This document shows positions 1 through 64,000 of a stretch of 64,000 bases of DNA, one piece after another. The DNA comes from a virus. The stretch's first letter is position 1; each line of letters starts with the position of its first letter. The position numbers were made by a program, and so were the translations under genes. The stretch lies in IMG/VR virus record IMGVR_UViG_3300032164_000001; one strand, written 5' to 3'. The notes beneath the pieces are model-generated. The model was not told the DNA's origin. It made no database searches and was given only the letters and a program-made list of their open reading frames with translations.

Positions 1-463
1 GGCAACGTATTTGCAACCCACCCCGACGACAGCAACGTCAGCACCAGCGCAGTGGAAACAACGCCCGTGCAGAGGTAGTGTATCTGCAACCTGGAGGAGG
101 TCGATAGGTATCGATATACCCTTGGGAAACAACGCCCGTGTAGAGGCAGTGTATCTGCAACTGGTAGTCTGGTGGTGCCTGTGCTAGGCGGTCACAGTTG
201 AAACAACGCCCGTGCAGAGGCAGTGTATCTGCAACTGGCAGGACCGTATCCTCGGGCAGAGCAGGACAACCGTCAGAAACAACGCCCGTGCAGAGGCAGT
301 GTATCTGCAACCGCCACTATCCCTTGCTGCCTCGGGTCAAGGCCAATAGGGAAACAACGCCCGTGCAGAGGCAGTGTAGCTGCAATGCTGTCCAGCAGCT
401 CCACAACCGGGGCCGCGAGTACGGAAACAACGCCCGTGCAGAGGAAACACGAGATTTGCCAAT
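1..463 (-). CRISPR. CRISPR array, 36-bp repeat GTTGCAGATACACTGCCTCTGCACGGGCGTTGTTTC (minus strand), 6 spacers of 35-40 bp, truncated by the window edge
   Basis: Full repeats at 55-90, 126-161, 200-235, 276-311 and 351-386. Partial degenerate copy at 1-17 and half copy at 424-444. Unique spacers at 18-54, 91-125, 162-199, 236-275, 312-350 and 387-423. Orientation inferred from the promoter at 533-504 and the GTTGCA start. Confidence 0.93.
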
Positions 464-464
464 G

Positions 465-533
465 CTATATGCATAAACATCACTCGCCCACCCTCCGGCC
501 CTCAGGCTACATTCAGTCCAGTTCATAAGTCAA
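465..533 (-). promoter_or_regulatory. Promoter cassette copy 1, pointing into the CRISPR array
   Basis: TTGACT (533-528), 18 bp, TAGCCT (509-504), then GGGCCGGAGGGTGGG...GTTTATGCATA. Same layout as copies at 15929, 16990 and 20980. Confidence 0.7.
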
Positions 534-584
534 TAGAAAAGACTCCACCAGGCAGCAAAAACACTTGATGTGGAAAGAAGCCCT

Positions 585-1136
585 CTACGAGACGCGAAGG
601 GGGCACCAGTCCGGCGAAGGCGTGTCCCGCACCTTCTCGTAGAGCAAGCGGTGCGCTTCCTCGAATGCGAGCTTGCCATTTGGAAAGAGCTCACGGCGAA
701 CGGTGGCGATCGGCATGGTTCTGAGCTGTCCGTCATGATGACAGCGTAGAGCATACATGCCGTAGTCATCGCTCACAACGCTGTGTGCACATGAGCCGCA
801 TGAGCTCGGGAGCGGGCCGAGTGAGATGGTTACACCGCAGGTCGGGGTGGGAGTTGGGTCTTTCCCATTCGCTGTGTCATGGCATGAGCTGATCTGTTCT
901 CTGCCAATCTCCGCCAGTTTTCTCGCCAGTGCAGACGCCGGCAGCTTTGCAAAGCCGTGCGTCGTCTCCAAGAGCCCCCTCGCTCGCTCGAAAACCCCAG
1001 CTACTTCCAGGTCGATGAGAGCCGGTATGAGAGTGTTGAAGAGGATACGAGCCTCTTCCTGCCCAGGTGGGTTAGTACTGTCGAGCCATTCGGAAACGGC
1101 TGACAGGTTCGAGACCTGTAGGCGCCTCGGATTCAT
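585..1136 (-). CDS. hypothetical protein, Cys-rich C-terminus
   Basis: 183-aa ORF with CxxC and a terminal PDWCPL, typical of small phage Zn-binding proteins. TAGATG stop-start junction. Confidence 0.65.
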   Translation of the reverse strand: MNPRRLQVSNLSAVSEWLDSTNPPGQEEARILFNTLIPALIDLEVAGVFERARGLLETTHGFAKLPASALARKLAEIGREQISSCHDTANGKDPTPTPTCGVTISLGPLPSSCGSCAHSVVSDDYGMYALRCHHDGQLRTMPIATVRRELFPNGKLAFEEAHRLLYEKVRDTPSPDWCPLRVS

Positions 1137-1168
1137 CTACTCGCCCATCTGCTTGCCCATCTACTCGC
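1134..1168 (-). repeat. 3 x 12-bp tandem repeat (GCGAGTAGATGG-like)
   Basis: Plus strand reads catctactcgc / ccatctgcttgc / ccatctactcgc. Confidence 0.8.
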
Positions 1169-1409
1169 CTGCGGCGCGTTTGGCTCGCTGCCACTGTGGT
1201 GTCTCATGATGCGAGTGGTAGATCTCGAGGAGCCTGCTGGCCAGCAGGAGCCCTCTGAGTTTCACCGGGAGGCAAGCTTCAACGCTGATAGGAATTCCTG
1301 GTACGAGTAGTCTAAGACGGTGCAGGAAGTTTTCACAGAACTGCCTGAACTCCGGATCCCTCTTCAGTTCCAGTTGGGCAAAGTTCACCGTCGATTGGTG
1401 GGTCAGCAA
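1161..1409 (-). CDS. small hypothetical protein (start uncertain)
   Basis: 82-aa ORF filling the gap between the helicase and the 585-1136 gene. Overlaps the helicase 3' end. Confidence 0.4.
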   Translation of the reverse strand: MLTHQSTVNFAQLELKRDPEFRQFCENFLHRLRLLVPGIPISVEACLPVKLRGLLLASRLLEIYHSHHETPQWQRAKRAAGE

Positions 1410-2547
1410 GGTCTGCCCCCGATGGCTCCACGTTGATCATGTCGTACTGGCGGAGCTCACTTTCCTCATACTTTACCATAATTGCAGCCGCGTCAACAAT
1501 ACTTAGTGGCACCAGCGGTCGCCATGCGGGCACCTTCTTGCTACGCGAACCGTCTGTTCCAAAAGCACGTTTAACTTCGCCATCTTTCACGATCATCCCC
1601 TCCTTCTCTAGATCCGCGAGCGCCTCCACGATTCTTTCCTGACGCACTCCAATCATCTCCGCCAGCATCAGGTTCGTCATCGGCTGATCAGAAGAGCGAA
1701 GCGCTGAATAGAGCTTGCTTTTGAAATACCCTCTGACAACGGCCGAGGCGTCCTTTCCATCGAAATACACAAAGGTTGTATGATTCAGTGCCTTGTCTAT
1801 GATTGGCACCGCCGAGAACATGTGCCCCTTCGGTCCATTCCGCTGCTTCAAACTCTCCAGTGTTATGATCTCCGTTGGCTCCGGCAGGCCGAGCTTCTTC
1901 TTGCTCAGCTTGACATGAAGCACTGCATCCGCCCACCCGTACCAAGCAGAGCTTCCACGCAGCGATGCACGATTGCTCTTGCTGTTCTTGTCCCCCCCTG
2001 GCACTTTCGTCTGATGATGAATGATGAGGAACGCGCACTTGTACTCGTCGATCAGTCTGTCGACGGTGCGTCGAAGTGCCTTCGTCTCCTTACTGGAGTT
2101 CTCATCTCCCGAGAAGAAACTGTCGAGGGGATCTAACACCACCAGCATTGGTTTGTGCTTCTTGATCAACCCTTCGAGCTCGATGATATCGGTCGCATCG
2201 TCGAGGCCGAACGGTTGCTGACATATGTAGAGAGGCATGTCGAAGGGATTGACTCCATGTGCTCTGATGTGCGATAGCAGTCGGTCCCTATTGTCAAAGA
2301 TAGATCCCTCCGTCGAATTCAGAAAGACCGGTCCATGCTGCAGCACGTCTATCTGTCGCAACAGGCGCCCACCAGATGCAATCGCAACGCATAAGTCAAA
2401 TGATATTGCAGACTTGTAACTGCCGCCTTCGCCGAACAGGAAGATGCGATTGCACTTCTGCATCATGTCCTTCACGATCCAACGGTTTGGATCTTCCTGC
2501 AGTGACAGCAGTTCGCGTGCAGAATATACTTGATGTTTTCTCGCCAT
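1333..2547 (-). CDS. RepA/RecA-like AAA ATPase (AAA_25-type replicative helicase) with C-terminal winged helix
   Basis: Walker A GEGGSYKS, Walker B LVVLDPL, DEN, IIHH..K and RGSSA motifs. ATG at 2547 has an AGAGGGG RBS. Confidence 0.85.
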   Translation of the reverse strand: MARKHQVYSARELLSLQEDPNRWIVKDMMQKCNRIFLFGEGGSYKSAISFDLCVAIASGGRLLRQIDVLQHGPVFLNSTEGSIFDNRDRLLSHIRAHGVNPFDMPLYICQQPFGLDDATDIIELEGLIKKHKPMLVVLDPLDSFFSGDENSSKETKALRRTVDRLIDEYKCAFLIIHHQTKVPGGDKNSKSNRASLRGSSAWYGWADAVLHVKLSKKKLGLPEPTEIITLESLKQRNGPKGHMFSAVPIIDKALNHTTFVYFDGKDASAVVRGYFKSKLYSALRSSDQPMTNLMLAEMIGVRQERIVEALADLEKEGMIVKDGEVKRAFGTDGSRSKKVPAWRPLVPLSIVDAAAIMVKYEESELRQYDMINVEPSGADLADPPIDGELCPTGTEEGSGVQAVL

Positions 2548-2770
2548 AACCCCTCTTTGACTTTCACCCACTTGAGCATACCCCAATCAGTTTTGTCAAG
2601 CACGACGTGAAATCCTTATTGATGCTCGACATGTCCGTGGTAGGAATTCGTGCGAGTAGAATTCACACCGGATGCACATGGCTATTTCCTGTTGAGCGTC
2701 TGCTGACTTGCACGAAAGCACGTTTTACTTCTTGACTGCCTCCTTGTCGAGCTGATAGGACTGGCAACCG

Positions 2771-5626
2771 ATGCGCCCCATCCCTCCCGACGCTCTCGAG
2801 GGTTCAATTGTATCGTGCCCAACAAAGTGGCGGGGGCGATGGAAGCTCGAGCACTGTCCATCGCAGACACAATTCGAGCTGCTGAAGCAGCATCCGGGCG
2901 TGGTGCCGGGGCAAAGCAAGAACCCCGAGGATTGCGGCTGGTTCGTGCCGCAATCATTGATCGACTCCGGTCGATATCCCGCCAATCTTGAAGACTTTCC
3001 CCCAGAACCAAACAACATCACACCATCTGGCCTTGTACTCAGAGACTATGAAACTCGTGCCGTCACCTTCTGCAGACAGGTTACATTGTATCGCGAAGGC
3101 TGCATCGTCGCCGCCGATCCCGGTTTAGGAAAAGAACAGCCAATTAGCACACCTGTGCTGACACCGACTGGTTATAGACCGATTGGAGATATGGCACCTG
3201 GTGATCTAGTCATTGGAGCCAGTGGGCGTCCAACCGTGGTGCGAGCTGTTTTCCCACAGGGCGTGAAACCGATTTACGAACTCGTATTCAGCGATGGCGC
3301 CACCGCTGCGTGTGGATTAGACCATCTGTGGGCAGTTCAAACGCTGAACGATCGCAAGCGAGGGCACGCCTTTCGCATCATGTCTTTGCGAGCGTTCAAG
3401 GATGACCTGACTCGCGGACGCGGTTTGAAACAAAGCTGGTATTTCGTACCGTTGACACAGCCTATAGTGTATTCGGATCGCACGGATGAATTGCCTATCG
3501 ATCCTTACCTGTTAGGAGTGCTTCTCGGTGATGGCGGCTTCAGAGGGACCGATGTGACTCTGAGCAATCCGGAAAGCGACATTGTGCAACATGTTCGATC
3601 GGCGTGCGCCGGGTACGGAATACATCTTGGTCCGGGTTCCGATTCAATTTCGTATAGATTATCTGGAGTATCCGGAAGTCCTAATACCGTCAAACGTGCC
3701 ATTGAATCCCTTGGTCTGTGGGGCTTGTATTCAGAGGAAAAGTTTGTTCCATCCATGTACCTCTTGGCGAGTCCACAAGCGCGCCTGGAGGTGCTACGTG
3801 GGCTAATGGATACCGATGGGACAATCACGCCAGATGGGCACACATTGCAGTTCGGCACGAGTTCGCCACGGCTTTGCGCCGATGCGACGAACCTGATACG
3901 TAGCCTAGGAGGCATAGCCCGTGTGAGCGACCGTATACCGCATTTTTCATACCGGGGGGAGTACAGAACGGGACTGCGTGCATATGTGGTATCGATGAGA
4001 ATGCCATCTGGACTCGTTCCTTTTTCTTCGGAAAAGCATCACGCGAAATGGATTCCAAATAGCAAGTATCAGCCATCCAGGGCAATACGATCAGTGGAAC
4101 CGCATGGAGAAGAAGAGTGCGTGTGCATTAACGTCTCAGCCCCTGACGGGTTGTATGTGACAGACAACTTTGTAGTGACGCATAATTCTATGATATCATT
4201 GCATTCTTTACACCTGGATGGGTATTTGAACAGACCGGGATTGGTCATCGGGCCGAACATCGCCAAGGGTGTTTGGTGCGACAAGGATTCTGATGCCTTC
4301 AGGCATTATGGTCTGACCATCCTTCCACTGGAAAAGGTGAAAGGCCTTGACGTTGATGTGTTGAGCAGACATACAACGTTCTTCATTCATCACGAACTGC
4401 TCGATGCATGGCAGGGTTGGATATTCGCAAAGTTGTCTCCCACCTGGCTCATTATAGATGAAATACACCTGCTGGCCAATCGAAAAGCACAGCGCTCGAA
4501 TGCTGGCATGCAGATCACCCTGGCCGCCAGTATTGAACGACGATATGGATTGACTGGCACCCCAATACCAAACGAGCGTCTGGAGTTGTGGCATCAACTA
4601 GCCATGGTCCAACCACGACAATGGTCCGCAACCTCGTTTTCCTTTGGTGTTCGCTACTGTAACGGCCACAGGACCGAGGTTGAGGCTGGAGGAGTCGGCG
4701 GCCACTGGGTTTTCGACGGTGAATCCAACGACATGGAGCTCAAGGCCAGATTAGCTGGAACATTCCTTCGATTCACCACGGAGGAAGTGCAACATGAGCT
4801 TCCGCCGATGGAGCGACATGTTGTTGAAGCGGTATGCCATGATGAGGCCTTGCAAGAGGAGTACTCCTTTGCCCAACGAGACATAGTCAAGTACCTGCGC
4901 CATCGCAACAAGAACGTCGAAGAGGAAACTGAGACTATTTCCATCGGTGGTACGACCATCAAGCTGAAGAAGGTCGAACGCAAACCAAAAGCAGTGAGGT
5001 TGGTTTGCATCTCCACGCTGATCGGCTTGCTGTCGAAGATGAAACAGGAGCCAGCACTACAGGCTGTGGATGAGATCATGCACCACCACAATAGGTTGGT
5101 GGTCTTCACGCTTCGCGTCGCAACGGCGGAGTGGATTTTCAACAGCTTGGCTGACCGACTGGCTGCTGGTCAGACCGTCGGTGGCAAGTGTCCAGATCTA
5201 TTCGGCCCGGTGCACGGCGAGATGCACATGGACGAGCGGAAGGCATTGGCAGCCAATTTTGCAGAGGCGCAGAGCGGGATCTACATCGCCACGATGGGCT
5301 CGGCTGGAACTTCCATCAACTCGTTGTCCACGGCCTCATCCGCGTTGCTGGTCGACCTGCACTGGAACACGGCCATCCTCCGTCAGGCAGAGAAGCGAGT
5401 GCATCGTGATGGCTCCAGGGCTTCGCACGTTGACATCTACTACCTCGTGCTACGTGGCACGGTGGACGATCTGTTCATGGAGAAGTTGCGCGAGAAGGCA
5501 GAGCGCGCTGTGAGCCTCGCCGAACGTGACACATCAGGCGTGTCGCTGGTGCGAGATCTGTCGCCGGCCAATTCAGGTCCGGTTGACGTTGACCTACTCT
5601 GCGAACGCCTGATGGACATGGATTGA
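2771..5626 (+). CDS. SNF2-family (DEXH) helicase containing an intein
   Basis: LRDYE Q-motif region, DPGLGK|S Walker A (split by the intein), IIDEIH, LTGTP, and QAEKRVHR motif VI. Confidence 0.9.
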   Translation: MRPIPPDALEGSIVSCPTKWRGRWKLEHCPSQTQFELLKQHPGVVPGQSKNPEDCGWFVPQSLIDSGRYPANLEDFPPEPNNITPSGLVLRDYETRAVTFCRQVTLYREGCIVAADPGLGKEQPISTPVLTPTGYRPIGDMAPGDLVIGASGRPTVVRAVFPQGVKPIYELVFSDGATAACGLDHLWAVQTLNDRKRGHAFRIMSLRAFKDDLTRGRGLKQSWYFVPLTQPIVYSDRTDELPIDPYLLGVLLGDGGFRGTDVTLSNPESDIVQHVRSACAGYGIHLGPGSDSISYRLSGVSGSPNTVKRAIESLGLWGLYSEEKFVPSMYLLASPQARLEVLRGLMDTDGTITPDGHTLQFGTSSPRLCADATNLIRSLGGIARVSDRIPHFSYRGEYRTGLRAYVVSMRMPSGLVPFSSEKHHAKWIPNSKYQPSRAIRSVEPHGEEECVCINVSAPDGLYVTDNFVVTHNSMISLHSLHLDGYLNRPGLVIGPNIAKGVWCDKDSDAFRHYGLTILPLEKVKGLDVDVLSRHTTFFIHHELLDAWQGWIFAKLSPTWLIIDEIHLLANRKAQRSNAGMQITLAASIERRYGLTGTPIPNERLELWHQLAMVQPRQWSATSFSFGVRYCNGHRTEVEAGGVGGHWVFDGESNDMELKARLAGTFLRFTTEEVQHELPPMERHVVEAVCHDEALQEEYSFAQRDIVKYLRHRNKNVEEETETISIGGTTIKLKKVERKPKAVRLVCISTLIGLLSKMKQEPALQAVDEIMHHHNRLVVFTLRVATAEWIFNSLADRLAAGQTVGGKCPDLFGPVHGEMHMDERKALAANFAEAQSGIYIATMGSAGTSINSLSTASSALLVDLHWNTAILRQAEKRVHRDGSRASHVDIYYLVLRGTVDDLFMEKLREKAERAVSLAERDTSGVSLVRDLSPANSGPVDVDLLCERLMDMD
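3134..4186 (+). mobile_element. Intein (351 aa, class-3-like) with LAGLIDADG homing endonuclease, inserted in the helicase P-loop
   Basis: Starts EQPISTPVLTPTG, block B DHLW, LAGLIDADG motifs LLGVLLGDG and LRGLMDTDG, block F CVCI, ends VVTHN followed by Ser. Removal restores GLGKS. Confidence 0.9.
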
Positions 5627-5724
5627 GTGTTATGTGTGACATTCGTGGGCCACCTTGAGTTGAAACTGGCGTAGTAGCACTGTAGACAATAGCGTCAATC
5701 CAATAACCCAACTGGAGCTGAGCA

Positions 5725-5740
5725 TGTTGCATCTGCAACA
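5725..5740. promoter_or_regulatory. Palindrome TGTTGCA-TC-TGCAACA abutting an RBS (possible operator)
   Basis: Perfect 7-bp inverted repeat immediately before GGAGG (5741-5745). Confidence 0.4.
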
Positions 5741-5751
5741 GGAGGTATTCT

Positions 5752-6606
5752 ATGGCCATGCAGCCCCAGATCTACAATGACCCAGATTTGCATGTGCCAG
5801 GAGAACGTCAGAGTCAGGGAGTGACAGTCTTCCTGTTCGGCGCGGTTGGCACATGGAAGACGACATGGGCTGGTCAGTGGCCAAAACCGATCTTCCTGAG
5901 TGTTGGCGTGGAAGGCGGGGACGACGCACTGGCACAACTTCCGGCGCTCTACGGGCTACCGGTCCCGAGAGTGTACAGCATCACTTCACCAAAGATGATG
6001 GTGGAGAAGGTGAAACAGATCGCTCGCGACCACCAGGCAATGGATGTCAACACGGTCGTCGTCGATTCGATCACGTATTACGTGGACATGTGGGTTGCAG
6101 CGCTGATGAGCGGACGCTATGCAGACCCCAAGATTCGGGAGAAGATCGAGAAGGCAGGTGGAGAAGCCACGAATCTGACGATGCGCGACTGGGGCCTGTT
6201 GGCCATGCACATCAGAGATCTGGCGATGATGCTCCACAAGACACCGCTCAACATCATCTGGACGTCACTCGAAAAGGAGATGAAAGAACAAAACGACGAA
6301 ATGGGTAAAAGCAGAGTGGTAGCAGTAGAACCGTACATCAGGGGCGAGTCGTACATCAAACTGCCAGGCCTGTGCAAGATGATCATCCATGCGTACAAGG
6401 AGCTGCGTCCGGATCCGAATGTCCCGGGGCGTATGCTCGCGCATCCGATCTATTACACGTCGCCCAACTATCTGACGAAGATAGTGCGGCACAAGTACGG
6501 CAACGCGTTTCCCGAGGGAAGGCTCATCGATCCACAATGGGGCGATGTTCCAACTTTCAGTGCAATCTGGAACAGCATCGGTCGGTTCGTCTATGTCACA
6601 CAGTGA
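5752..6606 (+). CDS. AAA_24 / Sak4-like phage NTP-binding recombination protein
   Basis: GAVGTWKTT Walker A, VVVDSIT Walker B, DWG motif, strong RBS, followed by an SSB-like gene. Confidence 0.8.
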   Translation: MAMQPQIYNDPDLHVPGERQSQGVTVFLFGAVGTWKTTWAGQWPKPIFLSVGVEGGDDALAQLPALYGLPVPRVYSITSPKMMVEKVKQIARDHQAMDVNTVVVDSITYYVDMWVAALMSGRYADPKIREKIEKAGGEATNLTMRDWGLLAMHIRDLAMMLHKTPLNIIWTSLEKEMKEQNDEMGKSRVVAVEPYIRGESYIKLPGLCKMIIHAYKELRPDPNVPGRMLAHPIYYTSPNYLTKIVRHKYGNAFPEGRLIDPQWGDVPTFSAIWNSIGRFVYVTQ

Positions 6607-6643
6607 GCTCCGACCACAACCAGCAGTAAAACAGGAGAGAAGC

Positions 6644-7432
6644 ATGTCCGAAGAGTATCTGCCTATCAATCTGATGAACGTCACGGCGGCATCAAGTGGC
6701 TTCGACTATCCGAACGGGAAGTACCTGTTCGAGGTCATCGACTCGGAGGTCAAGACCAACACGGACGGCGAAGGCAAGCGCCTGGTGACAGACAACGTCA
6801 TCCTCATGGGCCCTGGTGCCGGCAACACGCAGTTCCAGAATCAGAAGATGCCCGGCAGCTACCAGCTGTCAGACAAAGGGGCGCAGTTCTTGAAGCGCTT
6901 CTTCCTCGTGTGCGGTATCACCGAGGAGTTCATTCAGGCCAACGGTGGGAATGTCAACAAAGAGTGGTTGAAGAAGCGCCAGTTCGTGGGTACCATCGGT
7001 AAGAACAAGGAGGGCTACTGTAACATCAACAACGAGAGGCCGGCCTCGGAATGGAACAAGCTTGAGGTGCCCAGGACCGCCGCACCGACGGCGTCTGGTC
7101 CGCCTTCGAGCCTGTTGCAGCCCAACCCGGCAGCACAGATGCCCACACCGATGTCCTACGTGCAGCCACCGATGATGATGCAACCGCCGATGCAGCAGCA
7201 ACAGATGATGCAGCAGCCGCCGATGCCACAGCAGATGCAGCAGATGCAGCAGCCGCAGTACGCTCAGCAGCAGATGCAGCAGCCGCAGTACGTGCAGCAG
7301 CAACCGCAGCCGCAATATGCTCAACCCAGCATGCCAGCGCCGCAGGCCTTGCCGACGCCGCAGATGCCCCCACAGCAGATGGGTGTATTCCCGGCTCCGG
7401 TACCTCCTCCGGGTAGCGTTGGACAGAGGTAG
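6644..7432 (+). CDS. putative single-stranded DNA-binding protein with Gln/Pro/Met-rich tail
   Basis: RBS CAGGAG. The N-terminal P.GKY...V..SEVK pattern resembles phage DUF669-type SSBs found after Sak4-like genes. Low-complexity C-terminus. Confidence 0.65.
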   Translation: MSEEYLPINLMNVTAASSGFDYPNGKYLFEVIDSEVKTNTDGEGKRLVTDNVILMGPGAGNTQFQNQKMPGSYQLSDKGAQFLKRFFLVCGITEEFIQANGGNVNKEWLKKRQFVGTIGKNKEGYCNINNERPASEWNKLEVPRTAAPTASGPPSSLLQPNPAAQMPTPMSYVQPPMMMQPPMQQQQMMQQPPMPQQMQQMQQPQYAQQQMQQPQYVQQQPQPQYAQPSMPAPQALPTPQMPPQQMGVFPAPVPPPGSVGQR

Positions 7433-7444
7433 ACACTCGAAACC

Positions 7445-7505
7445 AAAGTGGGCGGCTGGGCAAACATGGGGCGCATCAACCCTACCGGTTCAAGCCGCCT
7501 GCTTT
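7445..7505 (+). other. Intergenic stem-loop (13-bp stem, 35-nt loop)
   Basis: AAAGTGGGCGGCT (7445-7457) pairs with AGCCGCCTGCTTT (7493-7505), including two G-U pairs. Confidence 0.5.
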
Positions 7506-7524
7506 ATCTTCACGGACAGAAAAA

Positions 7525-7779
7525 ATGGCAGACCTAGAAGTGAAATGCAGTGATTGTGAAGAAGTATTCGTCGTGACAGATGGCGAGCAACAGTTCCTCC
7601 GTGAGACATTCGGTGAAACGTTCTCGGCACCAAAACGTTGCAAGGCATGTCGGCAAAAACGCAAGGCGGCGAAAGGACAGCCAAGAGAGCAAGTACAGCA
7701 AGAACCACCACGGCCGTCAGAGGTGGGTAATACACGGAGAGAAGGAAAAGGGCGCAAGCGGCAGCGTAGGGATGAATAG
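7525..7779 (+). CDS. zinc-ribbon protein (zf-trcl-like)
   Basis: CSDC...F..T.GEQ.F...PKRCKACR. Confidence 0.8.
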   Translation: MADLEVKCSDCEEVFVVTDGEQQFLRETFGETFSAPKRCKACRQKRKAAKGQPREQVQQEPPRPSEVGNTRREGKGRKRQRRDE

Positions 7780-8324
7780 TGCTCGGAGATGGTGGATATT
7801 ATCACGGTCTGCTATCACAGCCGGACTGCGAGAATTGCCCCCTGCGTTATGACATAAAAGTAATGCCGGATGGGCCTATTCCAGCTCGTATAGCTTTTGT
7901 GGGAGAAGAACCTGGACTGACCGAACTCAGAGAAGGAAGAGGTTTTGTAGGCCAGTCTGGCCAGCTGCTTTGGTACATGGCTTCAGAGGTGGGCATCACT
8001 CGTGATATGGTATGGGTTTCCAACGCAGCGATTTGCCAGGCTAGAAAAATAAAGCTGCTCAACAAGGCTGAATTGCCTTTATTGAAAGTCAAGGCTGCGG
8101 CTGCTCAGTGCTGTAGAAGACGGTTACTGGAAGAACTGGCAATAGTAAATCCTACAGTGGTTGTGCCACTCGGCAATTGGGCGTTGTGGGCCATATCGGA
8201 TATCCCCAATGCTCGTATCTACGCATACCGTGGGTCGAGGATGGAAATAAATTTGCGAGAACAGGCGTGGAAAATAGCCATGGGTTTGGCTAGGGCTCCC
8301 ATGCGACATGTGAAGGAAGAGTAG
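7779..8324 (+). CDS. uracil-DNA glycosylase family-4-like protein (N-terminal part, lacks motif B)
   Basis: CENCPL Fe-S motif, VGEEPG...E..EGRGFVGQSG motif A, NAAIC, and P.VVVPLG..A. Confidence 0.85.
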   Translation: MLGDGGYYHGLLSQPDCENCPLRYDIKVMPDGPIPARIAFVGEEPGLTELREGRGFVGQSGQLLWYMASEVGITRDMVWVSNAAICQARKIKLLNKAELPLLKVKAAAAQCCRRRLLEELAIVNPTVVVPLGNWALWAISDIPNARIYAYRGSRMEINLREQAWKIAMGLARAPMRHVKEE

Positions 8325-10330
8325 TGACCTACGTCATTCCTGTGGTTCATCCTGCGGCATTGTTGAGAGGTGGTCATCCCATCTCCGACATCATACGCAT
8401 GGACTTGGCCAAGGCTCTACGTCTGACAGCAGAGGCTCCACGTCAGCGAGAGAACCTGGTGATAGTGCACCCATCAAATCCGTTGGGTCTGACCCAAGTG
8501 GTGCGTATCGCACTGGCCTGGCTTGAACGCTGGCAGGACATGGGTGTCACGACGGCTGTTGATGTTGAGACGTCTTCACTGAACTTCTTCGCCTGTAAGC
8601 TCTATTCCATCGCGCTATCCGGAGAGGATGGTTGTGACACAGCAATTGCATTCACTTTGATGGACAAGAGAACATTGCCCTGGGACGCCGAGGTTGCAAT
8701 GGTGACTGCAACCCGGGCACTGTTGGCGAATCCACGAGTGTCCAAACTCTTTCACAATGCACCATATGACTTTGCCGTGCTGCACCAGAAGAATATGCCT
8801 GTCATCGGTCCAATCGAGGACACACAGGCCTACGCGCACCTACGTCAGTGCGACATACCAAAAGACTTGGGTTTCATTGGCCAGACATTCCTGGATGTAG
8901 AGCCATGGAAGCTCAACCATGAAGGGAAGAAGCAAGCCTTCACGACTGATGCCATAGAGCTTCTTATCTACAACGCCAAGGATGCACTGAACACGATGAA
9001 ACTGCGGCGGCCATTGCTTGAATCACTGGCCGGCCGCGGTTGCACACCAGCACTCCTTGAGTTTCAGAATGGCATGGCCCGGCTGGCTGCGCGCATGGAG
9101 CTCACAGGATTGCCGATCAACTTCGAGAAGCGTCGGGCGATGGGCAAGAAGCTTCTGGTGAAGCTTGAGGAGCTACGTGGACGCATGTGCTCCTATCTTA
9201 GCTGGCCTGATTTCAATCCGATGAACAAGAACCATGCGGTTCGCGCATTGTACGACAGGAAGTACTTAGGACTGATGCCAACTGCATGGACTCCCAAGAC
9301 TAAGCAACCAAGTACCAAGTATGAACACATCATCGATCACATGGAGAATCCATTTGTAAAGTCATTCATAGACTATGTGGAGAATCATCACGTGCATGCA
9401 ACACAATATCGAGAAGAACCAGAACACAAAGGAGATCCAAAAGCTGGTGCTTACACTAGAGCCGTACAGTTGGATGGACGACTGCATTATAAATGCAATC
9501 CAACTGGGCAAAAAGGCTCTAGAGTCTCAACCGAACCGAATACCCAGAATCAAAGGGTCGCAGACAGAGAGTTCTTCGAGGCCCCTGAAGGCAGAGTTTT
9601 TATAGGTAGTGACAAGGCGGCTCTAGAGCTTAGATTGGCCGCATGTATGGCTGGTGTTAGAGAACTACTGGACGAAATGGCAAAACCAGATGGCGACCCG
9701 CACAGATTGGCCGCCATTAACATCTACGGAGATGCGTTTCTGGCGAAGACGAAGGAAGAACAGAAGAGGCTGCGCGATGCAGTGAAGACCACTGTCTACG
9801 CTTCATTGTATAGAGCGGGTGTCAAGACAGTGCATAAATCAATACGCAAGAAGAAGTTTCTGGATACCGCCCTGCGTGCAGCTCTGACACTGGAGGCTGT
9901 AGGACACATTTATCACAGTTTTTTTGGCAAATACGTGGAAATACCGATTTGGCATGATTTCAACTACGAGGTGGCACAACACCAGGGATATGTAGAGACA
10001 CAGCCATTCGGCAGACGTCGTTATTTTCCAGTGCAGCCACCTCCGTATACTGAAGTGAGTAACTGGATAATTCAAACTGCCGGTTCTGATATAGTTGGAT
10101 ATCAAATGATCCAAATACAGGAAGAGCTAGACCATAGATTTCATGGAGACGCCAGCATTATTCTGCATGGACACGATGCACTCTACATAGAGTGTGCCGA
10201 AATGCATGCAGAGACGGTGAAGAAAATAGTGGAGAACATATTCGGCCACTACGTCCTAGATGGACCGGCTGGAAAAGTAGATTTAACAGCTGATTGTAAG
10301 GTGGCAAAAAATCTAAAGGAAGCCAAGTGA
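8324..10330 (+). CDS. family-A DNA polymerase with 3'-5' exonuclease, N-terminus carries UDG motif B
   Basis: ExoI DVET, ExoII FHNAPYD, ExoIII YNAKDA. Pol motif A DKAALELR, B RDAVKTTVYASLY, C GHDA. N-terminal VIPVVHPAALLR. Confidence 0.92.
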   Translation: MTYVIPVVHPAALLRGGHPISDIIRMDLAKALRLTAEAPRQRENLVIVHPSNPLGLTQVVRIALAWLERWQDMGVTTAVDVETSSLNFFACKLYSIALSGEDGCDTAIAFTLMDKRTLPWDAEVAMVTATRALLANPRVSKLFHNAPYDFAVLHQKNMPVIGPIEDTQAYAHLRQCDIPKDLGFIGQTFLDVEPWKLNHEGKKQAFTTDAIELLIYNAKDALNTMKLRRPLLESLAGRGCTPALLEFQNGMARLAARMELTGLPINFEKRRAMGKKLLVKLEELRGRMCSYLSWPDFNPMNKNHAVRALYDRKYLGLMPTAWTPKTKQPSTKYEHIIDHMENPFVKSFIDYVENHHVHATQYREEPEHKGDPKAGAYTRAVQLDGRLHYKCNPTGQKGSRVSTEPNTQNQRVADREFFEAPEGRVFIGSDKAALELRLAACMAGVRELLDEMAKPDGDPHRLAAINIYGDAFLAKTKEEQKRLRDAVKTTVYASLYRAGVKTVHKSIRKKKFLDTALRAALTLEAVGHIYHSFFGKYVEIPIWHDFNYEVAQHQGYVETQPFGRRRYFPVQPPPYTEVSNWIIQTAGSDIVGYQMIQIQEELDHRFHGDASIILHGHDALYIECAEMHAETVKKIVENIFGHYVLDGPAGKVDLTADCKVAKNLKEAK

Positions 10331-10347
10331 AAAGCAAGGGAGATAAA

Positions 10348-11145
10348 ATGCCAGGATTAGTTGTACGTGGAGAAGAGGTGCAAGTAGCAGGGTTGAACAT
10401 CGTCAATTACAAAGATCATCCAGGCCTGTTGTTGAAGATGGGCGAGGACATGCGTCTTCGCAATACACGATGGGTTCGTGGCATCGTGTTACACACGACA
10501 AAGGGCGAATGGCCACAGAAAGTATCGGAGGGACTCGGACCTAACACGAATGTTGAAGACAGAATTGCAAGGTTGTGGTCTACGGACCACCGACAGGCTG
10601 GAGCGCATCTATCTGTGGACTGGGATGGCTCCATTGGTTGCCACTGCGATCTTCTCCTGCACGCCGCCTACCATGCTGGTGCGGTGAATGAGTACACCAT
10701 TGGGATCGAAATGTATCAGGGGCCGAAGCCAGAGAATGCGCTCTATGAGAAGCAACTGGATGTCACCGTGAAGCTGGTCAACGAGCTGACGAGGCTGTTC
10801 GGCATCCAGCGACAGGTACCGAATCTCCGACTCACGGGCGTGGTACCACGTCTGGCTGCAGGCGGAAAGGACTTCTGTGGAGTCTATGGACACCGCAACG
10901 TCACCACAGACAGGGGACGTGGAGATCCAGGAGATCACATCTTCACCCGGCTGCTGGAGGCAGGATACGAGCAATGGGACATCGTCTCCGGGGAAGACTT
11001 GGCCATCTGGCGGCAACGACAGGCCGAATTGCTGAAGGTGGCACCAGCGAGTTGTGATGGAATACCTGGACCGCAGACCGTCGACGCACTACGGTTTGTC
11101 AACTACACCGACGGCCTTTGGGTGGCCGTCAAGGAGAAGGAGTGA
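10348..11145 (+). CDS. N-acetylmuramoyl-L-alanine amidase (Amidase_2), endolysin-like
   Basis: IVLHTT, AHL, AYHAG..N..TIGIE, GHRNV...RGDPG, and a C-terminal DGIPGPQT peptidoglycan-binding-like motif. Confidence 0.85.
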   Translation: MPGLVVRGEEVQVAGLNIVNYKDHPGLLLKMGEDMRLRNTRWVRGIVLHTTKGEWPQKVSEGLGPNTNVEDRIARLWSTDHRQAGAHLSVDWDGSIGCHCDLLLHAAYHAGAVNEYTIGIEMYQGPKPENALYEKQLDVTVKLVNELTRLFGIQRQVPNLRLTGVVPRLAAGGKDFCGVYGHRNVTTDRGRGDPGDHIFTRLLEAGYEQWDIVSGEDLAIWRQRQAELLKVAPASCDGIPGPQTVDALRFVNYTDGLWVAVKEKE

Positions 11146-11150
11146 ATCTC

Positions 11151-11459
11151 ATGCCAACCGTCGACAAGGCACCAAAAATTGTGAAGGAAGAGTTCCGCTG
11201 GCTGCTGGAGCTGAAGGACGGGCAACGCGTTTGGGCTGCTCTGACACCGTCTGGCTTCACCACGGACCACAGTTTCACGGCAGCCGAGCTCGACACGGTA
11301 AAGGCACTCGTGTTGGACAAGTTCGCACTGTCCGTCGCCGGCTTCTTGAATGCCATGCGCGAGGCAAAAGCTGTGGTTGAGGCAACTGCAAACAAGACCG
11401 AACAGTTCAAGGAGACGTCACATGAGCTGGATGGACAAGAAGGACAGCCTACAGGCTGA
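11151..11459 (+). CDS. hypothetical protein
   Basis: ORF with AAGGAG RBS in operon context. Confidence 0.65.
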   Translation: MPTVDKAPKIVKEEFRWLLELKDGQRVWAALTPSGFTTDHSFTAAELDTVKALVLDKFALSVAGFLNAMREAKAVVEATANKTEQFKETSHELDGQEGQPTG

Positions 11460-12009
11460 GCTGAGAGAGATTGACCCGGGTGTGGTCCTGATGAGCAAGG
11501 ACGCCCCTTTTTGGCGTATGATGGGCTGGCTGGCGGCTCCTTTCACTGGCCGTGCAGGGTTTCGCAATGATTTTGCAACCTCCATCGGCACTCTTCAGGG
11601 CTATCCAACCGCCTGGGGTGAGAACACCGTGCGCAAGGTCGGTGTGCATGAGATCCGGCACACGCGTCAGCAGCGCATCTGTGGTTGGTTCATACCCGTC
11701 CTGGGCTGGTTGCCCTGGATAGCCCCCTGGGTTGGTCTTCCCCTCTTTTTTCTCATCTGGGGCCTGTTGCCATTCCCCATCTTCTTCGCTTGGGGACGAT
11801 ACAGATTGGAGCTCGATGCGACAGCAGCCAGCTGGAAGAATGAGTTGCAGCACGGCACATCTGTTGTCTATGTTCAGGCTCGCGTCAAGGGTTGGGCTGG
11901 CACCATCAGCTCCAGGGCGTATGGCTGGTCGATACCACGGCGATGGGCAGAATGGGGCGCCGTACGCAAGTTCAACCAGTTGGTCCGACAAATATCAAGT
12001 GGGAGTTAG
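11422..12009 (+). CDS. membrane protein with HExxH motif
   Basis: HEIRH followed by a long hydrophobic Trp/Pro-rich segment and a downstream Glu (ELDA). AAGGAG RBS. Confidence 0.7.
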   Translation: MSWMDKKDSLQAELREIDPGVVLMSKDAPFWRMMGWLAAPFTGRAGFRNDFATSIGTLQGYPTAWGENTVRKVGVHEIRHTRQQRICGWFIPVLGWLPWIAPWVGLPLFFLIWGLLPFPIFFAWGRYRLELDATAASWKNELQHGTSVVYVQARVKGWAGTISSRAYGWSIPRRWAEWGAVRKFNQLVRQISSGS

Positions 12010-12011
12010 AC

Positions 12012-12641
12012 ATGAGTCCATTTCAAGGTTTCATACCGCATAGGGTAGATCTGTTTGATAGGGCAATGAATAGCTTTCACTCCACGCTCACTGCTATTGG
12101 CAGTTACAAAAGCGCCATCACCAGCGCCATACAGAATCCTGGCGTGCTGGTTGACGACGCCGTTCTGCAAACTCTGTACGGTGAGTACTTGAAATGCCGT
12201 GGTGCACTTCTTATGGCTTTCCAGGGTGACATCCCATTCATGGATCAGCTATTCTCCGAGATCATGGCAGCAATCCAGACTACACAGGATCAAGAACCGC
12301 CGAGCGAACCAGTGCATCTTGGCGCCGAACTGTTTCAAGTGAATGATCCCGAAGAGAGAGAAGGAAAGAAAAGCAGGCCAAGCCCGACATCAAGACTGAA
12401 CTACGACGGGATCAGCAATGCGGATTGCCTGGATGCGTTGCAGACCATTGACGAAACGCTCGATCTGCTTCCAACTTTACCGGATGCAGCTGCAGATTTC
12501 GCGGATAGTGTAGAACAGAAACTGACCAGCATGCGCGAAGGCATCATTGGCAAAGGACGGGCCACTGAAAAACAAATAATAGCCATAGAGAACATGCAAC
12601 GTGGGACACTGAAGTGGACCGAGCACAATGAGTATGATTGA
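12012..12641 (+). CDS. hypothetical protein
   Basis: ORF with GGGAG RBS, coupled to the DinG gene. Confidence 0.65.
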   Translation: MSPFQGFIPHRVDLFDRAMNSFHSTLTAIGSYKSAITSAIQNPGVLVDDAVLQTLYGEYLKCRGALLMAFQGDIPFMDQLFSEIMAAIQTTQDQEPPSEPVHLGAELFQVNDPEEREGKKSRPSPTSRLNYDGISNADCLDALQTIDETLDLLPTLPDAAADFADSVEQKLTSMREGIIGKGRATEKQIIAIENMQRGTLKWTEHNEYD

Positions 12642-14644
12642 GTGCTATGCCAATTGATCGTTATGACCATTACATAGATCAAATATTGGCCCCGGGAGGC
12701 CTACTCGAGCGCTCTATGCAAGGGTATGAGTCCAGGCCTGGTCAGTTGCGTCTGGCGCATGAGATAGATATCGCCATGTGCTTCGGAGAACACATTATCG
12801 CAGAAGCTGAATGTGGCATAGGAAAGACTGCTGCTTATGGCGTACCAGCGATTGCACACGCCTGTTGCAACAAAATGCGTTGTGCGATTGTGACGGCGAA
12901 CATTCAGCTTCAGGAGCAGTTGGTCAAGAAGGACCTTCCATTGCTTCATCGCATACTGCCGTTCAAGTTCGAATTCGCTCTACTCAAAGGACGCAACAAC
13001 TATGCATGTAGAGACAGGTTCTGGCAGGGCCAGGCTGATGATTCATTTGCCAAGATCAGAATGCATCTCGACGGAAGACAGCAACTGGATGCGGCATTGA
13101 AGTGGATGAAAACGACTCTTACCGGGGATAAATCCGAGTTGAGCCCTGAGCCACCGTTCGAGATATGGAGCGCAATATCCACAGACAGCGACGAATGCAA
13201 GAGAAATCGTTGCACGTACAAGGACGAATGCTTTGCAAACGCTGCCAGGAACACGGCGCTACGGTCGCACATCATAGTGACCAACTACCACACTTTGTTC
13301 TCCTACATGAGACGGGATGACAATCCTCTGATGCTGCCGCATATGGTCCTCGATGAGGCACACGAAGTGGCCAGGATAGCCAGAGATTTTATGGGTTTCA
13401 AGTTCACGCAGTACTCCATCGGAAAGGTAACACGATGGCTGCAAGAACTCGGGAAGAGAGGTCTACCGTTGCGTGGTAGTTTGGAAGCAGCGAACACTGC
13501 ATTCTTCGCGGCAAGTGGCAGAATGTTGGGTCAACTGAAACGAGAGGCTGCCAGGAGAAAGAAAGGTAGCGATTGCCGACTGACTGTGCCCAATTGGACC
13601 AAAGATCATCTACCTCTGATGGCCATACTGTCTGAATGCAAACAACTGGCTGCAGATCGCTTCAGCAGTCCTGATGCTGACCCGGCTTCCAGAATAGATG
13701 CCGAGCAGGCATTCAACAAGATTTCAGAAATACTGAAACAGCTGCACGGAGGCGTGGAACTGAATGACAATAACTCTGTATACTGGCTCGAGGAGACAGG
13801 CAAGCGCAAGAATGTTGCACTACAGGCCAAGCTGATAGACGTCAGTGCAATCCTACACGAGAGACTATTCAGGGCTACGCGGTCGATAACGCTTTCGTCA
13901 GCCACTCTCAGCGTTGACAAATCGTTCTCCTTCATCCAGCGAGAGCTCGGTGTGCCAGAGAATGCCAAGCAGTGCATCGTCACAAGTCCTTTCAATTTAT
14001 ACGAGCAGTCTCTGTTCGTCGTGCCGCCAGACTCTCCTTTGCCGCAAGATGAACGTCGATTTCAACAGGCCACGGCTGATGCTATAGAGCATGTCGCAAC
14101 GGCTTGCGGAGGTCGCACACTTGGCCTTTTCACTTCCAACAAGAATCTGAGAGCTGTACGCGATCTACTGATCGCCAGGAATCTGCCTTACAGACTACTG
14201 GCACAGGACGGAGAGCTATCCCGAGCGGAGCTCTATCAGATCTTCAAGAGTGATGAGTCATCCATCTTGCTTGGTGTTGCCTCGTTCTGGACCGGCGTGG
14301 ATGTACCGGGCGAAGCGCTCGTTGGCCTGGTGATCGATAAGCTACCATTCCCCAACCTCAACGATCCTTTCATCGATGCACTGGAAGAGAAGTGGAAGAA
14401 GGCAGCATTCAATCGTTACAGTCTGCCACACACCATTATCACATTGAAACAAGGCATTGGTCGATTGATCAGACGCAAGGACGACTACGGCGTGGTTGTA
14501 CTGGTTGACAGTCGTGTGCTGCAGAAGAGATACGGCGTAATAGTGACACGCTCTCTTCCACCAATGCGTAGCACACCGCACATGACTGACATCGTTCCAT
14601 TCATTGAGAAGCACAGAGCAGCGCGAGCGGCGCGGAGTGCGTAA
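12638..14644 (+). CDS. dinG: DinG/YoaA-family ATP-dependent DNA helicase
   Basis: YESRPGQ Q-motif, AECGIGKT, KGRNNY, four Fe-S-type Cys, DEAH, SATL, FWTGVDVPG, IDKLPF, QGIGRLIR. Confidence 0.92.
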   Translation: MSAMPIDRYDHYIDQILAPGGLLERSMQGYESRPGQLRLAHEIDIAMCFGEHIIAEAECGIGKTAAYGVPAIAHACCNKMRCAIVTANIQLQEQLVKKDLPLLHRILPFKFEFALLKGRNNYACRDRFWQGQADDSFAKIRMHLDGRQQLDAALKWMKTTLTGDKSELSPEPPFEIWSAISTDSDECKRNRCTYKDECFANAARNTALRSHIIVTNYHTLFSYMRRDDNPLMLPHMVLDEAHEVARIARDFMGFKFTQYSIGKVTRWLQELGKRGLPLRGSLEAANTAFFAASGRMLGQLKREAARRKKGSDCRLTVPNWTKDHLPLMAILSECKQLAADRFSSPDADPASRIDAEQAFNKISEILKQLHGGVELNDNNSVYWLEETGKRKNVALQAKLIDVSAILHERLFRATRSITLSSATLSVDKSFSFIQRELGVPENAKQCIVTSPFNLYEQSLFVVPPDSPLPQDERRFQQATADAIEHVATACGGRTLGLFTSNKNLRAVRDLLIARNLPYRLLAQDGELSRAELYQIFKSDESSILLGVASFWTGVDVPGEALVGLVIDKLPFPNLNDPFIDALEEKWKKAAFNRYSLPHTIITLKQGIGRLIRRKDDYGVVVLVDSRVLQKRYGVIVTRSLPPMRSTPHMTDIVPFIEKHRAARAARSA

Positions 14645-15263
14645 GAAGTTGGCTGACGCTGCACAGAGAGCCAATTCCTGGCTACTGGCCTACAAAGACC
14701 TGGTGCTGGGCCTGGATTTGCCTTGGGCTGAACCGAATTGGACCACCAGCGACTTCGGAGAAGTGGTTCTGGAATGGTGGTTCGACACACGGAAGGCCAC
14801 GCTTTACGTTTCTGGAAAGTCAATCGAGTATCTCTGCTCGGACGACAGCTGGATGGACGATGGAGCGGTTCGAGATATGTTGCACATGCTCGACATCTGG
14901 CGCTGGCTTCTTGGCGCACGTTGCAAACGTCTACCGGCCATGACAGCACTGGACAAGTTCGAAGAGCTCGGAACCAACTGGGGCGGTTATACCACCCCCC
15001 GTGCGGCTTTACTTGCAGCAGCACGAGACGTCCTGCGAACATCAACGGGTGCCTTCACCCCAGATCCTGAGGTCACTCTGGAAGTCGACGGTGACATACA
15101 ACTGATCTGGAAGAATGGCGCACGTGAGTTAGGAGTACGCATTACGGACGAGCTTCTCGTGCTCTTCTGGAAGGCGACCGGCCTCATCTCCGAAAACGGT
15201 ACTTTGCCGAGGGATGCCAGCAAGGAGATCAAAGAGCTCCTCGACTGGCTACTCGATGGATGA
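14604..15263 (+). CDS. hypothetical protein (start possibly GTG 14637)
   Basis: 219-aa ORF with two similar halves (GEVVLEWW / GDIQLIW). Confidence 0.6.
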   Translation: MRSTEQRERRGVRKKLADAAQRANSWLLAYKDLVLGLDLPWAEPNWTTSDFGEVVLEWWFDTRKATLYVSGKSIEYLCSDDSWMDDGAVRDMLHMLDIWRWLLGARCKRLPAMTALDKFEELGTNWGGYTTPRAALLAAARDVLRTSTGAFTPDPEVTLEVDGDIQLIWKNGARELGVRITDELLVLFWKATGLISENGTLPRDASKEIKELLDWLLDG

Positions 15264-15463
15264 ATCAGATGACAACACCTGGGCACTACAAGAAGAAACA
15301 CCGCTGTCTCTGCAGGTACTGCAACGAAGAGTTCTTTGCCTGCTCGCCAAAAGCGGTGAAGTGCGAGAAGGAGCGATGCCATTCGGAAGCCAAGCGCCTA
15401 GAACGCAAGCGCAAGCGTGCGCAATTGACCATCACAGCACAAACAGCGGAGGAGCAAGAGTGA
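15260..15463 (+). CDS. small Cys-rich (zinc-finger-like) protein
   Basis: CRYC...C....C, ATGA overlap with the previous gene. Confidence 0.6.
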   Translation: MNQMTTPGHYKKKHRCLCRYCNEEFFACSPKAVKCEKERCHSEAKRLERKRKRAQLTITAQTAEEQE

Positions 15464-15918
15464 CAGTCTGGTTGACCGAGGCAGATCGCCAAGCCTACAT
15501 GAAAGCCCTTGATACAACCGTGGCGGATCTCGACATCGTGGACTACCTCAAGATACTCAACGGTATCGATGGCGTATGCACTGTCTCATCGTGTCTAGGC
15601 TGGCATGCCAATGGAGAAGGACGTGTCAACTTCGACGTGGGCTTTGTCATCCTGCATCTGTCCGAGCAGAAGGGCAGACTTCTCGAGCGAGCAGCAGACG
15701 ATCTATCTAGCTTCTGTGAGGGTCTCGCCATGGGCATGGAAAAGGAGTGGCTCTACAGCCCACACAACAGACCTGAGGCCCCTTGCATCGAGTGCCAGCC
15801 GGTCGAATGCCGAGGCAAGTGCCAACCGGTTGTCTGGCACACGGTCAAGTTCAGCGGCCGCGTCTGCCTGGGATGCCTCAGGGCTCTGTGCAATCTGCTG
15901 ATGGGAATGTCGGCCTGA
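15460..15918 (+). CDS. hypothetical protein with Tyw3-like TxSSCxG motif
   Basis: GGAGGAG RBS plus GTG start. DLDIVDYLKILN...TVSSCLG. Confidence 0.6.
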   Translation: MTVWLTEADRQAYMKALDTTVADLDIVDYLKILNGIDGVCTVSSCLGWHANGEGRVNFDVGFVILHLSEQKGRLLERAADDLSSFCEGLAMGMEKEWLYSPHNRPEAPCIECQPVECRGKCQPVVWHTVKFSGRVCLGCLRALCNLLMGMSA

Positions 15919-15928
15919 CGCTTTTTTC

Positions 15929-15998
15929 TTGACAGACTCCTTCTTGTTGGCATAAAATACGGGTGGTTGGGTGGGTAAGAGGTTTGTATGGGTATGCT
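15929..15998 (+). promoter_or_regulatory. Promoter cassette copy 2
   Basis: TTGACA (15929-15934), 18 bp, TAAAAT (15953-15958), then GGGTGGTTGGGTGGG...GTTTGTATG. Confidence 0.8.
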
Positions 15999-16415
15999 TT
16001 TTATTGGTATATCAATCACTTGCGAGTAGACAACACAGGCACCAGAGCGAACTACGGCACGGTCGAACCCGTCTATTCTGTCTGGTGCACCTCGTGGACA
16101 TCGAGCCAAGACAACTCCACGACGTGGTGCAGCATCTCGAATGAGTTGACGACCGATGTGACGAACACGACGTTCGCCATGGCCTGGGAGTCCTACACAT
16201 CTACGTGTTTCTGTGCTGGCAAACTACAACCGGATGAACGTGAGAAGCGCGCTCAGGCACGACAGCAAGCTCCAGCACCATTGCTTCATTGCTGGCTTGA
16301 GACATTGCCGGCACGAAGGCATCGTATTCGCGACGAGAGGGCGCCGAACAGATGGGGGCGACAGCTGAAGTACGGAACGGCGAATGGACTACGGCCTGTT
16401 CCGATGCTGTGCTAA
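15984..16415 (+). CDS. hypothetical protein (TTG start within the promoter cassette, start uncertain)
   Basis: Open frame directly downstream of cassette copy 2, beginning TTG TAT GGG TAT GCT TTT. Confidence 0.5.
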   Translation: MYGYAFYWYINHLRVDNTGTRANYGTVEPVYSVWCTSWTSSQDNSTTWCSISNELTTDVTNTTFAMAWESYTSTCFCAGKLQPDEREKRAQARQQAPAPLLHCWLETLPARRHRIRDERAPNRWGRQLKYGTANGLRPVPMLC

Positions 16416-16459
16416 GCTGCTCTCTTAGATCGCTGTACGTGTGAATCAAGGAGTTCGTC

Positions 16460-16696
16460 ATGAAACATGAACCGAGTCGTGTAAAATCCTGTCCCGATTG
16501 CGACGGTGAAAATGAAGACTGCCCGACCTGCGAAGGCTGCGGAGAGGTCTACTACTTCACGGCCGATGAGCTTGTAGAGATAGACACCCGTCTGAAAGCT
16601 TTCGAGGGCGGCAGGCTCACTGGGGAGCAGAGCAAGCGATTCGTCTCGTTTGCATTGAAAGCAATCGCGTTGCGCCCAACGCCTACTTCCTGGTAG
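16460..16696 (+). CDS. small zinc-finger protein (CxxCxG repeats)
   Basis: CPDCDG...CPTCEGCG, AAGGAG RBS. Confidence 0.7.
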   Translation: MKHEPSRVKSCPDCDGENEDCPTCEGCGEVYYFTADELVEIDTRLKAFEGGRLTGEQSKRFVSFALKAIALRPTPTSW

Positions 16697-16889
16697 GAAT
16701 CCTTCGATCGAACGACTCGACCGTGCGCCCGTAGAGCTGCAGCAGCTGGGTGTACAGGATGTCGAAGTCGGCCTTGTACTCTTCAATCTGGGTGAGATCG
16801 AGCGGAGCGTTGTTCCTCAGGGGCAACATGAAGCGGTCGAGCCCGTCTTTTATCTCTGACCAATCAACCAGCAACTCCTCTGTTCGCAT
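16683..16889 (-). CDS. small hypothetical protein (alternative in-frame TTG at 16934)
   Basis: CAGGAG RBS before MRTEELL, downstream of cassette copy 3. Confidence 0.6.
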   Translation of the reverse strand: MRTEELLVDWSEIKDGLDRFMLPLRNNAPLDLTQIEEYKADFDILYTQLLQLYGRTVESFDRRIPTRK

Positions 16890-16927
16890 GTTATCAATTT
16901 CTCCTGTTGATTCCTCTTCCTGCCCCC

Positions 16928-16990
16928 CATACAAACTGCCTCCCGCCCAACCCGACATTCAGTTTATCCTGACATTATGCTACAAGTCAA
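16928..16990 (-). promoter_or_regulatory. Promoter cassette copy 3
   Basis: TTGACT (16990-16985), 18 bp, TAAACT (16966-16961), then GGGTTGGGCGGGAGG-CA-GTTTGTATG. Confidence 0.75.
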
Positions 16991-17037
16991 CACTAATCCT
17001 ATGTATTGATCCGATCTGTCCTAAGTTATTGTTTCAA

Positions 17038-18555
17038 CTAGCCAATGACGGACATACGGGCGGAGATGCCTTCTCCTGAATGCCACCCATCGTCTTCCTC
17101 GGCAACCTCGCTGTAGCGAAGCACGCGAATCGCATATGCAAAAGCGTCACCGAGGTCCTTGTCTCCACTGGCAGTGAAGGACAGCAGCTGACTGATGAGA
17201 TCTCCACGTCGTGCGACGTCAGGGTTGCTGCGAGGGTCGAGGTTCGGATTGAAGAAGATGAGCTTGGACTCGAAGGCCGGCAGGGTGGCCATGAGTCGGA
17301 GCTCTTTGCTTTGATTGCCTGGGCGCACGGGGAAAATGGGCAATGGCACCTCTGATCGTTCCATCAAGTACTCACGCAGTGCGCGTTGGTAACCTGTTTC
17401 CTCGATGGCAATCATGTCCGGACGCCAACGGCGTGCCTCGGCGATGATGGCCTGTCCCTGTTCGGTGAATCCGAGCTTGTTGTGCCAGGCGTCGGCGATG
17501 AAGGAGAAGTTACGCTCGCGGTCGTGCAACACGGTGACACAGGCGAAGTAGGATGATTGACGCTTGTCGGTGATGGCCAAGTCGTAGGCCTGAACGCAGT
17601 ACAGTCGGCGTGGGTCTCCCAGGAGATCTGCATCATAGAATTGAATGTGCTCCGACTTAACAATGGCCATGGAGGCAGAGATCGCCTTGCAGCGATACGC
17701 CCTATCGTACTCCATGGGCCCCACTTCTCTACGCAGACTCATTAGAGCTTGCCGATGCCATCGACCGGGCCATAGTGGAAGATATGGGTCTTCGTCGGTG
17801 CCTACAGCATAGATGTAGGACTTCCATTCAGGATTGACTCTCAATGATGCGATAACATCTTCGGAGTGATGAGGTGTGCCTATCGATATAGCTACACCAT
17901 CCTCTTCCAGCATAGGCAATACTTCAGCGTAAACTTTCTTCTTGATTGATTCTCTAAATTGAGGATAGACTAGTGCTGTTCTGAAGTCAGAAATATCGTC
18001 GAGTAGAACCATATCTGCCCTACCGCCTTCGACCGAACTCATGATGCCGGAGGCTTCGAGTGAGGGATCCTTCGATTGTACACTACGTGAAATTTGTATG
18101 GAGCTCTTGTGCCAAATCCCTTTATGGGCTGGAATGAGGTCTGGGAATACAAGTCTGACTAGTTTGTTTGTCTTTATCATGTCTGATATTAGAGACAGCC
18201 TCTCGCGTGCCTTTTCATCTGACTGAGTGAATAGCTTGATTCTTATGTTAGGATTTGTTCCCAGTTTCCAGATTAGAAATGCGAGTGCGACCGAGGTTTT
18301 GGCGTGCGATTTGGCTGCCTCGATTTGCACACGTCTATACTTCTGGAAATGTGCCAACCATTCACGATGGAATGGTTCCAGTTTGATACGCTTGCCTTGC
18401 GTGGTGCGCCAGATGAATTCCATGAAGGCTGCAGGGTCTTTCCGAGCGGCCAAGATCTGTGTCTTCAACCTGGCCGCCGAGGCCAGCATCATTCTGGCTC
18501 GGGCTGCCTCCTTCTGCTCGCCTTCCGGCATCGGGTGTTTCTTGCCACCGGGCAT
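17038..18555 (-). CDS. terL: terminase large subunit
   Basis: Walker A-like AAKSHAKT, GGRADMVLLDD, IGTPHH.ED, LWP.RW, nuclease YDLA, IEETGYQ, K..R, and DKDLGDA. Confidence 0.9.
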   Translation of the reverse strand: MPGGKKHPMPEGEQKEAARARMMLASAARLKTQILAARKDPAAFMEFIWRTTQGKRIKLEPFHREWLAHFQKYRRVQIEAAKSHAKTSVALAFLIWKLGTNPNIRIKLFTQSDEKARERLSLISDMIKTNKLVRLVFPDLIPAHKGIWHKSSIQISRSVQSKDPSLEASGIMSSVEGGRADMVLLDDISDFRTALVYPQFRESIKKKVYAEVLPMLEEDGVAISIGTPHHSEDVIASLRVNPEWKSYIYAVGTDEDPYLPLWPGRWHRQALMSLRREVGPMEYDRAYRCKAISASMAIVKSEHIQFYDADLLGDPRRLYCVQAYDLAITDKRQSSYFACVTVLHDRERNFSFIADAWHNKLGFTEQGQAIIAEARRWRPDMIAIEETGYQRALREYLMERSEVPLPIFPVRPGNQSKELRLMATLPAFESKLIFFNPNLDPRSNPDVARRGDLISQLLSFTASGDKDLGDAFAYAIRVLRYSEVAEEDDGWHSGEGISARMSVIG

Positions 18556-18590
18556 AGGAACTAGACTCCTTTTTCCGTAGCAACCATGGC

Positions 18591-19580
18591 TTAGACTCCT
18601 GCTGCCAGTTCGAGCTCGTCCTCGTCTATATCCTCCAGCTCATCCATTGTTTCCTCTGGAGAGAACGCGCCATCCGATGGAAATCCGATGTCCGATTGCT
18701 CAAAGCCTGCTTCGGATGGTATGGAGTCGACGAGTGTTGAATTCACATCAATCACACCACTGGATATGGCCTCAATCACAGCATCTGTCAGGTCGCTCTC
18801 CAAGTCACTCTTGGCATCTGTTGGCTCTGAAACTTCTGCATCTGCCAGTGCGTGGTCTTCTGCAACACTGGTGCCCACGGCCTCCACGACACGGCGTCGT
18901 TGGTCGAGGATGCGATCTGGGAGCTCACCCGAGCCAGCCATTGCTTCCAGCTCTTCATTGCTGCAGCGCTCGAGCAAGATACCGATCTCGATACCGAGGA
19001 TGTTCTCGGGCCGACCCATCTGCATTTGTTCAATCTTCATGGCCTTCTCGACAACGGTGGTGGAACTTTCCAGTGACCTGATGATCTGGTAGATGAGCTT
19101 CGGAGAAATTTCTGGCATCTCGAAGTCGTCGGCTTCTAGCTTCTCGATGACCTTGGCCGCATACATCTGAGACATCTTCGCCGACTGCAGCGCGGACTTC
19201 ATCGAGATCCGTGCTGCCATGGCCTCCTCCGCTGCCTGACGGGCCGCCTCGCCCTTCGTAACCGCTGCCTCCTCCCAGGAGTCACGGAAGACGGCCATCT
19301 CCTTGTGCACGGTCGAGCCAGTCACCATGAGCTCGATGAAGGGAGGCAAGCTCTGGTTCGGCCAGCCAAGCATCACCGCACGCCTGGCAATACGCTTTCC
19401 AACGCCTCCTGCAGCCATCACCGTTGCAATCGTGGGGCGTTCTCGATAGGCCGCAAGCATCTTGTCCCATGTGGCACGATCCACGCCGTAGTTGCGCAGA
19501 TTCACCATGACAGCTTTCACGGTCGTGGCACTCTTGGCACGCTTCACGGTCGTGACGCTCTTGGCACGCTTCACGCTCAT
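18591..19580 (-). CDS. putative terminase small subunit / DNA-binding protein
   Basis: Directly upstream of terL. HTH-like N-terminus, helical middle, acidic tail. GGAGAG RBS. Function assigned by position only. Confidence 0.5.
   Translation of the reverse strand: MSVKRAKSVTTVKRAKSATTVKAVMVNLRNYGVDRATWDKMLAAYRERPTIATVMAAGGVGKRIARRAVMLGWPNQSLPPFIELMVTGSTVHKEMAVFRDSWEEAAVTKGEAARQAAEEAMAARISMKSALQSAKMSQMYAAKVIEKLEADDFEMPEISPKLIYQIIRSLESSTTVVEKAMKIEQMQMGRPENILGIEIGILLERCSNEELEAMAGSGELPDRILDQRRRVVEAVGTSVAEDHALADAEVSEPTDAKSDLESDLTDAVIEAISSGVIDVNSTLVDSIPSEAGFEQSDIGFPSDGAFSPEETMDELEDIDEDELELAAGV
19515..19577 (-). repeat. 27-bp tandem duplication encoding VKRAKS(V/A)TT
   Basis: Seen in both DNA and protein. 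Confidence 0.8.
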
Positions 19581-19738
19581 CTCAAGCTCTCCATGTTTTT
19601 CCGATAGTAGCAGGCATATGTGCCACTTACAAGCACACTTTGGCACTTTGTGACATCACTGACACGGTTTTGCTTGCAAAGCTAAAAGTTCGATGGTAGT
19701 AGAAATAAGGAACACCTGATGACAAGGAGCAACATCCA

Positions 19739-20080
19739 GTGTCACCAGTGGACATGAGCTTGGTCAAATCGACGCCGAGATCGAAGCAGAAGCATCACAG
19801 GTCCGGGACGAAGCGTGCTCGGCTCCAGTCTCGACTGACCCAGACCATGCGCGTGCGTGGGTACATGATGGTGTGCGAGGTAGCAGAAAAGATTGGAATT
19901 CATCACATAACAGTCTACCGATGGATCCACGATGGTAAGATCAAAGCCAAGGATTTCTCAGGGGCCTACTACGTCGACTGGTTGTCTGTCATGGACTACC
20001 TCGGCGACGTGGCCGAGATTCTGGGTTTACACCCAGACGAACCTACAAGAGACATCGAGGCCGGCAATGTTGAAGGATGA
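19739..20080 (+). CDS. Xis/MerR-like helix-turn-helix (HTH_17) DNA-binding protein
   Basis: YMMVCEVAEKIGIHHITVYRWIHDGKIKA, AAGGAG RBS. Confidence 0.85.
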   Translation: MSPVDMSLVKSTPRSKQKHHRSGTKRARLQSRLTQTMRVRGYMMVCEVAEKIGIHHITVYRWIHDGKIKAKDFSGAYYVDWLSVMDYLGDVAEILGLHPDEPTRDIEAGNVEG

Positions 20081-20315
20081 GATGCAATCGAAGTTGGCCA
20101 GAGTATTTCGTGCTATATACGCACTGCTGCTGGGAGCGATCGGACTTGTCTTCATCGTGATTTTCTTGACTGCGCTCATCTGGCCTCTGGCCTTGTACGT
20201 TACAGAGCAGCACATCGGCTTCCTTCGACTGTCCGCTGTCGTTCTCGTCGCTCTGATCCTGCAGTTGCCAACCCTTGCAGTTCTCAGTGCGAAGAAGAAA
20301 GGCCAACCGTTATGA
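20067..20315 (+). CDS. small membrane protein (2 TM segments)
   Basis: Two hydrophobic stretches and a basic tail. Confidence 0.6.
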   Translation: MLKDEMQSKLARVFRAIYALLLGAIGLVFIVIFLTALIWPLALYVTEQHIGFLRLSAVVLVALILQLPTLAVLSAKKKGQPL

Positions 20316-20590
20316 CCTATCGCTACGAGCTCCCCGCTGTCGAGCGTATACTCGAACGAATCAGGGCGCTGTCTGTTCCGGACCTGCTCAAGTTCATCGT
20401 CGATGCCTGTTGCTCGATTGTTCCTTCCACCGAGGCAGCGAATGCACAGGACATCTGGGCTGAGTGGAAGGAACGCTCGCTATGGGAAAAGCAGGCGGTG
20501 CTCTTCGGCCTGACGCTGGACATGGCCAGGATCGTCAGCGGTTGCGCCAAGACTCTTGCTGAGCAGGCGAGAGTTGAAGAGACTCTCTGA
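20312..20590 (+). CDS. hypothetical protein
   Basis: ATGA-coupled ORF. Confidence 0.6.
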   Translation: MTYRYELPAVERILERIRALSVPDLLKFIVDACCSIVPSTEAANAQDIWAEWKERSLWEKQAVLFGLTLDMARIVSGCAKTLAEQARVEETL

Positions 20591-20937
20591 TGCCTGATGA
20601 GTTGCTTGAGTATCTGAGTGCCATCGTCTCGGATCGACGCAATGGACAGGACGTGCAGCGTCTCGCCGCCCGTCTGCTGGCCAGCTGGCGAGCGGGCCTT
20701 GTTCTGCCTCCGAGCAGTCTGAGAGAGCTGCGTCGAATACTGGAGCGTCCTGTCCCCTGTTCCAGACTGCAGAGCGATGGCTCGTGCCTCTGGCTGCGCA
20801 AATACGCTAACGTCGAGGGTCTCCCACTGCCAGAGGCTGGCAAACGCGCCTTTTGCCATCGTCAGCTCAACGGTACAGAAGCTCAGCGCTACGACCAGTG
20901 CAACGGTTTCAGCAAGCGACTCGCCTCGAAGGAATAG
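20590..20937 (+). CDS. hypothetical Cys-containing protein
   Basis: TGATG-coupled ORF. Confidence 0.6.
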   Translation: MPDELLEYLSAIVSDRRNGQDVQRLAARLLASWRAGLVLPPSSLRELRRILERPVPCSRLQSDGSCLWLRKYANVEGLPLPEAGKRAFCHRQLNGTEAQRYDQCNGFSKRLASKE

Positions 20938-20979
20938 ACACCATCCATCATCGGCCTGGCGAATCGGTGTCGATTTTTC

Positions 20980-21048
20980 TTGACAGTTCACTCCGGCATA
21001 ATGTAAAATATGGGTGGTTTGGGTGGGTTAAGGTTTGTATGCATATGC
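20980..21048 (+). promoter_or_regulatory. Promoter cassette copy 4
   Basis: TTGACA (20980-20985), 18 bp, TAAAAT (21004-21009), then GGGTGGTTTGGGTGGG...GTTTGTATGCATATGC. Confidence 0.8.
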
Positions 21049-21310
21049 TTTTCTACTGAAGAACCCGCAATTATTGGATATTTGCATGGACAAGAATCCA
21101 CCGAAGAGAGTCACCTGTGCGCACTGCCGCAGGCGCAGGCGTGCGAAGTTCATGGAATGGCACGAAACGATATCGGTGTGGCAGTGCAGAGACTTCTGCG
21201 AGTGCGACGATCACCGTGGGGCCGAGCGGCCCCTACAATTTGGCGGGCTCGACGGATTCGGCGGACTTGGCAGGCTCAGTGGGTTCGGTTGGATCAAAGG
21301 TTTCAACTGA
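21035..21310 (+). CDS. small Cys/Arg-rich protein (TTG start, or ATG at 21086)
   Basis: CAHC...C....C. Overlaps the convergent holin-like gene by 78 nt. Confidence 0.5.
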   Translation: MYAYAFLLKNPQLLDICMDKNPPKRVTCAHCRRRRRAKFMEWHETISVWQCRDFCECDDHRGAERPLQFGGLDGFGGLGRLSGFGWIKGFN

Positions 21311-21781
21311 CGGCTTGACTGCTTCCGTTTTGCTGGAATCAGGTTCTGCCTTGGCCAGCACTGCCGGGTATTCCCCGGTCTTGGCTTTCACCTTCTCGAT
21401 GACCTTTTTGTGCAGCTCCAGGAGCTCCATCGGGTCGTCGGGCAGCGTGACGCCTGCGACTACCTCCAGGCGCTTCTTGAACACCGTGTAGGCGAACAGC
21501 GAGAGCAGGCCGCAGACCACGCCGAGGATGAGCCTTCCGGCGATGTGCTGGTTCGAGTCGGTCAACCAGTTCGGGATGAAGCTGGCCAGTGCGCCAAGCA
21601 CAGGGTTCAGCGGCGTGAGCACGAAGGCCTTGAACCAGCTCTTGTCCATGAGCCTGCCGAGCGGTGAGAACCTGACCCCCATGGCTTTCAGAGTCGTCAC
21701 GGCTGCCATGATGGCCAAACACGTGGCGAGGAACTGCCAGCGCAGGAAGACGTCTGTCAGGTCGATGACTTGTTGTTTCAT
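21233..21781 (-). CDS. holin-like membrane protein (3 TM)
   Basis: Three hydrophobic segments, charged C-terminus, last gene of the structural operon. Confidence 0.55.
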   Translation of the reverse strand: MKQQVIDLTDVFLRWQFLATCLAIMAAVTTLKAMGVRFSPLGRLMDKSWFKAFVLTPLNPVLGALASFIPNWLTDSNQHIAGRLILGVVCGLLSLFAYTVFKKRLEVVAGVTLPDDPMELLELHKKVIEKVKAKTGEYPAVLAKAEPDSSKTEAVKPSVETFDPTEPTEPAKSAESVEPAKL

Positions 21782-21783
21782 GT

Positions 21784-22389
21784 TTATGCTCCTAGTCCTA
21801 CTTTCTGGAACATCACGTGGTGCGCTGCTTCATTCATGGGCCAACCGCACTTGTCCAGAACATGATGACTGACCTCATGTCGGAATATGGACTTGACGTA
21901 CCCAGGGTCGTTGGGCAGCATACCCACGGCGAACATGGACCCCCAGCTGTAGCCTCTCACCGTGCGGCCTAACGTGCCCAATCTCTCCTGATCCAGGAAG
22001 AGCCCTGTTAGTCCGGATATAGATTTCGTCACTTCCGCCATTGATGGCACTACCGGCCTGTCATCTCTGATGAGTGACACAGAGATCCAGAAGCTGATCA
22101 ATTCTTCTGTCCATTGCTCAATCGTGGCCTTTCCCTGCTTGTTGTTCAATTTGCCTAGCACGATTGAGATATTGTGCTTGGTGATGAAGTCTATCTTGGT
22201 TGCCTTGCATCTGATCCAATACCATGCTGGTATGCCCAACAGGAACACAGCACCCGTGGCTGCTGAAACCCATCTGCCCGGTCCGCTAGCCGTGATGGCA
22301 GCAATCAGGCACAGTGTGAAAGCACCTGCACAGATGCCTATTGGTGCTAGCAAGTCCAGTGGTTGGAAGAGTTTTCTGCTGTATGGCAT
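21784..22389 (-). CDS. membrane-anchored protein with HExxH motif
   Basis: Two N-terminal TM segments, FRHEVSHH, CAGGAG RBS. Confidence 0.65.
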   Translation of the reverse strand: MPYSRKLFQPLDLLAPIGICAGAFTLCLIAAITASGPGRWVSAATGAVFLLGIPAWYWIRCKATKIDFITKHNISIVLGKLNNKQGKATIEQWTEELISFWISVSLIRDDRPVVPSMAEVTKSISGLTGLFLDQERLGTLGRTVRGYSWGSMFAVGMLPNDPGYVKSIFRHEVSHHVLDKCGWPMNEAAHHVMFQKVGLGA

Positions 22390-22485
22390 GAGTTGTATCT
22401 CCTGTTCAGCTACCAACAGAATAAAGCTCCACTCCTCGAGCTCAATGACGACGGCACTGCAAGGGCCAATCGAGGAGTGGAGCAA

Positions 22486-25400
22486 TCACGGTTGTGTTAC
22501 TCTGAAGAAGTCAAAGCTGGCCCCAACTTCAATCCCAGCTCCGCCGTTTGTATTTGCATGCCAAAATAGACCAAATCTGGAGGGAGTGTATCCGATGGTG
22601 TGCGCACCGCGCTTAAGCCAGACTATTCCATCAGAACTGCAACTAAAAACTAGTTTAGGTGTTGCACTGACATACTGCATTTTCAGATACGTAACATTGT
22701 CGTAGCACGGTGTCAGTAGTTGATCATATGTTTGTGCTCCACCAACAAGATAGTGCAGCTCAGTTGTGCGATATTGCCCAGGACTAGCATGACCTGTCTT
22801 CCAGTCATCCAAGTTGCTGTTTGTTCCGTCATCGACGAACATGCCAAAAAAGTTGTAATCTGAAATGACTTGAACAGTGACTTTTGTCGTAATGGTCCAA
22901 TCTCCGCCCGGAACAGATTGGGAGATACAGTGCCAGTCATTGGCTTGATCGCGTGGACTAGAGTCTTGGATAATGCGTGCCCAGATTTTGCCATAGGCAA
23001 GACCCCATTCCTCTGAGTATATGCCACTCGTAGCACTGGGCTGTCCGGCCCTGATCCAGGTCCACTTGGCATCGAGGCTCTTACCATTACTACTGAACTC
23101 ATCATCCTTAGCATTGGCTGTCACTGGTGAGTCATCTGGACTGTTTGGAAGCCCAGCAACGGCAGTCAAATTGAAACCGATACGCTGATCGTGTACAGGA
23201 CAAACAGCGGTGCCAACTACCGATGTACCATTGGTGTCATACGTCTTAAAGTAGCCCTTGAGAGTATACGTTTTGGCCGTCAGGACGACCGAGGAAAGTA
23301 GTGTGTGATCACCCACGATGGAAGAGTCGACGCGCACCGCCCAGTGATTGTCTGTGTCGCCACCAATAGTAAGTTCACCTGATAGACCTTCATCCACTAC
23401 AAACTTCACACGCGCTCCACCTGCACCTCTTCGCCCCCAGAATATTCCACAGAATTCTACGTCGTATGTTCCAGCAATTGGTACCACAAGACTAGACGAG
23501 CCTGACGCAGGAAAGAATTGAACGTATCCCGCTCCAGAATCGATGGTCGTGGCTGGTTGAGCCGCCGTGACATACACACTGGCACCCCCACCACCTCCAC
23601 CTCCGCCACCGGCTGGAGTTGCCCATGCTCCGGAGCCGTCTAGGAAGTGAGTAGTGATTCCATCCAACTTAGGAAGCAGGCCATGACGGCTGACGGAAGC
23701 ATTAAGATCTGTATTATCGTCCGGAGTAGCAAGGTCATCCAGCTTGGTGTTGCCGACGAGGACAGTGTTTGCACTGGAGCCATAGGCCACCTCCTCCCAG
23801 GCATTGTTGGCGGCATTACGCTTCAGGAAGCCATTGACGGAGTTCGATGGAAGTGGATCGTCGTTAAGGCCAACTACAGTGGGTGCAGTAGCTGTGCCTC
23901 CCAGGTCATTGGTGAGTTGCACTATGCCCGGCACGGTGCCAGATGCAAATGAGACCCACGAATCTAAATGGCTGAAAGCATCTGCCACTGGTATGGCACC
24001 GGGGCCTGGTGTGCCCGTGGCAACTAGGTCATCGCCTCCAGGCAAGTGTGACGAAGCATGATGCAGCGGCCATCGATCGTCGGACAGCCGTCCATCATTG
24101 CCAACGCAAGCGTTAGTCCCTCCAGTGCCATATGTAGTCAAGCCCTTGACAGAGGCACCGGCATCGGAAATCCATGCATCCAGTTTGCCCGAGCCATCAG
24201 CCTTTGCAATGGCGTTCGCCGCAGGTGTGGCTGTGGAAACCTCGTCATCCCCCAAGTGTTTGTGTGTGTCCTTGTGATGCAACGGCCAGCGATCATCATC
24301 CAGTCTGGGATCGTTGCCAGCACAGACGGTGTTGGCCTGCTCTCCACTGGCGTATCCGACTTCCTCCCAGGCGTTGTTGCTCACGTTGCGCTTGAGGAAG
24401 CCGCTTCCGATATGCGTCGGCAATGGATCATTGCTGAGCCCGACGACTGTCGGCTCGAGAGCGGTACCAGACAGATCATTCGTCAGACGAAGCTTGCCCT
24501 TGACCGTCGCCGTGGCATCAGAGACCCACTCATCGAGCTTGGCGTATGGATCTGCCTTGGGGATTGCATTGGCCGTTGGCGTGACGGTGGAAACCTCGTC
24601 TGTGCCAAGATGCTGATGCGTGAAGTTGTGCTCAAGAGGAAAGCGATCATTGTAGAGTCGATAATTGTCACCAGAGCAGAGCTCGCCAGGGTCGCTGCCG
24701 AATACTGGGGCGAGCTGCATCTGCTCGTTGGCACCCGGATTTAAAGTGGTCTTCGATAACCCAGTAGCGACCACGAGCTTGTCGTTCAGCACAGAGGCTG
24801 CGGTGTCGGCCGTGGTTATCTTGACGGTTGCACCACTGGACACGTCCTGCAGTCTTGGATCGTTACCTTCGCAAACGGTGCCAGCTGCAGTTCCGTATTG
24901 AAGTGCGAGTTGCAGCTTTGCGTCACCGGTCGGGGTGACAACTGTCTTCAGTACACCACCGGTGACTTCTACCTTGCTGTTGAGCTCGGCAGGCGTTGTG
25001 TCAGTGCTCACTACACGGACGACGCCGAAGTTTCCGCCGGCCAGTCTGGGATCGTTTCCGGCACAGATTGTTCCAGCTGCACTGCCAAAGACAAGCGAGA
25101 GCTGCAGCTTCTCATCTCCACCTGGAGTCAAGACCTCCTTCTCCATACCAGTGGTGACAAGAACCTTCTCATCTAAAGTAGATGGAGTGGTGTCCTCCGT
25201 GGTAACCTGCACACCGCCGAACCTGGAATCATTACCAGCGCAGACCGTTCCAGTCGTGGTGCCAAAGGCCAGCGATAGTTGCAGTTTTTCGTTGCCGCCA
25301 GGACTCAAGGTAGTCTTGGTCATACCAGTAGTGACCAACAACTTCTCGTTGAGTGTTCCGGTGTCGTCATCACTTGAAGTGACAAGGACCTCCCCAGCTA

Positions 25401-25587
25401 CTTCTCCGATGGCAGTGAGCAGACCGTCCATGACACCGGGGACAACATAGGCTTGCCCGGTGTCCTGTGTCTCATTCTCAACTTCTATGCGATAACCAGG
25501 TGTACCGATGGCTGCACGAAGCTGTGCATCACCGGAGGTGTCGGCGTAGTTCTCCAGCGCGGTCTTGATCTTCTCTTTGGTACTCAT
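22486..25587 (-). CDS. repeat-rich tail fibre / receptor-binding protein
   Basis: Repeats G..AGTVCAGND.R and HxxxHxxxGxDxV, poly-Gly hinge, beta-rich C-terminal domain, located after the baseplate genes. Confidence 0.7.
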   Translation of the reverse strand: MSTKEKIKTALENYADTSGDAQLRAAIGTPGYRIEVENETQDTGQAYVVPGVMDGLLTAIGEVAGEVLVTSSDDDTGTLNEKLLVTTGMTKTTLSPGGNEKLQLSLAFGTTTGTVCAGNDSRFGGVQVTTEDTTPSTLDEKVLVTTGMEKEVLTPGGDEKLQLSLVFGSAAGTICAGNDPRLAGGNFGVVRVVSTDTTPAELNSKVEVTGGVLKTVVTPTGDAKLQLALQYGTAAGTVCEGNDPRLQDVSSGATVKITTADTAASVLNDKLVVATGLSKTTLNPGANEQMQLAPVFGSDPGELCSGDNYRLYNDRFPLEHNFTHQHLGTDEVSTVTPTANAIPKADPYAKLDEWVSDATATVKGKLRLTNDLSGTALEPTVVGLSNDPLPTHIGSGFLKRNVSNNAWEEVGYASGEQANTVCAGNDPRLDDDRWPLHHKDTHKHLGDDEVSTATPAANAIAKADGSGKLDAWISDAGASVKGLTTYGTGGTNACVGNDGRLSDDRWPLHHASSHLPGGDDLVATGTPGPGAIPVADAFSHLDSWVSFASGTVPGIVQLTNDLGGTATAPTVVGLNDDPLPSNSVNGFLKRNAANNAWEEVAYGSSANTVLVGNTKLDDLATPDDNTDLNASVSRHGLLPKLDGITTHFLDGSGAWATPAGGGGGGGGGASVYVTAAQPATTIDSGAGYVQFFPASGSSSLVVPIAGTYDVEFCGIFWGRRGAGGARVKFVVDEGLSGELTIGGDTDNHWAVRVDSSIVGDHTLLSSVVLTAKTYTLKGYFKTYDTNGTSVVGTAVCPVHDQRIGFNLTAVAGLPNSPDDSPVTANAKDDEFSSNGKSLDAKWTWIRAGQPSATSGIYSEEWGLAYGKIWARIIQDSSPRDQANDWHCISQSVPGGDWTITTKVTVQVISDYNFFGMFVDDGTNSNLDDWKTGHASPGQYRTTELHYLVGGAQTYDQLLTPCYDNVTYLKMQYVSATPKLVFSCSSDGIVWLKRGAHTIGYTPSRFGLFWHANTNGGAGIEVGASFDFFRVTQP

Positions 25588-25589
25588 GT

Positions 25590-25868
25590 TTACTTATGCT
25601 TAGCGCCTGGTGGCTTGCGCCAGACGGTTGTTTGGCCTTTGTGCTCCAGAGGTTTATGCGGTGGATGGGCGCAATATGCTACAAGTCTGCCATCCACGGT
25701 GAAGCTTAAAGACCTGACAGGCGGAAATTCGCTGTGCTGTTTCAATACTTCCATGGCGTGCTTGCGAATCTCTTCATGACTCACGCCAACGGCTAACAAT
25801 GTCAGATTCTGCTTCACCTGCTTGCCATCCGGACCATCGACATGGACTTCTATCTGCATTGTTTTCAT
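25590..25868 (-). CDS. hypothetical protein
   Basis: 92-aa ORF tightly packed in the operon. Confidence 0.6.
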   Translation of the reverse strand: MKTMQIEVHVDGPDGKQVKQNLTLLAVGVSHEEIRKHAMEVLKQHSEFPPVRSLSFTVDGRLVAYCAHPPHKPLEHKGQTTVWRKPPGAKHK

Positions 25869-25877
25869 GTTGGAGTC

Positions 25878-28658
25878 CTATGGCGACACCAGTTGTGCCG
25901 TGGCGCAGGAGCTGATTGACACCTTGTGAATACCCAAAACTGGACCACTGTTAACAGAAGATATAGTAATGAATGGCTGCACAGTGGCAGCAGCAGGAAA
26001 GCTCGATGTGGCGTCACGAGTGGCTTGACCCACCAGAGCACCATTGCCTCGCACGTCGTAGAAGAACTTGTTTCTGGCCAGCATAACTACTCTGCAGACA
26101 TACAAGGTGTCGAGCACTGGACTATCACTGTTCAGTATATCTCTGGTCCACAGTCCACCGTCTTCCCAATACTCACCAACTATTTCCTTGTTGCCGACAC
26201 CGGTTAGAGTTAACATCAATCTGCGCTGAGGTTCACCAACATGCGTTTTGAATCCGAATTGAACCAATGCGTGATCGTTGAAAGAGCCCAAAGAATGATT
26301 GCAGTAGAACGAGAACATGAAAGCTGGCAAATCACTGGCCAACATGTTTGCCGCTGTTGCCATATTCAAGTACTTATCGCCAGTCATCATGTCGACGGCT
26401 GTGACTTCCGTGTGGTTATACCCGCTGTTGGAATATAGAGAAAACGGGGCCGTGCGCGTTTCTACATAGAACGGGCGGCATACAACATTTATTTCTGCAT
26501 TGCTGAGCGGAGACGCACTACTACACAACCAGTCACTCTCGTAAACTCCGCGTGGATTGGAAACAAGTCCGAAAGAGTCTGTGCAGCATCCATTTTGGCC
26601 CGTCGAGATGCCTGACTCGTAGCGTTGATACCTGTCCAAATGCAGCCTGCGTACACTGCTATGATTGACATACGTTGGGTCCAATATCAGGATGTCTGTA
26701 TCTGTAGCTGGTTCCACCGTCGTTCCGTAGAGTCTTGGAATATTTCCATACGCCGTGGCGACCAGTGCACCACCTGTGATGACATCGGAGAATGTGGCTG
26801 TCGTGCCTTTGATTGTACCGGTGAAGATGTCTTGCCAGTGCATGGTATCTGATCCGAGATCATACGTGTCATGCGTGATTGGGATCAGATTGGATTTCAC
26901 CGATTCACCAACTGTCAGATCTCCTGTGAGCGTGGCATCGTGACAATTTACTGCTACAGCAGCTACACTAACATAGGCATCTACAGTCTGCGCAGTTATA
27001 CCATTTATGTTGAGAACGTTGGCAAATAGTGTGTCCCAGCGCAATGAGGGTGAGCCAATGCTGTATGCGACGTTTGCATTTGGAACTAAATCAGACTTTA
27101 CATAACGACCCACCGTTAGATCGTTGGTTAGGATGGCACTAGCACCCTTAAGATCTGTGGTGGCCTCGACATATGTACCAGCCGTTATACTACCGGTGGT
27201 GCTGATACTGGTAGCATTGATGTCCGTGACATGCACACTACCAACGAAGATTTCGCGCCAGACCCTGCCGGATGCACCGAGGTCGAAGGTGGCTGTTTCC
27301 AATGGCACCAAGTGGCTGTTGACCCCCATGTCCACACCTGTGCCAACAGTGAGGGCGTCTGCTTCCACCAAACCAGCGTCCACATATGGAGTTTCAACAC
27401 TGGCTGATTCAACAACTCCAGATACGATAACTGTTGCACCGCGGAATGCCGAGGCGAATACGAAGTCCCAGCGAGCCGCATCGGCTCCCAGATCATAGGT
27501 GTTACCCACGGTGGGCACCAGGTTGGATTTGACACCGCCCTTCACTGTAATGTCACGCAGTAGCGCATCCCATGAAAGACTCGCTGTACCGAATGCGGTG
27601 CCATTGACAGCTGGCGACAACACTCCGGCAATGCTGTTGTCGCCGCCACGAAAGACACGGCCGTTGACAGCATTCATGATGGCAGTGAGCTGCGCCTGCA
27701 GCGTGGTGGATGTGAAGGAGAGAGGAGCGGCTTGCGTCGGCGTCTGCAGTGTACCGGTCTGGGCAATGGAGCCAATGCAACTCGTTCCGCCGACCGTGGT
27801 CTTCTTGGATAAGTCCGCCACGATGCCATCAAGACCGGCCTTGACGGTTGTTGCTCCGCCAACATTCCCACCATGGCCATCGGCCCATACCGCTGTACTA
27901 GGATAGAGAATGTTCACGGCGGTGTGTTGATCGCTACCACCGGAAGCATGAGCGTTGTACATCGTAAGGAGGTCTTCGATTGCCTCACGGGTGGTTAATG
28001 CAACAATGGTCTTGTGGGGGGTGGCGGAGCAGGTGACACGGAAGAAGACTTCTTTTCGGTCTTGATCGTGACCGATGTAGACAGAGGAGCCCGTTACATT
28101 CTTGATTTGCACATCGGTGATAAGCAGTTTACCGTCTTCACGGACTGGCTTGTCGGCAACAAGTAGAGATCCAATTGTCTTCTCGATGCCCATGGATACG
28201 TAGAAATGGAATGACTCGGCTCGACTGAAGTAGACCAGGTTGTCGTAGCCATCGTAGCGTTGATCTGAGAGCAGGCGATCGTAGACAGCGAAGATGGTAA
28301 CCCAGCGCTCCTTGCCAACGGCAGGTTTCGTATCTACACCGCCCGTGGGCACTCCACCCTGGCCAATGGCTGTAGTGCCGGTGCTCGTCGGTGTCACGGT
28401 GAGACTTGCACCCGTGCACACACGATGTCCACTGTCATCATAGGCTGCGCCATCGGTGATGGAAATATTCAAGCCTGTCGTATGCGTAGCATCCCAGCCC
28501 CAGAAGATGCCTCCATACTCGGCTTCATTCGCTGGGTCTCGGCATAGGCCCGTGTCGAACATCATTTGCCAGTCGGATGTTTCTAGCGCACCGAATGAAT
28601 TGTCGAGTTCATTCTCTAGCACTAAATGTTCGTAATACCAATCCCAGCGATTCGACAT
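25878..28658 (-). CDS. tail fibre-like protein
   Basis: Follows the P2 gpI-like gene. Repeats of S.LVP....YDLG....RW..F. Confidence 0.7.
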   Translation of the reverse strand: MSNRWDWYYEHLVLENELDNSFGALETSDWQMMFDTGLCRDPANEAEYGGIFWGWDATHTTGLNISITDGAAYDDSGHRVCTGASLTVTPTSTGTTAIGQGGVPTGGVDTKPAVGKERWVTIFAVYDRLLSDQRYDGYDNLVYFSRAESFHFYVSMGIEKTIGSLLVADKPVREDGKLLITDVQIKNVTGSSVYIGHDQDRKEVFFRVTCSATPHKTIVALTTREAIEDLLTMYNAHASGGSDQHTAVNILYPSTAVWADGHGGNVGGATTVKAGLDGIVADLSKKTTVGGTSCIGSIAQTGTLQTPTQAAPLSFTSTTLQAQLTAIMNAVNGRVFRGGDNSIAGVLSPAVNGTAFGTASLSWDALLRDITVKGGVKSNLVPTVGNTYDLGADAARWDFVFASAFRGATVIVSGVVESASVETPYVDAGLVEADALTVGTGVDMGVNSHLVPLETATFDLGASGRVWREIFVGSVHVTDINATSISTTGSITAGTYVEATTDLKGASAILTNDLTVGRYVKSDLVPNANVAYSIGSPSLRWDTLFANVLNINGITAQTVDAYVSVAAVAVNCHDATLTGDLTVGESVKSNLIPITHDTYDLGSDTMHWQDIFTGTIKGTTATFSDVITGGALVATAYGNIPRLYGTTVEPATDTDILILDPTYVNHSSVRRLHLDRYQRYESGISTGQNGCCTDSFGLVSNPRGVYESDWLCSSASPLSNAEINVVCRPFYVETRTAPFSLYSNSGYNHTEVTAVDMMTGDKYLNMATAANMLASDLPAFMFSFYCNHSLGSFNDHALVQFGFKTHVGEPQRRLMLTLTGVGNKEIVGEYWEDGGLWTRDILNSDSPVLDTLYVCRVVMLARNKFFYDVRGNGALVGQATRDATSSFPAAATVQPFITISSVNSGPVLGIHKVSISSCATAQLVSP

Positions 28659-28667
28659 GTGTTTTAC

Positions 28668-31600
28668 CTATACTTGTCTGAAGCCAATGAAATGCGTGTG
28701 TGCTGGACGCATGAAATCGACGATCTGGGTGATGACACCCTTTTCATCATTGGTGAGCGTGGCAGAATGTTCGATCCAGAACGAGTAGCGCACGAATGAG
28801 AGTGATGGGCCAAGATATGTGTTGCGCCCGAGGTAGCTCTTGCCGAGTTTCCAGATGTGCGATGGGATTTCCCATGGTACGACGTCGACTGTTTTGCCAG
28901 TGAAGAAGGCCACGGCATTCTCGATGCCGATGTCAGTTCCACGCTGCTTGTACATTGGCACCAGCAACGGAATCAAGTCGCGCTTCTTCTGCGTGGTGAG
29001 TCCGCCAACGAACTTCAGCTGGTTGCCGAGGTGTTCAAGGAGAACGTCGACGACGGCATCTGGCGTAGCCACCGGGTCGAGGATTGAACCGAACCGGTCG
29101 ACATCGGCCAGCATCACCTGAGTCACTTCGTTGAGACAGCGGATGAAGCGCTCCAGATCGCGCGAAGCGTCCTCGTCGCGGTTCATCTGCGGGATCATCT
29201 CCCACAGGTCAAATTCACGCCCGGGAACGGATGCAGGCTGCCACGAGGTGAATGGGAACGTGGAGCCGATCTCATTGCCGGCCGAGTCCTGCACCTGCAC
29301 GATCTCCAGTAGGTAGTCGGCATTCGGCGTCAGGTCGTCGATGAAGTTGATGACGGCGAAGCGAGTGATGCGCTCATAGTATGGAATCGTCAGCGGGTCA
29401 GCCTCGGACACAGTCTTGACGATTGGAGAGTAGATCGGCAGGAGCGCTGGTGCAGCTGGGAAGACGGGAACAAGACGATAGGGGCTGACAACCAAGGTTG
29501 GAGCAGTCTCGGTTAGCATGTCAGCTGGGGTCTCATCGACGAGCGAACCGTCGACCCGGACCAGTGAGGCAGACAGACGCTCCAAGATCTGGAAGTTGCC
29601 ATTGTTCACGGCGTTGCGGGCACCGTGCGAACCGATGAACAGGCTGACCTCGTCACTGACGAAGTTGGCCACTGGGGCCTCAATCACGTTGTACTTGTAG
29701 GTTCCACCACCCATGGCATAGCGTGCATAGTATGCTATCCTGCCAGAGACGTCTCTGGCATACAGGACAGAGTACGGACTCGAGCTGTCCTGTAGCATGT
29801 CCTCCGAGAACTCGAGGCGGAGCTTTCGTGGAGACCAGGAGATGATCTCTTCCAGATGTGGCTGGAGCCAGTCTTCAACGACGAACTCGTGCTTGGCCTC
29901 CGTCGTATAGCCACCAGTCCGGTTGGCCTGAATGCGTACCTGGATCCGGTTCTCTGAGATGAAGTCTGTCGCATGGGAGAGTGCGACGCTCCACACGTCG
30001 GGCGTCGAAGCACCCGGTGAGCAAGTCTTCGCCTGTGAGACAGACCAGCCAGTGGCCAGGAAGACCGTGCTGCCGTCGTTGCCCTGGTAGACGAGCTCGG
30101 AGTTGCCATTCAGCCACGCCCAGACGTTTAAGTCGGTGAAACCCGGAGTCGCGGCTGCACTGAAGACAGAGAAAGAGATGACTTCATCCTTCCTGGCTTC
30201 ATAGAAAGTGGACTCAGCGACGTAGGGAGTGGTGAGATCGGTGTCTATAATCGGAAATCCGAGGTTCGCTGTGTCGGTCACAATTCTGATGCTGCTGCCA
30301 ACTGGACGACACAGCTTGTCGGCGATCGGGTTCACCGGCATGAGTCGTACATGCTCGCTGTCGAGTGTACGACCGGCGAAGAGGTATGGGATGGCACGTG
30401 AGTTGATTTGTGCGGCGAGCTTGACAGCCGTGATCACTGGATCTGGAAACTCTGCCTCGGTGAATGTGATCGTGTGAGTGCTGGCTGCCGCGTACACGCC
30501 GCCATTCCAACCGCCCATGAAGTCATGGCCGGACTCATCCTGCCACGGTTCCTGGGAAAGCACGACGTCGGTCGTGCTGAGGATGGATTCGATGACGTAG
30601 TCGAAATTGTTGATGCCATCCGTCGCTGCTGCAACACGAATGATGCGCCCGACATCGATTGCAGTAAAGGCTCCATTTACAAGATGAATGGTTCTGGAGA
30701 CTCGTGTAATCGTGTCACTGGCCGTACCAGTGACCAACCGAACAGGAACCTTGCCGAGCTCCACAATCAGTGTGTCGCCCTCGTGAATGGTGAATGGCTG
30801 CGCCGTGGATTCCACTCCGCCCGGCACTGGTGGAGCGGGGAACCTGTTGCCGACATAGGGCTCTGGTTCTCCTGTACCCTCGAGAGGCAGCTCGACCCTA
30901 TCCACATAGAATGCGCCGAGTGGGCAGCGAATCGTGCCCACGTCGGCCATTGTGACGAAACTGTAACTTTCGTCATATGTGAAGTTTCGGTCCTGGTCTT
31001 CCATGGTCACGCCAAGGAGGACTGGCGTGAAGTCCGGAAAGAGTGCTGACGGGGCAGGTGGAGTTATGGTGTACTTGTAGCCCTGATACAGCTGGTCGGT
31101 CTGCTTGGCAACGGTCCAGCCGTTCTGCTGTGTGCCACCAGAGTAGACAATAACCCATGCACTGGAGCCGTACTTCACCCGGATGACCGTCTTCAGGTCT
31201 GCTACACCACGCGCTGGCGTCGGAGTCGCCGTGAACTCGTTGGCTGCAACCAGCTTGACATGTGCCTCGCGCTTGGCAATCCGATCGGCAACATATAAAG
31301 TGATTGGCGAATCGGTGCGTACATTCGTCTGGCCATCTTCTGGCGTTGTGCGTACGAGATCGATGAACGGTTCGCTGAGTTGTGCAGGGGCAACGGATGA
31401 AGAAATATCAAACGAGTCCAGGCCAAGAAGCCACAATGGCGTCGGCACGCTTGGCTGCTGCTGATCGAACTCGGACTGGAGCAGATTGGTGATCACCTCA
31501 TCGGTACGAAATAAGATCGACTCCACTGCACCAGGGGAATACTGCTCCAACCACGTGGCAGCATAGACCTCCAGCTGTTGATCGCTGAGCGCCCACTCCA

Positions 31601-31736
31601 TCAGCATGTCAACGGTTTCGTCTGCACGGTAGAAGATCGATTGCTCGTCATCCGGAGTGCAAACCATCAACCACGACGATGCGTCCGACGCTTGCCACGT
31701 GTCGAGTTCTGCAATACCGTAGTCTGTAGCTGTCAT
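28668..31736 (-). CDS. baseplate/tail protein with Ig-like domains and C-terminal P2 gpI-like domain
   Basis: C-terminal L..MIPQMNR..D...DP...P......L.HLG...YKQRGT..GI...RPAHT pattern. Confidence 0.75.
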   Translation of the reverse strand: MTATDYGIAELDTWQASDASSWLMVCTPDDEQSIFYRADETVDMLMEWALSDQQLEVYAATWLEQYSPGAVESILFRTDEVITNLLQSEFDQQQPSVPTPLWLLGLDSFDISSSVAPAQLSEPFIDLVRTTPEDGQTNVRTDSPITLYVADRIAKREAHVKLVAANEFTATPTPARGVADLKTVIRVKYGSSAWVIVYSGGTQQNGWTVAKQTDQLYQGYKYTITPPAPSALFPDFTPVLLGVTMEDQDRNFTYDESYSFVTMADVGTIRCPLGAFYVDRVELPLEGTGEPEPYVGNRFPAPPVPGGVESTAQPFTIHEGDTLIVELGKVPVRLVTGTASDTITRVSRTIHLVNGAFTAIDVGRIIRVAAATDGINNFDYVIESILSTTDVVLSQEPWQDESGHDFMGGWNGGVYAAASTHTITFTEAEFPDPVITAVKLAAQINSRAIPYLFAGRTLDSEHVRLMPVNPIADKLCRPVGSSIRIVTDTANLGFPIIDTDLTTPYVAESTFYEARKDEVISFSVFSAAATPGFTDLNVWAWLNGNSELVYQGNDGSTVFLATGWSVSQAKTCSPGASTPDVWSVALSHATDFISENRIQVRIQANRTGGYTTEAKHEFVVEDWLQPHLEEIISWSPRKLRLEFSEDMLQDSSSPYSVLYARDVSGRIAYYARYAMGGGTYKYNVIEAPVANFVSDEVSLFIGSHGARNAVNNGNFQILERLSASLVRVDGSLVDETPADMLTETAPTLVVSPYRLVPVFPAAPALLPIYSPIVKTVSEADPLTIPYYERITRFAVINFIDDLTPNADYLLEIVQVQDSAGNEIGSTFPFTSWQPASVPGREFDLWEMIPQMNRDEDASRDLERFIRCLNEVTQVMLADVDRFGSILDPVATPDAVVDVLLEHLGNQLKFVGGLTTQKKRDLIPLLVPMYKQRGTDIGIENAVAFFTGKTVDVVPWEIPSHIWKLGKSYLGRNTYLGPSLSFVRYSFWIEHSATLTNDEKGVITQIVDFMRPAHTHFIGFRQV

Positions 31737-31772
31737 CGTCTATTGCTGTCGCAATCTACTGCTGATGCTATT

Positions 31773-32933
31773 CTAATGCTGTGGCGTTATTCCTGGCCAC
31801 GGCCAACAGATACCATGCCTGAAGTGAAAATAGTCCAACAGGTCGGTCCCTGGTGAATTGAATGCTGTCCTGACATTGGTCCCGGTGTGCAGACAGATGT
31901 CCGGTTCTGCCAGTCTGCCAAGAAGTTCATATCTGCCATCCACGTTGTCATAGTCTGTGATGACCACAAATCCCTTGAATACATCAAACCTATCAGGGCC
32001 GCCTGCACTCAACCTGGCATTCTTCTCCCGACTCGTCCAGTTTGGGAATGAGTTGGCACATCCACTGTAGGTGGCGTCCACCATGTACAGTGGATAGAAC
32101 GCTGCACGCTTGCTGTCCCGCATCGTGCCGTAGCCCATGTAATTTACATCGGCGTTTCTCCAGCATGAGCCGTTACCTCCAGCGCCAGCATAATAATAGG
32201 CAGTGGACGTCGTGCCAAACACTGCAAGCTGCTCATCGGTTGAATGCCCGATGTCATACGGTGTGACTTCGGTGACGAGAACGGCGTTGTGTATTGCTGT
32301 GGTTGTGGAGTTGTGCATGAGAATGGAAACACTAGTTCCATCCGAACTAGCTGCACAGTAGAACCAAGCTGTGGCGGCGGTCGCAGAACCAATGTATCGT
32401 GTGGGATGCCAGTTGCCGCCCATCGATACATAGACATCGATTCGAGGATTCGTGGCGGTCCCGTAAAGAAGTTTCAATTGCCAGGCCTTTACACTTGGAC
32501 TGGCGATCGTGAAGTAGTCACTGACAGCTGGAAGTTGATAAGTAGCTGCCAACAATTTCCAGGTGAGTCCGGTCTCTACATGTGGATATTCTAGAGTAGC
32601 AGAACGAAAGTCGATGGTCACAGTGTTGGCGTCGACGTAGGCCGTGATCTTGTACCAGCCTGCATTCAACGCATCGGTTGATTGTACTAAGATCCATTTA
32701 CCCACGTCACCGACCACAAAAGAGGCAGCTGTGCTATCGATGAAATTCTTGTCGGTGGCGCTCAGCTGGCCATTCGACCCGGTCTTCTCCACCATGTCCC
32801 ACAGGGCTGCCACATCCACCGCTGTGAATCCTATGCAGTGGCGCAGGAACAGATAGATGGCCTTCATGGCAAATGGAACACCGGTGGTCCCACCACCAGT
32901 CGTTTGCAACTCTCTGATCCACAGCATCGACAT
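31773..32933 (-). CDS. tail-associated paralogue, type B (divergent)
   Basis: W.RE N-terminus, IDF.S...EYP and GRYELLGR...WPWPG shared with the 416-aa and 421-aa ORFs. Confidence 0.75.
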   Translation of the reverse strand: MSMLWIRELQTTGGGTTGVPFAMKAIYLFLRHCIGFTAVDVAALWDMVEKTGSNGQLSATDKNFIDSTAASFVVGDVGKWILVQSTDALNAGWYKITAYVDANTVTIDFRSATLEYPHVETGLTWKLLAATYQLPAVSDYFTIASPSVKAWQLKLLYGTATNPRIDVYVSMGGNWHPTRYIGSATAATAWFYCAASSDGTSVSILMHNSTTTAIHNAVLVTEVTPYDIGHSTDEQLAVFGTTSTAYYYAGAGGNGSCWRNADVNYMGYGTMRDSKRAAFYPLYMVDATYSGCANSFPNWTSREKNARLSAGGPDRFDVFKGFVVITDYDNVDGRYELLGRLAEPDICLHTGTNVRTAFNSPGTDLLDYFHFRHGICWPWPGITPQH

Positions 32934-32946
32934 GTGACTAACTCCG

Positions 32947-34197
32947 TCAGTACCAGATTCGGGCTGGGCCAACCCCTGGCCACGGGATCATGAAACCATT
33001 CTGCAGGACCAAGAAGTCCTTATTCGTTTGCCATGTGACAGGAAAGAAACGCTTCTGCCTGCGCTGGCTTAAGACGTTCCAGTCAACGTTCCAGCCATGT
33101 TCCGTAACGCTCTCAAAACCACACGGAATTGTCCAATGTCCTTTCACTCTACCATATAATTGATACTGACCTTCGACATTGTCGAAGTCGTGTATAAAGT
33201 ATGTGCCATACCGCACTCCCAGTCTGTCTCCGTTGCGATGATTTACCTGCGCCCCACGTGGAAATCTAGTGTACTCTAATGTATTAGTGCATCCACCGAT
33301 AGATAACTCAATCGGATAGATGTACTTCTGCGCATTGGCGGCCATGTTCCATATGCGTCCGAAACCCCAAAGATCATGTGTCCGTGTTTGCCTGGTGAGA
33401 CCAAGCCCCCAGGAAGTGGTGACATTGCCATTCAATGCGGTTAGCTCCAGTGTATCATGTCCAGTTTCCACTGGATCAATTCTTCCTACACTGATCATAT
33501 TGGTGGCCGAAGCATAATTGTTGCCGCCGTATTCCAACTGTGTGGCGAGCAAATTCAACCACTCTCCGTCATAATCACCTTCTACCGAGTACAAATTTGA
33601 TTCATTACTTCCACAAAGCAAAGCTGGTGTTTCTGCCGCACCGAGTATTTTACCATTGGCCCAAACCCCGTCAACACACACCTGTGCCGTTAGCGCAGCA
33701 CCTGAGATGGTTAATCGGATTGCCCAACCGGTTGCATGTCTGGACTGCAACGAAATGACATCTCCGTTAGTGGATGGCACCTGATAGTCATCACTTAGCA
33801 ACCACCATGTAACCGCTGAACTGGCCGTGGGGTACTCAGTTGGACCACTGGCGAAGTCTATAGTAATATTGCTTGTATCCACATACCCAGTTATCCTATA
33901 GGCTCCACCATTCTGTGGATTAGTGTCATCCCGAATGAAAATCCATGATTCCACATCAGTCGATGCAAATACGTCACCGGATGTTCTGGTGAAGTTGAAA
34001 CCAGTGCCGGTGACATCACCGACTCCAGTCTTTTGATAAGACACAAAACTTTTCCCACCAGCCACTGTCTCAGACTGAAGTGTGTAGCCCATCACTCGGT
34101 TGATGAAAAACGGAATGACTTTTTTCCAAAAAGTGCTGGTCCAGTATTTGTAATTGTAAGCGCTGCCTGGTATCTCGCGTAGCCATCTGCTGCCCAT
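32947..34197 (-). CDS. tail-associated paralogue, type B
   Basis: Closely similar to 35796-37061 along its whole length. Confidence 0.8.
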   Translation of the reverse strand: MGSRWLREIPGSAYNYKYWTSTFWKKVIPFFINRVMGYTLQSETVAGGKSFVSYQKTGVGDVTGTGFNFTRTSGDVFASTDVESWIFIRDDTNPQNGGAYRITGYVDTSNITIDFASGPTEYPTASSAVTWWLLSDDYQVPSTNGDVISLQSRHATGWAIRLTISGAALTAQVCVDGVWANGKILGAAETPALLCGSNESNLYSVEGDYDGEWLNLLATQLEYGGNNYASATNMISVGRIDPVETGHDTLELTALNGNVTTSWGLGLTRQTRTHDLWGFGRIWNMAANAQKYIYPIELSIGGCTNTLEYTRFPRGAQVNHRNGDRLGVRYGTYFIHDFDNVEGQYQLYGRVKGHWTIPCGFESVTEHGWNVDWNVLSQRRQKRFFPVTWQTNKDFLVLQNGFMIPWPGVGPARIWY

Positions 34198-34209
34198 CTG
34201 ATACTCCTT

Positions 34210-35721
34210 CTAACAACTTGACGGAAATGCGCGTTGATACCAGTTTTGTGCACCGTTCCACTTGAAGGCCACGCCGAACTGTGGATGCAACCATTCTTTA
34301 TTGGCACCAAATGCAGACATGCTCCTATTTCCGGGACTGCAACACCACACATACTTGAACTTACCACGGAGCTCCATGTGCCCAGTGGTTCTACTCTCTA
34401 GAATGAGTGGGGCCCGCCATACCTTTTTGCTGTGCATAGATATGGCGCGTCTTGCTGACTTAGACCAATTAGTATCAGCTTGCGGAGAGCAGTGAAAGTA
34501 ATTGAGATAATATGCCACGGTGGTAGTATCGTCATACGACAATCCACGAGCGGTGTAGCCAAGGGAATCTTGACCGGTACCATAGCCAATCCAAGATCGA
34601 TTTGCTTGTCCACTCTTCAGCGCTACGAAAACAACAGGTCGTGGATCAACTTTTGGCTGATAAGAATTCAATTCGCCCACATGATGCCATGAACAGTAGT
34701 GCACCTTCAGGTATGGATAGCTCTCCCATCCTCTTGGAAACTCATCATATTCATGCACCGCATAGATATTGAAGTGGTCTACATCAGCTTCAGCAAACAG
34801 TGTCTCCATGTTTATTACTGTACCAGCTTGATTGTACCACGAAGGCTCGAATATGGACGATGTATACTTGCTGTCGTTCCACGTGTGCGTGCCAGAATTC
34901 CAAGAAGCAAATGGGCTTAATATCATTTCTGGGAATGGTGGTTCGGCAGTACCATGCACTTTCATCCACAGATGAAAGTCATAAGAAATGTTCCAACTGA
35001 GCGCTGATGTCTCATCTGCTCCATCATTATTGACGTATGTAATCTGTGTTGGCCCGCCGCAGGCCGTGATCACAAAAGTGCCATTGTTGTCTGTATTCGT
35101 ACAGCCTGATAGCGTAATGCTTTTACCAACATCAGTGGCTTGAAAATTGGCTGCGGCGTCAGTCAGTGTTGCGTTGAAGCCAGTCATGGCAATGGAATCG
35201 CCAGTGCCGGCTCCAACATTCAAACCGGCGCCAGTATACCCTTTACCACCAAGAATGATTGTGTCATCCTCTGCTGGTACGTAATCAGCATGCACCTTCC
35301 ACAGCGACCAGTGTAGATTCGCATGGCCATCGGGCATGCAATCAGAGTGCGGGCCAGAGTACTTATGTAGTTGCAACGTGTACGTCGTTCCAGCGTTTCC
35401 GATGTACGCTTGTATCTTGTAGATGCCATCTCGTGCTTGATATGGAGCAGTGAAGTTCGTAATTGTCAGATACGACCCAACATCTGTAGAGGAGAACACG
35501 TAACCCGGAGACGGCAACTCGATGGTGTTGAAGCTTGTGGTTTCACCAGTGAGACCAGTGGCTGCATAATTGTCCCATTTAGTACCAATCGCCTTATCAA
35601 CTACAGACCACCCGGCTACTTTCAGGAATTCTACCAGCCAGCGTCCTGCAACTCTGCTTCCCCATAGACCGGTGGAGCCCATACCGTCCCATTGAAAACC
35701 GTTTTGGTACCGCTGCGCCAT
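34210..35721 (-). CDS. tail-associated paralogue, type A
   Basis: Closely similar to 37077-38561. Confidence 0.8.
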   Translation of the reverse strand: MAQRYQNGFQWDGMGSTGLWGSRVAGRWLVEFLKVAGWSVVDKAIGTKWDNYAATGLTGETTSFNTIELPSPGYVFSSTDVGSYLTITNFTAPYQARDGIYKIQAYIGNAGTTYTLQLHKYSGPHSDCMPDGHANLHWSLWKVHADYVPAEDDTIILGGKGYTGAGLNVGAGTGDSIAMTGFNATLTDAAANFQATDVGKSITLSGCTNTDNNGTFVITACGGPTQITYVNNDGADETSALSWNISYDFHLWMKVHGTAEPPFPEMILSPFASWNSGTHTWNDSKYTSSIFEPSWYNQAGTVINMETLFAEADVDHFNIYAVHEYDEFPRGWESYPYLKVHYCSWHHVGELNSYQPKVDPRPVVFVALKSGQANRSWIGYGTGQDSLGYTARGLSYDDTTTVAYYLNYFHCSPQADTNWSKSARRAISMHSKKVWRAPLILESRTTGHMELRGKFKYVWCCSPGNRSMSAFGANKEWLHPQFGVAFKWNGAQNWYQRAFPSSC

Positions 35722-35795
35722 TGTTCACACCCCCCGTGTAGTGCGGATGCATCGTCCGATCTCTAACGAACCAAGCATTCCACCGATCTTTTCCA

Positions 35796-37061
35796 TTATT
35801 CCCAAGTGCGGGCTGGGCCAACACCTGGCCATGGAATCATGAAGCCATTCTGCAGGACCAAGAAGTCCTTGTTCGTCTGCCAGGTGCAAGGGAAGAAACG
35901 CTTTTGCGGACGTTGGTCTAGATTCCAGTTGTAGTTCCCTGAACAACTTTCAAAAATCGGCAATGTCCAGTGTCCCTTCACCCGACCGTATAACTGATAT
36001 CGCCCTGCAATGTTGTTTTGATCCATGATGAAATAAGTGCCATAGCGCACTTCTAGTTTGTCACCCAATCGTCTATTCACCTGTGCAGTGCGAGGAAAGC
36101 GTTGCCACTCGATAGTATTGCCTAGACCACCGATTGACAACTCTACCGGGAATATATATTTCTCTGCATTGGCTGCAACATTCCAGACTCGTCCGAGACC
36201 CCAAGTATCGTTGTACCCTGCTGCCACTTGTGAAAGTCTAGAGCCGCAATAGCTGTCCGGGCCATATCCGCCATTCAACGCAGTCAATTCCAATGTATCG
36301 TGACCGGTTTCCACTGGATCTATTCTGGCCACACTGACCATGTCAGAGCGCATCCAGTTTGCATCCTGCCAGCCACTTTGTTCAACTTTTGTCACGATTA
36401 GATTGAGCCACTCGCCATCATAGTCGCCTTCGACACTGATCACGGTGGAATCATAAGGTCCATAGTGCATGGCTGTTGGAGCCGAGCTTGCACCCAGTAT
36501 TTTGCCGTCAGCCCAGTTGCCATCGACACAGACTCGTGCCCAGAAATAACGCATCCCACTTGAATTGTTGATCGTGAGGCGAATAGCCCATCCGGTTGAA
36601 TGTCTAGATTGTAAATCGACGGTGTCATTACTTGTTACTGGTACTTGATAACTCTGACTTGTGAGCCACCAGTTCACACTGGCACTGGCCGTTGGAAACT
36701 CAGTTGGTCCTCCGGCAAAGTCTATGATCACATTGTTTGGATCTACGTATCCAACTATTTGATATGCACCGCCATTCCTTGGGTTTGCATCATCACGAAT
36801 GAATAGCCATGAGTTGACATCCGTTGATGCAAATACGTCACCGGATGTTCGAGAGAAATTGAATCCAGTACCAGTCACATCGCCAACGCCTGTCTTCTGA
36901 TGAGATACAAAACTATTTCCGCCGGTCACCGTTTCCGATTGAAAAGTGTAGCCCATCACACGATATAGGAATAGAACAACGGCCTTGCACCAGAATCTAT
37001 CAGACCATGCCCTCGAACCGGTTGCACTTGCTGGTATTTCACGCAGCCATCTACTACTCAT
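35796..37061 (-). CDS. tail-associated paralogue, type B
   Basis: Closely similar to 32947-34197. Confidence 0.8.
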   Translation of the reverse strand: MSSRWLREIPASATGSRAWSDRFWCKAVVLFLYRVMGYTFQSETVTGGNSFVSHQKTGVGDVTGTGFNFSRTSGDVFASTDVNSWLFIRDDANPRNGGAYQIVGYVDPNNVIIDFAGGPTEFPTASASVNWWLTSQSYQVPVTSNDTVDLQSRHSTGWAIRLTINNSSGMRYFWARVCVDGNWADGKILGASSAPTAMHYGPYDSTVISVEGDYDGEWLNLIVTKVEQSGWQDANWMRSDMVSVARIDPVETGHDTLELTALNGGYGPDSYCGSRLSQVAAGYNDTWGLGRVWNVAANAEKYIFPVELSIGGLGNTIEWQRFPRTAQVNRRLGDKLEVRYGTYFIMDQNNIAGRYQLYGRVKGHWTLPIFESCSGNYNWNLDQRPQKRFFPCTWQTNKDFLVLQNGFMIPWPGVGPARTWE

Positions 37062-37076
37062 TTGTTACTCCTTTTT

Positions 37077-38561
37077 TCAACCAACCGTCCAGAATGCGCG
37101 CTGATACCAGTTTTGTGCACCATTCCACTTGAAGGCCACGCCGAACTGTGGATGCAGCCATTCTTTACTCGATCCGAAAGTGGACATACTCCTATTTCCG
37201 GGACTGCAACACCATACATACTTGAACTTACCACGGAGCTCCATGTGCCCAGTGGTTCTACTCTCTAGAATAAGTGGAGCCCGCCATACCTTTTTGCTGT
37301 ACGTGGATACTGATCGTCTGGCGTAGATAGTCCAGTTTGTGTTAGCTGCAGTGGAACAGTGAAAATAGTTCAGGTAGTAGGCGAGTGTGGTGGTCGCATC
37401 ATAGGACAATCCTCGAGCGGTGTATCCCGCAGAATTTTGTCCAGAGCCGTAACCGACTTGCGCCCTGTCAAAGTTGTTACCGCGCAGTGTTGCAATGACA
37501 ACCGGTCGTGGGTCAAATACAGGATGGTATGTCGTTGTCTCACCGACGTGCCACCAACCAGTGTACTGGCAACATGAAGAGTTTCGAGGGACTATGTCAT
37601 ACTCATGCACGGAATATATGTTGAAATGGTCGACATCGGCCTCAGCAAATAGTGTTATCATATTACTGTTGACCCAGTTCGGATCTGTGAGGACCGCTGT
37701 ATATCTGGAATCATTCCATGCATGCGTGCCGGCATTCCAGGAGGCAAATGGACTCAGAATCAATTCTGGAAGACCAGAATTGGTCACCGTGCGCGACTTC
37801 ATGTGTAGATGGAAGTCGTATGAGATGTTCCAGCTGAATGCCGACGTTTCATTCACTCCATCGACGTTGACGTATGTAACCTGTGTTGGACCACCACGAG
37901 CTGTTATGACGAAAGTGCCATCGTTGTCAGGATCAGAACAATTGGCAAGCGTGATGCTCTTGCCGATATCGGTGGTTTGGAAATTGGCGGTTGCGTCGGT
38001 CAGGGTTGCATCAGTGCCGGACATGGCAATGGAATCCCCGGTGCCAGCACCGACGTTGAGACCAGCTCCAGTGTAGCCTTTGCCGCCAAGCACGATCACA
38101 TCATTGTCTGCCGGCATGTAGTTGGCATGAACCTTCCACAACGACCAATGTAGATCTGCGTGACCATCCGGAACACAATCGGAATGTGGTCCTGAGTATT
38201 TATGCAATTGCAACGTGTACGTCGTTCCAACGTTTCCAACGTACGCCTGTATCATGTAGATGCCATCTCGTGCCTGATATGGAGCAGCGAAACCCGTGAT
38301 GGTTAGATAAGATCCAGCGTCTGCAGAGGAGAATGCATAGCCAGGGGACGGCAACTCGATGGTATTGAAATTGATGGTTTCACCGGTCAGGCCGGTGGCG
38401 ATGTAGTTGTCCCATCTGGTGCCTACGGCCTTGTCAACTACAGACCAGCCTGCCACCTTCAAGAACTCCACCAGCCAGCGACACATGACCTTTCCACCCA
38501 GCAAGCCGTAGGAGCTCAACATGCCATCCCACTGAAGACCATTCTGGAATCGTTGGGCCAT
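37077..38561 (-). CDS. tail-associated paralogue, type A
   Basis: Closely similar to 34210-35721. Confidence 0.8.
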   Translation of the reverse strand: MAQRFQNGLQWDGMLSSYGLLGGKVMCRWLVEFLKVAGWSVVDKAVGTRWDNYIATGLTGETINFNTIELPSPGYAFSSADAGSYLTITGFAAPYQARDGIYMIQAYVGNVGTTYTLQLHKYSGPHSDCVPDGHADLHWSLWKVHANYMPADNDVIVLGGKGYTGAGLNVGAGTGDSIAMSGTDATLTDATANFQTTDIGKSITLANCSDPDNDGTFVITARGGPTQVTYVNVDGVNETSAFSWNISYDFHLHMKSRTVTNSGLPELILSPFASWNAGTHAWNDSRYTAVLTDPNWVNSNMITLFAEADVDHFNIYSVHEYDIVPRNSSCCQYTGWWHVGETTTYHPVFDPRPVVIATLRGNNFDRAQVGYGSGQNSAGYTARGLSYDATTTLAYYLNYFHCSTAANTNWTIYARRSVSTYSKKVWRAPLILESRTTGHMELRGKFKYVWCCSPGNRSMSTFGSSKEWLHPQFGVAFKWNGAQNWYQRAFWTVG

Positions 38562-38565
38562 CTAG

Positions 38566-38823
38566 CTACTCCTCGAAAGCGGCATAGATTCGCTGTTTGG
38601 CTCCATCTGATCCGACTACAGCATCGCCAAAGCATTCCGCATTGGTGAATCTGACCTGTACGGGTGCACCGTTGTTCTTGCTCACAGTGAGATCTACACC
38701 ACCCTCCGTGTCATCACCATAAGGCGCCAAGATCTGCCATTCATAGCTGACATTTTCCACAAACCAGCGAACTGGCATCCAGTAGTTGATTAGTTCTCTG
38801 AACTTGATCTCTCTCTCAGTCAT
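38566..38823 (-). CDS. hypothetical protein
   Basis: 85-aa ORF with GAGG RBS between the paralogues. Confidence 0.65.
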   Translation of the reverse strand: MTEREIKFRELINYWMPVRWFVENVSYEWQILAPYGDDTEGGVDLTVSKNNGAPVQVRFTNAECFGDAVVGSDGAKQRIYAAFEE

Positions 38824-38826
38824 TGA

Positions 38827-40047
38827 CTACCTCTCGTATCTGATCTGGCTGCCATGCCAGGGCATGGTGAGACCGCCGATCACATGTACATACTCGCCAT
38901 TGGCGCCGAACACGTTCAGTCTTGGATTGTCTCGTCCGGTAATCCAGGTTCTACGCAAGGCACCACGTAATTCCATGTGTCCGGTCGTCTTGCTCTCACA
39001 GACAGCGTCAAGCAGATAGTTGTCCTTGTTGTACATCGAGAATTGCCTGCGCCATTCAGCCATCCAGTGCAGATCAGCAGCGGGGCTGCAGTGCATGAAT
39101 GTCATGTTGCCGGCAACAGTTGTCAGATCGTCGTAACCCAACCAGTACCCCCGTCCATTGAGATTGGAACTAGCACCGGTGCCAATTAACGTGACAGCAT
39201 CCCCACCTGGCGTGGTGCTACCAGCATTTGAGCCTTCCCACAGGATGCACGGCTTGGGGTCTTCGGCTGTATGGTACGTGTTGATCTCACCGATGTAGAG
39301 AAAGTGGTAAGAATAGTAATCGTCTTCAGGACGAATGAAAATCACAGCTCGGTCTTTGTCGGCTGCAGCCCACACCCGGCAGTTGTCGACGTTGATCAGG
39401 CTGTTGCTCCAGTTGTCAATACCCAGGGCGGTGGTGCGCTTCGCATCACTCCAGCCAGTGCTTACAACCCAGCTGGCGAATGGACTCATGATGAGTTCGG
39501 GGAAGTAGCTATTGGAAGACCGCACCTTGATGTGTGTGTGAAAACTGTAGCCCGAAGGCCCACCACTCGTCGTGCCGGTACCCTTGACGACAGCGATGTC
39601 ATTGGCTACCGGGCAATATGTGTTGGTCGGTCGCCACAGTCGCCATGTAAGTCCGGTTGCTCCAGGCAGAATCCCACGATGGTGCACACTATCCCAGATG
39701 TCCAGTTTCACCGTTGTTGCAGAGACAACCTGATTGATACGATAGATTCCATTCCACTCTGCCTTGGAGAATCCCGTGATGGTCAAGTACGCACCAACAT
39801 CCGAAGAGGAGAACACGGCGGATACAGACTTGAACAACCACTTCTGGTAGGTGGTCTCAGTTGGGTCCTCGGCGCCATCAGTTCCAGAAGAAACAACATT
39901 GGACCAAGCTGTACCGACATAGGCGTCATGCAGTGTCCAGCCACAAATCTGTGTCAGCCATTCCACGAGCCAACGCGCAAATGTCCGGCCGCACTGCGAA
40001 GCAGTGGGAGCGGTGAGCAGCAGGCCATTGGCGTACTTGTCAGCCAT
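38827..40047 (-). CDS. tail-associated paralogue, type A (divergent)
   Basis: RWLVE, PELIMSPFASW and ESKTTGHMELRG shared with the 494-aa and 503-aa ORFs. Confidence 0.8.
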   Translation of the reverse strand: MADKYANGLLLTAPTASQCGRTFARWLVEWLTQICGWTLHDAYVGTAWSNVVSSGTDGAEDPTETTYQKWLFKSVSAVFSSSDVGAYLTITGFSKAEWNGIYRINQVVSATTVKLDIWDSVHHRGILPGATGLTWRLWRPTNTYCPVANDIAVVKGTGTTSGGPSGYSFHTHIKVRSSNSYFPELIMSPFASWVVSTGWSDAKRTTALGIDNWSNSLINVDNCRVWAAADKDRAVIFIRPEDDYYSYHFLYIGEINTYHTAEDPKPCILWEGSNAGSTTPGGDAVTLIGTGASSNLNGRGYWLGYDDLTTVAGNMTFMHCSPAADLHWMAEWRRQFSMYNKDNYLLDAVCESKTTGHMELRGALRRTWITGRDNPRLNVFGANGEYVHVIGGLTMPWHGSQIRYER

Positions 40048-40050
40048 CGA

Positions 40051-41304
40051 TCAGCTCCCTTCGAAACGCAACAGCTCCATCTTGAAACCAATGCGGTGCG
40101 TACCACTCAACTTGGAGACATTTACCGCTATGTCATTGGTCATCGACGTCCGTCCCTTCACTGGAATGTAAGAGAAGTAGGACGTGTTGTCCACAGTGAC
40201 ATGACATTTCCATCGAGCACCAAGAACCTTGGCGGTGAACCCTGAACCTTCGCCTGTCACACCGTTGTGCAATAGGGCAACGTTTGGCGCGCCGGTGACC
40301 TCCTGTACGCTATCGATGCGATTTCCACCATTATTCACCTCGTGCATTGCACCAGAGATCAACACCGGTAGCCCCCAGTCATCGACGGTGAAGAAGTCGG
40401 TGGAGGTCTTCATCCCAGACAGGTCATCCGCACCGTATGCAACGCGCGGACTATACACTCCATCGCTCGCAGCGGCAAGCATGAAGTTGCTTGGCCCTTC
40501 ATCATTGTTTGGTGAAGGAGAGACAGTGATGTTCTTCACATCGAAGCAACCGGTGATGAAGCGTCGGCCATTATTGTTCGACAATGAATGACTGATCTGC
40601 AAAATCTTGCCAACGTCGGCCGATGAGAATGCACCATTCTCCAGATGAACAGTGGCTGTCGACTTGGTCATGTAGTCCAATGCGTTGCCGGTCACCTCTC
40701 GAACAAGGGGTCCATTTGGAAACTGGAACGTGTTGCACATCGTTCCGCCAACAACCTGGAGTCTTGCTGTCGAACCGGATGAACTGGCCTCGAGCTGCAG
40801 TTGCTGTTGCGCCTCTGGTCCGACAGCGCTGGCCGTGGCGTTGGTCAACTTCGGATTCATCAGACTGACAAGCTCCGGCGCGGTGTACAGGCCAGATTCT
40901 GCTGGAGAGAAGGTGACAGTGATGGTTGATCCGCCATCAACCTTGTACTTCAGGTTGTCACCGGTGTCCTCGATACGATAGATGTCTATCGCCTCGGCGA
41001 CGAGCTTCGGGTGGCCATTGAATAGTAGACCACCACGCTGCAGCAGTGGAGACCCGGTGATCACACGAGGGTCAGGCATGCCATCTGGTTGCAAGAAACC
41101 AGCTGACGGGCGAATCATGTACACGCCGGTCAGATTCATGTTCTGATAGACCTCGACGTAGTCCTCCTCATGTAACAGATGCACCTCTGGTTGCTCACTG
41201 CCAAGAATGAACGAGTACAACTCATCCTGTGGAGTATACTCTGTAGGCAGCAATCGCCCTTCATAGAGCTGGTACTTGTACACGAATGGACTAAGTTCGA
41301 TCAT
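40051..41304 (-). CDS. putative virion structural protein
   Basis: 417-aa beta-rich ORF in the tail operon, shares the F...DVG..I.I...NNG module. Confidence 0.65.
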   Translation of the reverse strand: MIELSPFVYKYQLYEGRLLPTEYTPQDELYSFILGSEQPEVHLLHEEDYVEVYQNMNLTGVYMIRPSAGFLQPDGMPDPRVITGSPLLQRGGLLFNGHPKLVAEAIDIYRIEDTGDNLKYKVDGGSTITVTFSPAESGLYTAPELVSLMNPKLTNATASAVGPEAQQQLQLEASSSGSTARLQVVGGTMCNTFQFPNGPLVREVTGNALDYMTKSTATVHLENGAFSSADVGKILQISHSLSNNNGRRFITGCFDVKNITVSPSPNNDEGPSNFMLAAASDGVYSPRVAYGADDLSGMKTSTDFFTVDDWGLPVLISGAMHEVNNGGNRIDSVQEVTGAPNVALLHNGVTGEGSGFTAKVLGARWKCHVTVDNTSYFSYIPVKGRTSMTNDIAVNVSKLSGTHRIGFKMELLRFEGS

Positions 41305-41309
41305 TGGCC

Positions 41310-42017
41310 TTACATCTGCCTGCTCATCTCGAACATGTCAACGAATCCACGGGACTGCGCAAGGCTCGACTGGAAGAACCAGCCACCATAGCCACCGGCA
41401 AGTGGATCTGTGCTGGATTCGACACCGAGTGCATCGTCGACGTAGTCGTCCATGCCCGGTATGGCCTGCCAGTTGGGACTGGTGCATGGATTGATAGACA
41501 GGTCATTCTTGAAGCACTTCAAGATCACGTCACCGTTGGGATTGACGATCGAGTCCAATCGCAAGTGCACCCATGTGTTCACCAGGAATGTCTCGGACGA
41601 CAACTTCAGACAAGTCTGTGAGTTCGTCGGATCGAGTCCAGCGATGGGCGCGGCCTTAGCCAGGATGATGGATGACGGGTCGTCGTTCGATAGGCCGAGC
41701 AGGTAGCCTTTGTAGCTTTCCGAAGTGCTCGTCAGGTTGATGAACAGTCCAACAGAGTAGCCCAGCACGCTACCAGCTGAAGGTCCACGCTTCATCACGC
41801 ATCTGACAGAACCTCCAGTGGCATTGTCCGAGTCATCGCGCAGTGGGGCGAACTTCGTCAGGTTGTAATACAACCCAGTGGCCATAGCGCCATCGGACAC
41901 CGAGTTGAATCCAAACGTGAAGTGCCCACCGCCATTCGGCACTGTCTGTCCGGTTGTCGCACCACGCTTGATGCTGGCCGCTGCTGCGCCAAAGATGCCA
42001 AAATCACTCTCAGCCAT
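41310..42017 (-). CDS. putative virion structural protein (beta-sandwich)
   Basis: 235-aa ORF, CAGGAG RBS, tail operon context. Confidence 0.65.
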   Translation of the reverse strand: MAESDFGIFGAAAASIKRGATTGQTVPNGGGHFTFGFNSVSDGAMATGLYYNLTKFAPLRDDSDNATGGSVRCVMKRGPSAGSVLGYSVGLFINLTSTSESYKGYLLGLSNDDPSSIILAKAAPIAGLDPTNSQTCLKLSSETFLVNTWVHLRLDSIVNPNGDVILKCFKNDLSINPCTSPNWQAIPGMDDYVDDALGVESSTDPLAGGYGGWFFQSSLAQSRGFVDMFEMSRQM

Positions 42018-42031
42018 CGAAGGATCTCCTG

Positions 42032-43609
42032 TTATGTCAGGGTCAGCACCCAGTCTGATTCAAAAGTTTCCACATGCCCGCCATCACCATACAGAGAGAC
42101 AGAGCCACTCTGTACGATACTGGCTGTGATACTTGTGATAGCACGCAAGCCGCCCCACTTGGCGGTGAATGCATATTTTGGATCTACTGGATCCGATGTA
42201 AGGCCGAACGTGTCGATTACGGTGTTGATTGCTTCGCCACCGGCAAGGAAGACATACAGCGTCCTGGCTGTGGCATTCTCGTCCAAGAAGTTCACAGTGA
42301 GACAGCATGGATCTGGACCAATGGCTGCTGTCACCTTCATGCTTAGGTTTGGGGAGAACTGCGGTGGCACCAACAGCACTCCGTAAACACCGGATCCGGG
42401 ATTCAGAGTCCAGGTGGCAAAACTGTACGTGTGCGAGTAGAGTCCGGCCGGGAACAACTGCCTGTCGGGCGGATCTTGGTCTGACTTGAATCGCCACTCA
42501 GTGCCACTCCAGTACTTGGCCAGACCGATCTCGCAGCTCTTCCACCCTGATTCGAATGTGTCGGCGATGCCGAAGAACGTCCTATTCGTCCGAAAGACGA
42601 ATTCTCCAATAGCTGGATCCCAGAACTCTAGGACGAATCTCTCGTTTGGCCAGGAACTGCTAGAACCTGGCAAGAACCAGCCACGCTCGAATGTCTCTCC
42701 GCCATCAAGACCGACCTCGACCTGAATGTCAGACAGGTCGCTGAGCAGTTGGATGTGACCACCGGGCCATGAAGGAGCCGTGGTGTCCATCTCGACTACG
42801 TTATCCTGGCACTCCTGACGAGCCGGAGGGGGCGACAGAGGCGGCCTGGTCACCGGGTAGATGTCCGGGATAGCCCAGCCGGTTTCGAACCCCTCGTAGG
42901 TCAACGTGCCGATCACCATTGAGTCCAAGTTCGCCGGAGTGAACTCGTTCAACGCGTCGCCGTTGTCCTTGCCATAGGCCATCAGTAGACGATGTGCGTT
43001 GAATTTGGCCTTCATCGAGTTGATCAAGGTCACCATCTGTGTTTCAGTGGTGACCACGATAGCAGATGGACGATTCGGCACGTCCTCCTTGCGATGCACG
43101 CCTGGCCATTCGGAGAAGTGGCCCCTGTCACGCTTGACCTCAGTGCTGCTCCTGTCGGTGCCAGCTGGATCCCAAAGTATGGAACGGAGAGCGTTGGCTG
43201 CTATGATGGCCTCTGGCAGATTTGTTGGCTCGCTCAGAGTGATGATGTTGATCACATCCGGTGTCAGGTGAATGTGCTTGTTCGCATCGGCAGGATCCGT
43301 GAGCATCACGCGATGGTGATCATACATGTCCGCGATGTCTAAAATCAGCGCCACTTGGCTTGGCAGGTTGCCCACGGACGCATCCGGTGCGGTGACAATG
43401 TTCACTGTGTCCTGGGCGAAGTGTGTGTAGTATGGCAACCGCCAGCCATCTTCGTATTCTTCCCATGGATCCCAGGTCTCCACACCGAGCGGGCCGGTGA
43501 CGACGTTGAAGCAGCCGATTGCCTCCTCGGCGCTGTGGACGCCAACAGACCAGTCCTGCGCCATGCCTTGCATGGTGCCTGGTGTTTCAAAAGAAGGGTT
43601 GGCCATCAT
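42032..43609 (-). CDS. putative baseplate-associated protein
   Basis: Follows baseplate J. NPSFE start and repeated E.FE.GW motif. Confidence 0.6.
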   Translation of the reverse strand: MMANPSFETPGTMQGMAQDWSVGVHSAEEAIGCFNVVTGPLGVETWDPWEEYEDGWRLPYYTHFAQDTVNIVTAPDASVGNLPSQVALILDIADMYDHHRVMLTDPADANKHIHLTPDVINIITLSEPTNLPEAIIAANALRSILWDPAGTDRSSTEVKRDRGHFSEWPGVHRKEDVPNRPSAIVVTTETQMVTLINSMKAKFNAHRLLMAYGKDNGDALNEFTPANLDSMVIGTLTYEGFETGWAIPDIYPVTRPPLSPPPARQECQDNVVEMDTTAPSWPGGHIQLLSDLSDIQVEVGLDGGETFERGWFLPGSSSSWPNERFVLEFWDPAIGEFVFRTNRTFFGIADTFESGWKSCEIGLAKYWSGTEWRFKSDQDPPDRQLFPAGLYSHTYSFATWTLNPGSGVYGVLLVPPQFSPNLSMKVTAAIGPDPCCLTVNFLDENATARTLYVFLAGGEAINTVIDTFGLTSDPVDPKYAFTAKWGGLRAITSITASIVQSGSVSLYGDGGHVETFESDWVLTLT

Positions 43610-43615
43610 TCTTCT

Positions 43616-45241
43616 CTATGGAAAGATCTGCGAGTCGGTGTCAGCGTCGTATATCTCTGGGTTGCCGACTAGTCTCGGAAATTGTACTGGAGTCAATGTG
43701 AGCGATTGTCTTCGCTGATTCAACAACAACCCGGATTGCCCCTCGTCTACCTTGCGCACGCCGTTGGTGTCACGGATGACATTGAATACATCGCTCCAGA
43801 TGAGTTCGGGCAAAGGTACATCAGTCCTGGCAAGGCCAGACCAATATGTGCCCTGCCAGCTGGCGTACTGCATCATCAACTTTGCGCCAAAGTCGATGTC
43901 TGGATTGTCCAGACCGGTTGCAAGCTGGACGGCGAAGAAGTCCTCCAGGCTGGCATAAATGGCTGCACCGACAATGGTTGGTGAGAATCCCCGGCGAATG
44001 TAAACACGTGTCTTGACACTCACATCGAGGAAGTCCGCGCTGATCACCTCGAAAGTGAATGTCACCGTCGGTGGCTTGTTGTTCATGATCTCGTTGTAGA
44101 CTTGTGTGAGCAATGTACTAGATGGAGGAGCGGGTTTGATTCGCCCCGAGGCGAGCTTGACCCCCTGGGCAACAATGCGGAGCTGTCCCGTATTCTCCGG
44201 AATGCCCACGTACTCGTTGCTCGTAGCCATCAACGCTCTGGCCACACCACGTACGGATCTGGCCGTCGTCTCGAAGTCGTCTCGAGCCACACAACGCTTC
44301 AGTAGGCGCAATGAGGCCGGCGCTTGCACTCTAGCCTCATCAACGCTGATTCTGTCAGCTCCGCCAGCAGTGGGTGCTTCATTAGCGACGGCGAGACTGG
44401 CCAGAGTTCCATCATCAAAGGCTAACGAGTCAGACATGATCGACAATTTACCGGTTTCGACGTTTCCCCTTGTTCCACCACCAACCTTGTATCCAATCTT
44501 AATCTCGCCCTGCGGTGTTGCACCTACAGATCCGTTGCCAAAACTGATATGACAGCGATCAAGTTGGTCCACCAGTGCAAGGAATACTCTGTCAGAGGAA
44601 GAATACCCCAGCAATGAATCCACCTTTGTGTAGTCACCATTAGCTGCTGTAACACCGTACAGCAGTTCTGAGTTGTCCCACTCCGCAGAATTCAGACTAT
44701 CATCCAAGTATGGATAATACATCAGGACAAATTCCTGGTTTGGTTCACCGGTGGAGAAGATGGACTCTTCCCGTCTCTCCGATTGCTCCACTGCCACTTC
44801 AACATATGAGCCACCAGCTGATATCGTTTTGCGCTCTATCGTTTGAAACAGAACAGGATCCTCAGGATCTGTTGTTTGCAGTCGTGTACCACGAGGAATT
44901 ACTAGTTGGCTGACAGGATTGATCTCCCCAACAATGAATTTTGCCGTGCCGGAGCCGGCAGCAGCGGTTGGTAGAGTGTATCCTATCAACTGTCCCAGGT
45001 GAATGAGCGAGATGCGTTGTGTGGCAATCGGTATAAAACACTCCCCGGCTTGACTGTCTTGGTAGAAGTGCAAAATGTCTCCAACATGACACATCAGTTC
45101 CATGAGTATGTTGCCAAAGTTGGAAGTATTGAAGTCTGTCCAGTCTGTGAACACGGAGCGTATCAGGCCCTGCAAGCGCATGCGTAGACTGGAGAAGTCG
45201 CGATCGGTGAAGTCTATCGAACTCGGTATGCTGGCGGTCAC
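43616..45241 (-). CDS. baseplate wedge protein (gpJ/gp6-like)
   Basis: DFTDRDF, WTDFN.SNFG, FGNG..G..P, Y.VGGG.RGNV, GGAD, R.V.RDDF. Confidence 0.9.
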   Translation of the reverse strand: MTASIPSSIDFTDRDFSSLRMRLQGLIRSVFTDWTDFNTSNFGNILMELMCHVGDILHFYQDSQAGECFIPIATQRISLIHLGQLIGYTLPTAAAGSGTAKFIVGEINPVSQLVIPRGTRLQTTDPEDPVLFQTIERKTISAGGSYVEVAVEQSERREESIFSTGEPNQEFVLMYYPYLDDSLNSAEWDNSELLYGVTAANGDYTKVDSLLGYSSSDRVFLALVDQLDRCHISFGNGSVGATPQGEIKIGYKVGGGTRGNVETGKLSIMSDSLAFDDGTLASLAVANEAPTAGGADRISVDEARVQAPASLRLLKRCVARDDFETTARSVRGVARALMATSNEYVGIPENTGQLRIVAQGVKLASGRIKPAPPSSTLLTQVYNEIMNNKPPTVTFTFEVISADFLDVSVKTRVYIRRGFSPTIVGAAIYASLEDFFAVQLATGLDNPDIDFGAKLMMQYASWQGTYWSGLARTDVPLPELIWSDVFNVIRDTNGVRKVDEGQSGLLLNQRRQSLTLTPVQFPRLVGNPEIYDADTDSQIFP

Positions 45242-45681
45242 AGTGCAACCTCCTGTGAGACAGGACCGATAAGAACGTTATTGGCTTCCGATGCAGCGTC
45301 GGTGACGACCACCCAAGATATCTTACAAACTATTTTGTTACGCAGTGAATAATCTGCAAACGGATCGGATGAGTCAATAGATGTTTCCACTCCAAGCACA
45401 GTGATGCGTTGGTCCCAGGTTTGCAGAGCTTCTGTGATCTGACTGGCTATAGTTCCAGCAAGAGCCTGTACTGCATTTTTGTTTCTGAATGACTCTAGAT
45501 CCACACCGAATTCTGGACGCCATGGTAGTTCACCGAATTTAGTGCCAATTATCTGTGATATGCTAGAACGAACAAGCGCCTCACCCTCGGCCGAAGCGAA
45601 GTCGCTACTAGCTACACGACGGAATGGATGCACCAAACCGTTTCCTAACGTGTTGTGCCTGAACTCTGTACTTTGCCGCAT
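45238..45681 (-). CDS. baseplate wedge gp25/GPW-like protein
   Basis: SI.QIIGT..GE.PWRPEFG...L..WD.RI. Confidence 0.9.
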   Translation of the reverse strand: MRQSTEFRHNTLGNGLVHPFRRVASSDFASAEGEALVRSSISQIIGTKFGELPWRPEFGVDLESFRNKNAVQALAGTIASQITEALQTWDQRITVLGVETSIDSSDPFADYSLRNKIVCKISWVVVTDAASEANNVLIGPVSQEVAL

Positions 45682-45683
45682 TC

Positions 45684-46511
45684 TCAGTTTCTCACTACGA
45701 ACTCAACCAATGCCTGTGCACTGTACGGTAAGCCGAGTATCATGCTGCCAAATTGCTCTATCGTACACAAAATTGTTCGCATTGTGCGCAGCGCTGTCAC
45801 CACTGGAGCCAACTGAACGAAACCGGTTATTGCCGAGCCACCGAATGAACCCGTAGCATCGTCGAATGAGGACTTCCATTCGTCTATTTTTTCACTTGCA
45901 CCCGGCACCAGTGCGGCGATCAGGTCCAGCAAAGTGAATATCAGTCCAAGTAGTTTACCCAGCAAGGTTAGCACTTGCATGAAGGCCGTCATCTGCTGTT
46001 GCAGATTGTCCCTGGCGCACTCCGCTATGCTGAGCAGTTCAGTGTCGTTATTATGCTGCGCTTCCAGCAACGCATTCTTGATCCGAGAAGTTTCGTCATC
46101 GATGATTCTTACAATGCTCAATAGGTCTTCAACAAGTAGCCTAATGAGCTTTACCATGTCTAGTATCAGTTTTATGTATGGAAAAGGAGGCATAAGCTGT
46201 ATTAAAGCGGAGAGCGCCTTAAAAAGTTTCTCGAAGCACTTCAACAATGGTCCAGGGCTCATAGTCATAATACTCTTTGGTATTGCTGTAATGCATGCAA
46301 TGATGGCCTGTATCATGTCCAGCAGTTTGATGACACCCATGATTGGAGACAGCACTGGCGTAGAGCTATTCAAGAACCTGAGCAACATGGTGGAGGGTCT
46401 GGGCAACTTCTCTACCGAGTCGCACAGGTATTGCATTTCTCCCAATCCGGGCAACGTGAGTTTCAAGAACTCCGGTGGAGGGGGTAATTTCAAACAAATG
46501 ACGGTTGCCAT
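45684..46511 (-). CDS. hypothetical helical/hydrophobic protein in the baseplate cluster
   Basis: 275-aa ORF, Leu/Ile-rich. Confidence 0.65.
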   Translation of the reverse strand: MATVICLKLPPPPEFLKLTLPGLGEMQYLCDSVEKLPRPSTMLLRFLNSSTPVLSPIMGVIKLLDMIQAIIACITAIPKSIMTMSPGPLLKCFEKLFKALSALIQLMPPFPYIKLILDMVKLIRLLVEDLLSIVRIIDDETSRIKNALLEAQHNNDTELLSIAECARDNLQQQMTAFMQVLTLLGKLLGLIFTLLDLIAALVPGASEKIDEWKSSFDDATGSFGGSAITGFVQLAPVVTALRTMRTILCTIEQFGSMILGLPYSAQALVEFVVRN

Positions 46512-46522
46512 GTTCTTATGAC

Positions 46523-47110
46523 TCAGTAGTAGCCCAAACCGTTTCTCTGGACTGAGTTTCCCAACATTATGCCACTCGGAACCTCCAACAACGAGATCTC
46601 CATCTTCATTTCCATTGGCGTCCCGTTGTACGTGAATCTTTCGTATTCAGTATTCAATGACTCCAGTACGCCAGTGAAATGCAACTCAGCTCTGGGCCAC
46701 TCCATGCTCAGCAACCGTGGAGCCTTTCCCAGACTGCTGGGAACCAGATGGGCTTCAAACCAGTTTCTCCACTGTAGCAATGTTCTGGGATCCGGAATAT
46801 TGTTCTGCTTGGTCGGATCAGCATTTGCTCGCATGAAAAGTATGTGATAAGAGAACCACAACTCCATGGAGATCTTTCTGCTACCAGTACGCACATACTG
46901 CGCAACCTCATGCGACAAACCAATAACTTGTCTACTTGAGTAATGCGTTTGTGTGGATTCCTTGAAACTGGTTGGATTGACTATGACTCGTCTGATATCA
47001 GCCTGTCCATTACCCATGCGGGACACAAAATACATGACGCATCTTGGATCTATTCTGGGCTTGGTGAATATCCCAGAATTGGCGAATCCAACTTCAAATG
47101 CGTCAGTCAT
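46523..47110 (-). CDS. tail tube initiator-like protein (GpU / CIS-tube type)
   Basis: NP..FKE...Y......GL......QYVRTG.R.I...P.LL..EW...Y.RF...G.P. Confidence 0.65.
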   Translation of the reverse strand: MTDAFEVGFANSGIFTKPRIDPRCVMYFVSRMGNGQADIRRVIVNPTSFKESTQTHYSSRQVIGLSHEVAQYVRTGSRKISMELWFSYHILFMRANADPTKQNNIPDPRTLLQWRNWFEAHLVPSSLGKAPRLLSMEWPRAELHFTGVLESLNTEYERFTYNGTPMEMKMEISLLEVPSGIMLGNSVQRNGLGYY

Positions 47111-47126
47111 AAGAATTCACACTCCG

Positions 47127-47741
47127 TTATATGGATAGGCCGAGCGGTGACACCGGTCTGCCCTTGATGAATACGTTCAAACCATCCGCTTGTATTGCGG
47201 GTGCGTCCAAGATAATGGCATGTTTGGCTTTCAACACAATTGATCCATCCTTTGCATCTATCTCTATCATATTGGCGCCACCAAGTGTTTGAATTATCAC
47301 CTTCTTCTCGCTCGAGGTGTCAGTTATGTAGACCTCAAAAGTATCTGTTTCTGCCAATACTCTGACGTTTGGCGCGTCATCTTTCGATTGCTGCTGCACT
47401 ATTCTAGGAGCTCCGGTTTTACCATTTCTTTTAGGATAGTGTGCACAGAAATAAAACGGTTGTTCTATTTTGCCATAAATAAAGCCCACTAGGATCGTTG
47501 CACCTTTTCTCGGCACAAAGAATCCGCCTTTCCCACCAGAGGTAGAACCGTATCCAGCCCCTGGCATGCCTATCGGAAGGGCCCAATCAGTCTCTTTGTC
47601 TACAACTCCAAACACTTTGGCCTTCACGCGTCCCATGCGTTCTGGATCGTTGTTGACCACCACTTCAGCCCAATACAGACCATGATAACCACCGGCTGAC
47701 TCCTCCGCATCGCTCTCGGTAGGAAAACCCATTTCTGACAT
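47127..47741 (-). CDS. baseplate spike (gpV/gp5 OB-fold)
   Basis: GLY.AEVV.NNDPE.MGRVK..V...WA.P...G.FFVP..G..I.V.F..G....P. Confidence 0.9.
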   Translation of the reverse strand: MSEMGFPTESDAEESAGGYHGLYWAEVVVNNDPERMGRVKAKVFGVVDKETDWALPIGMPGAGYGSTSGGKGGFFVPRKGATILVGFIYGKIEQPFYFCAHYPKRNGKTGAPRIVQQQSKDDAPNVRVLAETDTFEVYITDTSSEKKVIIQTLGGANMIEIDAKDGSIVLKAKHAIILDAPAIQADGLNVFIKGRPVSPLGLSI

Positions 47742-49133
47742 CTACCTGCCTCGCAGTTGATTGCGCCCGCCAGTGGCTCGGACTAGTGGTGTTCCAGGCA
47801 TAGGCCTCGGCTTGCTACTGCCTTTACGTCCCGGCCTCGGCTTTTTCTGTACAAACTTGAAATTGCCGATCTTTCCCATCACACGAACTTGTCTACAAAC
47901 CAAGGCCAGCATCGACTTCGCCTGACCCAACACATCAGTGAAAAACGTCATATGAGCAGGACAGCCACCTCCGGCTCGCTTCTTGCCACGCAACGAGAAA
48001 CCAGTTGTGTATCCATCGGCATCGATGCGATGCTCCACCTCATGAGCGATCCACATGCCATCAACGATGGGGCCGAAGTTGCCAAGCAGAACGGCGCAGC
48101 CCTCGGTCACCAGAGGATTGCCAACAACGGCCATCTTTATTGACCACTTGTTATTTGTTGACTCGTACAACCGCTTCACTGTTGCTTCCATCAATTTGGT
48201 GGACACAGTTGTAACCAAGTCTTTAGGATTTACTGTGTCCGGTAACTTCCCGGAGTTGTGTCCAGACTTGCCTATTGGTAACGAAATGCCTGCCAATGAA
48301 TTGGCCTGTCGTAGGGAATCAAGCAAAAAGCCTACGACGGCGCCCTTGTAAGGATCGTAACTGGTGCCATGGACAGAGTTGACATTCATGGCATAGTCTC
48401 CTTCAACGCTCATGGACAGAACGTCTGGCCCCATAGCATAGTTGAAGACTTCGACAGCTGTTTGCTTCCAACCCGGGCGGTGGAATCTGAACTCATCCTC
48501 TGTTGCCGAAAGATAGAACCCGCGCTCCACAGCCAATTTGCGCATATATTGCAACATGGTCTCACCAGTTGGTATCTGCGCCAAATTCACCATGGACTCG
48601 TTAGGACTTCCTGAGTTCATCAGGCTCAGCCCGGGTTGTATGAAGGTCTGTCTGTCAGTGTATCCAGCAGACTTGGCTAGCCTACGCATGGCATCTGATA
48701 TGCGCATTGGACCGGATGCCATGAATTTGTCATTTTCTGGCTTCAGGTGCAACTGTGGACGCTGCAGTTGCATCTCCATCACTACCGTGCCATATGCATC
48801 AGGCCTGGCAGACATTGGCGTCTGGCCAGAATCTGGTAGGCAGTTGGCCCTTACGCTTTTGATGGGTCCAACAAATCTGGTCGACATGCGCCCTTCGTAG
48901 CCAAAACGAATGCCTAGTTTCAATCCAGTGGCCAAAACCAATGGGTTGAAAAGTGAGCCGTCGGAGTTGTCGAACTCCATGTTGATTACTGGCAGCTTGC
49001 CTTTACCCTGTTTAGAAATGAATTGGAACTTAACCAGCGATTGCTCTAATGCAGCAGCAGATAAAGACTTGAGACCGCCAAGGACCTCGATCTTCACTAT
49101 CGGCTTTAGCGAGTCAATGCCAGCGAGTCCCAT
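47742..49133 (-). CDS. baseplate hub (late control gpD / gp27-like)
   Basis: FGY.G, LA...GF...F.F, VGNP......V.L...G...DG.W....V.H.I...GY.T. Confidence 0.8.
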   Translation of the reverse strand: MGLAGIDSLKPIVKIEVLGGLKSLSAAALEQSLVKFQFISKQGKGKLPVINMEFDNSDGSLFNPLVLATGLKLGIRFGYEGRMSTRFVGPIKSVRANCLPDSGQTPMSARPDAYGTVVMEMQLQRPQLHLKPENDKFMASGPMRISDAMRRLAKSAGYTDRQTFIQPGLSLMNSGSPNESMVNLAQIPTGETMLQYMRKLAVERGFYLSATEDEFRFHRPGWKQTAVEVFNYAMGPDVLSMSVEGDYAMNVNSVHGTSYDPYKGAVVGFLLDSLRQANSLAGISLPIGKSGHNSGKLPDTVNPKDLVTTVSTKLMEATVKRLYESTNNKWSIKMAVVGNPLVTEGCAVLLGNFGPIVDGMWIAHEVEHRIDADGYTTGFSLRGKKRAGGGCPAHMTFFTDVLGQAKSMLALVCRQVRVMGKIGNFKFVQKKPRPGRKGSSKPRPMPGTPLVRATGGRNQLRGR

Positions 49134-49136
49134 GAT

Positions 49137-49493
49137 TCAAAATGCTCCGGCTTGTCCATCCGTCACGGACATCAGCCAAGATTGCACGGTATCCGGTGCA
49201 GGTACCACAATCCACGAACCCGGTTCAAGTCTAACCGTTGGATCATTGATCGGCTCCGGTTGAAAGTCTGCTATGATCCACCATAGGTCTGCAGCGTCGG
49301 GAAAGGCGTTATAGTAGCGCGAGGCAATGTTATGCAGAGTATCACCCAATAGCACCTTGTGCAGTATTTCGTCATAACCACCGAAATATGATATCCTTGG
49401 ACGAAGCGACAAGTACAGTACATTGTCATCACGTCTGATTATCGTAGCGTGCTTGTACCTGGATTGCTCATCAAACATCTTATTGTCAATCAA
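49137..49493 (-). CDS. LysM / tail X-like baseplate protein
   Basis: H.V..GDTL..IA.RYY...LWWIIADF...P..L.PG..I.VP. Confidence 0.85.
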   Translation of the reverse strand: MIDNKMFDEQSRYKHATIIRRDDNVLYLSLRPRISYFGGYDEILHKVLLGDTLHNIASRYYNAFPDAADLWWIIADFQPEPINDPTVRLEPGSWIVVPAPDTVQSWLMSVTDGQAGAF

Positions 49494-52359
49494 CCCAGTG
49501 CGTGATCATAACCGCCGGAATGACGGTTCTTCCACGTGTTGCTCTTGTTTCAGATAGAAGAGGAGCCGGAACGAGCGCTGAGGCCGGCTTGCTCATAATC
49601 CGCAGCATCTCCTTGGTGTGATCTTCCGTTTGCGTGATTCCTCTCACAACAGCCCCATCTAGATCAACTTTAGTTGATTTAACTGCTGCTGGAGTGGTAG
49701 TCGGAAGTATGGGTTTTCCGATTGCTGCTCCGGTCTGTATTTCCAAGTTCTTCATCAATACGTCGAGCACCGTCTTCTGTTGCACCAATTGAAGATTTCC
49801 TCTATCCAGCAAATCTCCTGTTGCCTTCAACCAGTTCACATCTTTCTGTGTTCGCAGACCATATGTTTGTTGTCCCTGCGTCAAGGTGCTATACAGCGAA
49901 CGCACAGCATCTCCCAAATATGGTGCAACTGTCTCCTCTGTGAGCATGCCGACCTGTTGCATTAGTTTGACCTGTGGCCCGACGCCGGTCTTCTCTAGGG
50001 CCCTAGTCCGCAATGCCATTGTAGACTCAGCTATTCTTCCATATGCCGGCAATTCCTTCCCCATTGCGGCCCAGGTGTCTTGCAGCGATTGTCCACCGCC
50101 TACACCCAAAGATACCAAGAGTTGCGTCGCCCTTCTTAACTCGTTAGTAGGGTTGACAGCTGACTCTAGAGCCTTAGAAAGTGCTTCCAAGGATTTTATC
50201 GCCTTGTCTTCTCCAGGGAGCATGGATTGAATAACGAGCTGAAGAAATTTTGCGTTCTCTAGCGCTACAGCCTGCTGTTCCACGTCTGGTCTCTTGCCAG
50301 CGACGATCATCCTCTTGATCTCCGCCACCGGCTCATACATTTGACGAAGTGCGGCCATCGAAGTTCCAGGCATTTGCATGTGTGGGGGAAGAGCAGCCAT
50401 CTTCTCCAACATCTTTGGTATTACATCAAACGCCGTGCCTGGAGCTAGTGGTACTTTCGCCTTTTCAATCGCCTCTAGTTTAGACACCACCTGTGTTATG
50501 GCGGCAATGTTGATTGCAAACTCGTTTTGAATTCTGGAAGACTCCTTCAACGCAAGGGAATAGGTGGCAGCAGATTGTCCAAGTGCGATCTTCTCTCCTT
50601 CCAATTTGGAGGCCGTGGCGCCAAACAAGAATTTCTTCAAGTATGGCCAGAATGTGGCAACTAGACCAATAGCCAAGCCAATTGGTCCGAGGAATGATAA
50701 AAACATGCGTCTGAGGCTCCAGCCAGCAATGGATGCAGCAGCACCCACACCCTTAATGGCACTGGTCAGTACTGGCACGGATAGGGTCACTAGCTTTAAC
50801 TTTGCAAGAACCCACACCAGCGCTATGCCAATTCTACCAGATATCAACCAGCCAAATGCTGCACCGATCAAGGCTCCAGATGCAGCTATGCTGGCGAGAG
50901 GAACTAAAATCGCGACAAGAGTTCCACCAAGATATGTGGCTCCAGTTGCTATGACCTGGAGTACTTTCCCCCACCACGTACCGCTAGCAATGCCCTCACG
51001 TATTGCGGATACGAGCCACGCCGCTTTATCTGCGAGAAAACCGACAACTCCAGCCAATGGCTTGAATACGGTACCAAGCAAGTTGCTACCCGCCTCAGCC
51101 AACCTGGCCAGTTGTGCCGACAACGGTTTCATAGCCTCTTCATTGGCCTTTCTCAACACGTAAGCGGAATTGCGCATTTCATCTTGGGTGTACTTCCATG
51201 CCTCCGCACCATACAGCACTGCCCCGGACTGACTCAACATGCCCTGATTCATGGCTTGAATGTTGGCCATGATGGGCTTCACAGCCCTGTCTCCAAAGGC
51301 CTGACGGATGCTATCGGAAACATAGGTCATGTCTCCACCATACTTGTCCGCAGCAGCAGCCAATGAGATCATGAAGTCAGTAACAGATTCGAACGAACCA
51401 CCGCTTGCAGCGATGACACCCAGATTCCGTTCGAGCCCGGATCGCACCTTCGGGTCTGTCAAACGACCCATGGCCGTCTTCAATCCAGTGGCTGCCTCTT
51501 CAGATCTAAGACCAGCCCTGATTGCAATGGCATAAGCTGGAGCAATGTCCTCGAAGTTTGAACCAACAAGACTGGCAGCAACGCCGAGCTTTCCCATGCC
51601 ACCGGTCAGCTTGTCCATAGGTACCCCAACGGCTCTGGATAGTGCTACCAGTTTGTTCAATGTGGGTTCCAGAGCACTGGCCTGTAGATGAAATGCGCCC
51701 ATGGTTACCGCAGCCAACTCCGCCGCCTTCTTTACATCCTTACCCATATACGTTTGGGCCATCATCAATACTGGCAATAATGACTCGGTTGTCGCCTTTA
51801 CATCACGCACTGTGAGATTTAACGTCTTTGCTGCTTCAATGGCCTCTGGCGGTGTGAACACAGTGCGTTCTGCCGCAGTCATTGCAGACCGTGTCAGTAT
51901 GTCGATCTGCTCTGCGCCGAGCCCTGTAGCCACCTTGAGGTCAGTCATGGCCGTCTCAAGGTCCATCGCCGGCTTGATGCCGGCAGCAATAAAACCAGCT
52001 GCTCTCTGGGCGACGATCAGCGTGTTGTAGGCCCCGGCCAAAGTGGCAAATGCTCCCTTACCGGCCTCGGCTTTCCTGGTCACGCCATTGAGACTGTCAC
52101 CAACCATGATGTTGGCTGCAGCAACAGCGTTGGCCACCGGGGTTAGCGAATTGGCCAACTGCGCCGCAACTGATTGTAACGAACTCAGCGTCTGCTGAAC
52201 AGCCGCAGAATTCTTAGCTGTGCCCTTAGACGAACGTTCCACTCTGCCAAATGACTTGGAGATCGAATCCAACGATGTCGACACCTTGCTGGCAATAGAC
52301 GAAAGATTGTCTACGCCCCTGAAGGTGAACGTGATGGTGTTGGCAACGTTTCTCGCCAT
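49486..52359 (-). CDS. tail tape measure protein (TP901-type core)
   Basis: 957 aa, Ala-rich helical, T.FT..EA.EA core, hydrophobic middle, located after the chaperone genes. Confidence 0.9.
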   Translation of the reverse strand: MARNVANTITFTFRGVDNLSSIASKVSTSLDSISKSFGRVERSSKGTAKNSAAVQQTLSSLQSVAAQLANSLTPVANAVAAANIMVGDSLNGVTRKAEAGKGAFATLAGAYNTLIVAQRAAGFIAAGIKPAMDLETAMTDLKVATGLGAEQIDILTRSAMTAAERTVFTPPEAIEAAKTLNLTVRDVKATTESLLPVLMMAQTYMGKDVKKAAELAAVTMGAFHLQASALEPTLNKLVALSRAVGVPMDKLTGGMGKLGVAASLVGSNFEDIAPAYAIAIRAGLRSEEAATGLKTAMGRLTDPKVRSGLERNLGVIAASGGSFESVTDFMISLAAAADKYGGDMTYVSDSIRQAFGDRAVKPIMANIQAMNQGMLSQSGAVLYGAEAWKYTQDEMRNSAYVLRKANEEAMKPLSAQLARLAEAGSNLLGTVFKPLAGVVGFLADKAAWLVSAIREGIASGTWWGKVLQVIATGATYLGGTLVAILVPLASIAASGALIGAAFGWLISGRIGIALVWVLAKLKLVTLSVPVLTSAIKGVGAAASIAGWSLRRMFLSFLGPIGLAIGLVATFWPYLKKFLFGATASKLEGEKIALGQSAATYSLALKESSRIQNEFAINIAAITQVVSKLEAIEKAKVPLAPGTAFDVIPKMLEKMAALPPHMQMPGTSMAALRQMYEPVAEIKRMIVAGKRPDVEQQAVALENAKFLQLVIQSMLPGEDKAIKSLEALSKALESAVNPTNELRRATQLLVSLGVGGGQSLQDTWAAMGKELPAYGRIAESTMALRTRALEKTGVGPQVKLMQQVGMLTEETVAPYLGDAVRSLYSTLTQGQQTYGLRTQKDVNWLKATGDLLDRGNLQLVQQKTVLDVLMKNLEIQTGAAIGKPILPTTTPAAVKSTKVDLDGAVVRGITQTEDHTKEMLRIMSKPASALVPAPLLSETRATRGRTVIPAVMITHWVD

Positions 52360-52361
52360 GG

Positions 52362-52601
52362 CTATCGCTTACTGGACACCTTTCTGTACTCAGCGATCTC
52401 ACGCTCTCGTTGCTCACTCAGCAGTTCCAACAATACATTCCTATGTGTCACGGGTAGCTCCATGGCCTCACTCCACGATATCTGCAACGAAGATAGCTCT
52501 GGAGGACTCAGGCACAGGGAGAACATGACTTCTAACCATCCTCGCTCACCGGTGAAAGGGAAAAGCGCTTCCGGTTCGAGAAGAACCCCGCCTCGAAAGG
52601 G
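52362..52601 (-). CDS. -1 frameshift extension of the tail assembly chaperone (gpGT-like)
   Basis: Overlapping -1 frame entered at slippery heptamer C-CCT-TTC (52601-52595). WSEAMELP...R motif. Ends just before the tape measure start. Confidence 0.7.
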   Translation of the reverse strand, partial: PFRGGVLLEPEALFPFTGERGWLEVMFSLCLSPPELSSLQISWSEAMELPVTHRNVLLELLSEQREREIAEYRKVSSKR

Positions 52602-53287
52602 AGAATCATCTGCTGCAATCTGTAGCAGTGCGGACACTCGATGTCGAACATGGTGTCCACTCCACCTTCAATATCATCCAAGGCATCCCAAAGAGAATCT
52701 GCTTCACGAGAGCTCATGTCTTCCACAGCCATCAAGACTTCCCGCCAGTGCGTCTTGCCATTCCACTCTACTATTCGCCTGGCAAGATGGTAGGAAAGCG
52801 TCTTGCTCTCATCCTTGATCGATGTAGACAGAAACTCCTCGTCCGCACCACGTAGAAGACGACACTTCACCTGATTGCCGCCTGGCAGTGAAATGACTAG
52901 CGGCTCTCCTGTTTTGACATGTTGTATTCCTTCCGGAGAGACGGGTTTTACATCCAACTCGTTGAGCTTCACCGTCCAGTTGAAGTGCTGCCTGCAACCA
53001 GCACACGTGGTACGGAAATCGTACGAATCTCCAACGGAGGCGATCCGCAACTGGATCAACAGGTGGGTTCTATCTGAAGATAGCGCGTTGCTCCAGTCTG
53101 GCTTGCCATCCGTCATGGTATAAGGGCCAGCTTCTTGTGTCTCTAGCCAACAGGAGTCAAGAAGGGCGGTGAGCGTCTTACCCGCCCTGGCCAACTTTCG
53201 ATTGGTGAAGAGCTGCTCTTCCTTGACCTTCATCTCCCTTAACACACCACGCAGCCCAGATGGACATGTCACTTCTACGGTATTCAT
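52532..53287 (-). CDS. tail assembly chaperone (T4 gp26-like, two CxxC)
   Basis: Between tube and tape measure. DR..LLI.LRI.S.G..Y.F...C..C and CPHC. Confidence 0.75.
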   Translation of the reverse strand: MNTVEVTCPSGLRGVLREMKVKEEQLFTNRKLARAGKTLTALLDSCWLETQEAGPYTMTDGKPDWSNALSSDRTHLLIQLRIASVGDSYDFRTTCAGCRQHFNWTVKLNELDVKPVSPEGIQHVKTGEPLVISLPGGNQVKCRLLRGADEEFLSTSIKDESKTLSYHLARRIVEWNGKTHWREVLMAVEDMSSREADSLWDALDDIEGGVDTMFDIECPHCYRLQQMILPFEAGFFSNRKRFSLSPVSEDG

Positions 53288-53312
53288 CTCTTTACCTCGT
53301 CGTCTTTACCTC

Positions 53313-53332
53313 GGCACGGGTCATCCCGTGCC
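53313..53332 (-). other. hairpin after the tail tube gene
   Basis: GGCACGGG-TCAT-CCCGTGCC, perfect 8-bp stem, no U-tract. Confidence 0.5.
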
Positions 53333-53335
53333 AGC

Positions 53336-53833
53336 TCACGCTCGCGACAGTTCGAACCAGTCGAACGTCAACGTGAGTGATTCGATCACAGCCTCGTCCG
53401 CCGTGGCATCCCACTCCCCCGCCACGAACTTTTGTGGCCAGCAATGAAACAGATCCCAGACGCAGAGCTCGGTCTGGCCATCACGGTCCATCTGATAGAC
53501 TGTCGCATTGCGCATGTAGGAATCCGTCTTTGCTCCAACTCCTCTGGTTGGAAACTCCCCTCGTGAGGCATTCACCGTCAAGATCATCCAGTCGTAGAAC
53601 GCTCTCGACGTGCTGGCGCCTCGTTCCAGTGTCACGTCAGCGAAAGTGACACGACCTGGAAGTTTCCAAGGGATGATTGAGCCCCCTTCCCAGTACTCGA
53701 TCTTTGCCACCTCGGCACTGAGCTCGGAGCACTTCTGAAAACCAGCAGAGATGCCCGGGCCGATGTCAACCAGAAATTGGTGCTTGGGGAAATACTCACG
53801 CTGGGTGCCCAGCATCTTGATGTCAGCAGGCAT
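53336..53833 (-). CDS. tail tube protein (T4 gp19-like)
   Basis: F.VDI....AGFQKCSEL......EY.EGG.....KLPGR..F.DVTLERG...W....CWP.K...D. Confidence 0.93.
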   Translation of the reverse strand: MPADIKMLGTQREYFPKHQFLVDIGPGISAGFQKCSELSAEVAKIEYWEGGSIIPWKLPGRVTFADVTLERGASTSRAFYDWMILTVNASRGEFPTRGVGAKTDSYMRNATVYQMDRDGQTELCVWDLFHCWPQKFVAGEWDATADEAVIESLTLTFDWFELSRA

Positions 53834-53875
53834 TTTGTTCTACCTCCAAGTTACCTCTGCAATGGAGTCCCGTTG

Positions 53876-56122
53876 CTATTGCGCCGTGAAGCCGAGTTCG
53901 GCCTCAAGCGCCCTGGTGTCCTTCACAACTCTGATGACGATGAACTCGGCTGGCGAGTTCGTCGCCAATCCAACGCGGACGACAAGTTGCCCGGCGCGCA
54001 CGACGGACGGAGGATTCAGTGCTTCACTCACGTCAACGAAGAAAGCAGTTGCTGGATCGTCGGAGGCAAAAGCACCACGACGCATCCATCCATGAAGCAG
54101 TGCGTACACTTCTTTGTAGACCTGCCTACGAAGCGTTGGCGTGTTGTTTCGATGCCTGACCCACTGCAAGCCAGAGTACAGCTGGGACTCGACATAGGAG
54201 ACGCCGCGTCGTTCGCCAACACTGGGAAAGTTCCCAGTAGCCTTCAGCGTGCGAGCGCCGTCAACAAAAATCCCATATCCGCGAAGATATGAGATCGGAT
54301 TGATCCGCAGTGGAAAGATGCGATCTCGCACGCTCTCGAACTTGACCGTCTCGTTCTCTAGTCCAACCACTCCGTACGGTTTTCCACCGTCTGTGCCGGC
54401 AGGCTGATAGAATGGACCCTCTGTGAAGGATGCATCGTCTCTGGCCATAATGCCGGCGATGAAACCGGATGGCGCGACGGTGATCGTCTGCACGTTCGAG
54501 CCATAGACGACCTTGGACGGATTCGCGATGACCAGCCGTGGCCAGTACAAAGCAGCATTCTCTGTCACCCCTTCAGAGCCAAGATTGGCTTGTTGCGTTC
54601 TGACACCAGCATCGGACAAGTCGGCCTGTGGATCAAGAATAGCAAACACGAGCTTGTTGCGTACGATTTCACAGTACTGGATCATGGCCTTTTGCACGGC
54701 CATGGTGCCAATGTCTGGAATGGACAAGATGGTCAAGTCGTCTGCCGAATCAAGGGCATACATGCCAGTCTTGAGTGTTTCATCACCGATGTAATCAGTG
54801 TCCGTCAGACTCGTCAGGCCGTCGTTGCCACCGGAGAGTGACAATCCGGAGGTGTTGGCAGGAACGCGTTGCGTTGCCGTGCCAGTGGCTGATAGGTCAT
54901 CGGCTTCAAAATACCAGGAACCTGTACCGGTGGCATTCACCACCGTCTCAACATATCTGGCGGCCGTGGTGTCCATGGATACATTTGGGAAGGCCTCGAT
55001 CACATCGATGCCCCGAATCACGTTCAGATTGAATTCGGCAGCGTTGCCCGACGTGGCCGCAGTGACCTGCGCCTTCAGACTGTTGGCATAGGCACCAGGC
55101 GTCTTGCCCCACACCTTCAGTGTGCTCTGTGTCGCCGAGTCCGAGCCCGTGTGCAATGTCGTGTCAAGACCAAGAACCGTCTCAACCGTCGAGGAGCTCT
55201 TCACCTGCAGCGTCGAAGCGACGCCGGTGTCAACGGTGGAAATCTTCACGGCACCGGACACAGAGACAATGGCCACGCCGCCGCCGCTGGTCCATGCAGC
55301 CTCGACAACCGTCTCGACCTCGGAGATCGTGACGGCTTTGATGTTGGACACATTGCCGGTGCCTTGTGCCTCACTGAGTGAGAAGGCGAGGATGGCATTG
55401 GCCGAGCCGCCGGTGATTTCGACGTAGGAGCCAGTGCCACGCCGGTCGGACTCGATGCTGACCTTGGTGTGACCTGTGGCCAGCTTGGCCTTGGCCCCAT
55501 AGATCTGTGCATTGACAGCAATGACAACTTCCTCCGCCGTGGCCGCAGCTGGAACAGCGAAGTATGTATTTGGGAAGGTGAGCGTCTGCACGACGTCGCG
55601 GTCGATCTTCACTGTCAATGCTTCGTCACCGCCGGCGGAGAAGTCATACGTCTCGGCGTTGGCACAGGCCACAGATGCTGGAGTGGCGGTGAAGGTCGCT
55701 GTCTGATCAGCCAGGCCATCGACGCTGCCGACCAGTGTGTCATTGGCTGTCATCACCCATGGACCAGTCGTCATGCCCTGTACGACAGCAGGACTGGCGG
55801 AGATAGCATTTGTCGGTAAAGTCACAGAGGCCTTCACCGCCGTGGCCACGCCACCTGCATAGTGACATGTGCGAACCACGTAGCACTGCCGACCACCCTG
55901 CAGGTAGAAGGCGCGAACGGCGAGAGCCAATTCTCGCCCAGCGATCATTCCTCCAAAATTCTGCTCGTACTCCGAGTAGGACCCGAGCAATGTGGCTGTT
56001 CCTATGGCCCCGCGTTCCGCAATGCCCACGATACCATAGACAGCACTTGGCGCCGATGGAAAACCTCGGATAATCGGCTCCTCTTCAGTGATTACTATCT
56101 TCGATGAAAGCAGCTCTGGCAT
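53876..56122 (-). CDS. contractile tail sheath protein
   Basis: VGIAERG.IG, FY.QGG..CYVVR, AALYWP, APSG..AG..AR.D, INPI, GARTL, PAEFI. Confidence 0.95.
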   Translation of the reverse strand: MPELLSSKIVITEEEPIIRGFPSAPSAVYGIVGIAERGAIGTATLLGSYSEYEQNFGGMIAGRELALAVRAFYLQGGRQCYVVRTCHYAGGVATAVKASVTLPTNAISASPAVVQGMTTGPWVMTANDTLVGSVDGLADQTATFTATPASVACANAETYDFSAGGDEALTVKIDRDVVQTLTFPNTYFAVPAAATAEEVVIAVNAQIYGAKAKLATGHTKVSIESDRRGTGSYVEITGGSANAILAFSLSEAQGTGNVSNIKAVTISEVETVVEAAWTSGGGVAIVSVSGAVKISTVDTGVASTLQVKSSSTVETVLGLDTTLHTGSDSATQSTLKVWGKTPGAYANSLKAQVTAATSGNAAEFNLNVIRGIDVIEAFPNVSMDTTAARYVETVVNATGTGSWYFEADDLSATGTATQRVPANTSGLSLSGGNDGLTSLTDTDYIGDETLKTGMYALDSADDLTILSIPDIGTMAVQKAMIQYCEIVRNKLVFAILDPQADLSDAGVRTQQANLGSEGVTENAALYWPRLVIANPSKVVYGSNVQTITVAPSGFIAGIMARDDASFTEGPFYQPAGTDGGKPYGVVGLENETVKFESVRDRIFPLRINPISYLRGYGIFVDGARTLKATGNFPSVGERRGVSYVESQLYSGLQWVRHRNNTPTLRRQVYKEVYALLHGWMRRGAFASDDPATAFFVDVSEALNPPSVVRAGQLVVRVGLATNSPAEFIVIRVVKDTRALEAELGFTAQ

Positions 56123-56161
56123 TGCTAGCCTCCCAAGTCTTGGTGGCGGTTGTGAAACACA

Positions 56162-57133
56162 CTACCACAAAGGAATTGTTTCCACCAGAGTTCCCATTGG
56201 TCTCTGCACCTGCAATCCTGCTTGCTCTACGGTCCCCCAAACTCTGTAATAGGGTGGCAAGTACAGAATTGGCACACGCCTTATCTCCAATTTTGTCGAG
56301 AAGTTGTGCAAATTGGCGTTGAAGATTCCAGTTCCAGGGGACGGTTCGTCTGTCATGACCATGGGAAGCCGAACCTCGGAACCGGATGGAACGTCGCCGG
56401 ATATTACCATATATGGGTTGCGCCAAACCACCTTCCGTACAGCCGACATCAGGGTTATGAATTCTGTCTGTGAGTCGGAATTGCCAAGAAGCGTGTAGCG
56501 CAATGTGTGCATTATCGGATTTGGCCACACAAGTGCGGTGCCGTCCGGTTGAACCTCTGTAATAGATTCGTTCTCCCATCCATAGGCATCCGGAAATATC
56601 TCCGGGCCCAAGGCATAAATCGACGGAACACCTGCCTGTGCAACCTCCACTCCATCAGAGGAGAAGTCGGTGTGCGTGCGCGGACTGGCATTGACTAACA
56701 CCTCACGCTTCATCAAGTACAACAAACGACGCGTGATCCGTGTAATCGGAGACTCTGCACCCAGAGTTGGCTTCCTCAGATCCTCTCTGGTGTATGTGAA
56801 CGCTGCCGTCCTTGTCACCGACTCGCCAGGGATTGGTTCTAGGTTGTCATTCAGGTTCTGAACAGTGACAGACGTCGCAGGGTACACATCCAGATCGACG
56901 TCTCCGTCATACGCTGGAGCCAGCGCGTCAAGCCGTCCGGCGGTAAAGACGAGAACCAGGCCACTAGCTATGGATCCGAACAGAACACTAACGTAGCAGT
57001 TGTCTCGACCCTGCACTACACCAGACGATGGAGGAGTGTACAATCTGAAATTTGTGCCGGTGATCGATACAAGTTCTCCACCACCGGCCGGGCCGGTAAC
57101 AGGAGCAATGGTTGCAATCGTTGGCACTGCCAT
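56162..57133 (-). CDS. IPT/TIG-domain protein, probable tail terminator/neck
   Basis: PTI.TIAP.TGP.GGG..V.ITGTNF IPT motif, located directly before the sheath. Confidence 0.7.
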   Translation of the reverse strand: MAVPTIATIAPVTGPAGGGELVSITGTNFRLYTPPSSGVVQGRDNCYVSVLFGSIASGLVLVFTAGRLDALAPAYDGDVDLDVYPATSVTVQNLNDNLEPIPGESVTRTAAFTYTREDLRKPTLGAESPITRITRRLLYLMKREVLVNASPRTHTDFSSDGVEVAQAGVPSIYALGPEIFPDAYGWENESITEVQPDGTALVWPNPIMHTLRYTLLGNSDSQTEFITLMSAVRKVVWRNPYMVISGDVPSGSEVRLPMVMTDEPSPGTGIFNANLHNFSTKLEIRRVPILYLPPYYRVWGTVEQAGLQVQRPMGTLVETIPLW

Positions 57134-57145
57134 GGTTATGCCTCG

Positions 57146-57778
57146 CTACGGCTTGCCAAACATAGAGTCCAATGCCAGATTCAAGTACTCTACAGCCTTG
57201 CCAGCCAAGGCATTGAAAGTTTGCTCCCAAAGTGGACGAGCAGGAGACCATACCGTGATGTAACGTCCAAAGCCACCCTTTGGTAGGTGATAAGTAGGCT
57301 TCTTCGTTATCTCACCGTATAGCACTAGCAGGTATGCACTCATTCTGAACGTTACCGGCACCGTTCTGGTAAACCCTGTCTCCTGCATAGCAGCTATTTC
57401 ATCCAATGTAACGTAGCCGCCGCCAGAGAATGCAGACACCTTGCCTTCTTCAACACCGACCACATATGTCAGGTCAGAGTCTTTCATCCAGGCAATTGAC
57501 TTGGCCAGCTCACCACTTCTGTGTAAAGTGCGAGAACTACGATATGCAAGAATTGGCGGTCTCTCGGCCCCCTGTACCTTGCCGATTCTCCTCTTGGCTA
57601 ACGTGGAAGACGCCAGACCTGGAGTCACTCTACCAGAAGTTATATTGCTACGTAGCTCTTGAACCGCCTCTTTGGCCAAGGACTTCAACGCCCAGTCCAA
57701 ACTCTTCTTGGCACCTTTAAACCGCTTTACCGACTCGCGGGCCAAGTCCATTCCATCCATTGCCATGTCGACAAGCAT
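57146..57778 (-). CDS. virion morphogenesis / neck protein
   Basis: LA.STL..R...TL..SG.L..SI and PARPLW. Confidence 0.7.
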   Translation of the reverse strand: MLVDMAMDGMDLARESVKRFKGAKKSLDWALKSLAKEAVQELRSNITSGRVTPGLASSTLAKRRIGKVQGAERPPILAYRSSRTLHRSGELAKSIAWMKDSDLTYVVGVEEGKVSAFSGGGYVTLDEIAAMQETGFTRTVPVTFRMSAYLLVLYGEITKKPTYHLPKGGFGRYITVWSPARPLWEQTFNALAGKAVEYLNLALDSMFGKP

Positions 57779-58308
57779 CAGACCACAACCTCACGATCTG
57801 AAAGAAAGGCAATGAACAGATCTGTACCATCAACACCGAAGCCGAATGAAGCCGGTTGCAGTTCTACAATGAAAAGTCCGGGGGCTTTGACTGGAACTGT
57901 AGGCACGCCGACTTTTCGAGTCGACTCAATCGATGACACGCGATCGTTACGACCGATGAGTGGCTCCTTGTTGCCGGAGTCGAACAACTTCATTCGCTTC
58001 AAATCTGTTCTGTGAAATACAAGTTGAATACCATTCTGTGAATCCACGCCCGGGGGTTGTTGATTCAACCGTTCGAAGCGATTCATCTCCACCTGGCATG
58101 GGATGCGAACCGCTGGGTATTCACTGCGTGCATTGTCCCGTATGGTCTTTCCTTGCCGCCTGGCGTCAAATGTGATCGGCTCTCTGAAGTCTTTGTCGTA
58201 TCCAGTGGACTGCCCGGAGTATGGATGAAGAGAAGCAGTGGCAGGCACATTCAGTCGATGCACGACCGCTATAGACTTCTCGAGAAGCAGTGGCACACTG
58301 AATGCCAT
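57778..58308 (-). CDS. putative head-closure protein
   Basis: GYD.DFREP, assigned by neck-cluster position. Confidence 0.55.
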   Translation of the reverse strand: MAFSVPLLLEKSIAVVHRLNVPATASLHPYSGQSTGYDKDFREPITFDARRQGKTIRDNARSEYPAVRIPCQVEMNRFERLNQQPPGVDSQNGIQLVFHRTDLKRMKLFDSGNKEPLIGRNDRVSSIESTRKVGVPTVPVKAPGLFIVELQPASFGFGVDGTDLFIAFLSDREVVV

Positions 58309-59366
58309 TACCCGGCAACTCCTACATGAGTCGGACGGCAGTAGCCAAGAATGATGTTGTCCAGTCTAGGATCGCCTGTCATGCTCGAACTTGCAGAGCC
58401 ACTCGTTCCACTGGTGTCGAATGCAATCTGTTGATCTCTCGTCTTTGCCATCTTGACCCGCCCTGGATTCTGCAGCATCGGATCTTGCCCGAGCGGGTCC
58501 TGCAGTTGACGATAGGCCAATCCCAGGATGACCTCCTGAAGCTGCTGTGGCACCTGGCCAAACGGGCCACCATCCGGGTCCGTGTAGCCAAATGCGCCAG
58601 TGATCAACACGTTCTTTGCCCCCTGTGGGAACAAAGACACGGTTGGTTGTTCATCATCCACAATGCCAACGATGGTGATCTTTGGATTTTCCCTGTCATC
58701 CGGCGACAGCAGATACGACAGATGCCGATTGAAGATGCGAATGGTGCTTGAGTCAAGGACGTACTCGGTGATTTGCTCGGCGTACACACTCGCAGACTCG
58801 ACAGCGAGCTCGCCCACACCGACGATCGGCTGGTCGAGCCAGAGCTGCTTGCTCTCTGGACGAACACTGTGCCTCAGGGTCATATACCGTGGGAAGAAGA
58901 AGCGCCCCGTGAGCCGCTCCACCACTCGCGATGCCGCCTCCAGCGCACGCTGGCGTTGCTCAACGGAGAAATCCGCCAACGCTTCGATATTGGAATCGGC
59001 GTAGGAGACGTACCTTGAGCTCACCCTGAAGGCCTTGGGGTCTAACACTTCAAAGGTGTAAGCCGTCACGGACTCGTCAGCACTGCCATTTGCCCTGTAG
59101 TACCACACTATCTCATGAGCACCGACTTCAACCGAGACGGCCTCAGTGTCAAATGGGGCAACATAGTAGCCAAGTGCCTTCCTGCAGCCGCCCTCGGCAC
59201 AATCATCGAGGCTCATGCGAGCGGAATGAACCTTGGAACCGGTAGGGACGAAGAAGACCTCAAAGCGAAGGGAGTGCAGGTCTACAAGAAAACCATCCTC
59301 TTGGTAGAAAAAGGGGAGCAGCGGGTTGTTACAGGAGGAAGCATCCCCCTTCACAATACCGGGCAT
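58308..59366 (-). CDS. putative head-tail adaptor
   Basis: AS..VE..TGRFF, F..G..NV.ITG.FGY, TGDP..D.I. Confidence 0.65.
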   Translation of the reverse strand: MPGIVKGDASSCNNPLLPFFYQEDGFLVDLHSLRFEVFFVPTGSKVHSARMSLDDCAEGGCRKALGYYVAPFDTEAVSVEVGAHEIVWYYRANGSADESVTAYTFEVLDPKAFRVSSRYVSYADSNIEALADFSVEQRQRALEAASRVVERLTGRFFFPRYMTLRHSVRPESKQLWLDQPIVGVGELAVESASVYAEQITEYVLDSSTIRIFNRHLSYLLSPDDRENPKITIVGIVDDEQPTVSLFPQGAKNVLITGAFGYTDPDGGPFGQVPQQLQEVILGLAYRQLQDPLGQDPMLQNPGRVKMAKTRDQQIAFDTSGTSGSASSSMTGDPRLDNIILGYCRPTHVGVAG

Positions 59367-59741
59367 TCAGCCCTCCCGCGGGCAAGTGGAGCGAATGGCT
59401 TTCTTCAACCGCCTGACACAATCAGAGTGCCGTGCGCTCTCCGAGTTCGTGTACTCGACAGACAAGCGATGGATGTCATCCTTTGTCGCAAGGAACGTGA
59501 ACTTGTACTTCGCTGGCTGCCCATTCTTCTTGAAGCCCTCTTCCACCATCTCTGCCACGGGCAAGTCCAGCATGAGACAGTACGCGGCGAAGTCTAAGTC
59601 AAACACATCCACTGTGCCATCGCTGTGCGCACGATAGGACAGAGCATAGCTGAGAAGTTGCCGCGTGGTCTCTCTCCCAGAAGGATCTCTTCCTGAGGTT
59701 TCCCTCGTCGGGTCGTTGTATCTTTGCATGTCCTGCATCAT
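59367..59741 (-). CDS. hypothetical protein
   Basis: ORF in operon, DL.FAAY motif. Confidence 0.6.
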   Translation of the reverse strand: MMQDMQRYNDPTRETSGRDPSGRETTRQLLSYALSYRAHSDGTVDVFDLDFAAYCLMLDLPVAEMVEEGFKKNGQPAKYKFTFLATKDDIHRLSVEYTNSESARHSDCVRRLKKAIRSTCPREG

Positions 59742-60265
59742 TCGTTCGACCCGGGCGGCTTCGTCACCGGCATGGGAATGTCAGCCGTTGTGATGGCACC
59801 AAAGTTTTTCTCGGCCTGGATGGCCCTCCTGCCACCCGCTCTTCCTGTCGGAATGGCCGCCGCGCGACTGTTGTCCACCAGTGGTGAGGGCATGACATCC
59901 GTTGCGGTGATGGGTGGCGGTGCGATCGACGGAGCATCAAGGTTGATGGTCGGCGGGGCCTCGTAGCCCTTTGGCAACGAGATCGTCGCCGTCAAGGCAC
60001 CAATCGCTGCAAGGAACTTGTCCTGCTCTCCACGCTCGGTGGCCAGCTTCTGCGATTCGTCGCAGATCTGAAACAGTGGCTGTGACCGTGGGTCCGAGTG
60101 CACTTGTCGCAGCTCTGAGAGCTCATCAGCCAAAGCCTGGCTCACCTCATACCACGTGGGGCGTTCACCACCGCGGAACATGTATCCACGGTAGGTGTAT
60201 CCCTGCACAGTGATCCCAACACGCGGATTCGCTGGCAGAAGACGAACGAAAACCTTGTCTGACAT
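59738..60265 (-). CDS. hypothetical protein (head cluster)
   Basis: GAGGT RBS, 175 aa. Confidence 0.65.
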   Translation of the reverse strand: MSDKVFVRLLPANPRVGITVQGYTYRGYMFRGGERPTWYEVSQALADELSELRQVHSDPRSQPLFQICDESQKLATERGEQDKFLAAIGALTATISLPKGYEAPPTINLDAPSIAPPPITATDVMPSPLVDNSRAAAIPTGRAGGRRAIQAEKNFGAITTADIPMPVTKPPGSNE

Positions 60266-60285
60266 TTCTTTACCTCATTTTGTTT

Positions 60286-60313
60286 TGGCAGGGAGTCCGA
60301 AGACTCCCTGCCA
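60286..60313 (-). terminator. 12-bp hairpin with cUUCGg tetraloop (terminator or mRNA stabiliser)
   Basis: TGGCAGGGAGTC-TTCG-GACTCCCTGCCA on the minus strand. The T-run lies on the plus-strand side. Confidence 0.6.
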
Positions 60314-60321
60314 TTTTCGCA

Positions 60322-60663
60322 TCAGATGCAGGTGACGAGCAACGTCACACTGACACCGGTCGTGAGATCCGCCTGTGCGATCTCGACACCGGTCGAGGCC
60401 AGTGTGAAGTACAACTTGTCGGCTGCCACATCATACGTGGGGAACATGTCAACCGTGGTTGCATTGGCCGACTTCAGCGGAGTCCCACGGACGACGGAGA
60501 CAACCGTCACATCGCGTTTCACGTATGCGCGAACAAAGGCCTGGAAGGCGGTGTAGCCACCAGCCGGATAGGCCGCATCGGCCACGAAGACCATCTTGAT
60601 GATATCGATTGGAGCCGAAGCAGACTTCTTCAGCTGCGTGACGGTGGGAGTACCGAGTGCCAT
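60322..60663 (-). CDS. putative capsid decoration / minor head protein
   Basis: Directly after MCP, D.AYPAGGY motif, GGAGGAG RBS. Confidence 0.6.
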   Translation of the reverse strand: MALGTPTVTQLKKSASAPIDIIKMVFVADAAYPAGGYTAFQAFVRAYVKRDVTVVSVVRGTPLKSANATTVDMFPTYDVAADKLYFTLASTGVEIAQADLTTGVSVTLLVTCI

Positions 60664-60748
60664 TGTATCTCCTCCATGACGAGCCGTTAGGCTCGTCGCT
60701 CAGGGCAAACGAAGAGTCAACTACTTCAACATCAACCGCAAGAGTTGC

Positions 60749-61672
60749 TTACGAACCCTTGACGTTGATCGCCTTCACCACGGCGTACGGCTCGGCCAGC
60801 TTCACGTCGAAGCGCACCGTGCAGACGATGATGACAACACCGGCCGAGATATCCTCGTCCACCTTCAGCTTGATGGTCCTGAGGATGCCAACGTAGATCC
60901 CCTCCGGGTCGCACAGCAGGCCATGCGTGTTGTTGCTGCCATCGACAGGGAACTCGGGAACGGAGTGCACTGGCATGTCGGCGTACACCGTCTTGTCCGA
61001 CATCGTGATCATTGCATCGCCGAGCGGTGTCGCCCTGTCTGCAAGGGAATCACGGTAGTCGATCCGGGCTTGCCTGTTTGTGAAGTACTGGAGGTTGCCC
61101 ATCTCTGCGAACTCGTCTGGCATCATCCGGTACATGTCACGCAGAATGGTCTTCGACAGTTTGGCACTGCCGGCGTTGACCGACCACACGTTTGTCTGCT
61201 CAAAGATGCCATTCAGCTTTGCCAGAACCGGATCCGCCGACGCGGTATTTCCGTTGACGCAGACCCATTCCATGTCACGGCCGATGGCCTTCGTGAGCTC
61301 CTGCATGAGGGTATCACGGAACACACCGCGCTCGATCTGGTCCTCGAGCACTTCGTCTGACAGCCTGACCTCGGCCTTGAACAGCTGGGCATCCAGCGTG
61401 AACATGCCAAGGGCTGGCTTCGCCCACGCCGCACTCGGCAGGGCAGTGGCTTCCTGACCGGCTCGCAGCACACGGGTGGCGAACCGCATCTTGTCTCGCT
61501 CCTCCTTGAAGTTCTTCATCGGGGTGACCGTGCAGAGCTTCAGGATGACTGGCTGCTTGATCGCGAGCTGGATGAAGGTGTCGGCTTGGTCTGGCTGCAA
61601 TACACCACCAGACGTGAAGTCCGCGACAGCGAGCTCAGCCTTCTGAAGGAGGGTCCTGTTTTCCGTCGACAT
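60749..61672 (-). CDS. major capsid protein (HK97 fold)
   Basis: GGVL.P.QA..FI, EVRLSDEVLEDQIE, NG.T, R.D.K...P.AVVK. AGGAGG RBS. Confidence 0.9.
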   Translation of the reverse strand: MSTENRTLLQKAELAVADFTSGGVLQPDQADTFIQLAIKQPVILKLCTVTPMKNFKEERDKMRFATRVLRAGQEATALPSAAWAKPALGMFTLDAQLFKAEVRLSDEVLEDQIERGVFRDTLMQELTKAIGRDMEWVCVNGNTASADPVLAKLNGIFEQTNVWSVNAGSAKLSKTILRDMYRMMPDEFAEMGNLQYFTNRQARIDYRDSLADRATPLGDAMITMSDKTVYADMPVHSVPEFPVDGSNNTHGLLCDPEGIYVGILRTIKLKVDEDISAGVVIIVCTVRFDVKLAEPYAVVKAINVKGS

Positions 61673-61738
61673 TTGCTATCCTCCTGGATTTGTTTTTTCT
61701 CGAGCTTTCTCTTTCGCCCGGGCTGACTCCCGCCTCGC

Positions 61739-63277
61739 TCAGTTCTCGCCCTTGGCGCGCTTTGTCAGCGCCTCGCGATAGGCGGGGGAGTTGTAGTTGT
61801 TTGGGAACAACAGAGAACCTGTACTGGAAGCAGGCGGCTCGCCTGCTGAAGCTGGGGCCGGAACGGTTCCACGCGCCTTCGCCACGAGAGCCTGCAGCTC
61901 TCCGATTTGCTTCTGCATGCTCTGCATCTTGGCCAGCAACTCCTCGACCGGAGGAGCCACAGGCGGATCGCCTGCTGATGGATTGACAACCGGCGGCTCG
62001 ATGACCGGCTCGATGACTGGCTTGACAATCGGCTCCGTCGGTAGAAGTTGATGCTTGTGCAACTGCTCCTCGAAGCTGCTCAGGAATTGGTCCGCGTTGA
62101 GAAGCATGCCGAGCTCACTCAGCTCCAGGTCGTCTGACTTCTTGACCTTGGGGTACTTCTCGACAAGCCCCTGAAGCAGAATCGAGATCTGCTTGAGCTC
62201 CTTCATGGCCCGAGGCTCATTGAAGTTGGCCTGTTGGGCCTTCTGCGACAGAGAAAGAGCACGCTCCGCCACCTCACGCAGCGTGACCGCGAACTTGTTC
62301 TTGGCCTTCTCGGTGTGCACGGTGAGCTTCTCGGCCAGTGCATCCACGATGGACCGGACAGCTGCGATCTCCGCTGCAATCGGCTCGGCGACGGAATCCG
62401 TCGCAGCCTCACCAGCCACCTTCGCCACGATGCCCAGCTGCTCCGCGATAGCACGGAACATGGCAGCACAAGCTGGAAGAGCCTCTTCCATGTCAACGTC
62501 GGCGGCGGATACGCCTTCCGGCAACGTCGGAGCGGTTTCACTCTTGCTGATCTTGAAGCTCTCGGCGAGAGTCTTGATCTTCCCGGCGAAGGCCTTCACG
62601 GCCTCGACGAGTGCAAGGCCAGTCAGTGATGCCATGCCAAGTGCCTCCTCGGCGACTTCACGCAGCATAGGTCCCGGGCAAGTCGTCGGTGGTTCCACGA
62701 CTGGCGGCGGAGGAGGTTGACCACCCTCGGACTTCGCAGCCGGAGCGGGAGTTTGCTGATCTGGTGCCGGTTTGCCTTGCTCGGGCGCAGGAGACGGGTA
62801 CTTCTTCATAACACCCTTCAGCAACTCGATGAGTGCTGTAGCCTCGGCGTACACCTTCTTCATGTCCACCTTGACACCCTCTTGCTCCAGTGCTTGGCAG
62901 ATCGACATGCCCTTCTCGGCCACCTCGCGAAACACGGCCGAAATGGCGGAGGCAGCCTTGTCGACGTCATTCTGGCCATCGGAATCCTGGCCGCCGTCGT
63001 TTTTGAGCTGAGAAACCAGTTCTCCGATCTGCCCCGTCAAACCCTCCAGGGCAACGGCAGCCCTCTCGAGGTCCGACGCTGTCTCAGGGTTGTGCAGATC
63101 TCCGCCGGCACCCTGGACGAGCTCCGGCTCCAGGTTCTGCGTCGTCATTGCTTCCTCCTTGAAGACGATGAATTTTCGCTTGTTAGCGGCTCTGTCTACC
63201 AAATCGACCTTGTACGGCTCGATTTCTCGTAGGCGGCGACGCTTGATTCGTTTTCCTGTGTCACTGTTGAATGCCAA
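61739..63277 (-). CDS. putative capsid scaffolding protein (TTG start inferred)
   Basis: Between protease and MCP. N-terminal VDLVDRAAN..F...K, then Ala/Glu/Pro-rich coiled coil. Confidence 0.65.
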   Translation of the reverse strand: MAFNSDTGKRIKRRRLREIEPYKVDLVDRAANKRKFIVFKEEAMTTQNLEPELVQGAGGDLHNPETASDLERAAVALEGLTGQIGELVSQLKNDGGQDSDGQNDVDKAASAISAVFREVAEKGMSICQALEQEGVKVDMKKVYAEATALIELLKGVMKKYPSPAPEQGKPAPDQQTPAPAAKSEGGQPPPPPVVEPPTTCPGPMLREVAEEALGMASLTGLALVEAVKAFAGKIKTLAESFKISKSETAPTLPEGVSAADVDMEEALPACAAMFRAIAEQLGIVAKVAGEAATDSVAEPIAAEIAAVRSIVDALAEKLTVHTEKAKNKFAVTLREVAERALSLSQKAQQANFNEPRAMKELKQISILLQGLVEKYPKVKKSDDLELSELGMLLNADQFLSSFEEQLHKHQLLPTEPIVKPVIEPVIEPPVVNPSAGDPPVAPPVEELLAKMQSMQKQIGELQALVAKARGTVPAPASAGEPPASSTGSLLFPNNYNSPAYREALTKRAKGEN

Positions 63278-63398
63278 GTGCCCACCTGTGCCACTTGTTG
63301 CGCCACTGCTATTCTTCAGGCACACAGAAGCAAAAGTCAAGAGAGATATTTGACTATTTGCTTGCACCAATTGACACAAAGCAGATGATAAACAGTGC

Positions 63399-63485
63399 AG
63401 GTGTGCCACAGGTGGGCATTAGATGTGCGCTAGATGTGTGCCAAATGCGCCCGAAGATGCACCAAGTGGGCAACAAGTATTTGTA
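63399..63485. repeat. about 7-8 degenerate 11-bp tandem repeats (ARRTGKGC-like), intergenic
   Basis: aggtgtgccac / aggtgggcatt / agatgtgcgct / agatgtgtgcc / aaatgcgcccg / ... / aagtgggcaac. Confidence 0.65.
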
Positions 63486-63487
63486 AT

Positions 63488-63979
63488 CTAAGCAGCAATG
63501 TCCAAGGCTAAAGCCGAACCCTCTATGCTCCATCCTGTCAATTTGCCTTGCTTGATTGCTTGCCACAAATCGTTGTCCAGAACCCGCGCGGCCATGAGCC
63601 AGGTTCCTTTTTTCACGAATTGAGCGTCCACCAGCATGTCGACCGGTGCGACATAGCTCTCCAACACACGAATCTTGACTGCCTCAAGTGGCCCACCTCG
63701 ATGCATGAGACCGATGTGCTGCGCTTGCTCCATGAAGTAGTAAGCAGCTTTCCGAACCGTCTCCTCATCATAGATGTCGCCCTGCGAATCGTACTCGTTC
63801 GGAACGAGCACTACGCCAAGCACGTAGCGCTCCTCGTCGGTCTTCACGATCTGCACGTGTCTCGAGCCACATGCATCCTTGGCTATCGCATCGGAAACTT
63901 CGTCTGAGGATTTCTTCAGTTCTCCACTACCTAGCAGGTCATGGACTTCCTGCAGAGTAGAAGGAGCTTGATCAGTCAC
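63488..63979 (-). CDS. XkdF-like putative prohead serine protease
   Basis: ERYVLGVVLVP...DSQGD...V.KAA..FM, MH, ESY.AP, GTW, W..IK.GKLTGWSIEG. Confidence 0.88.
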   Translation of the reverse strand: MTDQAPSTLQEVHDLLGSGELKKSSDEVSDAIAKDACGSRHVQIVKTDEERYVLGVVLVPNEYDSQGDIYDEETVRKAAYYFMEQAQHIGLMHRGGPLEAVKIRVLESYVAPVDMLVDAQFVKKGTWLMAARVLDNDLWQAIKQGKLTGWSIEGSALALDIAA

Positions 63980-64000
63980 ATCGATAACGGATGGAGTGAA

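Follow-up and report, generated by a model that had tools for sequence, protein, structure and literature searches.

A clade-specific promoter class with a conserved G-run leader probably heads variable transcripts in a group of uncultured large phages

The DNA analyzed here, a 64-kb stretch of an IMG/VR virus record (hereafter the window), contains exactly four matches to the promoter pattern TTGACN-18-TANNNT, at 533-504(-), 15929-15958(+), 16990-16961(-) and 20980-21009(+), and all four promoters have downstream of them a block comprising four G-runs, with GTTT(G)TATG after it. Exact pattern counts recovered every one of the four sites that the initial annotation had described. The sequence GTTTGTATG occurs exactly three times in the window, each time at one of copies 2-4, and copy 1 has GTTTATG in its place. 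All four copies are placed just past the gene that closes a conserved module, and the DNA into which they point has no counterpart in related phages.

Copy 1 (462..540, minus strand) consists of a -35 element TTGACT (533-528), an 18-nt spacer, a -10 element TAGCCT (509-504), the G-runs GGGCCGGAGGGTGGG (501-487) and the box GTTTATGCATATAGCAT (478-462), and its cargo is a CRISPR array (1..449, minus strand) with a 36-nt repeat and spacers of 35-40 nt. The array runs off the start of the window, the repeat of its promoter-proximal unit is reduced to its 3' portion, and the G-rich leader between the predicted transcription start and this truncated repeat measures 48 nt. Copy 2 (15919..16001, plus strand) begins 10 nt past the stop codon (15918) of the last gene of the replication module and comprises a T-tract, TTGACA (15929-15934), TAAAAT (15953-15958), G-runs (15961-15975), the sequence AAGAGG and the box GTTTGTATGGGTATGCTTTT (15982-16001). 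Its cargo (15984..16696, plus strand), in which no clear terminator was found, starts with an ORFan frame (15984-16415, codon score 0.006) and continues with a gene for a 78-aa CxxC zinc-finger protein (16460-16696) preceded by an AAGGAG site. Copy 3 (16928..16998, minus strand) begins 47 nt past the TerL stop codon (17038), with TTGACT at 16990-16985, TAAACT at 16966-16961, the G-runs GGGTTGGGCGGGAGG at 16953-16939 and the box at 16936-16928. Behind it (16667..16889, minus strand) lies a 68-aa gene (16889-16683, codon score 0.20) with an upstream GGAG and an ATG at 16889, directly followed by a terminator-like hairpin (16682-16667); judged by its predicted parts, copy 3 is a complete promoter-gene-terminator unit inserted after TerL. 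Copy 4 (20970..21052, plus strand), with a T-tract, TTGACA (20980-20985), TAAAAT (21004-21009), G-runs (21012-21027) and the box GTTTGTATGCATATGCTTTT (21033-21052), begins 42 nt past the stop codon (20937) of a 115-aa gene. The region behind it (21053..21379, plus strand) is weakly coding DNA facing the tail operon, with a frame at 21086-21310 (codon score -0.05) and a terminator-like hairpin (21363-21379) inside a convergent 182-aa gene, and it forms one border of a 4.4-kb stretch missing from the relatives. Outside the cassette itself no similarity was found between the cargoes of the window copies.

A ribosome-binding site and start codon built into the cassette, as initially proposed, do not fit these surroundings: copy 1 is not followed by an ORF, copy 3 has a gene with its own GGAG and ATG, and the ORFs behind copies 2 and 4 score near zero, the former having no homologue that we could find. 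It is literally true that the TTG-TAT of the box is in frame with the ORFs listed behind copies 2-4, but this does not make the motif a site of translation start. Nor is a built-in start a general feature, as genes behind the cassettes of related phages start at varying distances (0-90 nt from the box), in other frames and sometimes with a GGAGG of their own.

The promoter pattern alone would be expected about 1.0 times in the window by chance, and at least four matches were reached in 3 of 100 shuffles; the composite of promoter and G-runs, observed four times, appeared in none of 300 first-order Markov simulations, contrary to the similar frequency in shuffled sequence that the initial annotation had named as a refutation. 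An nhmmer profile built from 11 copies retrieved only the four copies from the window (E about 3e-10 to 2e-8) and no further ones, the next match having E = 8. A G-run at 2788-2777(-), considered as an extra copy, was rejected because it represents proline codons of an SNF2 gene. An independent repeat finder paired copies 2 and 4 (D4) and copies 2 and 3 (I4), and copies 2 and 4 share 88% identity across 50 bp. Relative to the sigma70 -35/-10 consensus, the copies match 9-11 of 12 positions, except copy 1 with its weaker -10 TAGCCT; copies 2 and 4 (11/12) are the two best sigma70-type matches of the first 40 kb, which upholds the view of a repeated promoter-plus-leader unit.

Single-sequence searches of IMG/VR with the helicase or TerL yielded no close relatives, a metagenome scan gave distant relatives among the matches listed, and the relatives used here were found through a TerL alignment. 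The same architecture is present in four related uncultured phages (G001, G002, G003 and G006), with TerL 61-72% identical in three of them, giving 15 copies in five phages: four in the window and five, two, one and three, respectively, in the relatives. The phages differ in GC content (53% vs 64-68%). In G001 all four occurrences of GGGNGGGNGGG follow such promoters, and the window shares with G001 and G002 a convergent pair of cassettes located between TerL and the helicase module. The 18-bp spacer described as fixed is so in the window (4/4) but not in the relatives, where it is 17 bp in 6 of 11 copies. Across IMG/VR the composite pattern was confined to this clade, plus one sequence recurring in two AT-rich contigs, the architecture otherwise staying at chance level there. 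It was at chance level too among 185,579 bacterial and archaeal genomes, one per species, with eight scattered single matches of weak profile score in bacterial genomes; the matches L074/L075, L093-L100 and L101-L103 were judged to be due to chance. This indicates a clade-specific promoter class rather than a common bacterial promoter, and goes against the common host promoter that the initial annotation had named as a refutation.

When the window was compared with G001-G003, no homology was found behind the cassettes, though their flanks are syntenic. The cassette thus persists in related phages while the DNA behind it does not, and its placement before variable cargo, in the window including the CRISPR array, is upheld. 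No PHROG matches were obtained when the location upstream of ORFans was tested. Several copies in the relatives precede co-directional genes with their own Shine-Dalgarno (SD) sequence, one of them encoding a lipoprotein, while two G006 copies, 49528(-) and 51377(+), point into convergent genes on the other strand, so that driving accessory genes would account for part of the copies only. G001 and G002 have a 76/78-aa gene in common but differ in where the cassette lies with respect to it, and the variable regions reach past the cassettes on both sides.

The leader keeps its G-block throughout: four G-runs on the non-template strand, separated by loops of 1-3 nt with free bases, recur in all 15 copies. 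Three GGG runs and one GG make up the block in most of them, and two (G3 and G2_14698) have two of each, short of the four runs of at least three G with loops of 1-7 nt of a canonical G-quadruplex motif. The leader contains 42% G and 15% C, its flanks are C-poor, and the distance of the G-runs from the -10 varies by 3-5 nt. G4Hunter scores of the G-blocks lie at 1.55-1.65, values equally reached by coding sites in the window. GGAGG is present in only 8 of the 15 G-blocks, the remainder having GGGTGGG or GGGCGGG, hence an SD-like stabilizer role is not general, and in several copies the G-block is too distant from the start codon to serve as an SD. Upstream, a T-tract is found in window copies 1, 2 and 4 and in G2_14698, and in 8 of 15 copies the -35 has just TTC before it. 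An RNA hairpin or riboswitch in the leader was rejected, since the leaders fold no better than shuffles (z -1.85 to +1.35) and share no hairpin. No terminator-like site was called at any cassette, and the G-runs are without a polyC partner. A search of the whole window against Rfam stayed without a match at gathering score, as did one of the surroundings of copies 2-4 at E ≤ 1.

It is plausible that copy 1 drives the array in its functional orientation, and a cas-less CRISPR array appears to be wired to a phage promoter. But the repeat next to copy 1 is truncated, so that transcription of the array could instead proceed from its far side, and the copy 1 transcript would then be antisense. No exact match of the repeat was found in genome or viral contigs, no array spacer matched the loci retrieved, the array was not found in the relatives and there was no repeat-like (anti-CRISPR RNA) sequence behind copies 2-4. 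CRISPR leaders are usually long and AT-rich and lie beside an intact first repeat. Like them, copy 1 directly adjoins the array and points into it, but it has a G-rich leader of only about 48 nt, the adjoining repeat is truncated, and elements of the same type head protein-coding units elsewhere.

We therefore favor, with a probability of about 0.62, the explanation that the four copies are members of a clade-specific promoter class heading variable transcripts and not copies of a mobile repeat. Each promoter would be recognized by host RNA polymerase carrying the primary sigma factor, and the architecture would consist of (T)TC-TTGAC(A/G/T), 17-18 nt, TA..CT, a GC-rich discriminator and a conserved first ~45 nt of transcript, within which lie three GGG and one GG, a linker rich in G and T and a box resembling (G)TATGCTAT. 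Each unit would start an independent short transcript from the end of a module into variable DNA, in which there are small genes of ORFan or moron type, a single CRISPR array and in some cases the 3' end of a converging operon. Since the same promoter and leader precede unrelated cargo, we propose that the different cargoes would have their timing and their 5' end in common; promoter activity, early timing and a role of the leader are all inferred from sequence. As for this role, the leader may, tentatively, be a 5'-terminal RNA element protecting or tuning every transcript, either as a G-quadruplex with a short run or as a polypurine/SD-like, 30S-binding stabilizer. Possibly it affects initiation or promoter escape instead, through the GC-rich discriminator, the G start and the purine-rich initial transcribed sequence. 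We regard a site for a phage-encoded factor as rather doubtful, and some other role as unlikely. It is more speculative still to suppose a guanine-vacancy or DNA:RNA hybrid G-quadruplex switch responding to guanine nucleotides, K+ or a phage G4-unwinding helicase, which would place a whole set of transcripts, namely small host-takeover genes, antisense RNAs and the CRISPR array under one structural control; a DinG/XPD-like helicase is encoded at 12638-14644 and conserved in the relatives. If true, such a switch would make this the first bacterial virus with a described G-quadruplex regulon.

Several other explanations have to be weighed against a promoter class of this kind. The cassettes could be antisense or convergent devices, i.e. 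operon-end promoters firing into an opposing operon at its 3' end (TerL, tail or replication genes, possibly the array), which would be silenced or terminated by collision or double-stranded RNA, the small ORFs being incidental. In the window, all four copies indeed follow the final gene of an operon transcribed in their own direction. Copies 2 and 3 form a converging pair that G001 and G002 also have, copy 4 is directed at the end of the tail operon, the DNA downstream of copies 2 and 4 has a non-coding score and the two G006 copies mentioned above aim at opposite-strand genes. Yet the 68-aa gene of copy 3 and the zinc-finger gene of copy 2 look real and have ribosome-binding sites, hairpins lie between the convergent units, and several copies in the relatives head co-directional genes, which makes this a minority option in our eyes. 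We consider it less probable again that the G-runs work at the DNA level or during transcription, with an R-loop or a G-quadruplex (of the non-template strand or a DNA:RNA hybrid) forming just past the start and gating elongation, or priming replication as at R-loop origins. The conserved runs with their free short loops, the C-poor flanks, the G4Hunter scores and the lack of a competing hairpin would suit such a structure, and hybrid G4s downstream of start sites are described for eukaryotes (PMC3905843). Against it speak the presence of only three GGG runs, the equal scores of other window sites, the shifting distance from the -10 and a copy number too high for replication origins. We know of no bacterial or phage precedent for a G-quadruplex/R-loop regulon of this kind.

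Alternatively, the repeats might chiefly be recombination sites shuffling cargo between phages, with promoter activity secondary; the initial annotation spoke of a portable cassette and captured DNA. The copies do lie in variable regions, beside ORFans and at synteny breaks, their position relative to the 76/78-aa gene changes and copies 2 and 4 are closely similar. But pairwise identity among the 15 copies is only 40-66%, and barely higher within genomes (0.52) than between them (0.47), so that recombination between copies in the style of T4-type promoter-early stem-loop (PeSL) cassettes is doubtful, copies 2 and 4 excepted; exact shared words of ~10 nt are too short for homologous exchange, a stem-loop terminator, a defining part of PeSLs, is missing, and the variable regions extend beyond the cassettes. 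This leads us to judge mobile cassettes improbable, portability by recombination weakly founded and the idea of captured DNA unsupported. A chance likeness of four ordinary promoters with G-rich SD regions is very hard to believe: TTGAC, TANNNT and a G-rich RBS are each common alone, but the composite is absent from the simulations, the profile E-values are low, the architecture is kept in four other phages across the GC range and the G-block of several copies is too far from the start codon to be an SD.

Repeated early-promoter cassettes are already known from T4-type phages, namely the PeSLs of RB49 and phi1, in which a stable polyG/polyC stem-loop terminates upstream transcription, the cassette has at its end the SD and the start codon that belong to the gene after it, and PeSL-PeSL recombination has been described (Arbiol et al. 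2010, PMC2839356). Like PeSLs, the present elements offer many copies per genome of a strong sigma70-type promoter in hyperplastic regions, typically straight after an upstream stop codon and before ORFans, sometimes inside conserved modules. Unlike them, the window copies have no predicted stem-loop, their conserved part is the G-run leader and TATGCTAT-like box inside the transcript, and the 15 copies, at 40-66% identity, are too diverged for PeSL-type recombination. A second parallel is offered by 5' mRNA stabilizers, STAB-SD (Agaisse & Lereclus 1996) and polypurine (Hue, Cohen & Bechhofer 1995), both cited in PMC3997798. They share with our leaders an SD-like, purine-rich tract that stands at the very 5' end whatever gene follows, but differ in that GGAGG is not general here; the retention of GGG-N-GGG-N-GGG with any loop base is not what anti-SD pairing would select. 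The polypurine stabilizer of Hue, Cohen & Bechhofer 1995 reportedly came from phage SP82 early RNA. With eukaryotic promoter-proximal or hybrid G4s (PMC3905843) the leaders share clustered short-loop G-runs on the non-template strand right after the start, but they belong to a bacterial virus, one run is only GG and the G4 is putative.

We found no description of a promoter class conserved ~45 nt into the transcript in the literature searched. The G-runs are kept across phages of 53% to 68% GC while loop bases and cargo change, and the element, at ~95 bp, is compact and synthesizable for studying the effects of a 5'-end G-tract on initiation, RNA stability and structure. To judge from sequence, the class may mark accessory and antisense transcription units in a clade of uncultured large phages. 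Here it approaches the morons of lambdoid and other tailed phages, which Juhala et al. 2000 are said to have described as promoter-gene-terminator units between conserved genes; to our knowledge morons have no one common promoter and leader. Copy 3, with its promoter, 68-aa gene and hairpin terminator after TerL, corresponds to this description, as does the difference in cargo between relatives, and copies 4 (with the hairpin inside a convergent gene) and 2 do so in part. The present elements are set apart from morons by a common regulatory head that serves cargo of unrelated kinds, a non-coding CRISPR array among them, and that is also used in antisense directions.

The window comes from a large tailed-phage contig, and a contig of 180,372 bp carrying the same large terminase (TerL) protein is on record. 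Its leftmost feature is a CRISPR array (1-449), followed on the plus strand by a replication module (2771-15918) encoding an SNF2 helicase with a LAGLIDADG insert, AAA_24, UDG, PolA, an amidase and a DinG/XPD-type helicase, by TerL on the minus strand (17038-18555), by an HTH gene and a holin-like gene on the plus strand (19739-20937) and by a long tail-protein operon on the minus strand (21233 to the window end), which includes a tape-measure protein and a DUF5907 fibre-like protein. The LAGLIDADG-like domain lies between residues 339 and 396 of the SNF2-type helicase (2771-5626) and suggests an intein or a homing-endonuclease insert. Several TerL homologues are enlarged (863-869 aa), one of which (P0038) has LAGLIDADG and intein Pfam domains. 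An ORF at 6545-7432 contains a degenerate Q/P/M-rich repeat tract (7148-7371, periods of 9-39 nt).

Four cassettes, each consisting of a predicted sigma70-type promoter, a G-run block and a box, lie at 462-540 (minus strand, copy 1), 15919-16001 (plus, copy 2), 16928-16998 (minus, copy 3) and 20970-21052 (plus, copy 4), and at each site the sequence is as the initial annotation described it. The spacer of exactly 18 nt holds if it is counted after the full hexamer, while the literal TTGAC followed by 18 nt matches nowhere in the window. An exact search for TTGACN, 18 nt and TANNNT returned four matches in 64 kb, all of them cassette sites, where about 1.0 is expected by chance and four were reached in 3 of 100 shuffles; the composite of promoter and G-runs, observed four times, appeared in 0 of 300 Markov simulations, which speaks against a similar frequency in shuffled sequence. 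GTTTGTATG occurs three times, exactly at copies 2-4, and a profile built from 11 copies recovered only the four cassettes (E 3e-10 to 2e-8; next match E = 8). Copies 2 and 4 are the best two sigma70-type matches of the first 40 kb (11/12 positions) and are mutually close (88% over 50 bp, with a T-tract in common); the remaining copies resemble them at the motif level only.

Single-protein searches of IMG/VR for relatives gave no match, and relatives were retrieved from it with a TerL alignment rather than a single TerL sequence. The contigs of uncultured phages found in this way include G001 (111 kb), G002 and G003, with TerL identities to the window of 72, 61 and 63%, and more distant contigs at 43-45%; G006 (82 kb), from the same sample as G001, was found by pattern search. 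The cassette architecture is present in G001 (five copies), G002 (two, one degenerate) and G003 (one), and with the three copies of G006 and those of the window this amounts to 15 copies in five phages. Predicted cassette promoters precede all occurrences of GGGNGGGNGGG in G001 (4/4). Pattern matches in G004 and G005 (TerL 44-45%) were considered as cassettes and read as chance, so that, among contigs that are mostly incomplete, the closer sub-clade alone shows the element. The consensus begins with (T)TC-TTGAC(A/G/T), 17 or 18 nt, TA..CT and GGA.GGC and continues with GGG.TGGG.GGG.GG, some 8-11 G/T-rich nt and (G)TATGCTAT. Since the loci of G001 and G006 have a GC content of 64-68% as against about 53% for the window, the motif has been kept despite changing base composition. 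Pairwise identity among copies is 40-66%, and identity within genomes (0.52) is near that between genomes (0.47), which argues that the copies are maintained by selection on function and were not spread by recent duplication.

Outside this clade the element is scarce. Across all of IMG/VR the composite TTGACN{18,19}TANNCTGN{5,7}GGGNGGGNGGG was found only in G001, G002, G006 and one recurring sequence, identical in two AT-rich contigs (L074, position 2685, and L075, position 12431) and lacking the box. These two loci, in which a promoter-like sequence with a hairpin-forming spacer precedes GGGGAGGGTGGGG and the tail is A/T-rich, look unrelated to the clade and were judged to be chance matches. 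A search with the G-block and GTATGCTAT gave G001 as the sole true match. Among bacteria and archaea (one genome for each of 185,579 species) the composite produced eight single matches in unrelated MAGs, with weak profile scores and the box in 0/8, which we read as chance level; across the genomes searched, the distribution is thus not that of a common host promoter.

All four window copies are intergenic, 10-51 nt past the stop codon of the last co-directional operon gene. Copies 2 and 3, situated between the replication module and TerL, point towards each other as a convergent pair. The unit behind copy 3 is complete, with GGAG and an ATG at 16889, a 68-aa gene of gene-like codon score (0.20; true genes 0.22 ± 0.09) and a hairpin (16682-16667) whose tail is T-rich. 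Copy 2 is followed first by a frame of 143 aa, which has a codon score of 0.006 and lacks homologues among 5.8 billion proteins, then by a 78-aa CxxC gene with AAGGAG; behind copy 4 a weakly coding sequence of about 220 nt (-0.05) leads into the last gene of the tail operon at its 3' end, and a hairpin lies there (21363-21379).

Copy 1 is directed into the CRISPR array, whose truncated first repeat lies about 48 nt away. The repeats are degenerate at both visible ends, the leftmost included, and the polarity of the array is therefore unreadable from degeneracy. The truncated unit next to copy 1 retains the 3' part of the repeat, which, if the minus strand is transcribed, could plausibly give the first crRNA its 5' handle. 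The spacers are 35-40 nt long and variable, the usual picture in class 1 arrays. No spacer matched the window or any fetched locus, the repeat had no exact match in the bacterial/archaeal genome or viral contig collection, and none of the relative contigs carries the array.

The cargo, the DNA downstream of each copy, was compared with the relatives. Synteny with G001-G003 covers the flanking helicase, TerL, the gene preceding TerL and the HTH gene, while neither the DNA separating helicase from TerL nor the stretch 20980-25387 has a counterpart there. The latter (4.4 kb) comprises the copy-4 region, genes of 233 and 182 aa and most of the 1033-aa DUF5907 fibre-like protein, whose conservation is limited to the first ~67 residues and whose remainder looks like a swapped receptor-binding end. 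The convergent pair beside TerL is retained in G001 and G002 with different enclosed genes, and a 76/78-aa gene lies directly behind a cassette in G002 and upstream of one in G001. The copies of the relatives precede, among other cargo, a lipoprotein that has an SD of its own, peptides resembling zinc ribbons, unknown genes and a single long ORF. Directly after TerL in G001 (L043, 11523-11984) we noted by eye a 153-aa ORF with a GGQ motif (GGKGGQ) that may resemble those of release-factor or peptidyl-tRNA-hydrolase domains.

The leader, the conserved first ~45 nt of the predicted transcript, is rich in G (42% G, 27% T, 16% A and 15% C from +1 to about +40, compared with 27% G and 27% C in the whole window). 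RNA folds of the first 90 nt (z-scores -1.85 to +1.35) revealed no hairpin common to the leaders, longer folds behind copies 2 and 4 were unremarkable, and no Rfam match to the leader was obtained. What all copies share (15/15) is a set of four G-runs, carried by the non-template strand and separated by loops of 1-3 nt, in which A, T and C interchange freely; in most copies these are three GGG and one GG, a count that holds for those of the window. The G4Hunter scores of the G-blocks (1.55-1.65) are above the usual threshold, yet not unique in the window. GGAGG is found in only 8/15 G-blocks, and an SD-like role would thus not apply to all of them. The cassette had further been taken to supply a ribosome-binding site and start codon. 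The TTG-TAT of its box is indeed in frame with the ORFs listed, which is weak evidence for a start, two of these ORFs being doubtful genes. In the relatives the same TTG meets a stop codon within a few codons, and their real starts are located 0-90 nt beyond it, in different frames and sometimes with a GGAGG of their own. The unit is thus better described as promoter plus leader than as promoter, RBS and start codon, although copy 3 may have a TTG start 4 nt after GGGAGG. Copies 2 and 4 have in common a mini-ORF starting 5 nt after AAGAGG/TAAGG (M-G-M-L-F..., 13 aa, 15988-16029, and M-H-M-L-F-Y, 6 aa, 21039-21059), which may represent a leader peptide or mere DNA conservation.

The reading with the best support is that the cassettes form a clade-specific class of promoters sharing a 5' leader, which would drive autonomous short transcription units at module junctions. 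A serious rival, not exclusive of this reading, is that part of the family has a convergent or antisense function: two G006 copies, at 49528 (minus, L080) and 51377 (plus, L086), have no co-directional ORF behind them and are aimed at opposite-strand genes, one of them a lipoprotein-like 166-aa gene. Among the five phages, copies pointing antisense were observed in G006 alone. For the leader of such a promoter class, we would rank first a 5'-terminal RNA element (a G-quadruplex or a polypurine stabiliser), then a GC-rich discriminator and G-rich start affecting initiation or escape, and third a phage-factor site. The spacing between the -10 element and the paired G-runs varies by 3-5 nt, which favours a post-initiation role over a fixed contact with RNA polymerase. 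The DinG/XPD-type helicase (DEAD + Helicase_C_2; 12638-14644) is conserved in G001; helicases of this family unwind R-loops as well as G4 DNA, and finding one together with G-run leaders is no more than a lead.

The initial annotation likened the cassettes to the repeated early promoters of T4-type phages, and the promoter-early stem-loops (PeSLs) of RB49 and phi1 would indeed work alike, being repeated strong early promoters situated in hyperplastic regions and preceding ORFans (PMC2839356). The stem-loop terminator that defines a PeSL was tested for and is absent here, so that the cassette is not a PeSL; the low identities among copies, within as between genomes, also make PeSL-type recombination among them doubtful. 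STAB-SD/polypurine stabilisers and promoter-proximal G4 elements offer no more than functional analogies. Copy 3 taken individually fits a moron; to our knowledge, however, morons have no one common head among them, unlike the cassettes described here.

Follow-up and report, generated by a model that had tools for sequence, protein, structure and literature searches.

Gene organization at the UDG-N/PolA junction

The DNA analyzed here is a 64,000-nucleotide stretch from a virus (IMG/VR record IMGVR_UViG_3300032164_000001), which we refer to as the window. Between positions 7525 and 11145 its plus strand carries a series of overlapping genes. [quoted passage not shown] ORF2 (8324 to 10330), also with a GTG start, encodes PolA, a 668-aa family A DNA polymerase with a 3′-5′ exonuclease, the end of which overlaps an Amidase_2 gene (10327 to 11145) through the sequence GTGA. 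This context is found elsewhere as well: the zinc-finger gene also lies 5′ of UDG-N in contig P0101 and in near-identical contigs, and the Amidase_2 gene 3′ of PolA is also kept in the P0101 contig.

The junction of the UDG-N and PolA genes (8313 to 8326) consists of the Shine–Dalgarno-like AAGGAAGAG at 8313 to 8321, 6 nt 5′ of the ORF2 start, and of the UDG-N stop codon TAG (8322 to 8324), which has its G in common with the PolA GTG (8324 to 8326). Thus, both the 1-nt TAGTG overlap and the purine-rich ribosome-binding site described in a first-pass annotation of this DNA are present, and the two genes are arranged for translational coupling in this phage. The same TAGTG device joins the stop codon of the zinc-finger gene to the start of ORF1. 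As described below, UDG-N and the first residues of PolA correspond to two halves of a UDG domain; no sequence lies between these halves here, and this phage is the tightest, directly coupled form of the split.

An ORF1 identical to that of the window occurs on 12 contigs, and all eight of the places shown, which come from eight different samples, have the same 1-nt overlap. An independent assembly (L180), 99.56% identical over 2,729 nt, has the identical junction, with a SNP 8 nt downstream of it. The possibility of an indel at the junction, raised in the first-pass annotation, finds no support in these independent assemblies, and we rejected sequencing or assembly error as the origin of the split. 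Relative to ORF1, ORF2 lies in the −1 frame, which is open only from position 8294. The earlier statement that there is no slippery heptamer holds for the productive stretch (8294 to 8324), but not upstream of it, where an in-phase G_GGT_TTG occupies positions 8282 to 8288. This heptamer cannot give a fusion protein, because a −1 shift there meets a TAG in the −1 frame (8291 to 8293). With the frames of the two halves also differing among relatives, and with genes intervening between them, programmed −1 frameshifting was rejected. Rfam searches at the gathering threshold, covering the window and six related loci, found no intron, and at this locus the 0-nt gap leaves no space for one. A split intein, which would require an N-intein of ∼100 aa and a C-intein of ∼35 aa, was likewise rejected: neither ORF1 nor ORF2 has an intein Pfam hit, and the intein halves do not fit, because the C-terminal tail of UDG-N is 24 aa long and PolA starts 2 residues before its first UDG strand.

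The two parts of the UDG domain

ORF1 matched the Pfam UDG family PF03167 with an E value of 6e-17 over profile positions 2 to 101 of 141 only. A profile built from ORF1 homologues matched solved family-4 UDGs, for example residues 15 to 161 of the 204 residues of TM0511 with an E value of 1e-35; the match stops right past the RG strand, and the alignment covers the canonical C-x2-C and both later cysteines. Of the four core strands in the family-4 UDG fold, UDG-N has three. Its predicted Fe-S ligands, Cys17, Cys20, Cys86 and Cys112, are invariant among 23 aligned homologues, as are G42, E43, P45 and G46 of motif A (GEEPG, residues 42 to 46) and the pocket residue N82, while F56 is conserved in at least 90% of the alignment. 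UDG-N therefore carries the Fe-S cysteines, motif A and the pocket Phe and Asn of family 4. The family-4 motif B, HP(S/A), is absent from this polypeptide and from all 50 ORF1 homologues (0/50). The Pfam and profile matches agree in this with the first-pass description of an ORF that has the Fe-S cysteines and motif A without motif B. When modeled alone with AlphaFold2, UDG-N was predicted with a pLDDT of 91, and Foldseek matched the model to family-4 UDG, to UdgX and to the PolA of phage phiLo (PDB 9qhs, chain 9qhs_A). Proteins of this kind are routinely labeled "uracil-DNA glycosylase family 4" though incomplete, and the corresponding polymerases are labeled plain PolA though they bear part of the UDG.

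Beyond the sequence RGSRMEI, UDG-N continues into a C-terminal tail (residues 157 to 181; positions 8247 to 8321), delimited from the alignment and the model. Its extent, about 24 residues, is close to the 25 or so originally estimated, and the tail is conserved among relatives, with the pattern D/E-hydrophobic-D-L..L followed by G..RAP.R.VK; 47 of the 50 UDG-N homologues have the RG strand plus a tail of 15 to 40 aa. The model predicts a helix at residues 159 to 167 and then a disordered basic end. No counterpart was found among the fused or canonical UDGs aligned.

The remainder of the UDG fold was found at the N terminus of the polymerase. ORF2 matched PF01612 (DNA_pol_A_exo1; E = 1.6e-10) and PF00476 (DNA_pol_A; E = 1.1e-30), and PolA residues 1 to 36 (8324 to 8431), which we call UDG-C, contain the fourth strand, YVIPVV, the sequence HPAALLR as motif B, in which the His is residue 8 (His8), and the terminal helix, DLAKALRL. 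Using hhalign, PolA residues 3 to 35 were aligned with residues 270 to 303 of the 310 positions of a canonical family-4 UDG profile built on 22 sequences (probability 94.6%, E = 7e-8), a match that covers the last 34 residues of the profile. A phmmer search of PDB sequences with the 50-aa PolA N terminus, a query too short for this purpose, gave chance matches only. The hhalign and Pfam results bear out the earlier reading of ORF2 as opening with motif B and a terminal helix before continuing as an exonuclease-polymerase, and because the UDG domain is cut into two genes, the catalytic His sits on the polymerase. The HPA of motif B, at residues 8 to 10, is kept at the N termini of 28 homologues; a strict motif B is found within the first 70 residues of 64 of 82 PolA homologues and starts at residues 3 to 7 in 60. 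In fused loci (L026 to L028), 8 codons separate the UDG-N and UDG-C matches, which lie in a single frame. A model of PolA alone had an overall pLDDT of 89.6, with residues 1 to 16 below 50 and most of the rest above 85 to 90. Drifted forms of motif B were also seen in some members of the clade, namely HTAG (P0041), HLES (P0062) and HLAS (L120).

Conservation of the cut among relatives

The UDG domain is interrupted at the corresponding position in at least 16 distinct related loci and in ∼80 PolA homologues. In the alignments the cut maps to the loop that precedes the final core strand, and it is common to a large and diverse clade. These PolA homologues are 643 to 710 aa long and extend down to 42% identity, and not one of them has a UDG Pfam domain; ∼50 free UDG-N proteins were also recovered, down to 49% identity. 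L015, L018 and L120 have the same cut at 21 to 32% PolA identity. Thus, the homologues do split at the same place, a point on which the first-pass annotation had made its reading depend, and no continuous ORF was found among these loci and PolA homologues. In this phage, the exonuclease and family A polymerase follow the UDG part as in a single-chain UDG-PolA, with the UDG divided between two ORFs in different frames instead of residing on one polypeptide; it is likewise divided in the eight places from different samples and in the related loci. In the phylogenetic tree, all 12 of the 12 split PolAs placed, together with L120, form one clade with support of 100/99, and the fused forms lie outside it. 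When longer proteins were sought, the best fused relative was only 35% identical. The region had no blastn match among 50,697 phage records, and the closest catalogued phages in tblastn have the fused form, with an identity of just 34%. A metagenome scan with the UDG-N profile returned mostly ordinary cellular family-4 UDGs, the only new loci being L034 to L036 and L063.

In 13 distinct contigs the two halves share a locus, with −13 to 3,520 nt between them and with differing frames; whole genes stand between the halves in relatives, some of which have them 2 to 3.5 kb apart. Where the flanking DNA sufficed, neither half was found without the other. Judged by aligned identity, conservation of both UDG pieces is similar to that of the polymerase: the values for UDG-N and UDG-C follow those for the remainder of PolA (71/72/73% in L006/L114, for example). 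Four relatives have inteins in UDG-N, right after GEEPG in P0150 and at the Fe-S residue Cys86 in P0151, P0152 and L013, and these intein-bearing genes still end in the same tail. Intein sites typically fall at positions under strong functional constraint.

Seven gap ORFs from relatives were scanned for homing endonucleases, with no HNH, GIY-YIG or LAGLIDADG match; six of the seven were also scanned against PHROGs, again with no match, and the gap ORFs have no homologue within the window. A homing endonuclease may once have stood between the halves and since been lost.

A predicted two-chain glycosylase and its alternatives

We favor, with a probability of roughly 65%, an explanation in which the gene of a phage UDG-PolA split long ago within its UDG domain and the fission became fixed, leaving a two-chain UDG that the polymerase completes. 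The free 181-aa chain would fold as the Fe-S α/β core that holds the uracil pocket (GEEPG, Phe56 and Asn82). PolA residues ∼1 to 36, predicted to be unstructured alone, would supply the missing strand and helix, with His8 entering the pocket. Because the PolA N terminus would supply the strand, the helix and His8, the active site would be present only on the polymerase. The 24-aa tail of UDG-N probably strengthens its hold on the polymerase or on DNA, and the space between the halves, empty in this phage, may later have become a site at which most relatives acquired unrelated small genes. The first-pass annotation had predicted a two-chain enzyme whose active site is composite, and this is partly supported: the prediction fits with the sequences and models, since both chains retain their catalytic residues and PolA residues 1 to 16 are predicted to be disordered on their own. 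Its further description of the small chain as a "detachable" or modified-base sensor is speculation. In this whole clade of uncultured phages the glycosylase fold is divided, with the Glu/Phe/Asn pocket and the catalytic His on different proteins, one of them the replicase, which offers a natural two-piece system in which to study how a UDG docks on a polymerase, whether excision requires the polymerase and how a domain survives fission of its active site.

The split might in addition be adaptive, a tentative and rather doubtful proposal. The Fe-S subunit would then be dead until the PolA peptide docks, excision would be licensed only at the fork and tuned by subunit supply, and the gap would offer accessory genes a protected site of insertion. 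Such an enzyme would be a natural one with an active site common to a repair subunit and a replicative polymerase.

Catalysis by the assembled chains may not be required everywhere, because some members of the clade have a drifted motif B. By analogy with the N4-like UDG-PolAs, which carry an inactive UDG domain that was kept after its catalytic residues were lost (PMC10201439), the chains could assemble into a UDG-like module that is no glycosylase at all, acting instead as a reader of uracil or modified bases, a template-strand guide or a processivity module on the polymerase, in line with proposals made for the N4-like enzymes. The HTAG, HLES and HLAS forms would suit such a role, as would the gene content of the scanned part of the window, where Pfam found no dUTP, thymidylate or base-modification genes among 16 proteins. 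We nevertheless consider it unlikely for this phage, since the subclade of the window shows no or almost no variation at any of the family-4 catalytic and Fe-S residues of either chain, and since the positions of the inteins, precisely in motif A and at an Fe-S Cys, are typical of strongly constrained sites.

UDG-N could live apart from the polymerase, because it is modeled confidently alone (pLDDT 91). Together with the distance of 2 to 3.5 kb between the two genes in some relatives, this would accommodate a UDG-N that works by itself, as a free uracil-binding protein or weak glycosylase, with the motif-B peptide of PolA reduced to a relic that persists only within the polymerase fold or as a linker. 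However, the strand and HPA are among the best-conserved N-terminal parts in the ∼80 PolA homologues and nearly always start at residues 3 to 7, the disorder of residues 1 to 16 in the PolA-only model would not be expected of a relic or of a segment integral to PolA, and the halves always occur together where flanking DNA sufficed; independent action of UDG-N is thus quite improbable. An artefact or a recoding event restoring one polypeptide (indel, pseudogenisation, −1 frameshift, bypass, intron or split intein), suggested by the −1 frame of ORF2, its 1-nt overlap and the in-phase heptamer, is scarcely tenable given the same junction in eight places and L180, the −1-frame TAG behind the heptamer, the 23 to 3,520 nt and whole genes between the halves of relatives, in which all relative frames occur, the lack of an Rfam intron and the lack of space for split-intein halves.

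The fission reading can be compared with several known systems. UDG-PolA fusions have only recently been shown to link uracil removal with replication: in the fused phiLo and YerA41 polymerases, E53 and H178 serve to remove dU from the template in front of the fork (PMC13697223). The single-chain UDG-PolAs (SPO1-like, SP15-like YerA41/phiLo, PDB 9qhs, and N4-like cluster 17; PMC10201439, PMC13697223) have the same parts in the same order as the locus described here, whereas in the latter the fold is cut before the last strand into separate genes and UDG-N bears the 24-aa tail that the aligned fused forms lack. The equivalents of E53 and H178 are E43 on UDG-N and H8 on PolA; because the two UDG pieces are separate genes, the Glu and His are on different polypeptides. 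Neither of these two papers mentions a UDG split, and we found no published description of a two-gene UDG split in the literature. The first fission of a family A polymerase gene, into T7-like exo and pol genes in the phage S-SBP1 group, was reported in 2023 (Czernecki et al. 2023, PMC10201439). There too a family A polymerase is in two adjacent genes by fission, with products predicted to reassemble, but that cut is between domains, whereas the present one is inside a domain and divides the active site. The split here is also older and much more widespread than that of the S-SBP1 group, because PolA identity inside the split clade falls to about 21 to 30%.

Elsewhere among phages, division of an enzyme in a permissive loop can involve mobile genes. 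The NrdA of Aeromonas phage Aeh1 is split by the homing endonuclease gene mobE, and the T4 topoisomerase is divided into gp39 and gp60. These cases likewise have pieces that reassemble and variable cargo between the halves; in contrast to Aeh1, a homing endonuclease was not recognized between the halves at any locus, and here nothing lies between them. UDGs that are trans-encoded polymerase subunits are known from poxviruses (D4/E4, with A20 and E9) and herpesviruses (cited in PMC13697223), in which a separate protein with the UDG fold is carried by the replicative polymerase and directed toward the template strand. Those UDGs are complete and bound via accessory interfaces, whereas in the phage described here the polymerase itself would supply the missing strand and the catalytic His.

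A Uracil-DNA Glycosylase Domain Divided between Two Genes

Four plus-strand genes of the window are linked in a chain by overlapping stop and start codons: a treble-clef zinc-finger gene (Pfam zf_Tbcl, 84 aa; 7525-7779); ORF1 (181 aa, GTG start; 7779-8324); ORF2, encoding PolA (668 aa, GTG start; 8324-10330); and an Amidase_2 gene (10327-11145). The final base of the ORF1 stop codon, TAG (8322-8324), is the first base of the ORF2 GTG, and AAGGAAGAG is located at 8313-8321, 6 nt 5′ of this GTG, an arrangement suited to translational coupling. ORF2 lies in the -1 frame relative to ORF1, and that frame is open from 8294 onward only. The zf_Tbcl gene is joined to ORF1 by TAGTG and is also kept upstream of the ORF1 homologs in relatives; its product may likewise belong to the replication module as another partner. 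Between an AAA_24 gene and the zinc-finger gene sits a plus-strand gene (6545-7432) whose 295-aa product ends in a very long tail rich in Q, P, and M and has no match in Pfam or PHROG.

The Pfam UDG (PF03167) match of ORF1 (E = 6e-17) is limited to profile positions 2-101 of 141. Against solved family-4 UDGs, an ORF1-homolog profile matched residues 15-161 of the 204 of Thermotoga maritima TM0511 (E = 1e-35), with the alignment ending a few residues past the conserved RG. As a simple sequence search is uninformative for a query as short as the 50-residue ORF2 N terminus, we compared profiles with hhalign, using the N termini of 26 ORF2 homologs and 22 canonical family-4 UDGs. ORF2 residues 3-35 aligned to positions 270-303 of 310 in the canonical profile (probability 94.6%, E = 7e-8), a stretch that takes in the final strand, the HPA/S motif, and the helix at the C terminus. 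These matches bear out the first-pass annotation, which placed motif A in the free ORF and motif B on the polymerase N terminus. In the fused forms at related loci L026-L028, a single frame contains both the ORF1-like and the ORF2-N-like match, separated by 8 codons. The model of the ORF1 product alone (UDG-N; mean pLDDT of 91; strands 31-42, 78-82, and 127-130) resembles family-4 UDGs, UdgX, and the polymerase of phiLo (9qhs) in a structure search. In the PolA-only model (mean pLDDT of 89.6), the first 16 residues, containing a strand and HPAALLR, fall below 50, as expected for a strand without its sheet. ORF1 and the ORF2 N terminus (UDG-C) are complementary parts of one UDG fold.

An in-phase heptamer of the form XXXYYYZ, G_GGT_TTG, is present once (8282-8288), but a ribosome slipping there into the -1 frame would meet TAG at 8291-8293 and therefore could not make a fusion, which excludes -1 frameshift recoding. 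Neither the window nor any of six related loci gave an Rfam match to an intron or another RNA family. An indel error at about 8290-8325 is ruled out by other assemblies: the identical 181-aa protein occurs on 12 contigs, the next gene begins on the final ORF1 base in 8/8 places shown, from eight different samples, and the independent assembly L180 (99.56% identity over 2729 nt) has an identical junction and an SNP 8 nt downstream.

Conservation of the Cut and Constraint on Both Pieces

The same division is found across roughly 80 PolA homologs (identity down to 42%), all of which lack the UDG Pfam domain. The majority measure 643-710 aa, and those that exceed this contain insertions. A strict motif-B pattern is present within the first 70 residues in 64/82, beginning at residues 3-7 in 60 of these, and 5 more carry looser variants; the remaining 13 begin further in and are probably truncated gene calls. 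Correspondingly, motif B was found in none of 50 free UDG-N proteins (152-218 aa, identity down to 49%), 47 of which end in RG plus a 15-40-aa tail. The split architecture recurs in the more distant groups L015, L018, and L120, with PolA identities of 21-32%. A single clade of the PolA tree (support 100/99) unites L120 with all 12 split loci that were placed; L125, which encodes a fused UDG-PolA, is its sister, and the other fused forms fall outside. Homologs therefore do split at the same place. The first-pass annotation had set a continuous ORF in close relatives against its own reading; when longer relatives of the ORF1 protein were sought, no fused one exceeded 35% identity. The L125 protein (IMGVR_UViG_3300010348_002226, ORF covering 7001; at least 975 aa) bears a long insert, rich in Cys and resembling a zinc ribbon, roughly in the loop where the cut falls in the split clade, which suggests that this loop tolerates insertions.

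Invariant UDG-N columns include C17, C20, G42, E43, P45, G46, N82, C86, and C112, with F56 at least 90% conserved, and PolA N termini retain HPA. UDG-N and UDG-C are about as well conserved as the remainder of PolA (71/72/73% identity in L006/L114, for example), and both pieces are under selection. Inteins typically persist where a working protein is most constrained, and four relatives carry one in UDG-N: directly behind GEEPG in P0150, and at the Fe-S Cys86 in P0151, P0152, and L013 (in L013 with a LAGLIDADG_2 match, E = 1e-19). All four genes keep the same C-terminal tail. This tail, noted earlier as about 25 extra residues, is a conserved 24-aa segment (a helix at 159-167 followed by a disordered, basic terminus) without counterpart in the fused or canonical UDGs aligned. 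The split-clade polymerases P0041 (HTAG), P0062 (HLES), and L120:6938-9235 (HLAS) show drift in motif B, retaining the His but not the Pro; they may mark subclades whose glycosylase chemistry has changed or disappeared.

A Candidate Two-Chain UDG

The two genes, the conserved cut, and the catalytic residues conserved on both chains provide comparative support for reading UDG-N and PolA as a putative two-chain UDG, as the first-pass annotation proposed; its docking step we infer, and its further idea of a detachable sensor is speculative. The PolA N terminus would add a fourth strand and a helix to UDG-N and bring His8 of PolA to the Glu43/Phe56/Asn82 pocket. An analogy is provided by the single-chain PolAs of phiLo and YerA41, which use E53 and H178 to remove template dU in advance of the fork and then insert dA to bypass the resulting abasic site (PMC13697223). 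A split within the UDG domain is mentioned neither in that study nor by Czernecki et al. (PMC10201439). Czernecki et al. described the fission of T7-like PolA as the first seen in PolAs; that fission separates exo and pol domains, whereas the one in the window is intra-domain and divides the active site. On these grounds, the pair appears to be a new form of UDG-PolA.

Cargo between the Halves, and Inteins Nearby

Distances from UDG-N stop to PolA start, in loci carrying both halves, are -13 nt in L013 (from alignment; its stop and start codons probably overlap in a GTGA), -1 nt in the window, 23 nt in L036, 184 nt in L121, 226 nt in L122, 250 nt in L115, 261 nt in L114, 276 nt in L005, 361 nt in the P0101 contig, 389 nt in L118, 806 nt in L117, 2079 nt in L034, 2342 nt in L063, and 3520 nt in L116; relative frames differ among loci. 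A small gene family (GW..RF.SY..C..AI.WIE..GGSY; 63-153 aa), without Pfam or PHROG family and absent from the window, lies just after UDG-N in many relatives, including L115 (6750-7013), L116 (3473-3700), L034 (5132-5392), and L005 (756-1067), more weakly in L122 (6737-6991), and by eye in L120 (6313-6771). Other gaps hold unrelated ORFs, one of them metallophosphoesterase-like in appearance (L034). L116 carries a plus-strand 905-aa ORF (3558-6275) with major vault protein shoulder/repeat domains (PF11978, E = 1e-15; PF17795, E = 8e-10), cargo not usually expected in the replication module of a phage. Seven gap ORFs scanned had no Pfam match, and six of them, also compared with PHROGs, had none there; therefore, no homing endonuclease is recognizable. 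No gap ORF of the relatives has a homolog in the window. The gap thus behaves as a variable cargo site. The window, with abutting halves, a 1-nt overlap, and an empty gap, is the minimal form. In the PolA tree it groups with L114 and P0003, both with gap genes, and junctions are tight in L013 and L036, which branch deeply; the empty junction of the window may thus be either ancestral or the result of a secondary loss.

Inteins also occur outside UDG-N. The 1003-aa PolA allele P0002, from a near-identical phage, is 99.75% identical to the window PolA over its first 406 residues and contains a confirmed intein of ~335 aa at a STEPN|C..N|CQNQ motif; the window PolA (8324-10330) has Thr at this position and no intein, and the element is therefore a presence/absence polymorphism. 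A plus-strand SNF2-family helicase gene in the window (2771-5626; 951 aa) has a ~350-aa insert, probably an intein, between residues ~121 and 472 with a LAGLIDADG_3 match; the equivalent 622-aa gene of the related locus L004 is contiguous there.
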